A stretch of DNA of 32,562 nt from Candidatus Peregrinibacteria bacterium (GTDB lineage Bacteria; Patescibacteriota; Gracilibacteria; UBA1369; UM-FILTER-53-11), in NCBI GenBank assembly GCA_023245725.1, contig JAHFJU010000006.1, positions 1 through 32,562 on the forward strand, given 5' to 3'. This document shows, piece by piece, positions 1 through 32,562 of this stretch; within the stretch, counting starts at the first letter, position 1, and each line of letters starts with the position of its first letter. The notes beneath the pieces are model-generated. The model worked only from the letters and a program-made list of their open reading frames with translations. It had not been told where the DNA came from and did no database searches. Both the position numbers and the translations under genes were made by a program.

Positions 1-420
1 GGTGGAGCGGGCGGGGCCGGTGCCTGAGTAGCAGGAGCAGGCGGTGCGGGTGGCGGGGGAGCTTCTGTCGCAGGCACAGGAGGAGCCGGCGCATTTGTTG
101 GTGGCGCTGGGACGTTTGTAGCAGGAGCAGGCGGCGGAACTGGTGCCGGTGCGTCGGTCGGTGGGGCAGGAGCTTGAGTTTCTGGCGCTGGAGGCGGCGG
201 AGGCGGTTCGGTGGCAAGCGGTGGAAGTTGCGGAGCCTCAGTTGCCGGAGCTGGCGCTTCTGTTTGTGGCGCAGGCGGCGGTGCAGGTGCTTCGCTAGCA
301 GGCGCTTGTTGAGCGGGAGCGTCTGTTGCTTGTTCTGGCGGAATTGGAATCGGTGGTGGTGCTGGCGGAAGTCGTGGCATTTGGGCATCAACTTGGGCAT
401 CGGCATTTGCATCGATTCCT
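1..420. repeat. GC-rich low-complexity block A, which encodes Pro/Ala-rich repeats on the minus strand
   Basis: The 17-mer GTAGCAGGAGCAGGCGG occurs at 28..44 and 118..134 and again in block B. The surrounding sequence is made of degenerate GGNGCNGG units that read as APPP/APAT on the minus strand. Confidence 0.8.
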
Positions 421-2114
421 GAATCTGCAGCATTTGCAGCGTCTACAGCATTGGCATCTTGAGGAGTGTTTTGCGGTGCATTGTTCGAATCCAATTGCGG
501 ATTTTCATGTCCTTGATTTTGATTCGATTGTGCGTTCGCATTCGACTCGTTGCTGTTAGCGTTGTCATTGCTATTGTTGTTCTCATTTGCAACATTCACG
601 GCGACATTGTTCTCGACGTTGACCTGTACGTTGATGTTCAGATCGTGGCCGAGAAATTCGCAGTTGTCGTTGTTGTTGCATGGCACGAAAACTCCGCTAA
701 CGCATGGAGTTATATCGAAGTCTCCGCACGCATTCACGCACATTGTTGCTACGCTGTTGTCGACGAGTCCGTCGCAGTTGTTGTCGATGTTGTCGCAGAT
801 TTCGATAGCAGGGTGAGGAGCGTTGCATGCTCCCCAAATCCCGTTTTCGCATTGCCGCACTCCATCTCCGCAGGCGGTGTCGCATGGCCATGAAATGCCC
901 TCGTCAACATTGCCGTTGCAGTTGTTGTCGATCCCGTCGCATTGCTCTGGCGTGTGTTCGCAAATGAACTGTTCGTCGAGGTCGTTGCCGTTTGCTGGCG
1001 GGTCTGACTGCGGGGCTGGTGGTTGAGGAGGTTCTGTCGCTGGTGCCGGAGCAGGAGGCGCAGGTGCATCTGTAGCAGGAGCAGGCGGCGGAGGAGGGGG
1101 GTTCGGCGCGTTTGTCGGTGGAACTGGCGGCGGAGCCGCAGTAGCAGGAGCAGGCGGCGGAGCTTGAGTTACTGGCTCTGGTGGCACTGGTGGCTCAGTT
1201 TGAGGAGCCGGCGGTGCTTCTGTTACAGGAGCCGGTGGCGCTTGGGTTGCCGGTGGCGGAGGAGGCGGTGGCGGGGCTTGGGTCTGCGGAGCAGGCGGTG
1301 CTGTCGGAATTGGCGGCGGTGCGGGAGGCGGCGGAATAGGTTGTTGTGCCGCGTCTGGTTCTTCGATTTGTGCCGCTGCGTCGGGAGCGAACAAAACATC
1401 TGGAATCATGATTGCGGCGGCGTCCGCATTCGCGTTCGCCGCCGCATCTGGCTCTGGTTCGCCCTCTTGCTCTTCTGCACACACTGCAACTTCGCGTCCG
1501 TTATCGATGCCGAGAAACTGTGACGGGTTGATCCAATTTTCATGGAGGTCACAAGTGCAGGCGTCGTTGCGGTCGAGGTTCAGTTGCGACAGTGCGCTGT
1601 AAATCCAGTTGCCGCATACGAGTCGATTCTGTTGAAATTCGCCGTGGTGAATACCGATGAAGAGCCGAGGTGAGAATCCTCCATTTTCAGAGGAGTCGCC
1701 CACGTGGCCGATCACTTCACCTTCGTGAACTTGCTGCCAGTATCCAACGAGAATGTCGTCGCGGTTGGGGTTGTCTTCGTCGTTGATGCCGAGGTGTCCG
1801 TAGATTACGGTGATTGTGTCTCCGCGGTTTTCGTATTCCACGATGACGTATCCGCCGATGTTTCCCGGATCACCACGGTAGCTGGTTGCCATCACTCGCC
1901 CGTTGCCGATTGAGTGAACGTCAGTGCCGTCTGCTGCGGCGACGAAGTCGCCGAGTTCGAAGCAGCTGAGCTCGCAGCTGAAGAAGTGGTACTGCACGTT
2001 GTACGGTTGCACAGGCGCAGTCCATGCCTTGGCCGATTGTGGCGCAAGAAGTGTCAGCGTGAGCATGATGCTCATCGTCAGCACGTGAATGAGAAGCCGA
2101 AAAATCGCTTTCAT
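1..2114 (-). CDS. Secreted M23/LytM-like domain protein with two proline-rich blocks, two MopE-like Cys repeats and an Asn-rich tract. The 3' end runs off the left edge (partial, at least 704 aa).
   Basis: It is absent from the supplied ORF track because no stop codon lies in the window. The ATG is the complement of cat at 2112..2114. My hand translation of this frame is open down to base 3. It reads MKAIFRLLIHVLTMSIMLTLTLLAPQSAKA (signal peptide), then GDFVAAADGTDVHSIGNGRV...GGYVIVEY...VIYGHLG...GEVIGHVGDSSENGGFSPRLFIGIHHG (M23/LytM-like pattern), then PPPAPAT-type repeats, CDGIDNNCNGNVDEG and CDNIDNNCDGLVDN, an N-rich tract and a second Pro-rich block. No other minus-strand ORF in the track uses this frame between 1 and 2114. 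Confidence 0.7.
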   Translation of the reverse strand, partial: MKAIFRLLIHVLTMSIMLTLTLLAPQSAKAWTAPVQPYNVQYHFFSCELSCFELGDFVAAADGTDVHSIGNGRVMATSYRGDPGNIGGYVIVEYENRGDTITVIYGHLGINDEDNPNRDDILVGYWQQVHEGEVIGHVGDSSENGGFSPRLFIGIHHGEFQQNRLVCGNWIYSALSQLNLDRNDACTCDLHENWINPSQFLGIDNGREVAVCAEEQEGEPEPDAAANANADAAAIMIPDVLFAPDAAAQIEEPDAAQQPIPPPPAPPPIPTAPPAPQTQAPPPPPPPPATQAPPAPVTEAPPAPQTEPPVPPEPVTQAPPPAPATAAPPPVPPTNAPNPPPPPPAPATDAPAPPAPAPATEPPQPPAPQSDPPANGNDLDEQFICEHTPEQCDGIDNNCNGNVDEGISWPCDTACGDGVRQCENGIWGACNAPHPAIEICDNIDNNCDGLVDNSVATMCVNACGDFDITPCVSGVFVPCNNNDNCEFLGHDLNINVQVNVENNVAVNVANENNNSNDNANSNESNANAQSNQNQGHENPQLDSNNAPQNTPQDANAVDAANAADSGIDANADAQVDAQMPRLPPAPPPIPIPPEQATDAPAQQAPASEAPAPPPAPQTEAPAPATEAPQLPPLATEPPPPPPAPETQAPAPPTDAPAPVPPPAPATNVPAPPTNAPAPPVPATEAPPPPAPPAPATQAPAPPAP
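1020..1335. repeat. GC-rich low-complexity block B, which encodes Pro/Ala-rich repeats on the minus strand
   Basis: The same 17-mer GTAGCAGGAGCAGGCGG occurs at 1072..1088 and 1141..1157. It encodes PPPAPAT-type repeats that flank the Cys-rich module. Confidence 0.8.
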
Positions 2115-2141
2115 TTTCTGGAATCCTTTCTGTTCTTGTTG

Positions 2142-2924
2142 TTACGACATGTCTTCGAGAAGGTTTCGAAGATCTTGAGGGATGTCGAGTGTCATGTGAC
2201 TCTCGACAAGGTTTCGAAGCTGTTGCTGCGGGTCTGAATTTTCGTCGACGATCATCTCTACATAGAGCATGTACCCAGCGTGAAGCACCATCGCGTAGAC
2301 CTTTGGCATGCCGAGGTCGGTCGCGATGTAGATGTTCGCGTGATCTGAGACATGAAAACTGATGGTCTCGACAGGAGGGCTGATGTTGCCGATTGTCGCG
2401 TCTTTCAGCCACTCGTCGACCGAGAAAATGTTGTTCGGCACAGGAATCATCGTGAGATGATAGTTGTGTCCGCTCGGTCGAGTGATGAAGTACGCGGCGC
2501 ACCCGTGTGCGCCGCGCTCCCACTGAGTGAGCGGAATCGGCTGTGCGTTCAGCGTTCCGTATAGGGTCATGAATTTCATGGGTCGATTGCGATCGTTCTC
2601 GCACGTGAGCCGAATTCCTGCCAGCGGCATAGGCTCGCCCGCGTCGGGCTCGCCTTGAGCTTGCTGTTGAGGAATCCCAGCGTCGATTGAGCCGTCGGGC
2701 GAATTGTTGTTGACGTTGTTCTTGTTCGCCGCGTTTTGCGCGTTGGCGGGTTGCGTCGATGTGTTCTTCGCCGTAACAGTGCCTGCATCTGGGCAGGTGA
2801 GATTCGACTTGCAGACGAATTCGAGCGGCTCATTGCATCCGCTCACGAGAACGAGCGCGAGGCTCGTCGTGATTACGAGCATGAAGCTCATGAAAAAAAC
2901 GTTGATCCAAAAATCCTGTTTCAT
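2142..2924 (-). CDS. Hypothetical lipoprotein (260 aa)
   Basis: The ORF is in the track. Its N-terminus MKQDFWINVFFMSFMLVITTSLALVLVSGC has a hydrophobic core and an L-V-S-G-C lipobox, followed by a low-complexity N/Q/A linker and a globular C-terminal part. It sits 27 nt upstream of the M23-like gene, in the same frame and with the same high-GC composition. Confidence 0.75.
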   Translation of the reverse strand: MKQDFWINVFFMSFMLVITTSLALVLVSGCNEPLEFVCKSNLTCPDAGTVTAKNTSTQPANAQNAANKNNVNNNSPDGSIDAGIPQQQAQGEPDAGEPMPLAGIRLTCENDRNRPMKFMTLYGTLNAQPIPLTQWERGAHGCAAYFITRPSGHNYHLTMIPVPNNIFSVDEWLKDATIGNISPPVETISFHVSDHANIYIATDLGMPKVYAMVLHAGYMLYVEMIVDENSDPQQQLRNLVESHMTLDIPQDLRNLLEDMS

Positions 2925-3066
2925 ACTCTTCTTATCTCCTTTTCAATGATCACCGTGTGTCTGCAGTACTGTGCGAAAAAAATTATTCACACGCACCACA
3001 AAACTGGGATACGTGATTCTTATCAAATAAATATGAACGCAGATTAAACGGAAATTAAAATAATTA

Positions 3067-3095
3067 TGAACAGGTTCTGAAATATCTGATATACT
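3067..3095 (+). promoter_or_regulatory. Putative promoter with an extended -10 (TGATATACT) for the pilin-like gene
   Basis: TG-A-TATACT lies at 3087..3095, with a weak -35 (TGAACA, 3067..3072) and a 17-nt spacer, about 35 nt upstream of the ATG at 3130. The same TGATATACT motif recurs upstream of other genes in the window. Confidence 0.4.
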
Positions 3096-3129
3096 CACGA
3101 CCGATCTATTTTTTTATCTTTTTTTCTCT

Positions 3130-3669
3130 ATGATCGGAAAAATTACTAATCGCAAGGGCTTCACTCTTATGGAGTTGCTCATTGTTATTGCGATTTTGGG
3201 CATTTTAGGTGTCGCTTTTGTTCCTAATATTTTGAAAGCTCCGGCTAAGGCTCGTGATGCGGTTCGTGTAAAGAAAGTTCAAGATTTGCATACTGCAATC
3301 GAGGCTTACTATGCTGAACATGGTTCGTTGCCAAAGATTGCTGCTGCTGATGCTGACGTTTACCCAGGACCTTGTGCAACCGATGCGCTTGCTACTGCTG
3401 TAGGAATGCAAAGTGCTCCGGTTGATCCAAATGGTTTAGGTAGTTGTGGTGATGGAGCGGATGCAAAAGGTCAATACCTTTACAATGTATATAAAGTTGG
3501 TGATGAAGTACATTACGTTGTTGCTGCGAAAACAGAAGTTCCAACGTCTGCAAATACAACTTTAACAACAGCTAATCTTAAAGCTGAATCTCAGGAAAAT
3601 AACTCAGTCCTTCTCCCTGTGCAAAGCCCTGCAAATGGTACCTACTTCATGGCAACTGGCCCAATTTGA
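3130..3669 (+). CDS. Type IV pilin / pseudopilin-like protein with a prepilin-type N-terminal cleavage/methylation motif
   Basis: MIGKITNRKG|FTLMELLIVIAILGILGVAFV shows a basic leader ending in Gly, then F at +1, E at +5 and a long hydrophobic alpha-1 helix, which is the classic class III signal. The globular part has two Cys (PGPC...GSC). It ends with TGA. Confidence 0.88.
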   Translation: MIGKITNRKGFTLMELLIVIAILGILGVAFVPNILKAPAKARDAVRVKKVQDLHTAIEAYYAEHGSLPKIAAADADVYPGPCATDALATAVGMQSAPVDPNGLGSCGDGADAKGQYLYNVYKVGDEVHYVVAAKTEVPTSANTTLTTANLKAESQENNSVLLPVQSPANGTYFMATGPI

Positions 3670-3710
3670 TCCTATAAAAGTTCGTTTTTTAGTGATTTCT
3701 CTGGAATTTA

Positions 3711-3740
3711 GCCGAGTCCCTCTGCAGGGCTCGGTTTTTT
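3711..3740 (+). terminator. Rho-independent terminator after the pilin-like gene
   Basis: gCCGAGtCCC-tctgca-GGGCTCGG forms an 8-bp stem with one bulged T, followed by TTTTTT. Confidence 0.7.
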
Positions 3741-3804
3741 ATTAAATTACAAAACAAGAACAAATAATGACAACATTATATTAAGGATTTTAGAGGGGTA
3801 AAAG

Positions 3805-3813
3805 TGATATAAT
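3805..3813 (+). promoter_or_regulatory. Putative extended -10 promoter (TGATATAAT) for the giant gene
   Basis: TG-A-TATAAT lies at 3805..3813, downstream of the pilin terminator and about 60 nt upstream of the start at 3873. The leader contains AAGGAGG at 3852..3858. Confidence 0.45.
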
Positions 3814-3872
3814 CTACAGATATAAAAAAATAGATACATATAAGGACTCGTAAGGAGGCAAAAATAAAAATC

Positions 3873-6800
3873 TTGAAAACAATATTTAAAAAAATTGGTG
3901 TTGGTCTCACGCTCATCGTTTTTATGTCGGTGACATTTGGTTCGCCGATTGTGCAAGGTTATTCAAATCCTGATAATTATGACCTCGTTGCTCTTTTGGT
4001 TGAGCAGGGAATGTACCAAGATGTAGTGAATTACAGCGGCCTTGTTGGTTCTGTGCAATCGAATAAAATCAGCGTTACTACAAACACTTCTCGTATCGAC
4101 CGGTATGCGATGGATGTGCAAAGAACATTACCCGGAACTCGCGTGGTTATTATTCAGGTTGATCGCTATGAGAAGCCCGAAAATGTTCGAACTGTTTTGC
4201 AGCGATTATATTTCGATGGTGATCCGCAGGCCGATGGCGCGCTTGCAACACTAAAGGGAATCGTAGCCATTGGTGAAGTTCCGTTGCCAGTTGTAAACAA
4301 AGGCGGTAACCGATTTATTTCGCTTTTTCCTTATACTGATCTCGAAAATTCGGCCTATGTGTTTAACGATAAAACAGGTGATTTCGAGTTGAATGCAAAT
4401 GTCAGTGATCCTCGAGTTGAGGTTTGGCACGGTGTGATTCGGCCTCCTGTTTCGACACAAACCGAGGATGGCAGAAAATTACTTGCAGCATATTTAGATA
4501 AAAATCATCTTTACCACAGTGGCGATCAGGCTTTTTCAAAATTCGATTCTCGCCTGTTCTTTCAAGATTATTACAACGAGAAAAAGCAAATAAATAAAAC
4601 GGCATATACAAGTTATCTTCAGTTTATAAATCACCAAGACGATATTTCGTATATGCGTTATACGAAAAAACTTTTCAACGAACTTTCGGGGTCTGTTGAT
4701 AGTGAACTCGCAGACGCAGGCCAACAAAGCGCCGATCTGCGTACGCAGTTGCAGGCTGCAGGAGTTCCATTCGACGATTCGTCACCGAGTTCTGGGGTTG
4801 AACTTCCCGGCTCAGGTGGTGAGGTAGATAAAAATGCGATTCCCGACATTATGACAAAAATTGCGAAAATGTCTGATTCGTTAATGAAAAAATATAACGA
4901 AATATTTAGCAAATATCCAAGTCTGGTAAATGATTTTGTGCGTTATACAGGCCGTTATTATGTGCCTGATACTTCTACAGATGACGTAACCGATTACAAA
5001 ACCAACGCAGATTCGTCTGTGAATTTAATCGCCGAAAAAGATGAATATAATCGCGTTTATTTGCGTTTAGTGAATGACATGATTGAACGCAAAATCGATG
5101 AAATTTCTGCACAATTGCAACTCGATGTTTCTTTGTCGAATGCCAATGTGAATGTGAAAAGTGTGAGTGGCGTTGGAGGAGTAAGGGTTGAGCCGTATAG
5201 CACATCTGGGTCGGTGAGTGATGCTGTTCAGTTTGTTATCGATAGATTAAAAACAGCTATCAGCACTCTTCCTCTTGGAGATATTAGAGATAATACTATT
5301 AAAGCAGCTAAAACAGCATTCAACTTGGTGTTTTTTTCTCCTGAAACGCCAGCTGACGGCGACAGACTTTCTTATTCGAAAAATTATTTAAACTATTCTC
5401 CGAAAGTTGGAATTAACGACGCGGCATATTTTTCTAAATTTTTTCCAACATATCCTCTCGACGATGATACAGGAACAAAAGCGGCAAATATTAATGGCGT
5501 TCAGTGGGACGATATAAACAGTGTTGAACAATGTTCGTTGTATCGTGGTTCTCTTGGTGCAGGCGAATATTCAAATTTGGTTGAAGCAAATCGCGCGAAT
5601 AATATAAATACAGCGCAAGAGTCTGCGGCTGATAATCTTGAAGATCATGGAGGTTGCTATTACGACGGCACAAATTTATATGCACACCCAGATACAACTT
5701 CTGGCTACAAACAATGTTATCCTGATGATTCCCGAACTCCTGTTCTTGACTTAGCAGGATCAATCGCAACCGACGCGGTGCCATTTACGGGCTACGACGA
5801 TTATCGCGCGTGTCTAAACTTTAGGCCTGAGTATGAAATGTACAAAGAGAGAATTGCCGTAGATCAAATACACGAAAAACTCGATGACCGTAGCCAAGAC
5901 CGCAAAGGTCGAGATCGTGATAAAATTCTCGAAACTGTACGCCCGATGATCGATGGAGGTCTTGATATTCCATTCGATGGTGATCCTTCCCCTGATCAAC
6001 AAGTGTTATTCAAATCAAAATCTCCACGATATTCTGTGACTCTCGGCGATGTTTTGAGAAGTACTGAAGTTGGCTGGAGCTACATAAATGCGCGTGATTC
6101 ACATTACGGCGACTGGAGATATTTATTTGAAAAAATGATTACTGCGTATAGTGATGGGCGCAATCATATTGTGCATGTTACAAATACTGTTTTAACAAAT
6201 GCGGCTGTCGTTATTTCAATTTCTAAGAACGATGAAAAACATTTTTCTAGTATTCGAGTTCATAAAGAGCCAACAAAACCGACTCTTATTGCCGAGGGAG
6301 ACGGGTTTGTTACTAAAGACCTTCCTGTCGACGAGCCACGATATATTACTTTCCAAGATAAGCGAAAAAATCCTGTTTCAATTGTTTACCCAGACGCATT
6401 TAGCGTAAAAAGTTTCGATGATTTGACTGCGAAATTACATGAATTAGAGGCCAAGCTTAATGCATTGTCAATTGATCAATCGGTTTGTAATGGCTGTTTA
6501 ACGGGACTTATTTCTGCTGCTGCCGAGCAAGTTTCCGAGGCCGATCACGAAACAATTATTAATCGCGCTAATCAATTCAAACTTGCTGATGCAATAAGTT
6601 GGAAAGACCTCGATATCGATTCTCGTCATGTGTACATTGCTGAAAATTATCTCGATAGCGCGCACACGGCGTTTGTAAATCCTGAGAAAGAAAAAGGATA
6701 CGAAATTTCATATTTCAACGGTGAAGGTGATTCTCAAGGCTACGATTTGGGCTTTAACAGTGAGCTTTTGGCGTCTGCTACTCCATTGGTTGAGGTTGAA

Positions 6801-9800
6801 AAACCATATGCTGACGATCCGAATAATCCTTTTGATGACCCACCACCGCAACAACAAGGTGGCTATGATTTATTTACTTGGAATCCTCCTCCGGTTTCAC
6901 CATGGTACGAGCGAGTGAAAGAGTGGTACGCCGACTTGAAGAATAATACTTCGTTTACAGTAAGTTTTGGTGAAGAGAAACAGAAAAATAGCGAGAATCA
7001 GGCAAAGGAATTAGAGGCGGAAAAACAGAAAATCAAAGATGAGGCAAATGCGTTTGTTTCGTCTCCTGAAGATGCAGATAAAATTGTGCTTTCTCGTGTG
7101 AAGAAAATAAGAATTACCGCTGACAGTACGGCTGCGGTTGTTGGAAAAAAAGTTACTTTCGGAGTTGATTTGCTCGATGAAAATGACGCACTTGTTTCTA
7201 CAGAATTCAATCGAGTTGATGTGACTGTCGATAACGGCGCGACTGTTATGGATAACGACGAAGATCCAACGGCTGACGGTACACAGCGAACAGTAATTGG
7301 CGGACATGCCGATGTTTCGTTTATTGCACCAGTGAATCCTGCGGCGGTTACGGTAACAGTGAAAATGAACAGCCAGCCCGACATTGGTAAAACTCAGCAA
7401 TTTGCGATTTTGAAGAGCGCTACTATTGCTTTAGGAATTGCGCAAACCGCGATTGTCGCTGACGGGCGTGGACTCATTCCCGTGACTCTTTCTGCGGTTG
7501 ACGACAAAGGTAGCTTACTCGCGAACGTGAATGGAACAGTACACATTGCGTTGTCTGATGATTCGCTTGCTCGTGCGACAAAAGAAGTGCAATTGGTTCG
7601 CGGTCGCGCACAGTTTACTGTGCGCGCAGGTGTCAAAAAAGGAGAGTTGATTATCAACGCTGCTACATCGAATTTAGATCCTGCTGCGGCAACAATTAAA
7701 TTTTTACCGGGGCCAGCTGTGAAACTTGTATTGGTGAAAAATGCCGATGTTCTAATTGCAAATCCGGGTGAGTCTATCGACGTAACCGCGCAGATTTTCG
7801 ACGCATATAATAACTTAATTGACACCAACACCGGCACGCCGATTTCGTTTGTTCTAAACGATTCCGCGGTCGATATAGCCGAGCTTACTTCATTAACCGC
7901 AAATACAGTTGATGGCCTTGCAACCGTTAGAGTTCTGCCAAAAGGTAAGAGCGGAAGCATTTCGGTAACAGCAAAAACTCGTGGTCTGCGCGATGCGATT
8001 TTGACTCTGAATGTTGTAAAAAAATTCGGCACCGGTTCACTTTCGAGAATAAATCCTGAGAGTTTGGTGACTGCACTTCTTGGTATTCCTGCCGGTAATG
8101 TCAGCGCGCCAAAAGCGTTTGGTTCCAGCATGGTTTTCGCAGGTAAAAATGAAGCTGTTACAACGCTAACAACTTCGCCAAAGCAGTACAGTAAAGTTTT
8201 CGAGGTTAGCGACAAAGGTGCACTTACTTCAGACCCCGATCGTGTTAGCGTCAGCTTTGTTCCGGGAAATCATCTTGCGTTTTTAATGCGCGATACGCGC
8301 TACGGAATTGATCTTGCAAAAATTTATGTGATTACAAAAAAAGATGGGCAATTTGCTCTTACAGATGAGCAGTCTCCTGAAAAACTTTCTGATGGAATTT
8401 ACCTTCATGCTACGTCGAGCGACCCGTCATATGTGTTTGATAAATCACGTGGTTCATTGCGAATTTCAAAATCCGATGAAGAAAGAATTGAAGTTCAAAC
8501 AAATGGATTTGTGAAAGTTTACGACCAGAATTTTACTGTTCGTCCAAAAAAATCCGACTACCTTACTCTCGAAATTTTAGAGGGACAAACGGTAGTTGCA
8601 GAAGTTTATATTGTACAGCGTTTCAATCAAGATGTTCGAACTTATTCTAATACAGGCGATATTTCAAACGACGCTGCTGGTGTTTATGTGCAGCCGTTCG
8701 CGCTGCCCGGTACGTTCTTTTTCGAACCGTCATTCTCGGGAAACACAACCTCTGCAAGTCTTGGTATGGCTCTGAAAGACCGCTCACAGGTACTCGATGG
8801 CGCAGGTTCTCCCGGATTCGGATACAACTCATTTGAAGATTCACTCGACTCTATGGGGGTTGGCTTCACTCAAGATAATAAATTCGCTCTGCTATTTTCA
8901 GCCGGCGAAATCTTTGGTGAAGCGAATCGCCAATATATGTCAGATGCTACGATAGTTCTTGGTGATCCAACAGTACGCTTGAACAATGCGCCTCATGAAG
9001 ATAACTTTTCAATAGATGTTGGAACTCTTTTGTACTCAGCTACAAGCGACGTTCGAGGGTTGCTATCTTTCGATGTAAATAGCGATGGCTTTGAAGACCT
9101 GCTTGTAGTGCAGCAAGATGGTCTTATTAAATACATACAAAATGGTGGAGGAGTTAATAATTTTACAGACCGTGGAACGCTCCTCAATATTAAAAATGGA
9201 ATTCAGGATTTTACGAAAGTTGATATTAATGGCGATGGTCAGCAGGATATTGTGGTGGCCGCAAAAAACGGCTGTACGGTTGATTCTACGTGTATCGATA
9301 TATTTTTGAATAACCGTGGGAGTTTCACACGTCAAAATGTAACCTTCGATCAAACCGAAAAAATTACTGCGATAAAAGCTTCCGACATGAACGGAGACAA
9401 TAAGGTAGATCTCGTATTTACCGATACAGCAGGCGATATTTCGCTGCTTCTTAACCATGGAGACTCGTTCGCCAATCATCGAGTTGTAATCGGAAATGTG
9501 GGTTTAAAAACCGAGCCGGGAAAAAACGTTATTGCAAATACGCTGGTTCGGTATGCAGGAATTTTGGAGAGAAATCCAGACGGGCCGCAAAATGAAACAG
9601 AGGCCAAAAACCAGCAGTTTTACATGCCGGTAGAATTGTCTGTTGCAAATCCTGATTCTCATGCAAATGACTCTGGTATCGATGCTGTAAATCCTATTCT
9701 AAAAATTTCTCAGGATTTTATGTATGCCGATGCACCAATTTCTTCGCTTAAAACTTCTACGAAATATGCGCAAGATGTTAATGGCGATGTTCTTAGAAAT

Positions 9801-12800
9801 GGCGATATTGTGCGCTACACGTTAACGCTTAAGAATACCGGAAATTCGCCACTCTCACGCGTTGCTGTAATCGATGTTGTTGCAAGTCAGGTTCTCGTTA
9901 AAAATGATTCTATTTCGTGTACGAATTGTGAGCATGGTGAAATGAAAATCGACGAGTTGAAAGATGATCCTGAGAGGCCGTTTATGTTTAGTAATATAAC
10001 GATTCCCGCTAATTCAAATCGTGTAATTACATATGAGGGAACTTACACTCAATCAGCAGATGAAAGCGAAAAAGTTATTATGGTTTTGAGTCCGAATTTT
10101 ACAGACTCAACTCACAGAATTCAGGGTGAACTTTCTGCCGACACTCTGCCAGATATTTCAATTAATAAAGAGGGGAATACCAGCGGTCAGGTTCAGTATT
10201 TTATATCTAAGAAAGAAAATGGTCGCGTGACTTATGTCGAAGAAAAATCCACTCTTGAGCCCGATAGCAATGTTGCTTCAATTTCAGCTTCAATTGCTGC
10301 GATGGCGAGTTCATTCGCTGGCGCTTCTACAGGTAATGAAAATTCTCTACCACCAGAGTTAACAAATAAGTTTAATGATTTCAAGAGTGGCGATAAAGAT
10401 GGCGATGGATTGCAAGACACACTCGATGACATCAACGGAAAATTAGAAAAAGTTGGCGATGGAGTTGAGAAGGCGATGAATAAATTAACGTGCGCGGCCG
10501 GATGTATTCCAATGCCACTTAACGTTGCGGCTTTTGCCCCCGGATTCTTTAGTGTAATGGGTTTGCCTGGGGCTTTCGATATTGGGCTTCCTGCATTTGG
10601 TTGGGGTGTTCCAAATCTAATTCCAACGTGGCCACCAAGCCCTCCGGCTCAATCTGCATTAGGTGGTCGTTTCTATATTTCGCCAACTTTAACTGGAGGT
10701 ATCGGTTTCGGTCTTTGTCTTGGTCCGTACGGAACTCCAAAGAATTGTTACGCATTTGGATTGAATCCTCTCGACCTTTTACCGGGAAATATTTGTGACA
10801 AAATTGGTGGAGGTCTAAACAAACTTATTGCGAAGGCTAACAGCGTGGCCGCGAAAGCGAATGAAGGAATTACCGCTGCTATAAGCCCTAAAAAAGGCAG
10901 TGTCTCTCGCGGTGGAACCGGCTTGGTGAGTTATTCAATGGGCAGTTACGAGCCTCCTGTCCCTCATAAAAAGAATTCACGTGTTCCCGGATTTCCAAGT
11001 TTTATTACCGATTGGTTCTCTGCACAGATCGAAGAATTTATAGACAAGGCTACCGATATGCCAGACATTTATGTGATTTATCCGAAAATCACGTCGATTG
11101 CACAGTCGTTTTTGCCAACTGAGGCGTTTAATCGAACAAGCGATCCTATTAATAATATTTTGTCTTGGGTAAACAGTATTCCTCTTATAGATATTCAGTC
11201 GAGCGAGGTAAATTTCAAAGTTCCGATCATCACTGAAAAAGAAATAATGAAGGTGAAAATCGACGCGCTTCAGTGGGTAGAAGATGAAAAATATGAGTTG
11301 GATAGATGGAAGCAAATGATGCTTTGTGGAATCCCGTTATCAGGCAATAAAGATGTTCAAAATAATCAGCGTGATCAGTTTATAAATGTTGATATTTGTC
11401 ACATCGTTGATTTGCAGATGAATCAACTGATTACAAGTATTGTTGAGAATACCAAAAGGCTCGATGAATGGGTTCTGTTCCCTAAAAAAGTTCTCCAATA
11501 CCGCACTGTTAAAACATATTACGTTAATCAAATTGTCGATTATTTAAATACTGTTATTGAGTTTGTAGGAGGTTGGGCAAAACGAAATACGGCAATCGTT
11601 GAGCGTTGGAGAAAATCAATTCGCGAAATGAAAGATGTAATTGAGCACTACAAATTAATTATAAAGTTGTCGATGGACGCAAACGCGTCGTGTGATTTGT
11701 GTAAGACTGAGAGGTACGGACTCGATGAACTTATTCTAAAGATTTTTGCAGCAATTCCTAAGCCGCCGGTTATTCCATTGCCGCGACTTCCTGATTTTGT
11801 AATTGATGTTTCAAAGATTCAAGCTGGAGTTACAATTCAGTGGCCCGACATTACATTCGCTCCAGAGCCGCTTATAATCCCGAAAATTCCACGCATTCAT
11901 TTGGGTGTGAATCTTACGATTCCAAACTTTAAGTTAATGCTGCCGGCAATTCCGCTTTTGCCTGCTCCTCCCGATTTGCCCGATTTGCCGCCATTACCAC
12001 CATTGAAATTGGGTAAATTGCCAGACCTTCCTCCTGCGCCAACGTTACCAGATTTGCCTGCAAGTCTACAGGCGACATTGCGTTTGTTAAGCCAACTCTA
12101 CCGAATTTATTGTATTATTAAATTAGGATTTACTCCGGTAGATGAGGTGTTTCTCAAAACCCGAATTGAGCAAATTACCGCGCGTGGGCTTACTCCTGTT
12201 TTGCCAATCGATATGTTATTGGCATTTCCGGGGCCGTCGATTAAGGTTACATATATCGATCAAATCGTGGTGACCGCATTCTTGAATTTGCGCACCGATA
12301 TGACGTTTATTCAAAAGGCGGTTGAGGCCGTTGCGGCAAAATCCAATAAATTTACAAACGAATTTGTAAGCAAGATTAATAAATTCACCGAGAATCTTGC
12401 AAAGACGATCGAGCAGTACACATCGCCAACGTTCAATGTAAATGTTAACGCTAATGGTGATACTTCTGTTAATGGCAAAAAGGTAAATTATGTTTCTCCT
12501 GCTGAAAATAATGTTCCTCAGTCTGTTAAAGATGCTCTTAATAAGAAAGATAAATACGGAGATGTTCTCTCAAAAGTATTTGGTGAAAATATAAATAATG
12601 TTGATGATGCACATTCAAAGCTCGCAGGAATATTCAGCAATCTTAGCAAAGAGCAGCGGGAATATCAGGCCAAGCTCGACAAAATTCCAGAGAAATACGT
12701 TCTAACCGCCGAACCAGTCACTCTTGAAGAAGCGAAAATTTCTCTAAAAAATGATGGGGTAAATTCAAATATTGATGACGTTCGTTTGTTAGCAGAAGAG

Positions 12801-15800
12801 TCTCCGACATTAAAACAAATCGTCGCGTATCGCGATGAACTTTCTAAATATGCGCAAGGCACATCTTCTGATACGTTGTCTTTGAGTCAATTAATTGCTG
12901 AGTCATCTCCTTCAACTCCTCAATCACCATTTTCAAAATTAACCGCTTCGCTCAATACTCCTCAAATTTCTGACGAACCAGAAAAAGTAAGCAGTATGGT
13001 AAATAATTTAGACGGAAATAAAATTGCTCAAGTACCGCCTGTTCCGGGTGCAGACATGGCTCAGGGAAGCGATGCTCTTGATGGTTCCGTAAATAATGTT
13101 GGTATTTTTTATCAGGATTCTCATGGTGAAAATCGTCGTCTTCTTAACTACACACTTGAGGCAGATTCAAGCAGTTTCTTAGAAACGCTCGATGCTGACC
13201 ACGATGGTGATAATGAAAAAATATATTCATACGGTCGAAACGTATTTATAAAAGAAAACTATTCTCCTGCGCAAAATGGACATGCTCGTGAGGGTTATGC
13301 TCGTCGTATATTTAGCGGATACGATGTTGAAAAAACTACAGTTTACGACTTGCTCAAAGGCGCTTCTGCACCACGCGATGTTCGTGTAGATTCCGAATCG
13401 GCGCACGATTCTACTATTTCGTTTGTAGTTCCAGAAGTTCAAAAATCAAACATTGTAGGCTTCGATGTGACTACTCATTCTACCGTTGATGACGCTCAAA
13501 TTAATGGATTAAGAACACCAAAAGCTGTTAACCGATATACCGTAAATGCTGCTGAAAAAACAAGTGAAGCTGTAAATGCGCAAAACAATGTTGTGGCTGT
13601 CGTTGAATCGGTTGAAGGCTTAGTAAAAGCAAAAGGCGAGCCTGTCGGTAACGGAACACAGCTAGAAAAAGGAATCTTCGTCGATGTCGGCAAAGGTGCT
13701 TCTGCTGTAATTAAATTTAACGATGGTACGCGAATTGAAGCCGATGAAAATAGCGGATTTACTATTCCAGAGGGGCCTGCGTTTGAGCTAACAAAAGGCA
13801 AGGCTACTCTTACATTGAGTGAAGCGCCTGACTTATTGAAAACGAGTTCTGCGGTTACCGTAAGCGATGGTTCGCTCACTGTAATAATGGCTGGTGGTAG
13901 TTCGGCCGTTGTTACGTCTGGCGGTTCTCTTACTATTCCTGCTCTTGAAGTTCCAAAAACTATTCTTGCGCGTGTTACCGATAATGCAATTATTAACGGT
14001 GGTACACGTGAATATATTTCAAAGGCTGACGGACAGTTCCATCTAAATGCAGGAGATAAAATTCATGCTTTATCTACTGCGCATGTTAAGTGGGCTATCG
14101 ATGACAACGATCAGCATACATACACATTGAAAAATGCGATTTTGAGTGTTCCTGAGTCGAGTGTAGATGGATTAAACATTGCTATTGAAGACGGTACAAT
14201 TGAAATAATCCATTCAACAACTATTGGAGTTACCGCTATTAGAACGGGTTCTGCGTTGCTCGATGGAGAAAAAGTTGAAGTGCAAACTGGTGCAGTGGTT
14301 GTTGAATCGCGCGTTGGTGAACTTGAAAATGGCACGCTTAACGACACCGATTCTCGCCGTTCTGTTTTGTACGCGCATCAAACATTGTCGGTGAATTCGT
14401 TCGATTCTCTCGATGGAATTTCTCTCAAAATTTATGCTGATCCTGCGTTTTATTATGCGCGTGTTACTAGTATTATGGCCGATGGAAGCCAATCTGTAAG
14501 CTCTGCTACGACATTGCTTGCGCCGCAGCCATGTGGCGATAATACGATTCCATATGCAAACGCTGGCGCGAGCGAATTTACAGTTGCAGTAGGAAAAGAG
14601 CTAACAATTGACGCGTCTCGTTCGTTCGACAGCAACGGAAAAATTACCGGGTATCAGCTCGATACCGATTTATCGGTAGATAGTAATCATGATGGAGATC
14701 CTCAAAACGATGCCGATCAAACTCATGGCGCCGATCAAACTTCGTTTGCAGTTGGCCCATATTCCGATGCTAAAGACATTCGCATGATGTTGACTGTTTT
14801 TGACGAGGCTCATAATGCCGGCAAGCAATCTATTACTATTAATGTTGTGTCTCCGACAATTATTCTCGATAAGGAGCCTCTTTCAAATGGTGATATTTCT
14901 GGCCACATAGAGCCAAAAGAGGCGAATGTGCCAATTGTTATTGCTCGTCTGCGAAAAGACGGCGGTGCCGGTTGGGAGCTAATTAAAACTTCTTCTGCAA
15001 ATCAAAACGGTCAGTATCTCACCGATAATAATGGCGAGTTTAGAATTACGGATTCAGTACAAAAAGAAGGATTGATTCTATATGTAGCTGATAAAGAAGT
15101 CGCTTTAGTAAACCAGAAAACTGGAAGAATAACTATTATTGACCAGAGTTATGAGGTGAGTGCCTTGCCTGCCATAGCCGGTAAGGTTCCAACACGTCTT
15201 TCAGTGTTTAAAAAAGGTGATTCTGCAGATGCCAAACCATACACGTTTGTTTATTTTGTTCCAGACGTTAATACCGACGCGACTATAGATTCTCGTGACA
15301 CTGAGTATACAATTGGCGGCGTTTCATTTATGAGCGGGGTTCACGTTAAACCGCTAGCGGAAGCCGATAATCAAGGTATTTCATTTAAAGTCCTCTCAGG
15401 TGCCGACCCTGTAAATCCGGGGGGAGTTGTAATTCGTGATAATGCAAATAAGCAAATTGCTCTAGTCGATGTGAATGGCGATGTACTGCTAAACAAGGAC
15501 ACTCTTTCACTTCGAGTAAAAGAGATTTCTGATTCTGCCAAATCGCAAGACCCGGTAGTGTTTGAACTCCTTTTGCAAAATAAACCTATTGCAGAAATAT
15601 TTATTGCTACAAAAAATCTTGGTAAAGACGATGTGAATATTATTAAAACGCCGACTCTGCCGCTGCGCCCAAGGCCTATAAATAAGCCAAATACTTCTAC
15701 GGCAAATTCTCAAAATTCAAGGCAGCAACCTGTCGAACAACCATTCGCCGATATTCAAAAAGGCGATCCGTTCAATGAGATTATTAAAAAATTATTTGTT

Positions 15801-16715
15801 CGTGGAATTGTTGCAGGTTACGCAACAGGTACTCAAGGCGAATTTGAGTTCAGGCCTGATCAGCAAATAGCCCGTTCAGAGTTCACTCAAATTGTTTTGA
15901 AGATGCTTTGTATCGTTCCAAGACCAGAGGCATATCGCTTGCCTACGCCATTTTACGACGTTGTTGACCCTCGGCTTTGGTTCTATGCAGTTTTGAAAGA
16001 AGGCAATATTAGAGGATTTATTAAAGGATATGTTGGCGAGGCTCGACGAGATAAAACCACTGGTAATGTACTGACTCCATTTAAACCAGCAAGTTCTATA
16101 ACTCGTGCAGAGGCTGTCACTGTTGTTATTGCCGCGCTCGATGAAGAAAAAATTATTGATTTGAGTCGTGCTGATCTAAGAGCTCATGCAGGTGAGCAGT
16201 GGTATGACCCATACCTTCGTGTTGCCGTAAACCTTACGCCGTACCTTACGCGCGCCGAAGATGCCGCACTACAGCCATTTTTATTGACTCGCGATGAGGC
16301 GTTGCGTCCGACCGAATTAATTACTCGTCGCGATTTTGCTTTGATCGCTGACAGAGTTTTGCTACTGAGAGATTGTGGCGCGCCTGCTGTTTCGCAAGCT
16401 GATGAACAGGTTGCACCAGCCGATAACGGCCAAAATAATCCGTCTGATGTTTCGGCTAATGGCCAAAGTCAGGTTCCTGATAATGCGCAGCAAAACAACG
16501 AAAACGCTAATAATGTAGCGCAAAACGAAGTAATTCCTGTTGATAATAAAGAAGGAATATTTATTGTCGATACCGGTTGCGCGAATGAATGTCCGTGCCG
16601 TGTTCGTATTGCTCCAGCCGCCGACATGTCTTCTGGCGATACGATTTTCGCAGCGATTGCAGGGCCGAATGGAGTGCCTATTTATGCAAAATCTAACGAA
16701 GAAAAATACCCTTAA
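3873..16715 (+). CDS. Giant secreted, SLH-anchored mosaic surface protein (4,280 aa), a putative adhesin or S-layer-associated fibre
   Basis: It is an uninterrupted 12,843-nt ORF with a TTG start 14 nt after AAGGAGG. The signal peptide reads MKTIFKKIGVGLTLIVFMSVTFGSPIVQG. I recognised Ig-like, FG-GAP/VCBS, DUF11-like, PKD-like and SLH motifs, listed as separate features below. All antisense ORFs inside it are short and low-complexity. Confidence 0.93.
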   Translation: MKTIFKKIGVGLTLIVFMSVTFGSPIVQGYSNPDNYDLVALLVEQGMYQDVVNYSGLVGSVQSNKISVTTNTSRIDRYAMDVQRTLPGTRVVIIQVDRYEKPENVRTVLQRLYFDGDPQADGALATLKGIVAIGEVPLPVVNKGGNRFISLFPYTDLENSAYVFNDKTGDFELNANVSDPRVEVWHGVIRPPVSTQTEDGRKLLAAYLDKNHLYHSGDQAFSKFDSRLFFQDYYNEKKQINKTAYTSYLQFINHQDDISYMRYTKKLFNELSGSVDSELADAGQQSADLRTQLQAAGVPFDDSSPSSGVELPGSGGEVDKNAIPDIMTKIAKMSDSLMKKYNEIFSKYPSLVNDFVRYTGRYYVPDTSTDDVTDYKTNADSSVNLIAEKDEYNRVYLRLVNDMIERKIDEISAQLQLDVSLSNANVNVKSVSGVGGVRVEPYSTSGSVSDAVQFVIDRLKTAISTLPLGDIRDNTIKAAKTAFNLVFFSPETPADGDRLSYSKNYLNYSPKVGINDAAYFSKFFPTYPLDDDTGTKAANINGVQWDDINSVEQCSLYRGSLGAGEYSNLVEANRANNINTAQESAADNLEDHGGCYYDGTNLYAHPDTTSGYKQCYPDDSRTPVLDLAGSIATDAVPFTGYDDYRACLNFRPEYEMYKERIAVDQIHEKLDDRSQDRKGRDRDKILETVRPMIDGGLDIPFDGDPSPDQQVLFKSKSPRYSVTLGDVLRSTEVGWSYINARDSHYGDWRYLFEKMITAYSDGRNHIVHVTNTVLTNAAVVISISKNDEKHFSSIRVHKEPTKPTLIAEGDGFVTKDLPVDEPRYITFQDKRKNPVSIVYPDAFSVKSFDDLTAKLHELEAKLNALSIDQSVCNGCLTGLISAAAEQVSEADHETIINRANQFKLADAISWKDLDIDSRHVYIAENYLDSAHTAFVNPEKEKGYEISYFNGEGDSQGYDLGFNSELLASATPLVEVEKPYADDPNNPFDDPPPQQQGGYDLFTWNPPPVSPWYERVKEWYADLKNNTSFTVSFGEEKQKNSENQAKELEAEKQKIKDEANAFVSSPEDADKIVLSRVKKIRITADSTAAVVGKKVTFGVDLLDENDALVSTEFNRVDVTVDNGATVMDNDEDPTADGTQRTVIGGHADVSFIAPVNPAAVTVTVKMNSQPDIGKTQQFAILKSATIALGIAQTAIVADGRGLIPVTLSAVDDKGSLLANVNGTVHIALSDDSLARATKEVQLVRGRAQFTVRAGVKKGELIINAATSNLDPAAATIKFLPGPAVKLVLVKNADVLIANPGESIDVTAQIFDAYNNLIDTNTGTPISFVLNDSAVDIAELTSLTANTVDGLATVRVLPKGKSGSISVTAKTRGLRDAILTLNVVKKFGTGSLSRINPESLVTALLGIPAGNVSAPKAFGSSMVFAGKNEAVTTLTTSPKQYSKVFEVSDKGALTSDPDRVSVSFVPGNHLAFLMRDTRYGIDLAKIYVITKKDGQFALTDEQSPEKLSDGIYLHATSSDPSYVFDKSRGSLRISKSDEERIEVQTNGFVKVYDQNFTVRPKKSDYLTLEILEGQTVVAEVYIVQRFNQDVRTYSNTGDISNDAAGVYVQPFALPGTFFFEPSFSGNTTSASLGMALKDRSQVLDGAGSPGFGYNSFEDSLDSMGVGFTQDNKFALLFSAGEIFGEANRQYMSDATIVLGDPTVRLNNAPHEDNFSIDVGTLLYSATSDVRGLLSFDVNSDGFEDLLVVQQDGLIKYIQNGGGVNNFTDRGTLLNIKNGIQDFTKVDINGDGQQDIVVAAKNGCTVDSTCIDIFLNNRGSFTRQNVTFDQTEKITAIKASDMNGDNKVDLVFTDTAGDISLLLNHGDSFANHRVVIGNVGLKTEPGKNVIANTLVRYAGILERNPDGPQNETEAKNQQFYMPVELSVANPDSHANDSGIDAVNPILKISQDFMYADAPISSLKTSTKYAQDVNGDVLRNGDIVRYTLTLKNTGNSPLSRVAVIDVVASQVLVKNDSISCTNCEHGEMKIDELKDDPERPFMFSNITIPANSNRVITYEGTYTQSADESEKVIMVLSPNFTDSTHRIQGELSADTLPDISINKEGNTSGQVQYFISKKENGRVTYVEEKSTLEPDSNVASISASIAAMASSFAGASTGNENSLPPELTNKFNDFKSGDKDGDGLQDTLDDINGKLEKVGDGVEKAMNKLTCAAGCIPMPLNVAAFAPGFFSVMGLPGAFDIGLPAFGWGVPNLIPTWPPSPPAQSALGGRFYISPTLTGGIGFGLCLGPYGTPKNCYAFGLNPLDLLPGNICDKIGGGLNKLIAKANSVAAKANEGITAAISPKKGSVSRGGTGLVSYSMGSYEPPVPHKKNSRVPGFPSFITDWFSAQIEEFIDKATDMPDIYVIYPKITSIAQSFLPTEAFNRTSDPINNILSWVNSIPLIDIQSSEVNFKVPIITEKEIMKVKIDALQWVEDEKYELDRWKQMMLCGIPLSGNKDVQNNQRDQFINVDICHIVDLQMNQLITSIVENTKRLDEWVLFPKKVLQYRTVKTYYVNQIVDYLNTVIEFVGGWAKRNTAIVERWRKSIREMKDVIEHYKLIIKLSMDANASCDLCKTERYGLDELILKIFAAIPKPPVIPLPRLPDFVIDVSKIQAGVTIQWPDITFAPEPLIIPKIPRIHLGVNLTIPNFKLMLPAIPLLPAPPDLPDLPPLPPLKLGKLPDLPPAPTLPDLPASLQATLRLLSQLYRIYCIIKLGFTPVDEVFLKTRIEQITARGLTPVLPIDMLLAFPGPSIKVTYIDQIVVTAFLNLRTDMTFIQKAVEAVAAKSNKFTNEFVSKINKFTENLAKTIEQYTSPTFNVNVNANGDTSVNGKKVNYVSPAENNVPQSVKDALNKKDKYGDVLSKVFGENINNVDDAHSKLAGIFSNLSKEQREYQAKLDKIPEKYVLTAEPVTLEEAKISLKNDGVNSNIDDVRLLAEESPTLKQIVAYRDELSKYAQGTSSDTLSLSQLIAESSPSTPQSPFSKLTASLNTPQISDEPEKVSSMVNNLDGNKIAQVPPVPGADMAQGSDALDGSVNNVGIFYQDSHGENRRLLNYTLEADSSSFLETLDADHDGDNEKIYSYGRNVFIKENYSPAQNGHAREGYARRIFSGYDVEKTTVYDLLKGASAPRDVRVDSESAHDSTISFVVPEVQKSNIVGFDVTTHSTVDDAQINGLRTPKAVNRYTVNAAEKTSEAVNAQNNVVAVVESVEGLVKAKGEPVGNGTQLEKGIFVDVGKGASAVIKFNDGTRIEADENSGFTIPEGPAFELTKGKATLTLSEAPDLLKTSSAVTVSDGSLTVIMAGGSSAVVTSGGSLTIPALEVPKTILARVTDNAIINGGTREYISKADGQFHLNAGDKIHALSTAHVKWAIDDNDQHTYTLKNAILSVPESSVDGLNIAIEDGTIEIIHSTTIGVTAIRTGSALLDGEKVEVQTGAVVVESRVGELENGTLNDTDSRRSVLYAHQTLSVNSFDSLDGISLKIYADPAFYYARVTSIMADGSQSVSSATTLLAPQPCGDNTIPYANAGASEFTVAVGKELTIDASRSFDSNGKITGYQLDTDLSVDSNHDGDPQNDADQTHGADQTSFAVGPYSDAKDIRMMLTVFDEAHNAGKQSITINVVSPTIILDKEPLSNGDISGHIEPKEANVPIVIARLRKDGGAGWELIKTSSANQNGQYLTDNNGEFRITDSVQKEGLILYVADKEVALVNQKTGRITIIDQSYEVSALPAIAGKVPTRLSVFKKGDSADAKPYTFVYFVPDVNTDATIDSRDTEYTIGGVSFMSGVHVKPLAEADNQGISFKVLSGADPVNPGGVVIRDNANKQIALVDVNGDVLLNKDTLSLRVKEISDSAKSQDPVVFELLLQNKPIAEIFIATKNLGKDDVNIIKTPTLPLRPRPINKPNTSTANSQNSRQQPVEQPFADIQKGDPFNEIIKKLFVRGIVAGYATGTQGEFEFRPDQQIARSEFTQIVLKMLCIVPRPEAYRLPTPFYDVVDPRLWFYAVLKEGNIRGFIKGYVGEARRDKTTGNVLTPFKPASSITRAEAVTVVIAALDEEKIIDLSRADLRAHAGEQWYDPYLRVAVNLTPYLTRAEDAALQPFLLTRDEALRPTELITRRDFALIADRVLLLRDCGAPAVSQADEQVAPADNGQNNPSDVSANGQSQVPDNAQQNNENANNVAQNEVIPVDNKEGIFIVDTGCANECPCRVRIAPAADMSSGDTIFAAIAGPNGVPIYAKSNEEKYP
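7101..8020 (+). other. Three tandem bacterial Ig-like (Big/invasin-type) modules within the giant protein
   Basis: Three segments of about 95-100 aa each have the same pattern: ITADSTAAVVGKKVTFGVDLLDENDALV...VTVTVKM; IAQTAIVADGRGLIPVTLSAVDDKGSLLANVNGTVHIAL...GELIINAAT; and KLVLVKNADVLIANPGESIDVTAQIFDAYNNLI...GSISVTAKT. Confidence 0.65.
9060..9470 (+). other. FG-GAP/VCBS-type (integrin-alpha-like) repeats within the giant protein
   Basis: Three Ca-binding-like repeats are present: FDVNSDGFEDLLVVQQDG, VDINGDGQQDIVVAAKNG and ASDMNGDNKVDLVFTDTAGD. Confidence 0.7.
9774..10049 (+). other. DUF11-like 'conserved repeat' beta-sandwich module within the giant protein
   Basis: DVNGDVLRNGDIVRYTLTLKNTGNSPLSRVAVIDVV...ITIPANSNRVITYEGTY matches the G-D-x-(V/I)-x-Y-x-(I/L)-x-(V/L)-x-N-x-G signature. 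Confidence 0.55.
10491..10815 (+). other. Gly/Pro/aromatic-rich hydrophobic segment bracketed by Cys, within the giant protein
   Basis: The segment reads CAAGCIPMPLNVAAFAPGFFSVMGLPGAFDIGLPAFGWGVPNLIPTWPPSPPAQSALGGRFYISPTLTGGIGFGLCLGPYGTPKNCYAFGLNPLDLLPGNICDKIGGG. It has almost no charged residues over about 100 aa, in an otherwise highly charged protein. Confidence 0.6.
11757..12066 (+). other. Proline-rich PxxP / PDLP tract within the giant protein
   Basis: The tract reads PKPPVIPLPRLPDF...IIPKIPRIHLG...LPAIPLLPAPPDLPDLPPLPPLKLGKLPDLPPAPTLPDLPASL. It includes a direct 9-nt duplication, ccgatttgc ccgatttgc, at about 11974..11992. Confidence 0.75.
14532..14856 (+). other. PKD-like domain within the giant protein
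   Basis: CGDNTIPYANAGASEFTVAVGKELTIDASRSFDSNGKITGYQLDTD...MMLTVFDEAHNAGKQSITINVVSP shows the A-x-A-G...V-x-(F/L)-D-(A/G)-S-x-S-x-D...(Y/W)-x-(W/L)-D...V-x-D pattern typical of PKD domains. Confidence 0.6.
15744..16370 (+). other. Three tandem S-layer homology (SLH) domains, a cell-wall anchoring module, within the giant protein
   Basis: The three domains are FADIQKGDPFNEIIKKLFVRGIVAGYATGTQGEFEFRPDQQIARSEFTQIVLKML; FYDVVDPRLWFYAVLKEGNIRGFIKGYVG...FKPASSITRAEAVTVVIAAL; and a weaker third, WYDPYLRVAV...LRPTELITRRDFALIADRVL. Confidence 0.8.
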
Positions 16716-16721
16716 ATAGTG

Positions 16722-16727
16722 TATAAT
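16722..16727 (+). promoter_or_regulatory. Possible internal -10 element (TATAAT) ahead of the four-gene cluster
   Basis: TATAAT lies 11 nt upstream of the ATG at 16739, in the 23-nt gap after the giant gene. There is no SD. Read-through from the giant gene would also explain expression. Confidence 0.25.
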
Positions 16728-16738
16728 TATCAGATGAT

Positions 16739-17419
16739 ATGAAACTAAAAAATATAAAAATTAAAACAGTGTTTAACGCCGTGCTTATAACATTAACAGT
16801 CGCTTTAATGTGTGTAGAAGTGCAGCTTGTTTTTAAAGGAGGATTTGAGAGGGTTTTTGCGAGCGATCCAGCACCAGTGGCTGACGCTCCAGCGGTGCCC
16901 GATGCCGCTGCTGGTCAACCCGCTGCTGCAGATTCTCCTCCAACCACAATGTCGAAAGATATTACTGGTGAAGAACAGCTTCAATGTGCGACCATCATGC
17001 GTCCGTATATGGAAGATAAGCGAAAAGAGTTTGCGGATTTTATTAATGAACACTTTAAATCTAAGGCTCCTACTTCTGAATTAATTCCTGTTGCGATTGA
17101 GCGGCTACGTCAGTATCGCGATGAAATTCGTGCGCGGCTTAATGAATTCGGCCCTCATGATGGCCGTAATTTAGAGGTTTTGGCCTCTGAAAGCGGTGCA
17201 TGTCGCGATGTGGTAAATGAAAATTATAAAATTTCTAAAGATCTATTGCAGAATCATATTCAAGAAAATTCGTACGCTAAAAAATCGACACGATTGCTCG
17301 ATAAGTACAAAGAAATAAATTCTCAGCTCGATAAAATGAACTTTGACGTCGCACAGATGTACGCAAATTTTAGTATTTTTTCACAAAAATTGCCGTGTTA
17401 CGCGCGGTCATGCCAATAA
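16739..17419 (+). CDS. Small secreted or N-terminally anchored Cys-containing protein P1 (226 aa), hypothetical
   Basis: MKLKNIKIKTVFNAVLITLTVALMCVEVQLVFKGG is a basic leader plus a hydrophobic helix. It is followed by an Ala/Pro-rich linker and a helical region, and the protein ends ...KLPCYARSCQ. There are four Cys beyond the anchor. Confidence 0.75.
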   Translation: MKLKNIKIKTVFNAVLITLTVALMCVEVQLVFKGGFERVFASDPAPVADAPAVPDAAAGQPAAADSPPTTMSKDITGEEQLQCATIMRPYMEDKRKEFADFINEHFKSKAPTSELIPVAIERLRQYRDEIRARLNEFGPHDGRNLEVLASESGACRDVVNENYKISKDLLQNHIQENSYAKKSTRLLDKYKEINSQLDKMNFDVAQMYANFSIFSQKLPCYARSCQ

Positions 17420-17424
17420 CTAAA

Positions 17425-18174
17425 ATGAAAATAAAAATTTCAAAAACCGGAATTTACCTAAGCGTCTTTGTCGCTACTTTTACCGTTGTAGCGCTTACCT
17501 TTGCGTATATGCCTGTTCAAGTAGCAAAAGGAGGTGATCCTATAAACTCAGCAGATGTTTGTAAAAAGGCCGATGAATTTAGAAAAAATAATCGCGACTT
17601 TAATCAATATACTGCTTTAGCGGCTTTAGATAATCCTATCGATAAAATTACTGATTGTTTTCATGAAACGGTAAATAAAATGTTCAACAAAAAAATAAAA
17701 GAAATGGTGAAACTAGGGAAAACCGGTAAAGAAGACGATCTAAATAAACTCATTACTTTAATTACCAGACCCGTTGAAAAAGGCATCAATATGCCATGTT
17801 CATCAGATACAAATAACCTTTCTACTTACTGTCTCTCAGAAGATCTCGTTGTCGAATTCGCTCGATTTAGAAAAGGTATGAATGATTCCCGTGAACAATT
17901 AAAGGCAAATGCTGCGGCGCAAATTGAAAAAGTAAATTCCGATTTCGGCGCAAACATAAATAGAATAGATTCCGAAGTAAAAATTGCGCAGACATCGATC
18001 GATCAAGGGTTGTCGGCATACAACGAGTTGCAGTTCGCGTTGCCGCTTCACATGAAGTACAAAAAAATAATTGAGGAACTCGAAGATTACCGCGATGCGC
18101 TACGAAAAATCCGATATAGTGTCGATTTGTACCCAGTAACATTTATTGATGTAACGACCGCTGCTTGTAATTAG
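17425..18174 (+). CDS. Small secreted or N-terminally anchored Cys-containing protein P2 (249 aa from the ATG at 17425), hypothetical
   Basis: The track ORF starts at 17395. I prefer the ATG at 17425, 5 nt after the P1 stop, because it gives MKIKISKTGIYLSVFVATFTVVALTFAYMPVQVAKGG, which parallels the P1 and P3 leaders. The protein ends ...DVTTAACN. Confidence 0.72.
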   Translation: MKIKISKTGIYLSVFVATFTVVALTFAYMPVQVAKGGDPINSADVCKKADEFRKNNRDFNQYTALAALDNPIDKITDCFHETVNKMFNKKIKEMVKLGKTGKEDDLNKLITLITRPVEKGINMPCSSDTNNLSTYCLSEDLVVEFARFRKGMNDSREQLKANAAAQIEKVNSDFGANINRIDSEVKIAQTSIDQGLSAYNELQFALPLHMKYKKIIEELEDYRDALRKIRYSVDLYPVTFIDVTTAACN

Positions 18175-18177
18175 TAT

Positions 18178-19767
18178 ATGCGACTTTTTTCTATTAAAAC
18201 TGTAATAAAAATAAAAACTGCGCTTGTCGTAGCGCTCATTTGTGCAATTCTGTCGCCTTCGTTTAGCGATATTGTTGATGGTCGAGTGCAAATCGCAAAT
18301 GCCGCCGATGAAGGAATCGCAATCGATGTTCTTGGCACGGCAACCGATTTAATATCGGGAAACTTTTTTCAATTTGACGATAATATTGGGCAAAATCTTT
18401 ACACAACAATTTATCAACGAGTTAAAAGCGAAGGCTCAAATGCAGCAATCACTAAAACAACTTCTCGCCGAAAACTATCAAAGGCAGAGCTTTATACTAT
18501 TATTCCTGGGTCGAACATTACTGGAATTATGGCGCAACCAGACCCGCGTGCGCCGCTACGAGATGACCAAATCCGTTCTCGTCGCGATGACCTGATTCGC
18601 GATCTGGCCGATGAAAAAGATCTCGGCGATTTTGAGTCGCTAAACAAAATGCAGGTTGAGTCGACCGAACTTTTCGCAAACGGCGATGAGTCAGATTCTG
18701 GCTTCGATTTGCTCGTAGATCTCGATGTAATGCAGGCGATATTGTTCAATAAGGATATTCAAAGTATGTCGGGGCAGGGAGGTGGTGGAGGGCATTCAGG
18801 TGGCGCAAACCCGCAAGATCAAGCTCAAAATAATGCTAATTCTCCTGCTCAAAATAACGCCGACAACAATAATTCGTCTGCACCTAAAACTCCAGGGGCT
18901 CAAGCTCCTGTCGATGCTTCTAAAATTAAATGTCCTACAAATACAGGGTTAAATGACGAAATTGAATCGGAGCGGACTAAAGATCGTGCAGCTGGCGCAG
19001 TACAGTTAGACGAAAATGGCGTGAATCCTGATGATGCAAAAAAGCCGATAGACGATACTCCGAAGCCATTGGTTGCCGCTCATGCTGACGATTGGCATCG
19101 CGAACTTCCGTGTAGTAACGTATTTTGTTTAAAACTAGAATTGAAATATATAACTGAAAGTTCGTTTACGGTAAGTGATAACTGCGTCATGTGCCACATT
19201 CAGAAAATAAACGATTCGTTCAAAAAATTGCTTAATCATAATTTGGTTCCAAATAAAGTTACTGGTAATTTGCTCGAAGGGCCAAAGTGTAAAGACGCGC
19301 TCTATAATTCGAATTGGGCAATTGTGAATTTTATTTTTATTGGTCAGCCGATTCTTACTCCGCCAAACGATGACTTAATTATCAAGGGCGATATTTGGGC
19401 TAACATGAAGCTTTTCTGGGAACGCTATGTCGATGCTCCAAAAAAATGTGATGCTGGAGAGTCGTGTCGAATTTCAACCGCTGAGCAGGTTTTGTCTCAA
19501 ACTAAACCGAACGCGACATTCGATCAAACTACCGATTCAATGGCTCAAGAAGATCGCGCGATAAAAGATAATAAACTTAAAGAATATCGCGCAGATCAGT
19601 TGAAACGGCAGGTAGAAGCGCAAGGCGGTCAGTACCGGGTAATCATGCAAGAAATGTCGACGATGAACGATTACTTTAATAATTATATGAAAACGTTCGA
19701 TGACTTAACCTCTGATCCCGCAAAATCACCGTGCGGAGTACTAGCAAATAAACAATATTGCCAATAA
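18178..19767 (+). CDS. Secreted or anchored Cys-rich protein P3 (529 aa), hypothetical
   Basis: The ATG is 3 nt after the P2 stop. The protein has the leader MRLFSIKTVIKIKTALVVALICAILSPSF, an acidic N-terminal domain, a GQGGGGGHSGG...QNNA low-complexity linker and a C-terminal domain with 10 Cys (for example LPCSNVFC and DNCVMCH). It ends ...SPCGVLANKQYCQ. Confidence 0.8.
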   Translation: MRLFSIKTVIKIKTALVVALICAILSPSFSDIVDGRVQIANAADEGIAIDVLGTATDLISGNFFQFDDNIGQNLYTTIYQRVKSEGSNAAITKTTSRRKLSKAELYTIIPGSNITGIMAQPDPRAPLRDDQIRSRRDDLIRDLADEKDLGDFESLNKMQVESTELFANGDESDSGFDLLVDLDVMQAILFNKDIQSMSGQGGGGGHSGGANPQDQAQNNANSPAQNNADNNNSSAPKTPGAQAPVDASKIKCPTNTGLNDEIESERTKDRAAGAVQLDENGVNPDDAKKPIDDTPKPLVAAHADDWHRELPCSNVFCLKLELKYITESSFTVSDNCVMCHIQKINDSFKKLLNHNLVPNKVTGNLLEGPKCKDALYNSNWAIVNFIFIGQPILTPPNDDLIIKGDIWANMKLFWERYVDAPKKCDAGESCRISTAEQVLSQTKPNATFDQTTDSMAQEDRAIKDNKLKEYRADQLKRQVEAQGGQYRVIMQEMSTMNDYFNNYMKTFDDLTSDPAKSPCGVLANKQYCQ

Positions 19768-19768
19768 C

Positions 19769-20968
19769 ATGAAGCGAATTTTAGCTCTTATCCTTGTAGT
19801 AATTGTGCTCTCGACCTCAATGTCGAGTACGCTTTTTGCGTCATATTCATTTGAGAATTACCAGCTTTTAGGCGAGGCTCCATCGTCGAAAAACGATGCG
19901 AAATTTACCGAATGTTTCGCCGATTTGGTCGATTTTCTTTATATAACAATTGGTGCAGGTTTCACAAAACCAGGTAGTGATTTTTCAGATTATTGGAGGG
20001 ATTTCTTTTTGTACACTTCTCACTATGCAGATGTTTATGGAGTTGAACGTCAGCTAAATTCCGCGCGTTATTCTGTAATCTCAACGTATTTAAAATGTCA
20101 GACGACTCGTTTTAAACAGGTGAAGTCTCAGTACTATTCACTCGAAGCCGAGTTGTATTTTGTTCGACATTTTATTAGTACGGATCCTCTTTCTGAAGGA
20201 TTCCCAGATGTCATTACCGTTGATGAAAAACGAAAACAGTTTCAACAGGATTTCTTTGCTTATATGAAATCAAAATCTCCAGATACCGACGATGAAGATA
20301 CGCAAATTGCTGTATTCGGAGGTTACTTTGACAGGTTCATGGCGAAGTACAAAAACAAGGTAAATGAGTATAGAGATAACAGTAATTCAAGCGATCCTGC
20401 ATGGGGACGATTGAAAGAAAAATGGGAAAATCTCATGAAAACAATTAAAGGTTTTGGTTCTTCTGTTGAGGGATTAGGTGGCGATGCATCTGACCTCGGA
20501 AAAGCGCTTGTGCCAAACACCGAAACAATTTCATGGAACTCATTAATGAGCCGCCTCGATGCCTGTGCAGAAACAAGTTCAGAGAGTTATTGCGCAAGCG
20601 ATGCTGTGAAATATTTACAAACTCACGATGCTCTTAAAGAGGCTAAAGATAAACTTAAATCGATATTTGAATCTAAGAGAAAAAATTCTGTTTCATTCGA
20701 TGAAGTGCAGTTTGCTGTCGATACGTCGAATCAGCCTTCAACCGACATTATGTCTGAGGCAGAAATGTTAAATCGTTATGAAGTTTTGTACGGTACAATC
20801 GGAACTTCCGGCCTGAAACAAATGATGCAATCAACCGATACGCTTCTTGCAACTTTGAAAGATGGTCGTGGTGAAGGTCCATTTGGCCCAAAAATTCCGG
20901 GTAGCCTTAAGCCGCTTGCAAAGATTGCCGAGTGTGCAAATAACGTCGAAGACAAAGAGTGCAAGTAA
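19769..20968 (+). CDS. Secreted Cys-containing protein P4 (399 aa), hypothetical
   Basis: The ATG is 1 nt after the P3 stop. The signal peptide reads MKRILALILVVIVLSTSMSSTLFA. The protein is mostly charged and helical with 6 Cys, and ends ...AECANNVEDKECK. Confidence 0.8.
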   Translation: MKRILALILVVIVLSTSMSSTLFASYSFENYQLLGEAPSSKNDAKFTECFADLVDFLYITIGAGFTKPGSDFSDYWRDFFLYTSHYADVYGVERQLNSARYSVISTYLKCQTTRFKQVKSQYYSLEAELYFVRHFISTDPLSEGFPDVITVDEKRKQFQQDFFAYMKSKSPDTDDEDTQIAVFGGYFDRFMAKYKNKVNEYRDNSNSSDPAWGRLKEKWENLMKTIKGFGSSVEGLGGDASDLGKALVPNTETISWNSLMSRLDACAETSSESYCASDAVKYLQTHDALKEAKDKLKSIFESKRKNSVSFDEVQFAVDTSNQPSTDIMSEAEMLNRYEVLYGTIGTSGLKQMMQSTDTLLATLKDGRGEGPFGPKIPGSLKPLAKIAECANNVEDKECK

Positions 20969-21037
20969 TATTTGTCGCTCAAACGCCGCACCTCGAGTTT
21001 TCGTTGCCTGTGCTGTTCACATCGTCCAGCGTCAAAT

Positions 21038-21250
21038 TTATTTTCTAAACAAAAATGCAAAGAACGTTCCTGAATGTTTTTGGCGAACGCTTCTAAGCCG
21101 TTCGAGTCGTGCCTCGCGAGATTCTAGTGATCCTGATTTTTGAGTTTCTTTTAGTTCGGTAATAAAATTTACGTTGTCTGAGTGGCAATACACGCAGAGG
21201 TCGATTTTCGCTGAGATTTTTTTTCCGCAGTTAAAGCAATTGAATAGCAT
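21038..21250 (-). CDS. Small zinc-ribbon protein (70 aa from the internal ATG)
   Basis: MLFNCFNCGKKISAKIDLCVYCHS carries CxxC-x10-CxxC. The longer track ORF (to 21352) would overlap the 3' end of the upstream HTH gene, so I prefer the ATG at 21250. Confidence 0.5.
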   Translation of the reverse strand: MLFNCFNCGKKISAKIDLCVYCHSDNVNFITELKETQKSGSLESREARLERLRSVRQKHSGTFFAFLFRK

Positions 21251-21293
21251 AGTCTTTAGGCGAGAGGATTTGTGAGTGGTTGGTAGAAAAGTT

Positions 21294-21464
21294 CTATGTT
21301 GAGCTGGCATCGAGAAACGCATCAAGTTCGCTTTCTCGAATTCGATACACACGCCCGATTTTCACTGCTTTAAGCCGTTTGCTCTTAATTAGCTTCAACA
21401 CCGTAAAAGGGTGTAGATGTAAGAGCTTCGCTGCTTCGTCGACAGTAATTATTGGGTCTTTCAT
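21294..21464 (-). CDS. Excisionase-family (MerR-superfamily) helix-turn-helix DNA-binding protein (56 aa)
   Basis: MKDPIITVDEAAKLLHLHPFTVLKLIKSKRLKAVKIGRVYRIRESELDAFL matches the (T/S)-x-x-E-(A/V)-A-x-x-L-x-(V/I)-S-x-x-T-(V/I)...G-R-x-(W/Y)-R-(I/F) pattern of excisionase-type HTH domains. The track start at 21488 is a TTG, so I prefer the ATG at 21464. Confidence 0.75.
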   Translation of the reverse strand: MKDPIITVDEAAKLLHLHPFTVLKLIKSKRLKAVKIGRVYRIRESELDAFLDASST

Positions 21465-21507
21465 TTGGTATATCTGTTTTTCAGTCAATTTAACTTAACT
21501 GAATATA

Positions 21508-21551
21508 ATTGTACCAAACGTAAGTAAACTTTTCAAATATCAAATATAACA
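21508..21551 (-). promoter_or_regulatory. Two candidate extended -10 elements upstream of the HTH gene
   Basis: On the minus strand, TG-G-TACAAT corresponds to plus 21508..21516 and TG-T-TATATT to plus 21543..21551. Confidence 0.35.
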
Positions 21552-21602
21552 AGATCACTTGTATCAAATACTATAATGTTCTGCAAGATTTAAAGGAGTT
21601 AT

Positions 21603-21638
21603 GAACAATGTAAACATGTTTTGAACATGTTGTGAACA
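21603..21638. promoter_or_regulatory. Phased array of GAACA / AACATGTT sites, a candidate operator
   Basis: The sequence is atGAACAatgtaAACATGTTttgAACATGTTgtGAACAac. GAACA-like half-sites start at 21603, about 21612, 21623 and 21634, a spacing of roughly 10-11 bp. Two exact AACATGTT palindromes lie at 21613..21620 and 21624..21631. Confidence 0.5.
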
Positions 21639-21789
21639 ACTAGTGCAAAACTATGTGCATAACTTAAATTAAAGAATATTTAATCCTGTTATTCTTCAAA
21701 GTACAAAATTTGATTAAATTCTATTAAACTTTAGCGAGCATATTTCCGCCGTAAATTTAGTGAATAAATCTCTTAGGTAGCCAGATATT

Positions 21790-21949
21790 GGCTTTCAGTA
21801 AGCCAATTGAGTGCAACTCCTTACCGAGAAGCGTCAAGCAATGCTTGTACTCTTCTAGGCTGGGCAGAGCTGTTTAGATCCAAAATATAAAAAAACTACA
21901 TGGCTTTAGAAAGCCCTGAAGTGCCCATCTGAGTTGCACGTGCAACTCC
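21790..21949. other. Duplicated structured module (small hairpin followed by GTGCAACTCC) in non-coding DNA, a candidate sRNA or regulatory element
   Basis: Module A, 21790..21820, reads GGCTTtcagtAAGCCaattgaGTGCAACTCC. Module B, 21902..21949, reads GGCTTtagaAAGCCctgaagtgcccatctGAGTTGCACGTGCAACTCC. No ORF of 60 aa or more covers this interval. Confidence 0.4.
21931..21948. repeat. Perfect 18-bp palindrome GAGTTGCACGTGCAACTC
   Basis: It is self-complementary when checked base by base. A T-run (agTTTTTT, about 21958..21965) follows 12 nt later on the plus strand. Confidence 0.9.
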
Positions 21950-21984
21950 GTTTGCACAGTTTTTTAAAATGTTCAAACGCAATT

Positions 21985-22010
21985 CCGCCAGCGTAAGCTT
22001 ACGGAGGCGG
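21985..22010 (-). terminator. Hairpin immediately downstream of the MscS gene, a possible terminator
   Basis: CCGCCagCGTAAGCTTACGgaGGCGG has 5+6 bp arms with an internal 2x2 mismatch, 20 nt past the stop at 22030. The minus-strand downstream U-tract is weak and interrupted. Confidence 0.4.
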
Positions 22011-22029
22011 CTTAATCAGATCGCCATTT

Positions 22030-23202
22030 TCATCCTTGCCCATCAATCTCTGTCATATCTTCATATGCTCCTGTAGGATCGGAGTCTGAAGGAACCATGT
22101 CGCTAATTGCTGGAACCTCTATTTGAATTTGTGGCTCTTGTACGGCCGTTGTCGCTGTATCGGTAACTTGTGTTTCAGTCGCAACCGTTGTTGATAAATC
22201 TGCTGCGGTAGGAGCTTCGTCAGCTATCGAATGTATTTGTGTTGGTGGCGTAGCCTCAGCCGCAATTGCTTTCGACATTTTCATTTCAATCTTTCGTGCT
22301 TCGCGTATTTTTGCATTCTCTTCTTTATCAGCTTTTGTATCGATAGCAGTTTCAAGATGAACTACATTAAACGGAATATCGATTCCAGCATCAACAAGCG
22401 CGTCATACACTTTGTGCATCATAACTGTTTTTATCTTAAACCAGCCGTCGCGTGAGCCAACCCAAAAACGAACTTCAAAATCAATTGAGCTGTCACCGAA
22501 TCCTGTAATAATAATTGTTGGCATTGGCTTTTTTAGGATTTTTGCCTGAGCTTTCATTAATTTCATAACTACTTTCATTGCGTATTTTATTTCGGTGTCA
22601 TACGAAACACTAAATGGTACAACAACTCTTCTAGTCGGATTAGTTGTGTAGCTAATAACTTGGCTTCTAAAAATTGTAGCATTTGGAACAATAACTTTTG
22701 TGCCATCAATAGCTTTAATAATTGTTGCACGAGTTTGAATTTCAACAACTTTTCCGTAAGTCGAACCAACTCTAATAAAATCACCAATAGTGAATTGTCT
22801 GTTTAATAAGAGCAAAACGCCCGATAGAAAATTCATGATTAAATCCTGTAAAGCAAAACCGATACCAAATGCAACTGCCGCGAGAATTGTAGTTAGATCA
22901 ATACCGGCGACTTTTAATGCAATAGTAATTCCAACAACCAGCGTGCCAAAGTAACTTACTCGGCCAGCAAGAACTAAAACCTCTTGGTGCTCTTCATCAA
23001 TTTTATCTGAAATGCGCGATTCAACCGCAGTTTTAGCGATTTTTGCTACTACGAAAGCAAGCACAAATAAAACTAGACCAGCTATCCAGCTTGGAACTTG
23101 GCTAATAATGTAATCAAAGAAACTGGCAATTTTATCTGCGAGCCCATTAGAAGCATCGTCTTTTGCAAGCGTAGTTGCTGCGAGAATTAATAGTGAATAC
23201 AT
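22030..23202 (-). CDS. mscS: Small-conductance mechanosensitive channel, MscS family
   Basis: It has three N-terminal TM helices and then the MscS core, ...AVAFGIGFALQDLIMNFLSGVLLLLNRQFTIGDFIRVGSTYGKVVEIQTRATIIKAIDGTKVIVPNATIF..., with an acidic, low-complexity C-terminal tail. The track start at 23205 is a TTG, and I prefer the adjacent ATG at 23202. Confidence 0.9.
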   Translation of the reverse strand: MYSLLILAATTLAKDDASNGLADKIASFFDYIISQVPSWIAGLVLFVLAFVVAKIAKTAVESRISDKIDEEHQEVLVLAGRVSYFGTLVVGITIALKVAGIDLTTILAAVAFGIGFALQDLIMNFLSGVLLLLNRQFTIGDFIRVGSTYGKVVEIQTRATIIKAIDGTKVIVPNATIFRSQVISYTTNPTRRVVVPFSVSYDTEIKYAMKVVMKLMKAQAKILKKPMPTIIITGFGDSSIDFEVRFWVGSRDGWFKIKTVMMHKVYDALVDAGIDIPFNVVHLETAIDTKADKEENAKIREARKIEMKMSKAIAAEATPPTQIHSIADEAPTAADLSTTVATETQVTDTATTAVQEPQIQIEVPAISDMVPSDSDPTGAYEDMTEIDGQG

Positions 23203-23208
23203 CAAAAC

Positions 23209-23217
23209 AGTATATCA
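23209..23217 (-). promoter_or_regulatory. Extended -10 (TGATATACT) 6 nt upstream of the mscS ATG, implying a leaderless transcript
   Basis: The minus strand reads aaaTGATATACTgttttgATG. There is no room for an SD. Confidence 0.45.
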
Positions 23218-23285
23218 TTTTTTGAGAGGATTTGCCACACCTCGAAAACAGTCCAACCAAAACTTAAGAATTGCGATTTTGGCCA

Positions 23286-23810
23286 CTAGCCCACCCAAAT
23301 TGCCGCAATCGCTCCCAAAAAACATGCAATTTGCCACACATCTGATTCGCTCCATTTTCTGCTTTCTCCATCGGGCAACAGTAAATTATGCGGAGTTTTG
23401 GCATGCATTGTATAAAAATGAAAGTTTCTGTGTATGCGTACAAGACGTGAAAAAGGTATGACTCCGGCTGAAACAAATCCTTCAAAAATATCTGGCAATT
23501 GCGCCGCCCACATACAAGCCATTATTACAAATAACTGTGCCGAAATTCCAAATTTCATATACGCGCAAAGTGTTAGTACAATCATGCTCCCACCAAAATC
23601 CAATAAAAATAATAACGCCATTTTTTTAGTCAATCGCGCCGGCGAAAATTCATAGTGCCCGTGAGGAATTCTGTCAGTCAAATAGTGCGATATGAAAGAA
23701 GCGCAAACAGCCAAAGAAATTCGCGCAGTTAAAGGAGTTGAATCCGGCAAAAGTGTAAAAGTTGAAAGCCCTATAAGCGCACCGATGCTATTGTGTCCAA
23801 AAGCCAACAT
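23286..23810 (-). CDS. Integral membrane protein (174 aa), possibly a DUF457/YdjM-like membrane-bound metal-dependent hydrolase
   Basis: It has 4-5 hydrophobic helices. His-rich motifs (FGHNSIG, SHYLTDRIPHGH) resemble membrane-embedded hydrolases, but the family assignment is tentative. TACAAT lies 7 nt upstream of the ATG (plus 23818..23823). Confidence 0.6.
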   Translation of the reverse strand: MLAFGHNSIGALIGLSTFTLLPDSTPLTARISLAVCASFISHYLTDRIPHGHYEFSPARLTKKMALLFLLDFGGSMIVLTLCAYMKFGISAQLFVIMACMWAAQLPDIFEGFVSAGVIPFSRLVRIHRNFHFYTMHAKTPHNLLLPDGESRKWSESDVWQIACFLGAIAAIWVG

Positions 23811-23880
23811 TAGGCTTATTGTAGCGTATTTTTTTCTTAAATATTTTGAAATTCATGTTGATTATGTAAAGCAGTCAATA

Positions 23881-23889
23881 TGATATACT
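23881..23889 (+). promoter_or_regulatory. Extended -10 (TGATATACT) upstream of the SPFH gene
   Basis: The sequence aaTGATATACTCAg matches the pilin promoter core TGATATACTCA exactly and lies 25 nt upstream of the ATG at 23915. Confidence 0.45.
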
Positions 23890-23914
23890 CAGCCTACTTA
23901 ACCAATTATTACTT

Positions 23915-24688
23915 ATGTTTACAGGTCTCGGTGGTTTTCTCTTCATCGTTATCGGTTTCATTTTGTTGATCAGTATTCGTCAGGTCAATCAGAATGAGCG
24001 TGGGGTTAAACTCACGATGGGTAAATATTCAGGGATTATTGAGCCGGGTTGGAGGATTGTTTTGCCTATTTTCCAATCAATGAAAAAGGTTGATATTCGT
24101 GTAAAAGCTCTCGATGTGCCAGATCAGGAGTCTCTTACAAAAGACAATATTCCGATTCGTATTAACGCAGTAATTTATTTCAAAGTTATCGATCCGGCAA
24201 AGGCGATTTTAGCTGTTGAAAATTTCTTATACGCAACTTCACAGCTTGCACAGACGACTATGAGAAATGCGGTTGGTGAGGTGACTCTCGACCATTTGCT
24301 CGAAAAGAAAGAAGAGATTTCAGCTCGTATTCAAGAGATTGTCGACAAAATGACAGACGAGTGGGGAATTGACGTTCAAAATGTTGAGTTGAAAGATATT
24401 ATGCTTCCGGAAAGTTTGAAGAGGGTAATTGCTCGTGTTGCCGAGGCTGAACGTGAGAAGCGTGCGGTGATTGTTGCGTCTGAGGGTGAGGTTGCTTCTG
24501 CACAAAATATGGCTCAGGCGGCGCAGGTTTTGAATGCGGCTCCAGGGGCTTTGCACCTTAGAACTTTGGCTTCAATTAATGATATTTCAGAAAGCCCATC
24601 GAATACCACAATTTGGATGGTTCCAATCGAAGTTCTACGCGCCGTTGAATCATTTCAGCAATTTATGAGTAGCAAAGTAGGTAAATAG
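23915..24688 (+). CDS. SPFH/band-7 (stomatin/prohibitin-like) membrane protein
   Basis: It has an N-terminal TM helix and then ...ERGVKLTMGKYSGIIEPGWRIVLPIFQSMKKVDIRVKALDVPDQESLTKDNIPIRINAVIYFKVIDPAKA...AEAEREKRAVIVASEGE..., a typical SPFH domain with a coiled-coil. Confidence 0.92.
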   Translation: MFTGLGGFLFIVIGFILLISIRQVNQNERGVKLTMGKYSGIIEPGWRIVLPIFQSMKKVDIRVKALDVPDQESLTKDNIPIRINAVIYFKVIDPAKAILAVENFLYATSQLAQTTMRNAVGEVTLDHLLEKKEEISARIQEIVDKMTDEWGIDVQNVELKDIMLPESLKRVIARVAEAEREKRAVIVASEGEVASAQNMAQAAQVLNAAPGALHLRTLASINDISESPSNTTIWMVPIEVLRAVESFQQFMSSKVGK

Positions 24689-24748
24689 AGGATTTATAGC
24701 GTTGATAATTGTGAGTTGTCTGATTGCCGTTGATGGCCTTAAAAACCC

Positions 24749-24771
24749 CCCCGCACACAGCGGGGTTTTTT
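24749..24771 (+). terminator. Rho-independent terminator after the SPFH gene
   Basis: CCCCGC-acaca-GCGGGG is followed by TTTTTT and preceded by an A-run. Confidence 0.8.
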
Positions 24772-24861
24772 GTGTGACAGAAGAGTTTTAAACCGCACGT
24801 GAGGTATTATTCGATTTTCCTATAATTTACGTGCCTCGCACTACCATATAAAAAATACATA

Positions 24862-24890
24862 TTGACAATATGGCAAGTTCTAGCTAGAAT
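24862..24890 (+). promoter_or_regulatory. Near-consensus sigma-70-type promoter
   Basis: TTGACA lies at 24862..24867, followed by an exact 17-nt spacer and TAGAAT at 24885..24890, 30 nt upstream of the ATG at 24921. Confidence 0.65.
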
Positions 24891-24920
24891 GCTCTCTATT
24901 ATTTTTTCACACTAAGTTTT

Positions 24921-26003
24921 ATGACAAAACGTTTTGTAGCTCCACAAGATGGAAATGGAATTGAAGTAGCCCCCGAGTTAGCATCTCGGCCTAATAAGAA
25001 GGCAGCAGCTGCTTATGTCATTGGTGGAAGGACTAAAACTCAAGTGAGTGCTGTATTTGATCTAAATCAACTTGCGCCAGCTACTCCTCCACCAGAAGTT
25101 GTTTCTGTAAATCCAAATTCAGGGAAAGCCATAACTGATGAATTTAATGAGGTATTAGGAAAGTTTTCTTATGATCGTGCTGCAGAACAGTATGGAATCC
25201 GACAGCATTCACGAGTTCCAAGCATTATTGGTGAAAGCAAAGCAAAATTTAGTACAGCACAACGAGGTGTAATGCTAAATTTATTGACTGGTTTGTTACC
25301 AAATAATATGGAACAAGAGCTCGATAGTGAGAAGGCTTCATTGGTTAATGATTTACTTGCGGCTGTTGTTGAATATTTTGACGAATGTGGTGATGCCGAA
25401 AAAACATTGAGCGTGATGGTATTTGCAACTGAACCTGTTAGATATAACAATGGAGTGCCAAATAAGAGTGTTATGCCAAATGAACTTGGGTTAAATGAAC
25501 CTCATGAAAATGGTGCTTTAACATTTAGAGAAGTTATTTCACAGCGTACAAATTCGATTCGTCGTGAAATATTACGAGCAAAGGCGGCTAAACTTGAGGA
25601 AAAAAATAAATTAGATCTCGAAAGGCAAACTTCTGAATTACGAGCTGCTTTTGATGCGCAATCAGAATCTGTAGTAGGATCTATTAAAGAAAGTAATGTG
25701 AATTCTAACCGACAAACAGTCGATGCTATAAAAAAAATAATTGATGGATTGAGAGATGATAAAGTTAGGCAGGCAGTTGTAATTGTTGGACTTTCTGCCT
25801 TGGCTCTCGATGGCGGAGTAGCTGGTGAAAATACAGAAAAATTTAATAGAGTCATAGCATTATCACCCGATGAAAAAGTTATGAATGCGCTTAAGGGTGC
25901 CAGATGTGTGGCAGTGGCTCAATTGTTGCAAGTTTCTATCAACAACAGCCGAGAGACATTGCAAAGTAGATTTAATTCTGCGCTTGAAGTTATAGGTAAT
26001 TAG
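24921..26003 (+). CDS. Hypothetical cytoplasmic protein (360 aa) with no motif I recognise
   Basis: This long ORF has its own strong promoter. It has no signal peptide or TM helix and a central coiled-coil-like stretch (RREILRAKAAKLEEKNKLDLERQTSELRAAFDAQ). Confidence 0.7.
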   Translation: MTKRFVAPQDGNGIEVAPELASRPNKKAAAAYVIGGRTKTQVSAVFDLNQLAPATPPPEVVSVNPNSGKAITDEFNEVLGKFSYDRAAEQYGIRQHSRVPSIIGESKAKFSTAQRGVMLNLLTGLLPNNMEQELDSEKASLVNDLLAAVVEYFDECGDAEKTLSVMVFATEPVRYNNGVPNKSVMPNELGLNEPHENGALTFREVISQRTNSIRREILRAKAAKLEEKNKLDLERQTSELRAAFDAQSESVVGSIKESNVNSNRQTVDAIKKIIDGLRDDKVRQAVVIVGLSALALDGGVAGENTEKFNRVIALSPDEKVMNALKGARCVAVAQLLQVSINNSRETLQSRFNSALEVIGN

Positions 26004-26036
26004 TTTTAACTGTTATTATAAAAACATTTAACCCAA

Positions 26037-26534
26037 ATGATTATGAAAAAATTACTATTGGTAACGGCATCCATTTTTCTTCTAATGGGCTGTAGCCAAA
26101 TTAACAACAATGCGTCAGTAGATAAACCTGTAACTGATCAGGCATCTGAAAGTACATATCAAAATAAGAAATTTAATATTTCTTTCAACTATCCATCAAA
26201 TTGGACTATCAAAGAAAACGACGCCAAGAAGTCCGTCACAGTGCAATCAAATCGACCAAGTAATGGATCTGAGATCATGGTTACCGTTCCAGCCGAAAGC
26301 TTTAAAGAGTATGAAAATAAAATGAGCGAGTTGATTGCCTCAGGCCAAATGTCGGTCGAGAATAGTAGCCCTATAGAAGGAACAAGCTACGCTACAAAGA
26401 AGTATGGGCATGAGGGAGGGCTGTATTACCTTATTGAAATTAATGGGAAATATGTTGGTATCGAAGGGGAGATGTATTTAACACAAGACCAGAAAGAAGG
26501 TTTGAAAGAAATACTAAATTCTCTTTCTCTCTAG
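26037..26534 (+). CDS. Hypothetical lipoprotein (165 aa)
   Basis: MIMKKLLLVTASIFLLMGCSQ has an L-L-M-G-C lipobox. The start could instead be the ATG at 26043. Confidence 0.75.
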   Translation: MIMKKLLLVTASIFLLMGCSQINNNASVDKPVTDQASESTYQNKKFNISFNYPSNWTIKENDAKKSVTVQSNRPSNGSEIMVTVPAESFKEYENKMSELIASGQMSVENSSPIEGTSYATKKYGHEGGLYYLIEINGKYVGIEGEMYLTQDQKEGLKEILNSLSL

Positions 26535-26596
26535 TGTTTTTAATATCATATACCACAGCAAAACATCGGCTAGCCTGAGTACGTTAACTAATAAAA

Positions 26597-26622
26597 GAGA
26601 GGTCTTACGGCCTCTCTTTTTT
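26597..26622. terminator. Bidirectional rho-independent terminator between convergent genes
   Basis: aaaaGAGAGGTC-ttac-GGCCTCTCtttttt is an 8-bp stem (one G-U pair) flanked by an A-run and a T-run. Confidence 0.75.
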
Positions 26623-26645
26623 GTTTATAACAAAACAGTGCATTC

Positions 26646-26888
26646 TTAAATATTTTTATATGTGCTCTCATCTCGTATTGAAATTTTAACTATTTTGTTT
26701 TCGCCACCATTCACAACGAAAATTATCCTATAGTTCCCGAGTCTAACTCTAAAATAATTTTTTCTGCCAACTAGAGCTTTTATACTGGGGACTTTTGTAT
26801 AATCTTTTTTAATCTGGAGCATTAACAGCATCATTGCATTCAGCTCATTTTTTCTGAGTTTTCTTAATAATTTTTCAATTGCGTTCAC
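26646..26888 (-). CDS. Type II toxin, RelE/ParE superfamily (80 aa)
   Basis: ...KALVGRKNYFRVRLGNYRIIFVVNGGENKIVKISIRDESTY matches the RelE/ParE core (G-x-x-x-(Y/F)-R-(V/I)-R-(V/I/L)-G-x-Y-R-(I/V)-(I/V)-(Y/F)). It overlaps the upstream antitoxin gene by 14 nt. Confidence 0.8.
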   Translation of the reverse strand: MNAIEKLLRKLRKNELNAMMLLMLQIKKDYTKVPSIKALVGRKNYFRVRLGNYRIIFVVNGGENKIVKISIRDESTYKNI

Positions 26889-27129
26889 GTTGAATTTTCT
26901 TTAATAGAGTAATCATTTCGTCTGTCGTAACTCCTTTCCCATCGTTATCTTTATCAGCATCGAAAAGCACTTCTTCGCTTGCAGTAAGCTCTGAAACATC
27001 TACTGGTTTTATTTGAATTCCGCTATCTGTTATCTGCAGAACATATAGGTCGGTGTTAAATTTAGCACGCCATTTTTTAGGGAGTGTTACTTGCCCTTTC
27101 GGTGTGGATTTAATTATGTGTGTTTCCAT
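26875..27129 (-). CDS. Type II antitoxin with a SpoVT/AbrB (MazE-like) DNA-binding domain (84 aa from the internal ATG)
   Basis: METHIIKSTPKGQVTLPKKWRAKFNTDLYVLQITDSGIQIKPV is a swapped-hairpin AbrB pattern. I prefer the ATG at 27129 because the candidate -10 and operator lie inside the longer track ORF (to 27183). Confidence 0.72.
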   Translation of the reverse strand: METHIIKSTPKGQVTLPKKWRAKFNTDLYVLQITDSGIQIKPVDVSELTASEEVLFDADKDNDGKGVTTDEMITLLKKIQRERN

Positions 27130-27139
27130 AAATTTTAAT

Positions 27140-27165
27140 AGTAGGAATTTCCTACTTTTAGTATA
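27140..27165 (-). promoter_or_regulatory. Toxin-antitoxin promoter and operator: a perfect inverted repeat next to a TATACT -10
   Basis: AGTAGGAA-t-TTCCTACT (27140..27156) has 8-bp perfect arms. It lies between a minus-strand TATACT (plus 27160..27165) and the antitoxin ATG at 27129. Confidence 0.55.
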
Positions 27166-27318
27166 TTCCTTTTTTCTACTCACGGCAATTGAGTGTACGG
27201 TTATATGGCAGTGTTTTCCACCGCTGTGCGGTGCGAAGTAGTGTGTGCATATAAAAAACTGTTTGAGTGCGCTAAACTAATACCGAATTTATTCACAAGC
27301 AAGAATCCTGAAATATTT

Positions 27319-28185
27319 ATGAAACGTTACTGTGTAATCGGTTCGCCAATTGCCCACTCACTGTCACCGGCAATGCATAATGCAGCTTTTGCGGCTCTGG
27401 AGCTAAATAAACAGGCTCATTACGAAGCTGTTGAAGTAATGCCAAATGAACTCGAAAATTTCATGAGTGTATTTGCGCAGCAGTACGCTGGCATGAATGT
27501 AACAATTCCGCATAAAGAGGCTGTTATGAAATATCTCGATGAGGTCGATGATTGCGCTCGAACAATTGGCGCTGTTAATACAGTTAAAGTCGATGGTGGC
27601 AAATTGATCGGATACAACACAGACTGGAGCGGTTTTACAGCTGCTCTACTTGAAGGAATCCAACAAAAATCGCATTTGTCGGCTAATGAACAGACTTCTG
27701 TAAAAACAATTTTTCAACATAAACCGGTTCTTGTTGTAGGTGCTGGTGGTGCGGCTCGTGCAGTTTGCTTTGCATTGTCGCAATTGGGCGCGCAGTTATA
27801 TGTTACAAATCGAACAATTGAGAAAGCTCAAAAACTTGCACATGATTTTAGAGGAGTCGCCCTTTCACACGACAAACTTGCTTCTATTGAGCCATCTTTG
27901 GTTGTTAATGTGACTTCGCTTGGTATGAATCCTCATGAATTTGAATCTCCTGTTTCGGTATCTTTATGGCAAAAATGGAAGCATTCAAAAATAACTCAGT
28001 ATAGTTTCGACTGCGTTTATAATCCTCTAAATACTCAATTTTTAAAGGATTCAATTTCGGCAGGATTCGTGGCAATTACCGGTGACGGAATGTTGGTTCA
28101 CCAAGGATCCGAGTCTTTTGAATTGTTCACAGGCAAAAAAGCGCCAATTGAAGCCATGAAGAAAGCAGTTGTCGTTAAACTATGA
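27319..28185 (+). CDS. aroE: Shikimate 5-dehydrogenase
   Basis: MKRYCVIGSPIAHSLSPAMHNAAF..., NVTIPHKE, GAVNT, GYNTDW and VVGAGGAARA are the canonical AroE motifs. The track start at 27193 adds 42 non-homologous residues, so I prefer the ATG at 27319. Confidence 0.9.
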   Translation: MKRYCVIGSPIAHSLSPAMHNAAFAALELNKQAHYEAVEVMPNELENFMSVFAQQYAGMNVTIPHKEAVMKYLDEVDDCARTIGAVNTVKVDGGKLIGYNTDWSGFTAALLEGIQQKSHLSANEQTSVKTIFQHKPVLVVGAGGAARAVCFALSQLGAQLYVTNRTIEKAQKLAHDFRGVALSHDKLASIEPSLVVNVTSLGMNPHEFESPVSVSLWQKWKHSKITQYSFDCVYNPLNTQFLKDSISAGFVAITGDGMLVHQGSESFELFTGKKAPIEAMKKAVVVKL

Positions 28186-28208
28186 TGCTGCTCATTTTCA
28201 GATATTCC

Positions 28209-29018
28209 CTATTTTAGAAAATCTGCGCCGTCTACATCGGGAGGAGGAGGTGCATCTTCAACTTCTGTTGCAGCTTCGCCGTAGTCTGAACCAAGTGCAA
28301 CTTGGCTCATCATAAAATCTGTGCCGTATAGGCTCCACAACCAGCGGTAGAACATTTCTGTTACTGAGGTGTAGAAACCCATAGCAGTCCACAAAAGTGG
28401 GAGTGTTGCGAACAAAACAGATGTTGGATTGTGTCCTGTGAATTCAAATATTGTAAGTACAGTTGCTGAAGACATAACAGTTGCAAAAATAACGCCGTAA
28501 AATCCTACAAGCGCGTAACGAATGTTGCCTACAATTTCAAGAATTACCATGCTTGCAAGCGCAGAAAGCACTACATGGAATCCTGCCAAAAAGCTCACCA
28601 TAGAAACTGCACTTCGTGAGTCTAGTAAAAAATATAGTGGGCCAAGCAATACGAAAATTGCCAAATTTACAAAGAATATTTGATACATCGAAGTTGTTCG
28701 GCGAACGTATTTTGATGATTGTACAAAGCTAAAAAAGAGCGAGCCAAGCAAGTTTGCAACTAGCGATGAAATAAAAATCATTGCCATGAAAACGAAAATG
28801 AAGAGTGGGTTTTTTCCGCTTCCGTCAGATGTTGTTCCATCTACTATCACGCTGTTCCAGCCTGAATTTAGAATTGTAGATGCGCTCAAAAATATTACGA
28901 GCAAAACAAGCATGCCTATTATGCCGCCTCCTAATCCTGCAAATGATTTTAAAACCAAGGTTAAAAAGCCAGAAGATGGAGGGCCGACGTTTGTGTCTTG
29001 AGAAGTGGTTTCGTTCAT
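28209..29018 (-). CDS. Hypothetical polytopic membrane protein (269 aa, about 6-7 TM helices)
   Basis: It has successive hydrophobic helices and an acidic, Pro-rich C-terminal tail (EVEDAPPPPDVDGADFLK). I recognise no family motif. Confidence 0.7.
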   Translation of the reverse strand: MNETTSQDTNVGPPSSGFLTLVLKSFAGLGGGIIGMLVLLVIFLSASTILNSGWNSVIVDGTTSDGSGKNPLFIFVFMAMIFISSLVANLLGSLFFSFVQSSKYVRRTTSMYQIFFVNLAIFVLLGPLYFLLDSRSAVSMVSFLAGFHVVLSALASMVILEIVGNIRYALVGFYGVIFATVMSSATVLTIFEFTGHNPTSVLFATLPLLWTAMGFYTSVTEMFYRWLWSLYGTDFMMSQVALGSDYGEAATEVEDAPPPPDVDGADFLK

Positions 29019-29062
29019 AAAATTTATCTTAATTACTATCTTAGTATTTTACCATAATTTGT

Positions 29063-29569
29063 CTAATCTGTGAATTCACTGGATTTTACTATCCATTTAT
29101 TGGCCGCAACCAGAATAAGAACACCTATTGTTAAGTACGCATCTGCTAAATTAAAGCTCGGGAAAAAAGATGGGCTTAAAAAATCTATTACATACCCGTG
29201 CCAAATTCGATCAATAAAGTTGCCTAGTGTTCCGGAAATTACAAAAACCAGTGCGATTTTCGTAATTTTATTTGATGTATCGCACGTTTTTTTTACCAAA
29301 TAAATAATTACCGCTAATAGAAGTGGTGTTATAAATGCGACCAGCTTTCCAGAAATCGGTAGAGAAAATGCGATCTTGGAATTATGTGAAACCGTCAGCG
29401 AAAAATAGTTCGAAATTACAGCTATAGTTTTTCCGTTTGCCAAATATAATTCTGCGAAAAACTTTGTTAGGTAATCCATTGTTACAAATTCTGCAACCGC
29501 TCCAATATAGAAAATATTATCCTGTACAAAACGTCCTAGAGGAGTAGTCGATTGCGATGTCGTATTCAT
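29063..29569 (-). CDS. lspA: Lipoprotein signal peptidase (signal peptidase II)
   Basis: ...GTLGNFIDRIWHGYVIDFL...FPSFNLADAYLTIGV... carries the conserved LspA boxes (GN-x-x-DR, V-(V/I)-DF, FN-x-AD). Confidence 0.9.
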   Translation of the reverse strand: MNTTSQSTTPLGRFVQDNIFYIGAVAEFVTMDYLTKFFAELYLANGKTIAVISNYFSLTVSHNSKIAFSLPISGKLVAFITPLLLAVIIYLVKKTCDTSNKITKIALVFVISGTLGNFIDRIWHGYVIDFLSPSFFPSFNLADAYLTIGVLILVAANKWIVKSSEFTD

Positions 29570-29577
29570 ACTTACTT

Positions 29578-29587
29578 AGTATATACT
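29578..29587. promoter_or_regulatory. Palindromic AGTATATACT, giving overlapping face-to-face -10 elements for divergent lspA and ftsW
   Basis: The whole intergenic region is 28 nt (29570..29597). TATACT on the plus strand (29582..29587) is 10 nt from the ftsW ATG, and TATACT on the minus strand (29578..29583) is 8 nt from the lspA ATG. Confidence 0.45.
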
Positions 29588-29597
29588 GTGCCAGCTT

Positions 29598-30842
29598 ATG
29601 CTGAAAACTTTTCGCTCTGGGCGAGTCGATATGGTACTTCTTGTAACAGTTGTAATGCTTCTGGTATTTAGCGTTATTATGATGACGAGTATTGGCGTTC
29701 CAAAAAGCATTTCTCTCACAAAGCCTGTCGGTCAATTGTTCCCTGCGTGCGGTGAAGATGGCGTGGATTGTTTCTTTTTAATGCGCAGGCATATGTTTCG
29801 TATTTTGGCTGGATTAGTCGCGATGTTTTTCGCATTTAGAATTCCTGTGAAGTTTTGGAAAAAAATTGCTGTTGGTATTTTTTTTCTTACTTTGGCTATG
29901 CTTTTTGGAGTTTTAATTTTGGGTTCAACAAGTAATACTTTTGCACGAGCTTGGCTAGTTTTTGCTAATACTTCAATTCAACCTGCCGAAATTGCAAAAC
30001 TTGCGCTCGTTTTTTATTTGGCAACATGGATGGAGCGTCGCGGTCGCGATTTGTTGGATTTTAAAAATGGCTTTTTGTCTTTTTGTTTAGTGACGGGAAC
30101 TTTAATTTTTCCTGTTATTTTACAGCCTGATTTCGGGTCAACTTTAGTTTATGCAACTATCGCTACATCGATTTACTTTGTTGCTGGTGCGCGGTTGCGC
30201 CATATTACAGTTGGTTTGGCGGTTGTTGCTGTGTTTGTGCTTGTGGTTGTTCCATCTGTTCCTTACTTGAAATATCGGTTTACCTCGTTTTTAAATCCTT
30301 CAGTCGAAAATTGTCAGCCAGAAGTTAAAGAAGGAGAACAGCGAAGAAATTATTGTTGGCAGACTGAACAGGCGAAAATTGCTGTAGGTAGTGGGGGATT
30401 TTTCGGTAAGGGATTAACGCAGGGAATTCAAAAGGCATACTGGTTGCCACAGGCGACAGATGATTTTATTTTTGCTGCGTCGGCAGAAGAACTTGGATTT
30501 ATTAGGATTATTTTTATTGTGATTGCATATGTTGTTATTGCTCATAGAGGGCTACTAATAGCCCAGCATGCCCCAGATCGTTTTGAACAGCTAGTTGCGG
30601 TTGGTCTTACTTCATGGCTGACAATTCAGGCATTTATCAATATTATGGTAAATATAGGGCTCATGCCAGTTACTGGAATCACATTGCCGTTCGTGAGTTA
30701 CGGTGGAACGTCGATGGTTTCAACTCTCGCCGCCGCTGGAATCCTTTTACAAATTTCACGCTCAGCAACACCATATTATGCGAATAGTCTTTACAGGAGG
30801 AGGAACGGGGGGACATATACTTCCCAACATCGCAGTTATTGA
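29598..30842 (+). CDS. ftsW: SEDS-family peptidoglycan glycosyltransferase (FtsW/RodA/SpoVE)
   Basis: QPDFGSTLV, ...GKGLTQGIQKAYWLPQATDDFIFAASAEELGFI... and PVTGITLPFVSYGGTSM are SEDS signatures. I chose the name ftsW because the gene is adjacent to murG. Confidence 0.88.
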   Translation: MLKTFRSGRVDMVLLVTVVMLLVFSVIMMTSIGVPKSISLTKPVGQLFPACGEDGVDCFFLMRRHMFRILAGLVAMFFAFRIPVKFWKKIAVGIFFLTLAMLFGVLILGSTSNTFARAWLVFANTSIQPAEIAKLALVFYLATWMERRGRDLLDFKNGFLSFCLVTGTLIFPVILQPDFGSTLVYATIATSIYFVAGARLRHITVGLAVVAVFVLVVVPSVPYLKYRFTSFLNPSVENCQPEVKEGEQRRNYCWQTEQAKIAVGSGGFFGKGLTQGIQKAYWLPQATDDFIFAASAEELGFIRIIFIVIAYVVIAHRGLLIAQHAPDRFEQLVAVGLTSWLTIQAFINIMVNIGLMPVTGITLPFVSYGGTSMVSTLAAAGILLQISRSATPYYANSLYRRRNGGTYTSQHRSY

Positions 30843-32172
30843 GGAGATTATTAAGAATACATTCTGTAAATCTTTATCTCAACATGCGGCCACAACTAAA
30901 AATGAAAATTGTTTAGATATTTTATATATCGGAACTAAAAATAATTCCGAGCAGCAGCTTGTCGAGAGCGAGATGCGAAGAATTATAGAAAGTCTACAGG
31001 TTGAGCAGTTGAATAATTCGAAAGTATTACACAATAATGTTCAACATAATTCGGTAAACGCCAAAGCTACTATTGCGCTTTCTTGGCAGTATAAAGCCAT
31101 TTCGTCTGGTAAATTGCGTCGATATTTTTCGTTGAAAAATGTTACTGATACAGCACGCATTATGGCAGGATTTTTTCAGTCATTCGCCCAACTTAAATCT
31201 TTCAAGCCAGATGTTGTTTTTTGCAAAGGAGGATATGTAACTGTTCCTGTTGCAGCCGCTGCTTATATTTTAAATATTCCGGTTTGGATACACGAATCAG
31301 ATGTTTCTTTGGGGCTTGCGACCCGTATAAATAGTAAATTTGCTAAGCGAATTTTTGTGTCGTTCGAAGAGACAAAAAAATATTTTACAGGATCTCGTGC
31401 AGCTAAAGTCCAGGTAGTTGGAAACCCGATTCGCGCTTCTGTAACGCACGGAAACGCGCAGCGTGCTCGTGAATTCCTCTTGAATGCGCAGATGATTAAA
31501 GGTGGAGAAACTGATAAAAAAGGGCTGTTTTTTCATGGGTTTAGTGAGAAAATTCCGGTAATTTTGGTTATGGGTGGTTCGCTTGGTTCTCAATTTGTTA
31601 ATGAAGCGCTTGATAAATCGTTAGATGTACTGCTCAAGGAGTACGCGGTTATTCATATAACTGGTAACGAAGGGGAGCAACTAATACGTCACGAGCGATA
31701 TCGTTCGTTTCATTTCATTAATGAAGAGTTGCCCGATTGTTACGCGCTCGCCGATGTTATCGTCTCGCGCTCGGGTGCAGGCAGCGTTTTTGAATGCGCC
31801 GCCGTTAAAAAACCAACTGTTTTCATTCCACTCTCAAGTCGTGCCAGCAGAGGAGATCAAATTGAAAATGCTAAGGCGGCGGCGCGCTTTATGAATGCCC
31901 ATGTCATAGAAGAAGAACAACTACTTAAAAATCCTTCAATTTTGCCACAGGCTATTCATAAAATTATGTCTGAACAAATTGAACAAAATCCTGAAAAAAA
32001 TAATCGAGAGAAAAACATGCGCATTGGCCAACTAGGTCAAAAAAATGGCGCATCTTCAATGGGCGTATCCAGAGAGCATGAGCATTCTGTAACCAACTCA
32101 AACTCCATACTAAATATTAATGCCGCCGAAGTTATTGCTTCTCAATTGTCTTATTTTCCTTCAAATTTGTAG
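30778..32172 (+). CDS. murG: UDP-N-acetylglucosamine--N-acetylmuramyl-(pentapeptide) pyrophosphoryl-undecaprenol GlcNAc transferase (MurG), unusually long at 464 aa
   Basis: MRIVFTGGGTGGHILPNIAV (G-loop), GGYVTVPVAAAAYILNIPVWIHESD, VMGGSLGS and SRSGAGSVFECAAVKKPTVFIP are MurG motifs. I prefer the ATG at 30778, which overlaps the ftsW 3' end by 65 nt. Confidence 0.88.
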   Translation: MRIVFTGGGTGGHILPNIAVIEEIIKNTFCKSLSQHAATTKNENCLDILYIGTKNNSEQQLVESEMRRIIESLQVEQLNNSKVLHNNVQHNSVNAKATIALSWQYKAISSGKLRRYFSLKNVTDTARIMAGFFQSFAQLKSFKPDVVFCKGGYVTVPVAAAAYILNIPVWIHESDVSLGLATRINSKFAKRIFVSFEETKKYFTGSRAAKVQVVGNPIRASVTHGNAQRAREFLLNAQMIKGGETDKKGLFFHGFSEKIPVILVMGGSLGSQFVNEALDKSLDVLLKEYAVIHITGNEGEQLIRHERYRSFHFINEELPDCYALADVIVSRSGAGSVFECAAVKKPTVFIPLSSRASRGDQIENAKAAARFMNAHVIEEEQLLKNPSILPQAIHKIMSEQIEQNPEKNNREKNMRIGQLGQKNGASSMGVSREHEHSVTNSNSILNINAAEVIASQLSYFPSNL

Positions 32173-32562
32173 TCAAAGCCGTTCCTGCAAGTACCATCAA
32201 CGTATAACTTGCCGCCAATTCTTCGAACGAGTGAGTGAATAACCCAGCGACACATACTCCTATCAACCCCAAAAAGACACCATGTGAAAGTGGCGTTTTT
32301 GCTTTATATAAGGCTTGCAATAGTGACCCCGTAAATATTATAAATAGCATTCCACCAAGGTATCCCATCTCGACAAAAATCTGCAAAAACCAGTTTTCTG
32401 TGAGAAAAGGAGTAAACCGATCAGCCGCTGGCCCAACGGTTCCAACACCAAGCCCAAGTGGATTGTTTTGCAAGGCTGTAAGCCCATTTTGAATGTATTG
32501 GGCGTGAAGAGAAGTCGATCCGGTTCTGGTTAAAATGCTTTTTACGGGATTCTGATGCTGTG
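32132..32562 (-). CDS. O-antigen ligase / Wzy-like membrane protein, C-terminal part (5' end off the right edge)
   Basis: ...ALQNNPLGLGVGTVGPAADRF...ENWFLQIFVEMGYLGGMLF... resembles the Wzy_C loop and helix (P-x-x-G-x-G-x-G ... (H/E)-N-x-(F/Y)-L-x-x-x-x-E-x-G). The frame stays open from the track start (a TTG at 32473) to the window edge. Confidence 0.55.
   Translation of the reverse strand, partial: QHQNPVKSILTRTGSTSLHAQYIQNGLTALQNNPLGLGVGTVGPAADRFTPFLTENWFLQIFVEMGYLGGMLFIIFTGSLLQALYKAKTPLSHGVFLGLIGVCVAGLFTHSFEELAASYTLMVLAGTALTTNLKENKTIEKQ

Follow-up and report, generated by a model that had tools for sequence, protein, structure and literature searches.

A six-gene module comprising a type IV pilin, a giant secreted protein with SLH repeats and four small secreted proteins, P1–P4, is, as judged from sequence, a strong candidate for the cell-contact machinery of uncultured Peregrinibacteria. 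In the reading preferred here, which was given an even chance of being right, the giant protein and P1–P4 would be exported by Sec and joined, possibly by disulfides, in an SLH-tethered complex that acts in cell–cell contact together with type IV pili.

Gene layout and regulatory signals

The window, i.e. the whole stretch of 32,562 nucleotides that was analysed, carries on its plus strand the six co-directional genes described in an earlier sequence-only reading, with coordinates as it gave them: the pilin gene (3130..3669, 179 aa), the giant gene (3873..16715, 4,280 aa, TTG start), P1 (16739..17419, 226 aa), P2 (17425..18174, 249 aa, ATG start), P3 (18178..19767, 529 aa) and P4 (19769..20968, 399 aa). 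The gaps from the giant gene through P4 are 23, 5, 3 and 1 nt, also as reported. A GTG at 17395, called by the ORF finder as the P2 start, overextends P2, and the ATG at 17425 was preferred. All six products have hydrophobic N-termini, in agreement with the signal or anchor assigned to each. Profile searches matched the pilin to N_methyl (31.9 bits) and TIGR02532, and its prepilin motif, G|FTLME, was found by a regex match.

The conserved unit runs beyond 20968, taking in two genes on the minus strand: a zinc-ribbon ORF of ~70 aa (approximately 21038..21250, CxxC...CxxC by sequence reading), convergent on P4, and a gene for a 64-aa HTH_17-type DNA-binding protein (21294..21488; PF12728 is annotated on orthologues) with a promoter-like site on the same strand (21536-21508, TTGAAA-17-TACAAT with an upstream TG). 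A zinc-ribbon homologue lies within 1.5 kb 3′ of P4 in 59/63 loci, and the HTH_17 gene accompanies it as a convergent pair in 58/63.

Two expression signals attributed to the module were confirmed, both on the plus strand. The pilin gene is followed by an intrinsic-terminator-like hairpin (3710..3736, a 10-bp stem with 6 GC pairs and a T-run), and sequence reading places an extended −10, TGaTATAAT (3805-3813), 5′ of the giant gene. The AAGGAGG located 5′ of the giant gene by a motif search of the window (3852-3858, plus strand) had been thought unique, but there are four copies (3852, 16836, 17528 and 31226), only the first of which is followed by a start codon. The giant gene is the sole native gene in the window with a strong SD-like motif 5′ of its start; a check of 10 further native starts found none (0/10). 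The argument that the lack of an SD implies co-transcription and translational coupling is unsafe; SD absence is the norm in this genome and therefore does not demonstrate coupling. A perfect TATAAT (16722-16727) ends 11 nt 5′ of the P1 ATG, suggesting that P1 may have its own promoter. With a terminator between the pilin and giant genes and this possible promoter, transcription as one operon is not established.

Conservation and the pilus-gene neighbourhood

The order giant–P1–P2–P3–P4 was found again in ~74 species-level Peregrinibacteria/Peribacteria loci. Among 79 loci, in which contig ends limit which neighbours could be scored, P1 was present in 69, P2 in 73, P4 in 74 and the giant gene in 67, on the same strand and tightly spaced, and P1 lies directly 3′ of the giant gene in 69/79. 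This synteny persists to ~25% P3 identity. Wherever the contig allows, practically every locus keeps its P1–P4 homologues in synteny with a giant SLH protein, and searches of P1–P4 against Pfam, NCBIfam and PDB gave no family match; neither of these two refuting outcomes named in the earlier reading was seen, and the genes form a conserved, uncharacterised module. In two species (L039 and L070) P1–P4 lie apart from the giant gene. The loci recovered via P3 motifs were all Peregrinibacteria-type, as were all named sources of the 51 P3 homologues, and the nearest match to P3 residues 300–529 was in a Candidatus Peribacteria MAG (81% identity). The module would appear to be inherited vertically and to be lineage-wide in Peregrinibacteria/Peribacteria (CPR, Patescibacteria).

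A same-strand pilin is found within 1.5 kb 5′ of the giant gene in 55/73 related loci, which supports the inclusion of the pilin in the module neighbourhood, and the adjacency is retained across deep divergence, down to 24–37% N-terminal identity. Just 5′ again, in 27/46 loci, come the genes for the ATPase and platform of the type IV pilus, giving the order T2SSE–T2SSF–pilin–giant, and the chain from T2SSE to the module is continuous on one contig because L120 and L005 overlap. The ancestral site of the module would be directly 3′ of these ATPase (T2SSE) and platform (T2SSF) genes. Some clusters hold additional SLH proteins between pilC and the pilins (L117/L120 and L088/L090); the separate SLH proteins in such clusters are of 696 and ~1,450 aa. 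The window and its closest relatives have the pilin beside the module but not the ATPase and platform genes, and a distant clade (L141–L149) has no pilin 5′ of the giant gene.

Gene order may persist in small, vertically inherited genomes without any functional link. The giant protein could be a stand-alone wall-anchored adhesin or S-layer-associated protein with accessories, the pilus adjacency being inherited order without mechanistic coupling. The pilin terminator and the giant gene's own −10 and SD fit this explanation, as do the absence of T2SSE and T2SSF from the vicinity of the module in the subclade of the window, the missing 5′ pilin in the distant clade and the adhesin-type domains of the giant protein. 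It is nevertheless unlikely: pilin adjacency is kept in most loci and over great sequence distance, at a frequency that is, by estimate rather than computation, far above chance from pilin density, and the extra SLH proteins are lodged within the pilus clusters themselves.

Type IV pili underlie host association of CPR bacteria, in which the PilQ secretin is missing (PMC6744442, PMC11880426). An SLH domain that puts the giant protein in the wall, encoded at the 3′ end of a T2SSE–T2SSF–pilin cluster, might suggest an envelope-crossing part of the pilus, i.e. a wall or S-layer port or collar that replaces the missing secretin (PMC6744442) in monoderm-like cells, with P1–P4 as ring or adaptor subunits. 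The universal, strictly collinear architecture also resembles a machine part more than a variable adhesin. However, the searches gave no secretin-like, ring-forming or pilus-binding domain, and a port has no obvious need for a 4,000–6,000-aa protein with Ig, FG-GAP, DUF11 and variable inserts. Type IV pili also occur in other CPR lineages, yet the module as traced by P3 motifs is of Peregrinibacteria type. Such a role is improbable.

The giant protein and P1–P4

The giant protein has an N-terminal signal at aa 1-29, besides which no transmembrane-grade segment was found in it, the proposed hydrophobic Gly/Pro core included. The architecture is collinear among 108 full-length relatives (3,500–6,066 aa) at 30–70% identity. 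On these alignments the giant protein is a collinear conserved orthologue, as opposed to a modular, variable adhesin.

The conserved N-terminal domain (~aa 40-270; 3990..4682, plus strand, as for all features of the giant gene below) has the motifs GDVPLPVVNKGGNRF.S..PYTD and WHGVI.PP and is related to the Peptidase_C25 (gingipain) fold in that fold's N-terminal half. Against the C25 profile (cut-off 23 bits) the L149 and L150 orthologues reach 27.5 and 24.6 bits, over profile positions 11-206 of 374 only, and the window's own domain falls below threshold. A device for host attack or feeding was also considered, in which the giant protein delivers or positions lytic activities against prey by means of this C25-like head and a neighbouring secreted M23 peptidase. 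The matched profile positions, we presume, stop short of the catalytic dyad, and on sequence reading the conserved WHG is not followed by Cys. The M23 peptidase gene (1..2114, minus strand, leaving the window edge; Pfam M23 + MopE; Pro/Ala linkers alongside the MopE Cys repeats) is divergent, as is an adjacent 260-aa ORF (2142..2924, minus strand), the GC content of this stretch (1..2924) being 57–60%. The same arrangement recurs in L161 (~60% GC, orthologue at E = 1e-68). The peptidase is conserved beside the pilin in the subclade but was seen adjoining the module in the window and L161 only; L162 has an AbiEii gene instead. A link of these two subclade-only neighbours to the module is putative and unproven. 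Even though related CPR lineages are predatory (PMC8080830, PMC11880426), an attack device is scarcely probable.

Of the three Ig-like repeats claimed (Big/invasin-type, here placed at aa ~1095-1400; 7155..8072), two were found by Pfam profile and the third is visible by sequence reading only; Glyco_hydro2_C5 (39.8 bits) matched in two stretches and Invasin_D3 weakly, GH2_C5/Invasin_D3 together spanning residues 1184-1279. The FG-GAP assignment was secure, FG-GAP_3 scoring 45.8 bits, above the Pfam cut-off, over an integrin-like propeller region (8940..9572) with Ca-type D.D/N.DG motifs at aa 1734 and 1784. The region is highly conserved, with Asp/Asn/Gly columns at ≥90%. The DUF11-like repeat (9774..9974) did match PF01345 (E = 0.002) and TIGR01451 (E = 7e-5), but each weakly and under its cut-off, and no PKD-like module was found by Pfam at E ≤ 0.1. 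The supposed FecR-like stretch (aa 3250-3500; 13620..14372) fell short, scoring 21.2 bits against a 24-bit cut-off; it is a variable insert, the least conserved part of the protein, often missing from orthologues (column occupancy 0.17–0.5) and common to 16–32% of relatives.

The most conserved, family-defining region is the central domain (aa 2195-2860; 10455..12452), made up of a Cys-bridged beta subdomain, a ~104-residue helix and a conserved Pro ladder. A search with it matched 408 representative clusters, and the best 150 of the 408 were giants or giant fragments. Its AF2 model reached pLDDT 69 and found no structural relatives in PDB or BFVD. The P3 model (pLDDT 51) was unusable, and the fold search that had been proposed gave no informative match for these two modelled parts.

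The SLH cell-wall-binding region (aa ~3950-4170; 15720..16382) scores 25.4 bits in the whole-protein listing, above the Pfam cut-off, and 36.3 bits in isolation. SLH was above cut-off in 10/10 orthologues tested, which supports the predicted C-terminal anchoring, with only 1–2 detectable repeats. Together with the universal presence of the giant protein and the window's strongest translation signal on its gene, the SLH anchor might indicate the lineage's main structural S-layer or sheath protein, with P1–P4 as lattice accessory subunits. Bacterial S-layer proteins are usually ~40–200 kDa and fast-evolving, unlike a 4,280-aa protein that stays collinear at such identities, and the clusters also hold separate SLH proteins. 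This role is very unlikely.

All giant-protein Cys within aa 1401-4280 are conserved at 84–100%, several without an obvious neighbour, and the three in the C-terminal cluster C-x3-C-P-C (aa 4236-4242; 16578..16598) are invariant in 45 sequences. P1–P4 all end in Cys-X, as had been noted; the conservation of this Cys is firm for P1, P2 and P4 (97–100%) and only partial for P3, whose terminal Cys pair is 32–65% conserved in the alignment of homologues. P1, predicted to be helical and secreted or signal-anchored, has conserved C83, C155 and near-terminal C225 (98%), and P2 has C125, C136 and a Cys that is penultimate in 65/67 orthologues. The two are paralogous (hhalign 90.7%, E = 1.2e-6), P2 being taken as helical too, and the near-C-terminal member of their three conserved Cys has no conserved partner inside either protein. 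P3, predicted to be secreted, has six conserved core Cys and the motifs FANGD.SDSGFDL, CxxC, LVPNKVTGN..E..KCK and P.TPPNDD. P4, also predicted to be secreted, has invariant C49 and C110, and its near-terminal C398 is 100% conserved. P1, P2 and P4 have a conserved Ala at the site where cleavage is predicted, and no prepilin motif was found in P1–P4 among ~270 orthologues.

Proposed mechanism and comparison with known systems

In the preferred reading, a module in the order pilin(s), secreted multidomain protein of 4,000–6,000 aa, P1–P4 and convergent Zn-ribbon/HTH_17 pair would specify a surface complex. The giant protein would be exported by Sec, and its C-terminal SLH repeats would hold it non-covalently to a cell-wall polymer, so that ~3,900 residues point outward: the C25-like head, Ig-like repeats, Ca-type FG-GAP propeller, a novel central stalk (a roughly 15-nm helix plus proline ladder) and variable inserts. 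P1–P4, exported separately, would then assemble on this scaffold, probably by interchain disulfides via the near-C-terminal Cys. The complex and type IV pili would act jointly in contact with a host or partner cell: the pilus would catch and retract, and the anchored complex would dock.

Counted in favour of this reading were the giant/P1–P4 and pilus synteny, the Zn-ribbon/HTH_17 pair, SLH, FG-GAP/Ig, export signals, Cys, the strong SD and the published reliance of PilQ-lacking CPR bacteria on type IV pili. Counted against it were the lack of adjacent T2SSE/T2SSF in the window, pilin-less L141–L149, the pilin/giant terminator, the possible P1 promoter, the L039/L070 separation, the partial P3 terminal Cys, the few SLH repeats, the lack of a fold match and the possible persistence of gene order without a functional link.

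PilY1/PilC-type adhesins (Pseudomonas fimU-pilVWXY1E; Neisseria PilC) are similar in that a large non-pilin protein bearing a Ca-binding beta-propeller is encoded beside pilin and type IV pilus machine genes, with several small partners and a presumed adhesion role. The propeller here is of FG-GAP type, however, and no PilY1/Neisseria_PilC domain was detected in the giant protein, which is about four times larger and is predicted to be fixed to the wall by SLH instead of sitting at the tip of the pilus. Unlike the minor pilins of those systems, P1–P4 have Sec-type signals and lack a prepilin motif.

SLH scaffolds of Gram-positive bacteria (the cellulosome-anchoring scaffoldins SdbA/OlpB of Clostridium thermocellum; Bacillus anthracis BSL proteins) also use C-terminal SLH repeats, which tether to the secondary cell-wall polymer a large extracellular scaffold on which separately secreted subunits dock, as proposed for P1–P4. 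The giant module differs in having no cohesin/dockerin or enzyme modules, docking being proposed via conserved Cys, in having four fixed unclassified families as partners and in being linked to pilus genes. The giant repetitive adhesins (LapA, SiiE and MpIBP of RTX type; Bap/Ebh-type) are likewise surface proteins of several thousand residues that contain Ig-like and Ca-binding modules and serve in attachment, whereas the giant protein is non-repetitive, with a unique, collinear conserved architecture, and has a Sec signal and SLH anchor in place of T1SS retention or LPXTG; no RTX repeats or T1SS genes were found for it.

The giant membrane or surface proteins of Vampirococcus lugosii (as long as 4,163 aa, DUF11/integrin domains; PMC8080830) and the large extracellular proteins described in Ca. 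Peribacter riflensis (as long as 3,861 aa; PMC4736985) come from the same broad lineage, are similar in size and domain types and have a proposed role in host recognition. The Ca. Peribacter riflensis set (PMC4736985) very likely includes candidate orthologues of the giant protein. Where those proteins were listed singly (PMC8080830, PMC4736985), the present analysis adds the fixed partnership with P1–P4, the Zn-ribbon/HTH_17 pair, the pilus-cluster position and the central domain.

Gene layout and expression signals

An ORF map and translations confirmed the six co-directional genes of the sequence-only reading, all on the forward strand: a pilin gene (3130-3669), the gene for the giant SLH-anchored protein (4,280 aa, TTG start, 3873-16715) and, directly 3' of it, genes for the secreted proteins P1 (16739-17419), P2 (17425-18174), P3 (18178-19767) and P4 (19769-20968), the last five being separated by gaps of 23, 5, 3 and 1 nt. 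The start of P2 was placed at the ATG, as the N-termini of orthologues match it; the GTG at 17395, called mechanically, is too long. As had also been claimed, the pilin gene is followed by its own terminator (10-bp stem, 3710-3736) and the giant gene is preceded by its own extended -10 (TGaTATAAT, 3805-3813). The AAGGAGG at 3852-3858, 5' of the giant gene, had been taken for the sole copy, and there are four in the window.

Translational coupling of P1-P4, proposed earlier from the missing SD, does not follow from it: none of the ten other native gene starts checked in the window has an SD-like motif, so starting without one is the norm for this genome and is no evidence of coupling. -10-like boxes (TATACT, TACAAT, TATAAT) lie within about 20 nt 5' of several native starts, examples of which are 23205(-), 23810(-), 29569(-), 29598(+) and 16739(+). 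Together with the lack of SD-like motifs at all ten starts, these close boxes suggest that the source organism often makes mRNAs with no leader or a very short one. A perfect TATAAT ends 11 nt 5' of the P1 ATG, making an internal promoter possible.

FtsW, MurG and signal peptidase II (29063-29569) are encoded nearby, and thus the locus adjoins ordinary cell-envelope housekeeping genes. The FtsW (29598-30842) and MurG (30703-32172) ORFs, called from the first GTG, overlap by 140 nt; the true MurG start is probably further downstream.

The left flank (1-2924, reverse strand) holds a 260-aa ORF and the gene for a secreted M23 peptidase in which MopE-type Cys repeats are combined with long Pro/Ala linkers. 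The flank is an island of 57-60% GC in a genome of about 40% GC and, unlike the native genes, both its genes carry SD-like motifs. No Rfam match was found, which argues against rRNA. An equivalent high-GC pair occupies the same place in the related locus L161 (5753-9082; orthologue E = 1e-68); being orthologous and equally GC-rich, it excludes a chimera or recent insertion, and the flank is a conserved compositional anomaly. In L162, another related locus, an AbiEii toxin gene and a DUF6922 gene (84-979) lie directly 5' of the pilin in place of the M23 block, so that the region 5' of the pilin is variable within the window's subclade.

Distribution, synteny and the pilus neighbourhood

P3 has 51 homologues, for which all named sources are Candidatus Peregrinibacteria. 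When species-representative genomes were scanned with the P3 alignment, 74 distinct loci were recovered, nearly all labelled Peregrinibacteria, Peribacteria, 'Gracilibacteria' or 'Patescibacteria', and the closest match (81% identity across P3 residues 300-529) was in a Peribacteria MAG. Two contigs carrying P1-P4 (L055, L057), on which the giant gene would lie past the contig ends, come from MAGs labelled Nitrospirota/Nitrospirae; mis-binning of Peregrinibacteria contigs is the most likely cause.

The window's proteins served as queries against every ORF of 79 loci. Giant-P1-P2-P3-P4 was the order, on one strand and with tight or overlapping junctions, at practically every locus where the contig permits, P1 being present at 69, P2 at 73, P4 at 74 and the giant at 67. 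The five genes had been proposed to belong together, and this survey upholds the synteny of P1-P4 homologues with the giant gene; three loci depart from it: L039 and L070, in which P1-P4 lie apart from the giant gene, and L076. Gene loss was rejected as the explanation for L076, whose sequence is fragmented under both genetic codes, poor assembly being equally likely. In L015 (1688-4471) P3 and P4 form one ORF of 927 aa, owing either to fusion of the two genes or to an error in sequencing their 1-nt junction. Extra giant-like ORFs of 380-447 aa occur a few kb downstream of the module at L024 (14097-15440), L043 (14080-15390) and L070 (17608-18750).

The pilin matched PF07963 (N_methyl; 31.9 bits, cut-off 21.2) and TIGR02532, and its GFTLME (residues 10-15, Glu at +5) is the G|F/M-x-x-x-E cleavage/methylation motif of a class III signal peptide. 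Genes for an assembly ATPase, platform protein and prepilin peptidase were not found within the window. A metagenome scan with the motifs of the giant's N-terminal domain, GDVPLPVVNKGGNRF and WHGVI.PP, gave 80 loci. One to three same-strand pilin genes lie within 1.5 kb 5' of the giant start at 55 of the 73 loci whose upstream sequence is 800 nt or longer, and the order T2SSE (ATPase)-T2SSF (PilC)-pilin(s)-giant was found at 27 of the 46 with at least 4.5 kb (Pfam E of about 1e-128 for T2SSE and about 1e-50 to 1e-60 for T2SSF). Two unclassified ORFs lie 5' of the ATPase gene, one with a sub-threshold PilN match. L120 and L005 overlap and belong to the same 321,552-bp contig, so the chain from the ATPase to the HTH_17 gene downstream of P4 is continuous on one molecule.

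The nearest relatives of the window, L161 and L162, keep only the pilin beside the giant gene, as the window does, and the distant clade L141-L149 has no upstream pilin. Less probably than the contact complex preferred here, the giant may be a stand-alone adhesin whose adjacency to pilus genes is only inherited gene order. Further SLH proteins were found within pilus clusters, 5' of the pilins: proteins of 696 aa with three SLH repeats (L117, 5965-8055; L120, 6435-8525) and of about 1,450 aa (L088, 3636-7976; L090, 3569-7936), the extra gene sitting between pilC and the pilins in some clusters. The association of SLH and pilus genes is therefore recurrent in the lineage.

On the other side of the module, 58 of 63 loci have a convergent pair 3' of P4, an HTH_17 gene and a Zn-ribbon ORF some 60-70 aa long. 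In the window the Zn-ribbon ORF is at about 21038-21250 and the HTH_17 gene at 21294-21488, both on the reverse strand, with a promoter-like site at 21536-21508 for the HTH_17 gene.

The giant protein and its four partners

Three of the domain types assigned to the giant by the sequence-only reading were recovered with Pfam: FG-GAP_3 (PF13517; 45.8 bits, cut-off 26.9, in two stretches), an Ig-like GH2_C5/Invasin_D3 region above cut-off, and SLH. The DUF11 match was weak, PKD was unmatched and the 'FecR-like' stretch was below cut-off; conservation is lowest in this stretch, which orthologues often lack. The FG-GAP region contains the Ca-type loops DVNSDG and DINGDG, whose Asp/Asn/Gly columns are at least 90% conserved. 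SLH scored 25.4 bits in the whole giant and 36.3 bits in the isolated region (Pfam cut-off 20.8) and was above cut-off in 10 of 10 orthologues. One or two repeats are detectable in a conserved block of about 220 aa, and a third is plausible by sequence reading only. No csaB gene (wall-polymer pyruvylation) was found in the window. That the giant, with its SLH region, is an S-layer protein is an unlikely alternative. There is no transmembrane-grade segment besides the N-terminal signal, which rules out a transmembrane region in the 'hydrophobic core'.

Homologue searches with the N-terminal and central domains (the latter approximately aa 2195-2860) gave two matches and one match respectively, the window's own giant being absent. 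A word-based search evidently overlooks very long proteins, and an exhaustive representative search and contig scans were therefore used. Residues 2151-2900 then matched 408 representative clusters. The 150 best listed comprise giants, the longest of 6,066 aa, and fragments of giants; full-length members have the domain in the middle of the protein, and Peregrinibacteria is the sole taxon named among them. BLAST coverage showed a collinear architecture in 108 full-length relatives, with shared blocks at aa 100-400, 800-1000, 1100-2900 and 3500-4200 and variable inserts at aa 400-800 and 3100-3500. Each Cys in aa 1401-4280, including the terminal C-x3-C-P-C, is 84-100% conserved, as are 16 prolines of residues 2629-2726 to at least 90%. 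The collinear architecture marks the giant as a conserved orthologue and not a shuffled adhesin.

The N-terminal domain matched Peptidase_C25 (PF01364; cut-off 23 bits) in the orthologues at L149 (27.5 bits) and L150 (24.6 bits), over profile positions 11-206 of 374 only; the C25 catalytic residues presumably lie beyond these. The window's own domain had no PF01364 match in Pfam, and the catalytic His/Cys dyad was not found, there being no Cys in the 45 residues past the conserved WHG. The domain is read as C25-like and probably non-catalytic. That the module is a lytic or feeding device is an unlikely reading. Proteins of 590-820 aa (L155-L160) have only this domain in common with the giant, so that it exists outside the giant family too.

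An AF2 model of the central domain from 38 sequences (pLDDT 69, pTM 0.46) placed a small beta subdomain at the 'Gly/Pro core' and a helix of about 104 residues at 2504-2607. Foldseek found no relative of this model (best E = 1.7 in PDB and 0.18 in BFVD), nor did PDB-sequence profile searches with the central and N-terminal domains.

P1-P4 were aligned with 66, 67, 66 and 70 orthologues respectively. All four window proteins terminate in Cys plus one residue. The conserved cysteines are 83, 155 and the near-terminal 225 (98%) in P1; 125, 136 and the penultimate Cys (65 of 67 orthologues) in P2; and C49, C110 and the invariant near-terminal C398 in P4. In P3 six core cysteines are conserved, the terminal pair reaching merely 32-65% and being missing in distant members. 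P3 also has a CxxCH, rejected as a haem site as Glu replaces His in distant members. By hhalign, P2 is a paralogue of P1 (90.7%, E = 1.2e-6); no other pairing is related. Copies of AAGGAGG at 16836-16842 in P1 and 17528-17534 in P2 are each translated as 'KGG' where the signal sequence ends; the equal relative position is a small added sign of this paralogy.

No profile places P1-P4 in a known family: the window copies matched nothing in Pfam or NCBIfam, PDB profile searches gave at most marginal helical matches (E >= 0.0017), and about 120 orthologues of P1, P2 and P4 scanned against Pfam had scattered chance matches only. An AF2 model of P3 from 20 sequences (pLDDT 51) was unusable. Among about 270 P1-P4 orthologues there was no prepilin motif and no LPXTG (also absent from the giant), the lipobox pattern occurred in one of 70 P4 sequences and nowhere else, and P1-P4 gave no N_methyl match. 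These counts argue against minor pilins, sortase substrates and lipoproteins. PilN/PilO was rejected for P1 and P2, which have no Pfam match, carry conserved cysteines and keep an Ala at the signal-peptidase site predicted for them; a conserved Ala likewise marks the site in P4.

A candidate contact complex and its relation to known systems

CPR/Patescibacteria account for much of bacterial diversity and appear to live attached to other cells. To our knowledge, their contact molecules are nearly unknown apart from type IV pili. Export signals are present on all products of the module, as was proposed at the outset. The giant bears its wall-binding SLH region at the C-terminus, and its adhesion-type and Ca-binding modules lie further out. 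Its four secreted partners are obligatorily inherited with it, and in two of them a conserved Cys lacks a conserved partner inside the subunit. The position after the pilus genes is conserved, as is the small pair of DNA-binding genes. From sequence and gene context, we infer that the giant and P1-P4 form one extracellular complex cooperating with type IV pili in partner-cell contact. The SLH-tethered giant would be the scaffold, P1-P4 would decorate it, plausibly via disulfides, and complex and pili would act together on partner cells. Such a complex fits the reliance of cultured Patescibacteria on pili for host association (PMC11880426) and the lack of a secretin in CPR pilus systems (PMC6744442).

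A bolder proposal, which we consider improbable, is that the giant and P1-P4 are an envelope machine completing the type IV pilus in secretin-less, wall- and S-layer-bearing CPR cells, as a pilus exit port or host-contact conduit. The predicted helical stalk of about 15 nm and the proline ladder of the central domain would then cross the wall, with P1, P2 and P4 disulfide-locked to the wall-proximal C-terminus of the giant. As a conduit, the assembly could be the molecular basis of a structure like the 'lance/conduit' seen by cryo-ET in another patescibacterium (PMC11880426).

With the contact complex as the preferred reading, the module is a concrete, lineage-wide and testable candidate for CPR contact machinery: one wall-anchored giant, four unclassified secreted families and a small regulator pair, physically tied to pilus genes. 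For work on groundwater rich in Peregrinibacteria it supplies targets to metaproteomics, cross-linking and cryo-ET; it also adds five protein families or domains without structural relatives and marks the lineage in genomes. Should the coupling to the pilus prove mechanistic, it would bear on how secretin-less CPR cells get pili through the wall and dock them.

A literature search of incomplete coverage found no published description of the module; giant surface proteins are mentioned only in general terms by published CPR papers (PMC4736985, PMC8080830). Compared with RTX/T1SS giant adhesins, the giant has no GGxGxD and the window no ABC, MFP or TolC genes; unlike sortase-anchored proteins and pili, neither the giant nor any P1-P4 orthologue has LPXTG. 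The module resembles PilY1/PilC in standing beside type IV pilus genes (pilin at 55/73 loci, T2SSE-T2SSF-pilin-giant at 27/46) and differs in that the giant has no Neisseria_PilC match at E <= 0.1, its propeller being FG-GAP_3, and that a motif search of orthologues found no prepilin signals in P1-P4. Its above-cut-off FG-GAP with Ca-type D.D.DG loops is like that of integrin-like propeller proteins, and its SLH, above the gathering score in the window and in 10/10 orthologues, like that of SLH-anchored cell-wall proteins. On sequence grounds the module is rated a wall-anchored, pilus-associated adhesin complex with five unclassified families or domains and, by analogy, would be closest in its workings to adhesin sets of PilY1 plus minor pilins or to SLH-anchored scaffold systems.

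Follow-up and report, generated by a model that had tools for sequence, protein, structure and literature searches.

In the eukaryotic extracellular matrix, helical hetero-oligomers are stapled between chains, as by the C-terminal disulfide of laminin beta and gamma and the disulfide rings of fibrinogen. The OmcA/OmcB/MOMP outer membrane complex of Chlamydia and the CotY/ExsY spore layers of Bacillus are disulfide cross-linked envelope assemblies. Other reference points are the minor-pilin and adhesin modules of type IV pilus tips (fimU-pilVWXY1E with PilY1; GspH-K of the T2SS) and the sortase-assembled pili of Gram-positive bacteria. In the same or a neighbouring lineage, Ca. Peribacter riflensis has large Cys-rich extracellular proteins, and the relevant passages on Peribacteria mention many exported Cys-rich proteins together with one disulfide-formation protein (PMC4736985). 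For Vampirococcus, a related CPR bacterium, a role of type IV pili in cell attachment has been proposed (passages of PMC8080830). Attachment to other cells has been inferred for the large surface proteins of both organisms, as for the module described here, and FG-GAP annotations of such proteins are noted too (PMC4736985, PMC8080830). Unlike the present analysis, those passages treat large Cys-rich proteins in general; no mention is made in them of the families P1 to P4, of the module or of a cross-protein Cys network.

The locus analysed here comes from the genome of an uncultured member of the Peregrinibacteria; "the window" denotes the whole stretch of 32,562 nucleotides. It holds a lineage-specific surface module of Peregrinibacteria with a conserved gene order, in which a prepilin-like gene is followed by the gene for a giant SLH-anchored protein and by four small genes, P1 to P4 (Table 1). 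The order giant-P1-P2-P3-P4 is identical across Peregrinibacteria/Peribacteria MAGs, with a giant homologue upstream of P1 in 99 loci and all four small genes present in 93 of 138 sequences. From giant to P4, consecutive genes of the window lie 23, 5, 3 and 1 nt apart. The module is adjoined by an M23 protein with MopE-type metal-binding Cys motifs. The organisms are groundwater anaerobes, a setting with no obvious source of oxidising power, which counts against disulfide stapling.

Table 1 Features of the surface module, with positions in the window
Feature	Position	Strand	Basis
Prepilin-type, pilin-like gene, 179 aa; class III signal KGFTLMELLIVIAI	3130..3669	+	Pfam PF07963 N_methyl
Terminator-like hairpin between pilin and giant genes; 10-bp stem, T run	3710..3736	+	Consensus scan only
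Giant secreted surface protein, 4,280 aa	3873..16715	+	Pfam matches
Conserved hydrophobic stretch of the giant (residues 2207-2308), rich in Gly, Pro and Phe	10491..10796	+	Homologue alignment
Giant SLH region, presumed cell-wall anchor	15741..16382	+	PF00395
Giant C-terminal motif C4236-x3-C4240-x-C4242 (GCANECPC)	16578..16598	+	Homologue alignment
P1, 226 aa, secreted, helical; ends LPCYARSCQ; codons of C220 (17396-17398) and C225 (17411-17413)	16739..17419	+	Translation, alignment
P2, 249 aa from ATG (alternative GTG start at 17395, 259 aa); ends VTTAACN; codon of C258 (18166-18168)	17425..18174	+	Translation, alignments
P3, 529 aa; ends SPCGVLANKQYCQ; codons of C371 (19288-19290), C519 (19732-19734) and C528 (19759-19761)	18178..19767	+	Translation, alignment
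P4, 399 aa; ends AECANNVEDKECK; codons of C389 (20933-20935) and C398 (20960-20962)	19769..20968	+	Translation, alignment

As in pilus-tip modules, the first gene is of the prepilin type, the second encodes an adhesin-like protein of very large size with FG-GAP repeats of the beta-propeller type, and several small exported proteins are co-encoded. The C-terminal Cys pairs of P1-P4 are also reminiscent of the pilin D-region. Unlike pilus-tip proteins, however, P1-P4 carry Sec-type rather than class III signals, as the original prediction had recognised in noting that the latter are absent, and they lack the N_methyl domain. Type IV pilin membership of the four proteins was rejected, even though a genuine prepilin-type gene stands at the head of their module. 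Further differences are that P2 is an all-helical bundle without Foldseek similarity to pilins, that the Cys pattern speaks for inter-chain bonds rather than a D-loop, and that the giant has SLH repeats, which suggest wall anchoring over a pilus tip. With sortase-assembled pili, the module would share covalent linkage of secreted subunits, on cells that lack an outer membrane, and a division of labour into major, minor and adhesin-type components. P1-P4 differ in lacking an LPXTG or pilin motif and would use thiol chemistry instead of isopeptide bonds, and the module contains no sortase.

The N-termini of P1-P4 have the K/R-rich start, hydrophobic core and AxA-like site of Sec signal peptides (cleavage was called by eye and with a regular expression), which places their tails outside the cytoplasm. 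An IKIKT leader shared by P1-P3 and a VQ..GG motif after the anchor had been put forward as a common sorting signal. Neither is conserved, and the proposal was not supported: IKIK occurs in only 6 of 110 P1 and 1 of 113 P3 homologues, and VQ..GG is confined among homologues to the window's own P1 and P2. The residues concerned are part of ordinary Sec-type signal peptides, in their n- and c-regions, and the IKIKT likeness in the DNA (71% over 35 nt) is A-rich low complexity. Searches of Pfam, NCBIfam and the PDB returned no relatives for any of the four proteins. Comparison by hhalign of P1 with P2, and of both with P4, supports a distant paralogy of P1 and P2 (94%, E 1.5e-7), one part of a suggested kinship among P1-P3; P1 and P4 matched weakly (60%), and no relationship was detected between P2 and P4. 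AlphaFold2 modelled P2 as a helical bundle (pLDDT 88.8) whose final 14 residues, including C258, form a coil (pLDDT ~59), and Foldseek found no structural relatives of this model. The AlphaFold2 model of P3 has a C-terminal helix of 64 residues, followed by the Cys tail.

Translation confirmed that four consecutive proteins end in Cys-X-stop, that they contain 4, 5, 10 and 6 Cys past the signal peptide, and that P1, P3 and P4 have a second Cys 5, 9 and 9 residues upstream, all as originally described. C83, C155 and C225 are invariant in P1, and C220 is clade-specific. P2, likewise with an odd number (three) of invariant Cys, has a C135-C146 loop and the penultimate C258. The six core Cys of P3 (252, 312, 317, 336, 339 and 371) include a conserved CxxC, and C519 and C528 lie in its tail. 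P4 has invariant C49, C110 and C398, and in about two thirds of lineages C389. In the window, P1-P4 together contain 25 Cys and the giant 26; the module-wide parity of Cys fails to close, which counts against the stapling model.

Cys-X-stop endings are rare among the other genes of related loci (3 of 262, 1.1%), which contain 1.1% Cys overall and have a Cys among the final six residues in 17 of 262 cases. The chance of four such endings in succession is ~2e-8, so the pattern is not accidental. Among homologues, the penultimate Cys of P2 is found in 120 of 123 sequences. P1-C225 is kept in 112 of 116, chiefly as C-X3-stop, and P4-C398 in 105 of 109, in the form [KR]QC followed by 0-5 residues; ~97% of P1 and P4 homologues have a Cys in the final 6-7 residues. 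In P3, C519 is present in 78 and C528 in 30 of 124 homologues, the terminal Cys being limited to one clade. Exact Cys-X-stop is thus a family hallmark of P2 only. The predicted conservation of the penultimate Cys was therefore exact in P2, held in P1 and P4 for a Cys near the end at varying spacing, and failed for P3; as judged from the alignments, the hallmark of P1, P2 and P4 is a Cys at the extreme C-terminus.

To follow the tail Cys through the phylum, we used 74-76 non-redundant Peregrinibacteria loci and an NJ tree of 146 branches, built with the tails left out, on which event counts assume parsimony. Three states only, with 3, 5 or 7 tail Cys, cover 70 of the 76 loci; in the commonest states, P1, P2 and P4 have one tail Cys each and no nearby partner in their own chain. 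Over 100 bootstrap trees, P3-C519 and P4-C389 changed together in 4-7 independent events, P1-C220 and P3-C528 in 3-4, and P1-C225 and P4-C398 in 1-2, and the paired events fell on shared branches in all 100 trees. On the NJ tree, each of the six branches with a P4-C389 change also has a P3-C519 change, and the other two pairs changed on the same branch in 4/4 and 2/2 cases, respectively. Naive hypergeometric values for the three pairs are 6e-10, 6e-8 and 9e-5. Point substitutions at homologous positions separate close relatives (e.g., L050/L054 and L044/L037). The fourth pair, P2-C258 and P3-C371, changed in one event: C258V occurs in a single lineage (L057, identical to L116), which is also the sole lineage with P3 C371Y, and position 371 is Cys in 173 of 173 further homologues. 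Support for this pair comes from one lineage and that for P1-C225/P4-C398 from one or two; at one exceptional locus (L061), the P3 tail Cys is present and its P4 partner absent. When the 63 variable Cys columns were all scanned as an unbiased control, the cross-protein pairs ranked beside obvious within-chain pairs (P3 CxxC 336/339 and P3 424/430), and variable Cys of the giant co-changed solely among themselves. Matched gain and loss of Cys in different proteins is the pattern expected for inter-subunit disulfides, not for within-chain loops. It supports the covalent intermolecular linkage that had been suggested for the terminal Cys.

We consider it reasonably probable that P1-P4 are subunits of one extracellular hetero-oligomer whose C-termini are stapled by inter-chain disulfides. 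The covarying Cys, a signal read from sequence, point to a previously undescribed complex with such bonds. The odd numbers of invariant Cys in P1 and P2, the flexible P2 end that holds C258, the Cys tail beyond the long P3 helix and the Cys-rich exported proteins of Peribacteria add to the case. The mainly alpha-helical proteins would be exported by Sec, and their extreme C-termini would meet outside the cell. The core bonds would be P1-C225/P4-C398 and P2-C258/P3-C371. In about two thirds of lineages, P3-C519/P4-C389 would be a third bond that joins both core pairs into one covalent tetramer, and a fourth, P1-C220/P3-C528, would close a ring in clades that include the window. We infer from their co-evolution both that the Cys pairs are actual disulfides and which Cys are partners; the same co-changes could also reflect bonding of P4-C389 to P4-C398 within the chain, with P1-C225 passed to P3-C519.

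Like laminin and fibrinogen, such a complex would consist of distinct helical chains, secreted separately and assembled side by side, with the locking Cys at chain ends, one or few residues from the terminus. The likeness does not extend to sequence or fold: P1-P4 are bacterial, compact bundles of 200-530 aa rather than long coiled coils, and their number of staples differs among lineages. As in the Chlamydia and Bacillus assemblies, intermolecular disulfides would hold bacterial surface proteins, replacing or adding to other anchors. Those assemblies, however, are extended lattices of Cys-rich proteins without homology to P1-P4, in which the few, precisely placed and pairwise co-evolving Cys imply a defined complex of fixed stoichiometry.

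Within-chain loops in the style of the pilin D-region (P1 220-225, P3 519-528, P4 389-398), stabilising or protecting each tail, are an unlikely alternative. Two tail Cys do lie 5-9 residues apart in three proteins of the window and its clade, and P4 has both in about two thirds of loci. Yet just one tail Cys is present in P1 at 49 of the 76 non-redundant loci and in P3 at 29, while 20 loci combine one tail Cys in P4 with none in P3. P2 never has a second one, and the second Cys comes and goes with a Cys of another protein, not with its supposed same-chain partner. The terminal loop originally envisaged is therefore no family feature, the second Cys being absent from about two thirds of lineages. 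It also seems improbable to us that the tail Cys are cooperating free thiols, either metal or cluster ligands at a subunit junction or a redox or catalytic site. Tail Cys always come in odd numbers, which leaves at least one thiol without a tail partner, and the anoxic habitat, the CxxC of P3 and the Cys motifs of the neighbouring M23 protein fit this explanation. The count, however, steps strictly by two, unlike the evolution of a site with 3-4 ligands, and obvious disulfide pairs inside the giant and P3 behave identically. P2-C258 and core P3-C371 were lost jointly, as is typical for a bonded pair, and no conserved His, Asp or Cys-rich ligand motif surrounds the tails.

We give equally little credence to the terminal Cys as a processing, sorting or attachment signal (CaaX-type lipidation, sortase or exosortase) by which each protein on its own would become attached to lipid, to the cell wall or to the CxxxCxC tail of the giant. 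Many P1 homologues end in C-[ILV]-x-x-stop, a superficial resemblance to CaaX, and the three Cys of the invariant motif close to the giant C-terminus equal in number the small proteins with an invariant terminal Cys (3 of 4). Against this, Sec-type signal peptides place the tails beyond the cytoplasm, the Cys of P1 and P4 is followed by a variable 0 to 6 residues, and an LPXTG, hydrophobic or charged tail is absent. The module has no conserved gene for a processing enzyme; in 70 loci the gene that follows it is uvrA. Two loci (L048 and L119) lack P1-C225 and P4-C398 and retain all three giant Cys, and the small proteins covary with one another, not with the giant. That the tails lack functional meaning and simply result from common ancestry and a phylum-wide Cys-rich secretome is very improbable, and the statistics on conservation and covariation already contradict it. 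P1 and P2 are indeed paralogous, and Peribacteria proteomes are described, in the passages concerned, as unusually Cys-rich at 1.67% (PMC4736985). But the background genes reach just 1.1%, both for overall Cys and for Cys-X-stop endings, the terminal Cys is retained at 20-30% identity across three unrelated or barely related families, and the coordinated changes recur.

The stapled hetero-oligomer would form part of a surface module that, judging by gene neighbourhood alone, probably serves attachment to host or other cells; the association of P1-P4 with the giant and the pilin is likewise inferred. A hairpin resembling a terminator between the pilin and giant genes counts against the pilus link. 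Pfam domains of the giant are FG-GAP repeats, Ig-like domains, DUF11 and SLH. The SLH match (PF00395, residues 3957-4004) scores 25.4 bits (cutoff 20.8), and two more SLH-like repeats were read by eye. Cys 2207, 2211, 2282, 2292 and 2308 frame the hydrophobic stretch and are kept in 47-49 of 49 homologues. C4236, C4240 and C4242 are invariant (49/49), so covariation carries no information on the originally suggested link of the small proteins to the CANECPC motif. The pilin-like gene, whose N_methyl match passes the Pfam cutoff (E 8.5e-8), is the immediate 5' neighbour of the giant gene in the window. It also lies upstream of the giant in six further loci (L139, L141, L143, L153, L154 and L159; 34-46% identity), in L139 with two further genes in between.

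In the window, which belongs to a contig of a Candidatus Peregrinibacteria-type (CPR) bacterium, four small secreted proteins, P1-P4, are encoded 3' of a giant SLH surface protein, and this arrangement is conserved. Pattern scans with the P3 alignment yielded loci from genomes (72) and from metagenomes (65), across which the gene order giant-P1-P2-P3-P4 is syntenic. All four small genes were present in 93 of 138 sequences (the 137 loci plus the window), and 76 of these 93 were non-redundant. The intergenic gaps from the giant through to P4 in the window are 23, 5, 3 and 1 nt. All named homologues come from MAGs of Peregrinibacteria, Peribacteria or 'Gracilibacteria', and the P3 family comprises 576 clusters at 50% identity among 1.8 billion representatives. 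Downstream of the module, the sole conserved neighbour is uvrA on the opposite strand; a disulfide-forming or processing enzyme, sought among the neighbours, and a sortase gene were not found as conserved companions. Searches of the window for tRNAs and Rfam families gave no matches.

Features of the window discussed in the text, with their positions
Feature	Positions	Strand	Remarks
Peptidase_M23 gene	1-2114	-	runs off the window
ORF with lipobox-like motif	2142-2924	-	260 aa
Prepilin-type gene	3130-3669	+	PF07963 N_methyl
Terminator-like hairpin	3710-3736
Giant	3873-16715	+	4,280 aa; FG-GAP, Ig-like, DUF11, SLH
Gly/Pro/Phe-rich segment of giant	10491-10796		residues 2207-2308
C-x3-C-x-C of giant	16578-16598		residues 4236-4242
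P1	16739-17419	+
P2	17425-18174	+
P3	18178-19767	+
CxxCH of P3	19183-19197		residues 336-340
P4	19769-20968	+
DAC...SYC pair of P4	20564-20593		residues 266/275
Stretch past P4	20969-22029
First terminator-like site past P4	21940-21957

The shared C-terminal Cys holds up as a genuine feature, both conserved and significant. All four C-termini match those originally noted, the Cys counts are correct, and the Cys-X-stop ending does not reflect chance: in a background check, 3 of 262 other genes in the related loci ended in this way and 17 carried a Cys within the last six residues, the overall Cys content of these genes being 1.1%. P2-C258 (numbering by residue of the window protein) is Cys in 120/123 sequences and always forms Cys-X-stop. 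P1-C225 is retained in 112/116, mostly as C-X3-stop, and P4-C398 in 105/109, as '[KR]QC' followed by 0-5 residues. For the P3 tail, the corresponding numbers are 78 (C519) and 30 (C528) of 124. P1 and P2 each possess exactly three invariant Cys (C83, C155 and C225; C135, C146 and C258, respectively).

The N-terminal motifs noted alongside the Cys endings are incidental. IKIK, the core of the supposed leader, occurs in just 6/110 P1 and 1/113 P3 homologues, and VQ..GG is confined to P1 and P2 of the window itself. As the origin of IKIKT, gene conversion or a repeat at the DNA level was likewise rejected, as the similarity consists of A-rich low complexity alone. By eye and by regular expression, the aligned N-termini of P1-P4 are ordinary Sec-type signal peptides, with a K/R-rich start, a hydrophobic stretch and an AxA-like site.

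To follow the tail Cys across proteins, seven positions were scored in each locus (P1-225, P1-220, P2-258, P3-519, P3-528, P4-389 and P4-398, in this order), and three states covered 70 of the 76 non-redundant loci. Changes were mapped by Fitch parsimony on a neighbor-joining tree of 74 loci (146 branches), built from the four cores after trimming of the tails. Here, the three-Cys state has five or more independent origins, and loci in the seven-Cys state lie in three basal groups.

Tail Cys states (1, Cys present) across the seven scored positions
State	Loci	Tail Cys	Remarks
1010001	20	3
1011011	29	5
1111111	21	7	state of the window

The changes fall on shared branches. P4-C389 changes on six branches, and on all six P3-C519 changes too; for P1-C220 and P3-528 the four branches with changes coincide, as do the two (out of 146) for P1-C225 and P4-C398. 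Across 100 bootstrap trees, the three pairs showed 4-7, 3-4 and 1-2 events, respectively, always on shared branches. Close relatives differ by point substitutions at homologous positions (C/A in P3 and C/G in P4 between L050 and L054). Among the informative exceptions, one locus (L028) has independently a second P1 Cys and, in P3, one that resembles C528, and two others (L048, L119) lack both P1-C225 and P4-C398. P3-C371, otherwise invariant (173/173 in the wider set), is replaced (C to Y) in one single lineage, the same one in which P2-C258 is replaced (C to V; L057 and the identical L116). When all 63 variable Cys columns were scanned without bias, the cross-protein pairs ranked beside the obvious within-chain pairs P3 336/339 and P3 424/430, and the variable Cys of the giant co-changed among themselves only. 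These within-chain pairs and the self-contained giant provide an internal control, by which the two-by-two signature behaves as that of disulfides would. Four extra Cys columns (P2 near residues 59 and 164; P3 near 414 and 421) arise jointly on two branches, and the lineages concerned may have further disulfides there, either intrachain or interchain.

This strong pairwise co-evolution of Cys across proteins is the pattern that bonds in a putative interchain-disulfide hetero-oligomer would leave, and it backs the original prediction of disulfides between molecules. As the only tail Cys of the three-Cys state sit in three different proteins, an interchain bond would be required whatever the partner assignment. 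Judged from sequence, bonds between the chains are somewhat favoured. Beyond the co-evolution itself, we infer a mechanism in which P1-P4 would be exported and joined in one hetero-oligomer with converging C-terminal tails, the P2 tail reaching the P3 core near C371. P1-225/P4-398 and P2-258/P3-371 would be the basic staples, P3-519/P4-389 would link both pairs, and P1-220/P3-528 would close the ring in the type found in the window. With no outer membrane, covalent stapling would hold the soluble secreted subunits together.

Several established identities were weighed against this hetero-oligomer, and P1-P4 show none of the features that define type IV pilins, sortase substrates, CaaX targets or c-type cytochromes. 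The resemblance to pilins lay in a possible terminal disulfide loop similar to the D-region, but two tail Cys per chain are not conserved: the second is present in 22/76 (P1), 23/76 (P3) and 52/76 (P4) non-redundant loci and never in P2. Moreover, P1-P4 have neither a class III signal (G↓F/M-x-x-x-E) nor a PF07963 match, and in place of the pilin alpha-beta fold with its long N-terminal alpha1 helix, the AlphaFold2 model of P2 (pLDDT 88.8, pTM 0.73) is an all-helical bundle (helices 76-104, 108-117, 139-170 and 178-240). In this model, C135 and C146 form a loop on a small hairpin, and the final 14 residues, including C258, are low-confidence coil. Cys close to the C-terminus could also suggest a sortase substrate or Gram-positive pilin, or a CaaX prenylation target. 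A sortase signal would join an LPXTG-like motif to a hydrophobic stretch and a positively charged tail, but the tails stop 0-6 residues past the Cys and have no hydrophobic segment, which speaks against the former; the latter, by definition cytosolic and with a C-aliphatic-aliphatic-X end, is at odds with this same spacing, with the export signals, and with the second position past the Cys, which is mostly T, K or Q. The CxxCH of P3 resembles a c-type cytochrome haem site, but of 174 homologues, 105 have His at position 340 and 66 have Glu, and P3 has no cytochrome Pfam match. Because the His is not conserved and a few sequences have lost the two Cys (336/339) together, the CxxC is more likely a disulfide or redox pair.

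Searches for relatives of P1-P4 gave only sub-threshold noise in Pfam and NCBIfam, and unspecific matches to coiled-coil or helical proteins (lamin, GCN4, ApoA-I, gp41) in profile searches against PDB sequences. Foldseek with the P2 model retrieved no relative from the PDB (best E 0.17, none a pilin) or from viral models. The P3 model, in which a 64-residue C-terminal helix precedes the Cys tail, was of too low quality (pLDDT 55) to be used in fold searching. Of the distant paralogy proposed for P1-P3, the P1/P2 relationship was supported (hhalign 94%, E 1.5e-7, 131 columns); a comparison of P1 with P4 was weak (60%). The P1/P2 alignment stops 22 and 20 columns short of the respective C-termini, and this near-equal distance of ~20 columns makes the terminal Cys of the two proteins equivalent. 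ORFs that seem to fuse P3 and P4 (L009, 1688-4471; L056, 10010-13219) were discarded as Rosetta-stone evidence as they are bridged by masked N runs. In L056, the P3 tail seems to be continued, ahead of the N run and without a frame change, by what is left of the P4 signal peptide. Elsewhere in P4, a pair of Cys, in 'RNxC' and 'YxxC' at alignment columns 1057 and 1363, occurs in ~90% of homologues; the window protein lacks it and has the DAC...SYC pair at another place instead.

The giant combines a signal peptide with FG-GAP and Ig-like regions and SLH repeats, the latter marking it as an SLH-anchored surface protein (PF00395, 25.4 bits versus a Pfam gathering cutoff of 20.8, residues 3957-4004). 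Its best-conserved part is a hydrophobic segment rich in Gly, Pro and Phe ('GFFSVMGLPGAFDIGLPAFGWGVP...GGRFYISPTLTGG') within a frame of five near-invariant Cys; this segment matched no known domain and superficially resembles an internal fusion loop or membrane-active segment. A C-x3-C-x-C motif 40 residues before the end is invariant in 49/49 homologues. It holds an odd number of Cys, three, and counting Cys to find a partner in the giant was abandoned when the parity failed to close. Hmmsearch and hhalign revealed no homology between P1-P4 and the giant, and no covariation was found between the giant and the small proteins in a scan that has no power at the relevant giant Cys, as these are invariant. 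Conservation of the giant seems far lower in its N-terminal half than across the final 2,100 residues, and homologues reach 5,300-5,550 aa in six loci (L144, L146, L148, L152, L156, L158) compared to 3,800-4,400 aa in the window's relatives.

Unlike P1-P4, the gene upstream of the giant carries a class III signal of the N_methyl type. A mid-region scan with a narrower alignment reached this upstream region and gave 22 loci that include the giant 5' end; a single-protein scan with the giant N-terminus gave no matches, walking by exact DNA matches gained 2.9 kb only, and the broad alignment was too diverse. The prepilin-type gene (KGFTLxELLIVIAI, 34-46% identity) adjoins the 5' side of the giant in the window, L141, L143, L153, L154 and L159, and is separated from it by two genes in L139, making it syntenic in at least seven diverse loci. 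It seems truncated in L149 and L152 and is absent from L151 and L156, among loci that reach the giant 5' end. A strong terminator-like hairpin follows it in the window. Given its position upstream of the giant in several loci, the module is the pilin gene, the giant and then P1-P4, in this order.

Our confidence in any specific function is much lower than in the interchain bonds. Taking gene neighbourhood alone, a role in attachment, possibly tied to a type IV pilus, is plausible. A more far-reaching and rather improbable reading is that the six-gene module would be a new, Peregrinibacteria-specific surface organelle, in which a ring of the P1-P4 heterotetramer with up to four interchain disulfides would tie a fibre of type IV pilin or pseudopilin to a wall-anchored adhesin of 4,000-5,500 residues for seizing host cells, the number of staples being tuned between lineages. 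The closest working analogies are laminin and fibrinogen (helical matrix proteins stapled by interchain disulfides), the disulfide cross-linked bacterial envelopes of Chlamydia and spore coats, and pilus-tip adhesin modules. What is new lies in the components and the module rather than in the chemistry, which is familiar. Passages of two earlier studies describe large Cys-rich exported proteins in Peribacteria (PMC4736985) and the giant surface proteins of a related predatory CPR bacterium (PMC8080830), and these passages make no mention of the P1-P4 families or the module.

Peregrinibacteria and other CPR are uncultured and probably live in attachment to other cells; a large share of their small genomes encodes surface proteins of unknown function. 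The present analysis defines a lineage-wide conserved module with four protein families that have no known relatives, and makes a concrete prediction that is cheap to test, a Cys-to-Cys bonding map across four proteins. If true, it would open a surface machine of the CPR to structural study for the first time, and would demonstrate that Cys covariation between proteins in metagenomes can map subunit contacts without a cultured organism.

The flanks of the window show some further features. In 70 other loci, uvrA (minus strand) comes after P4; the window differs, with ~1 kb past P4 that holds no convincing gene, just short overlapping ORFs, and with its first terminator-like site near the end of this stretch. 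The left end has 57-60% GC compared to ~40% elsewhere in the window, owing to the long Pro/Ala-rich linkers of the Peptidase_M23 gene, whose product also has a signal peptide and MopE-type 'CDGxDNNC' Cys repeats. The ORF beside it has a lipobox-like 'LVSGC' and no Pfam match, and a similar pair of lipoprotein and M23 genes lies upstream of the pilin gene in L141.
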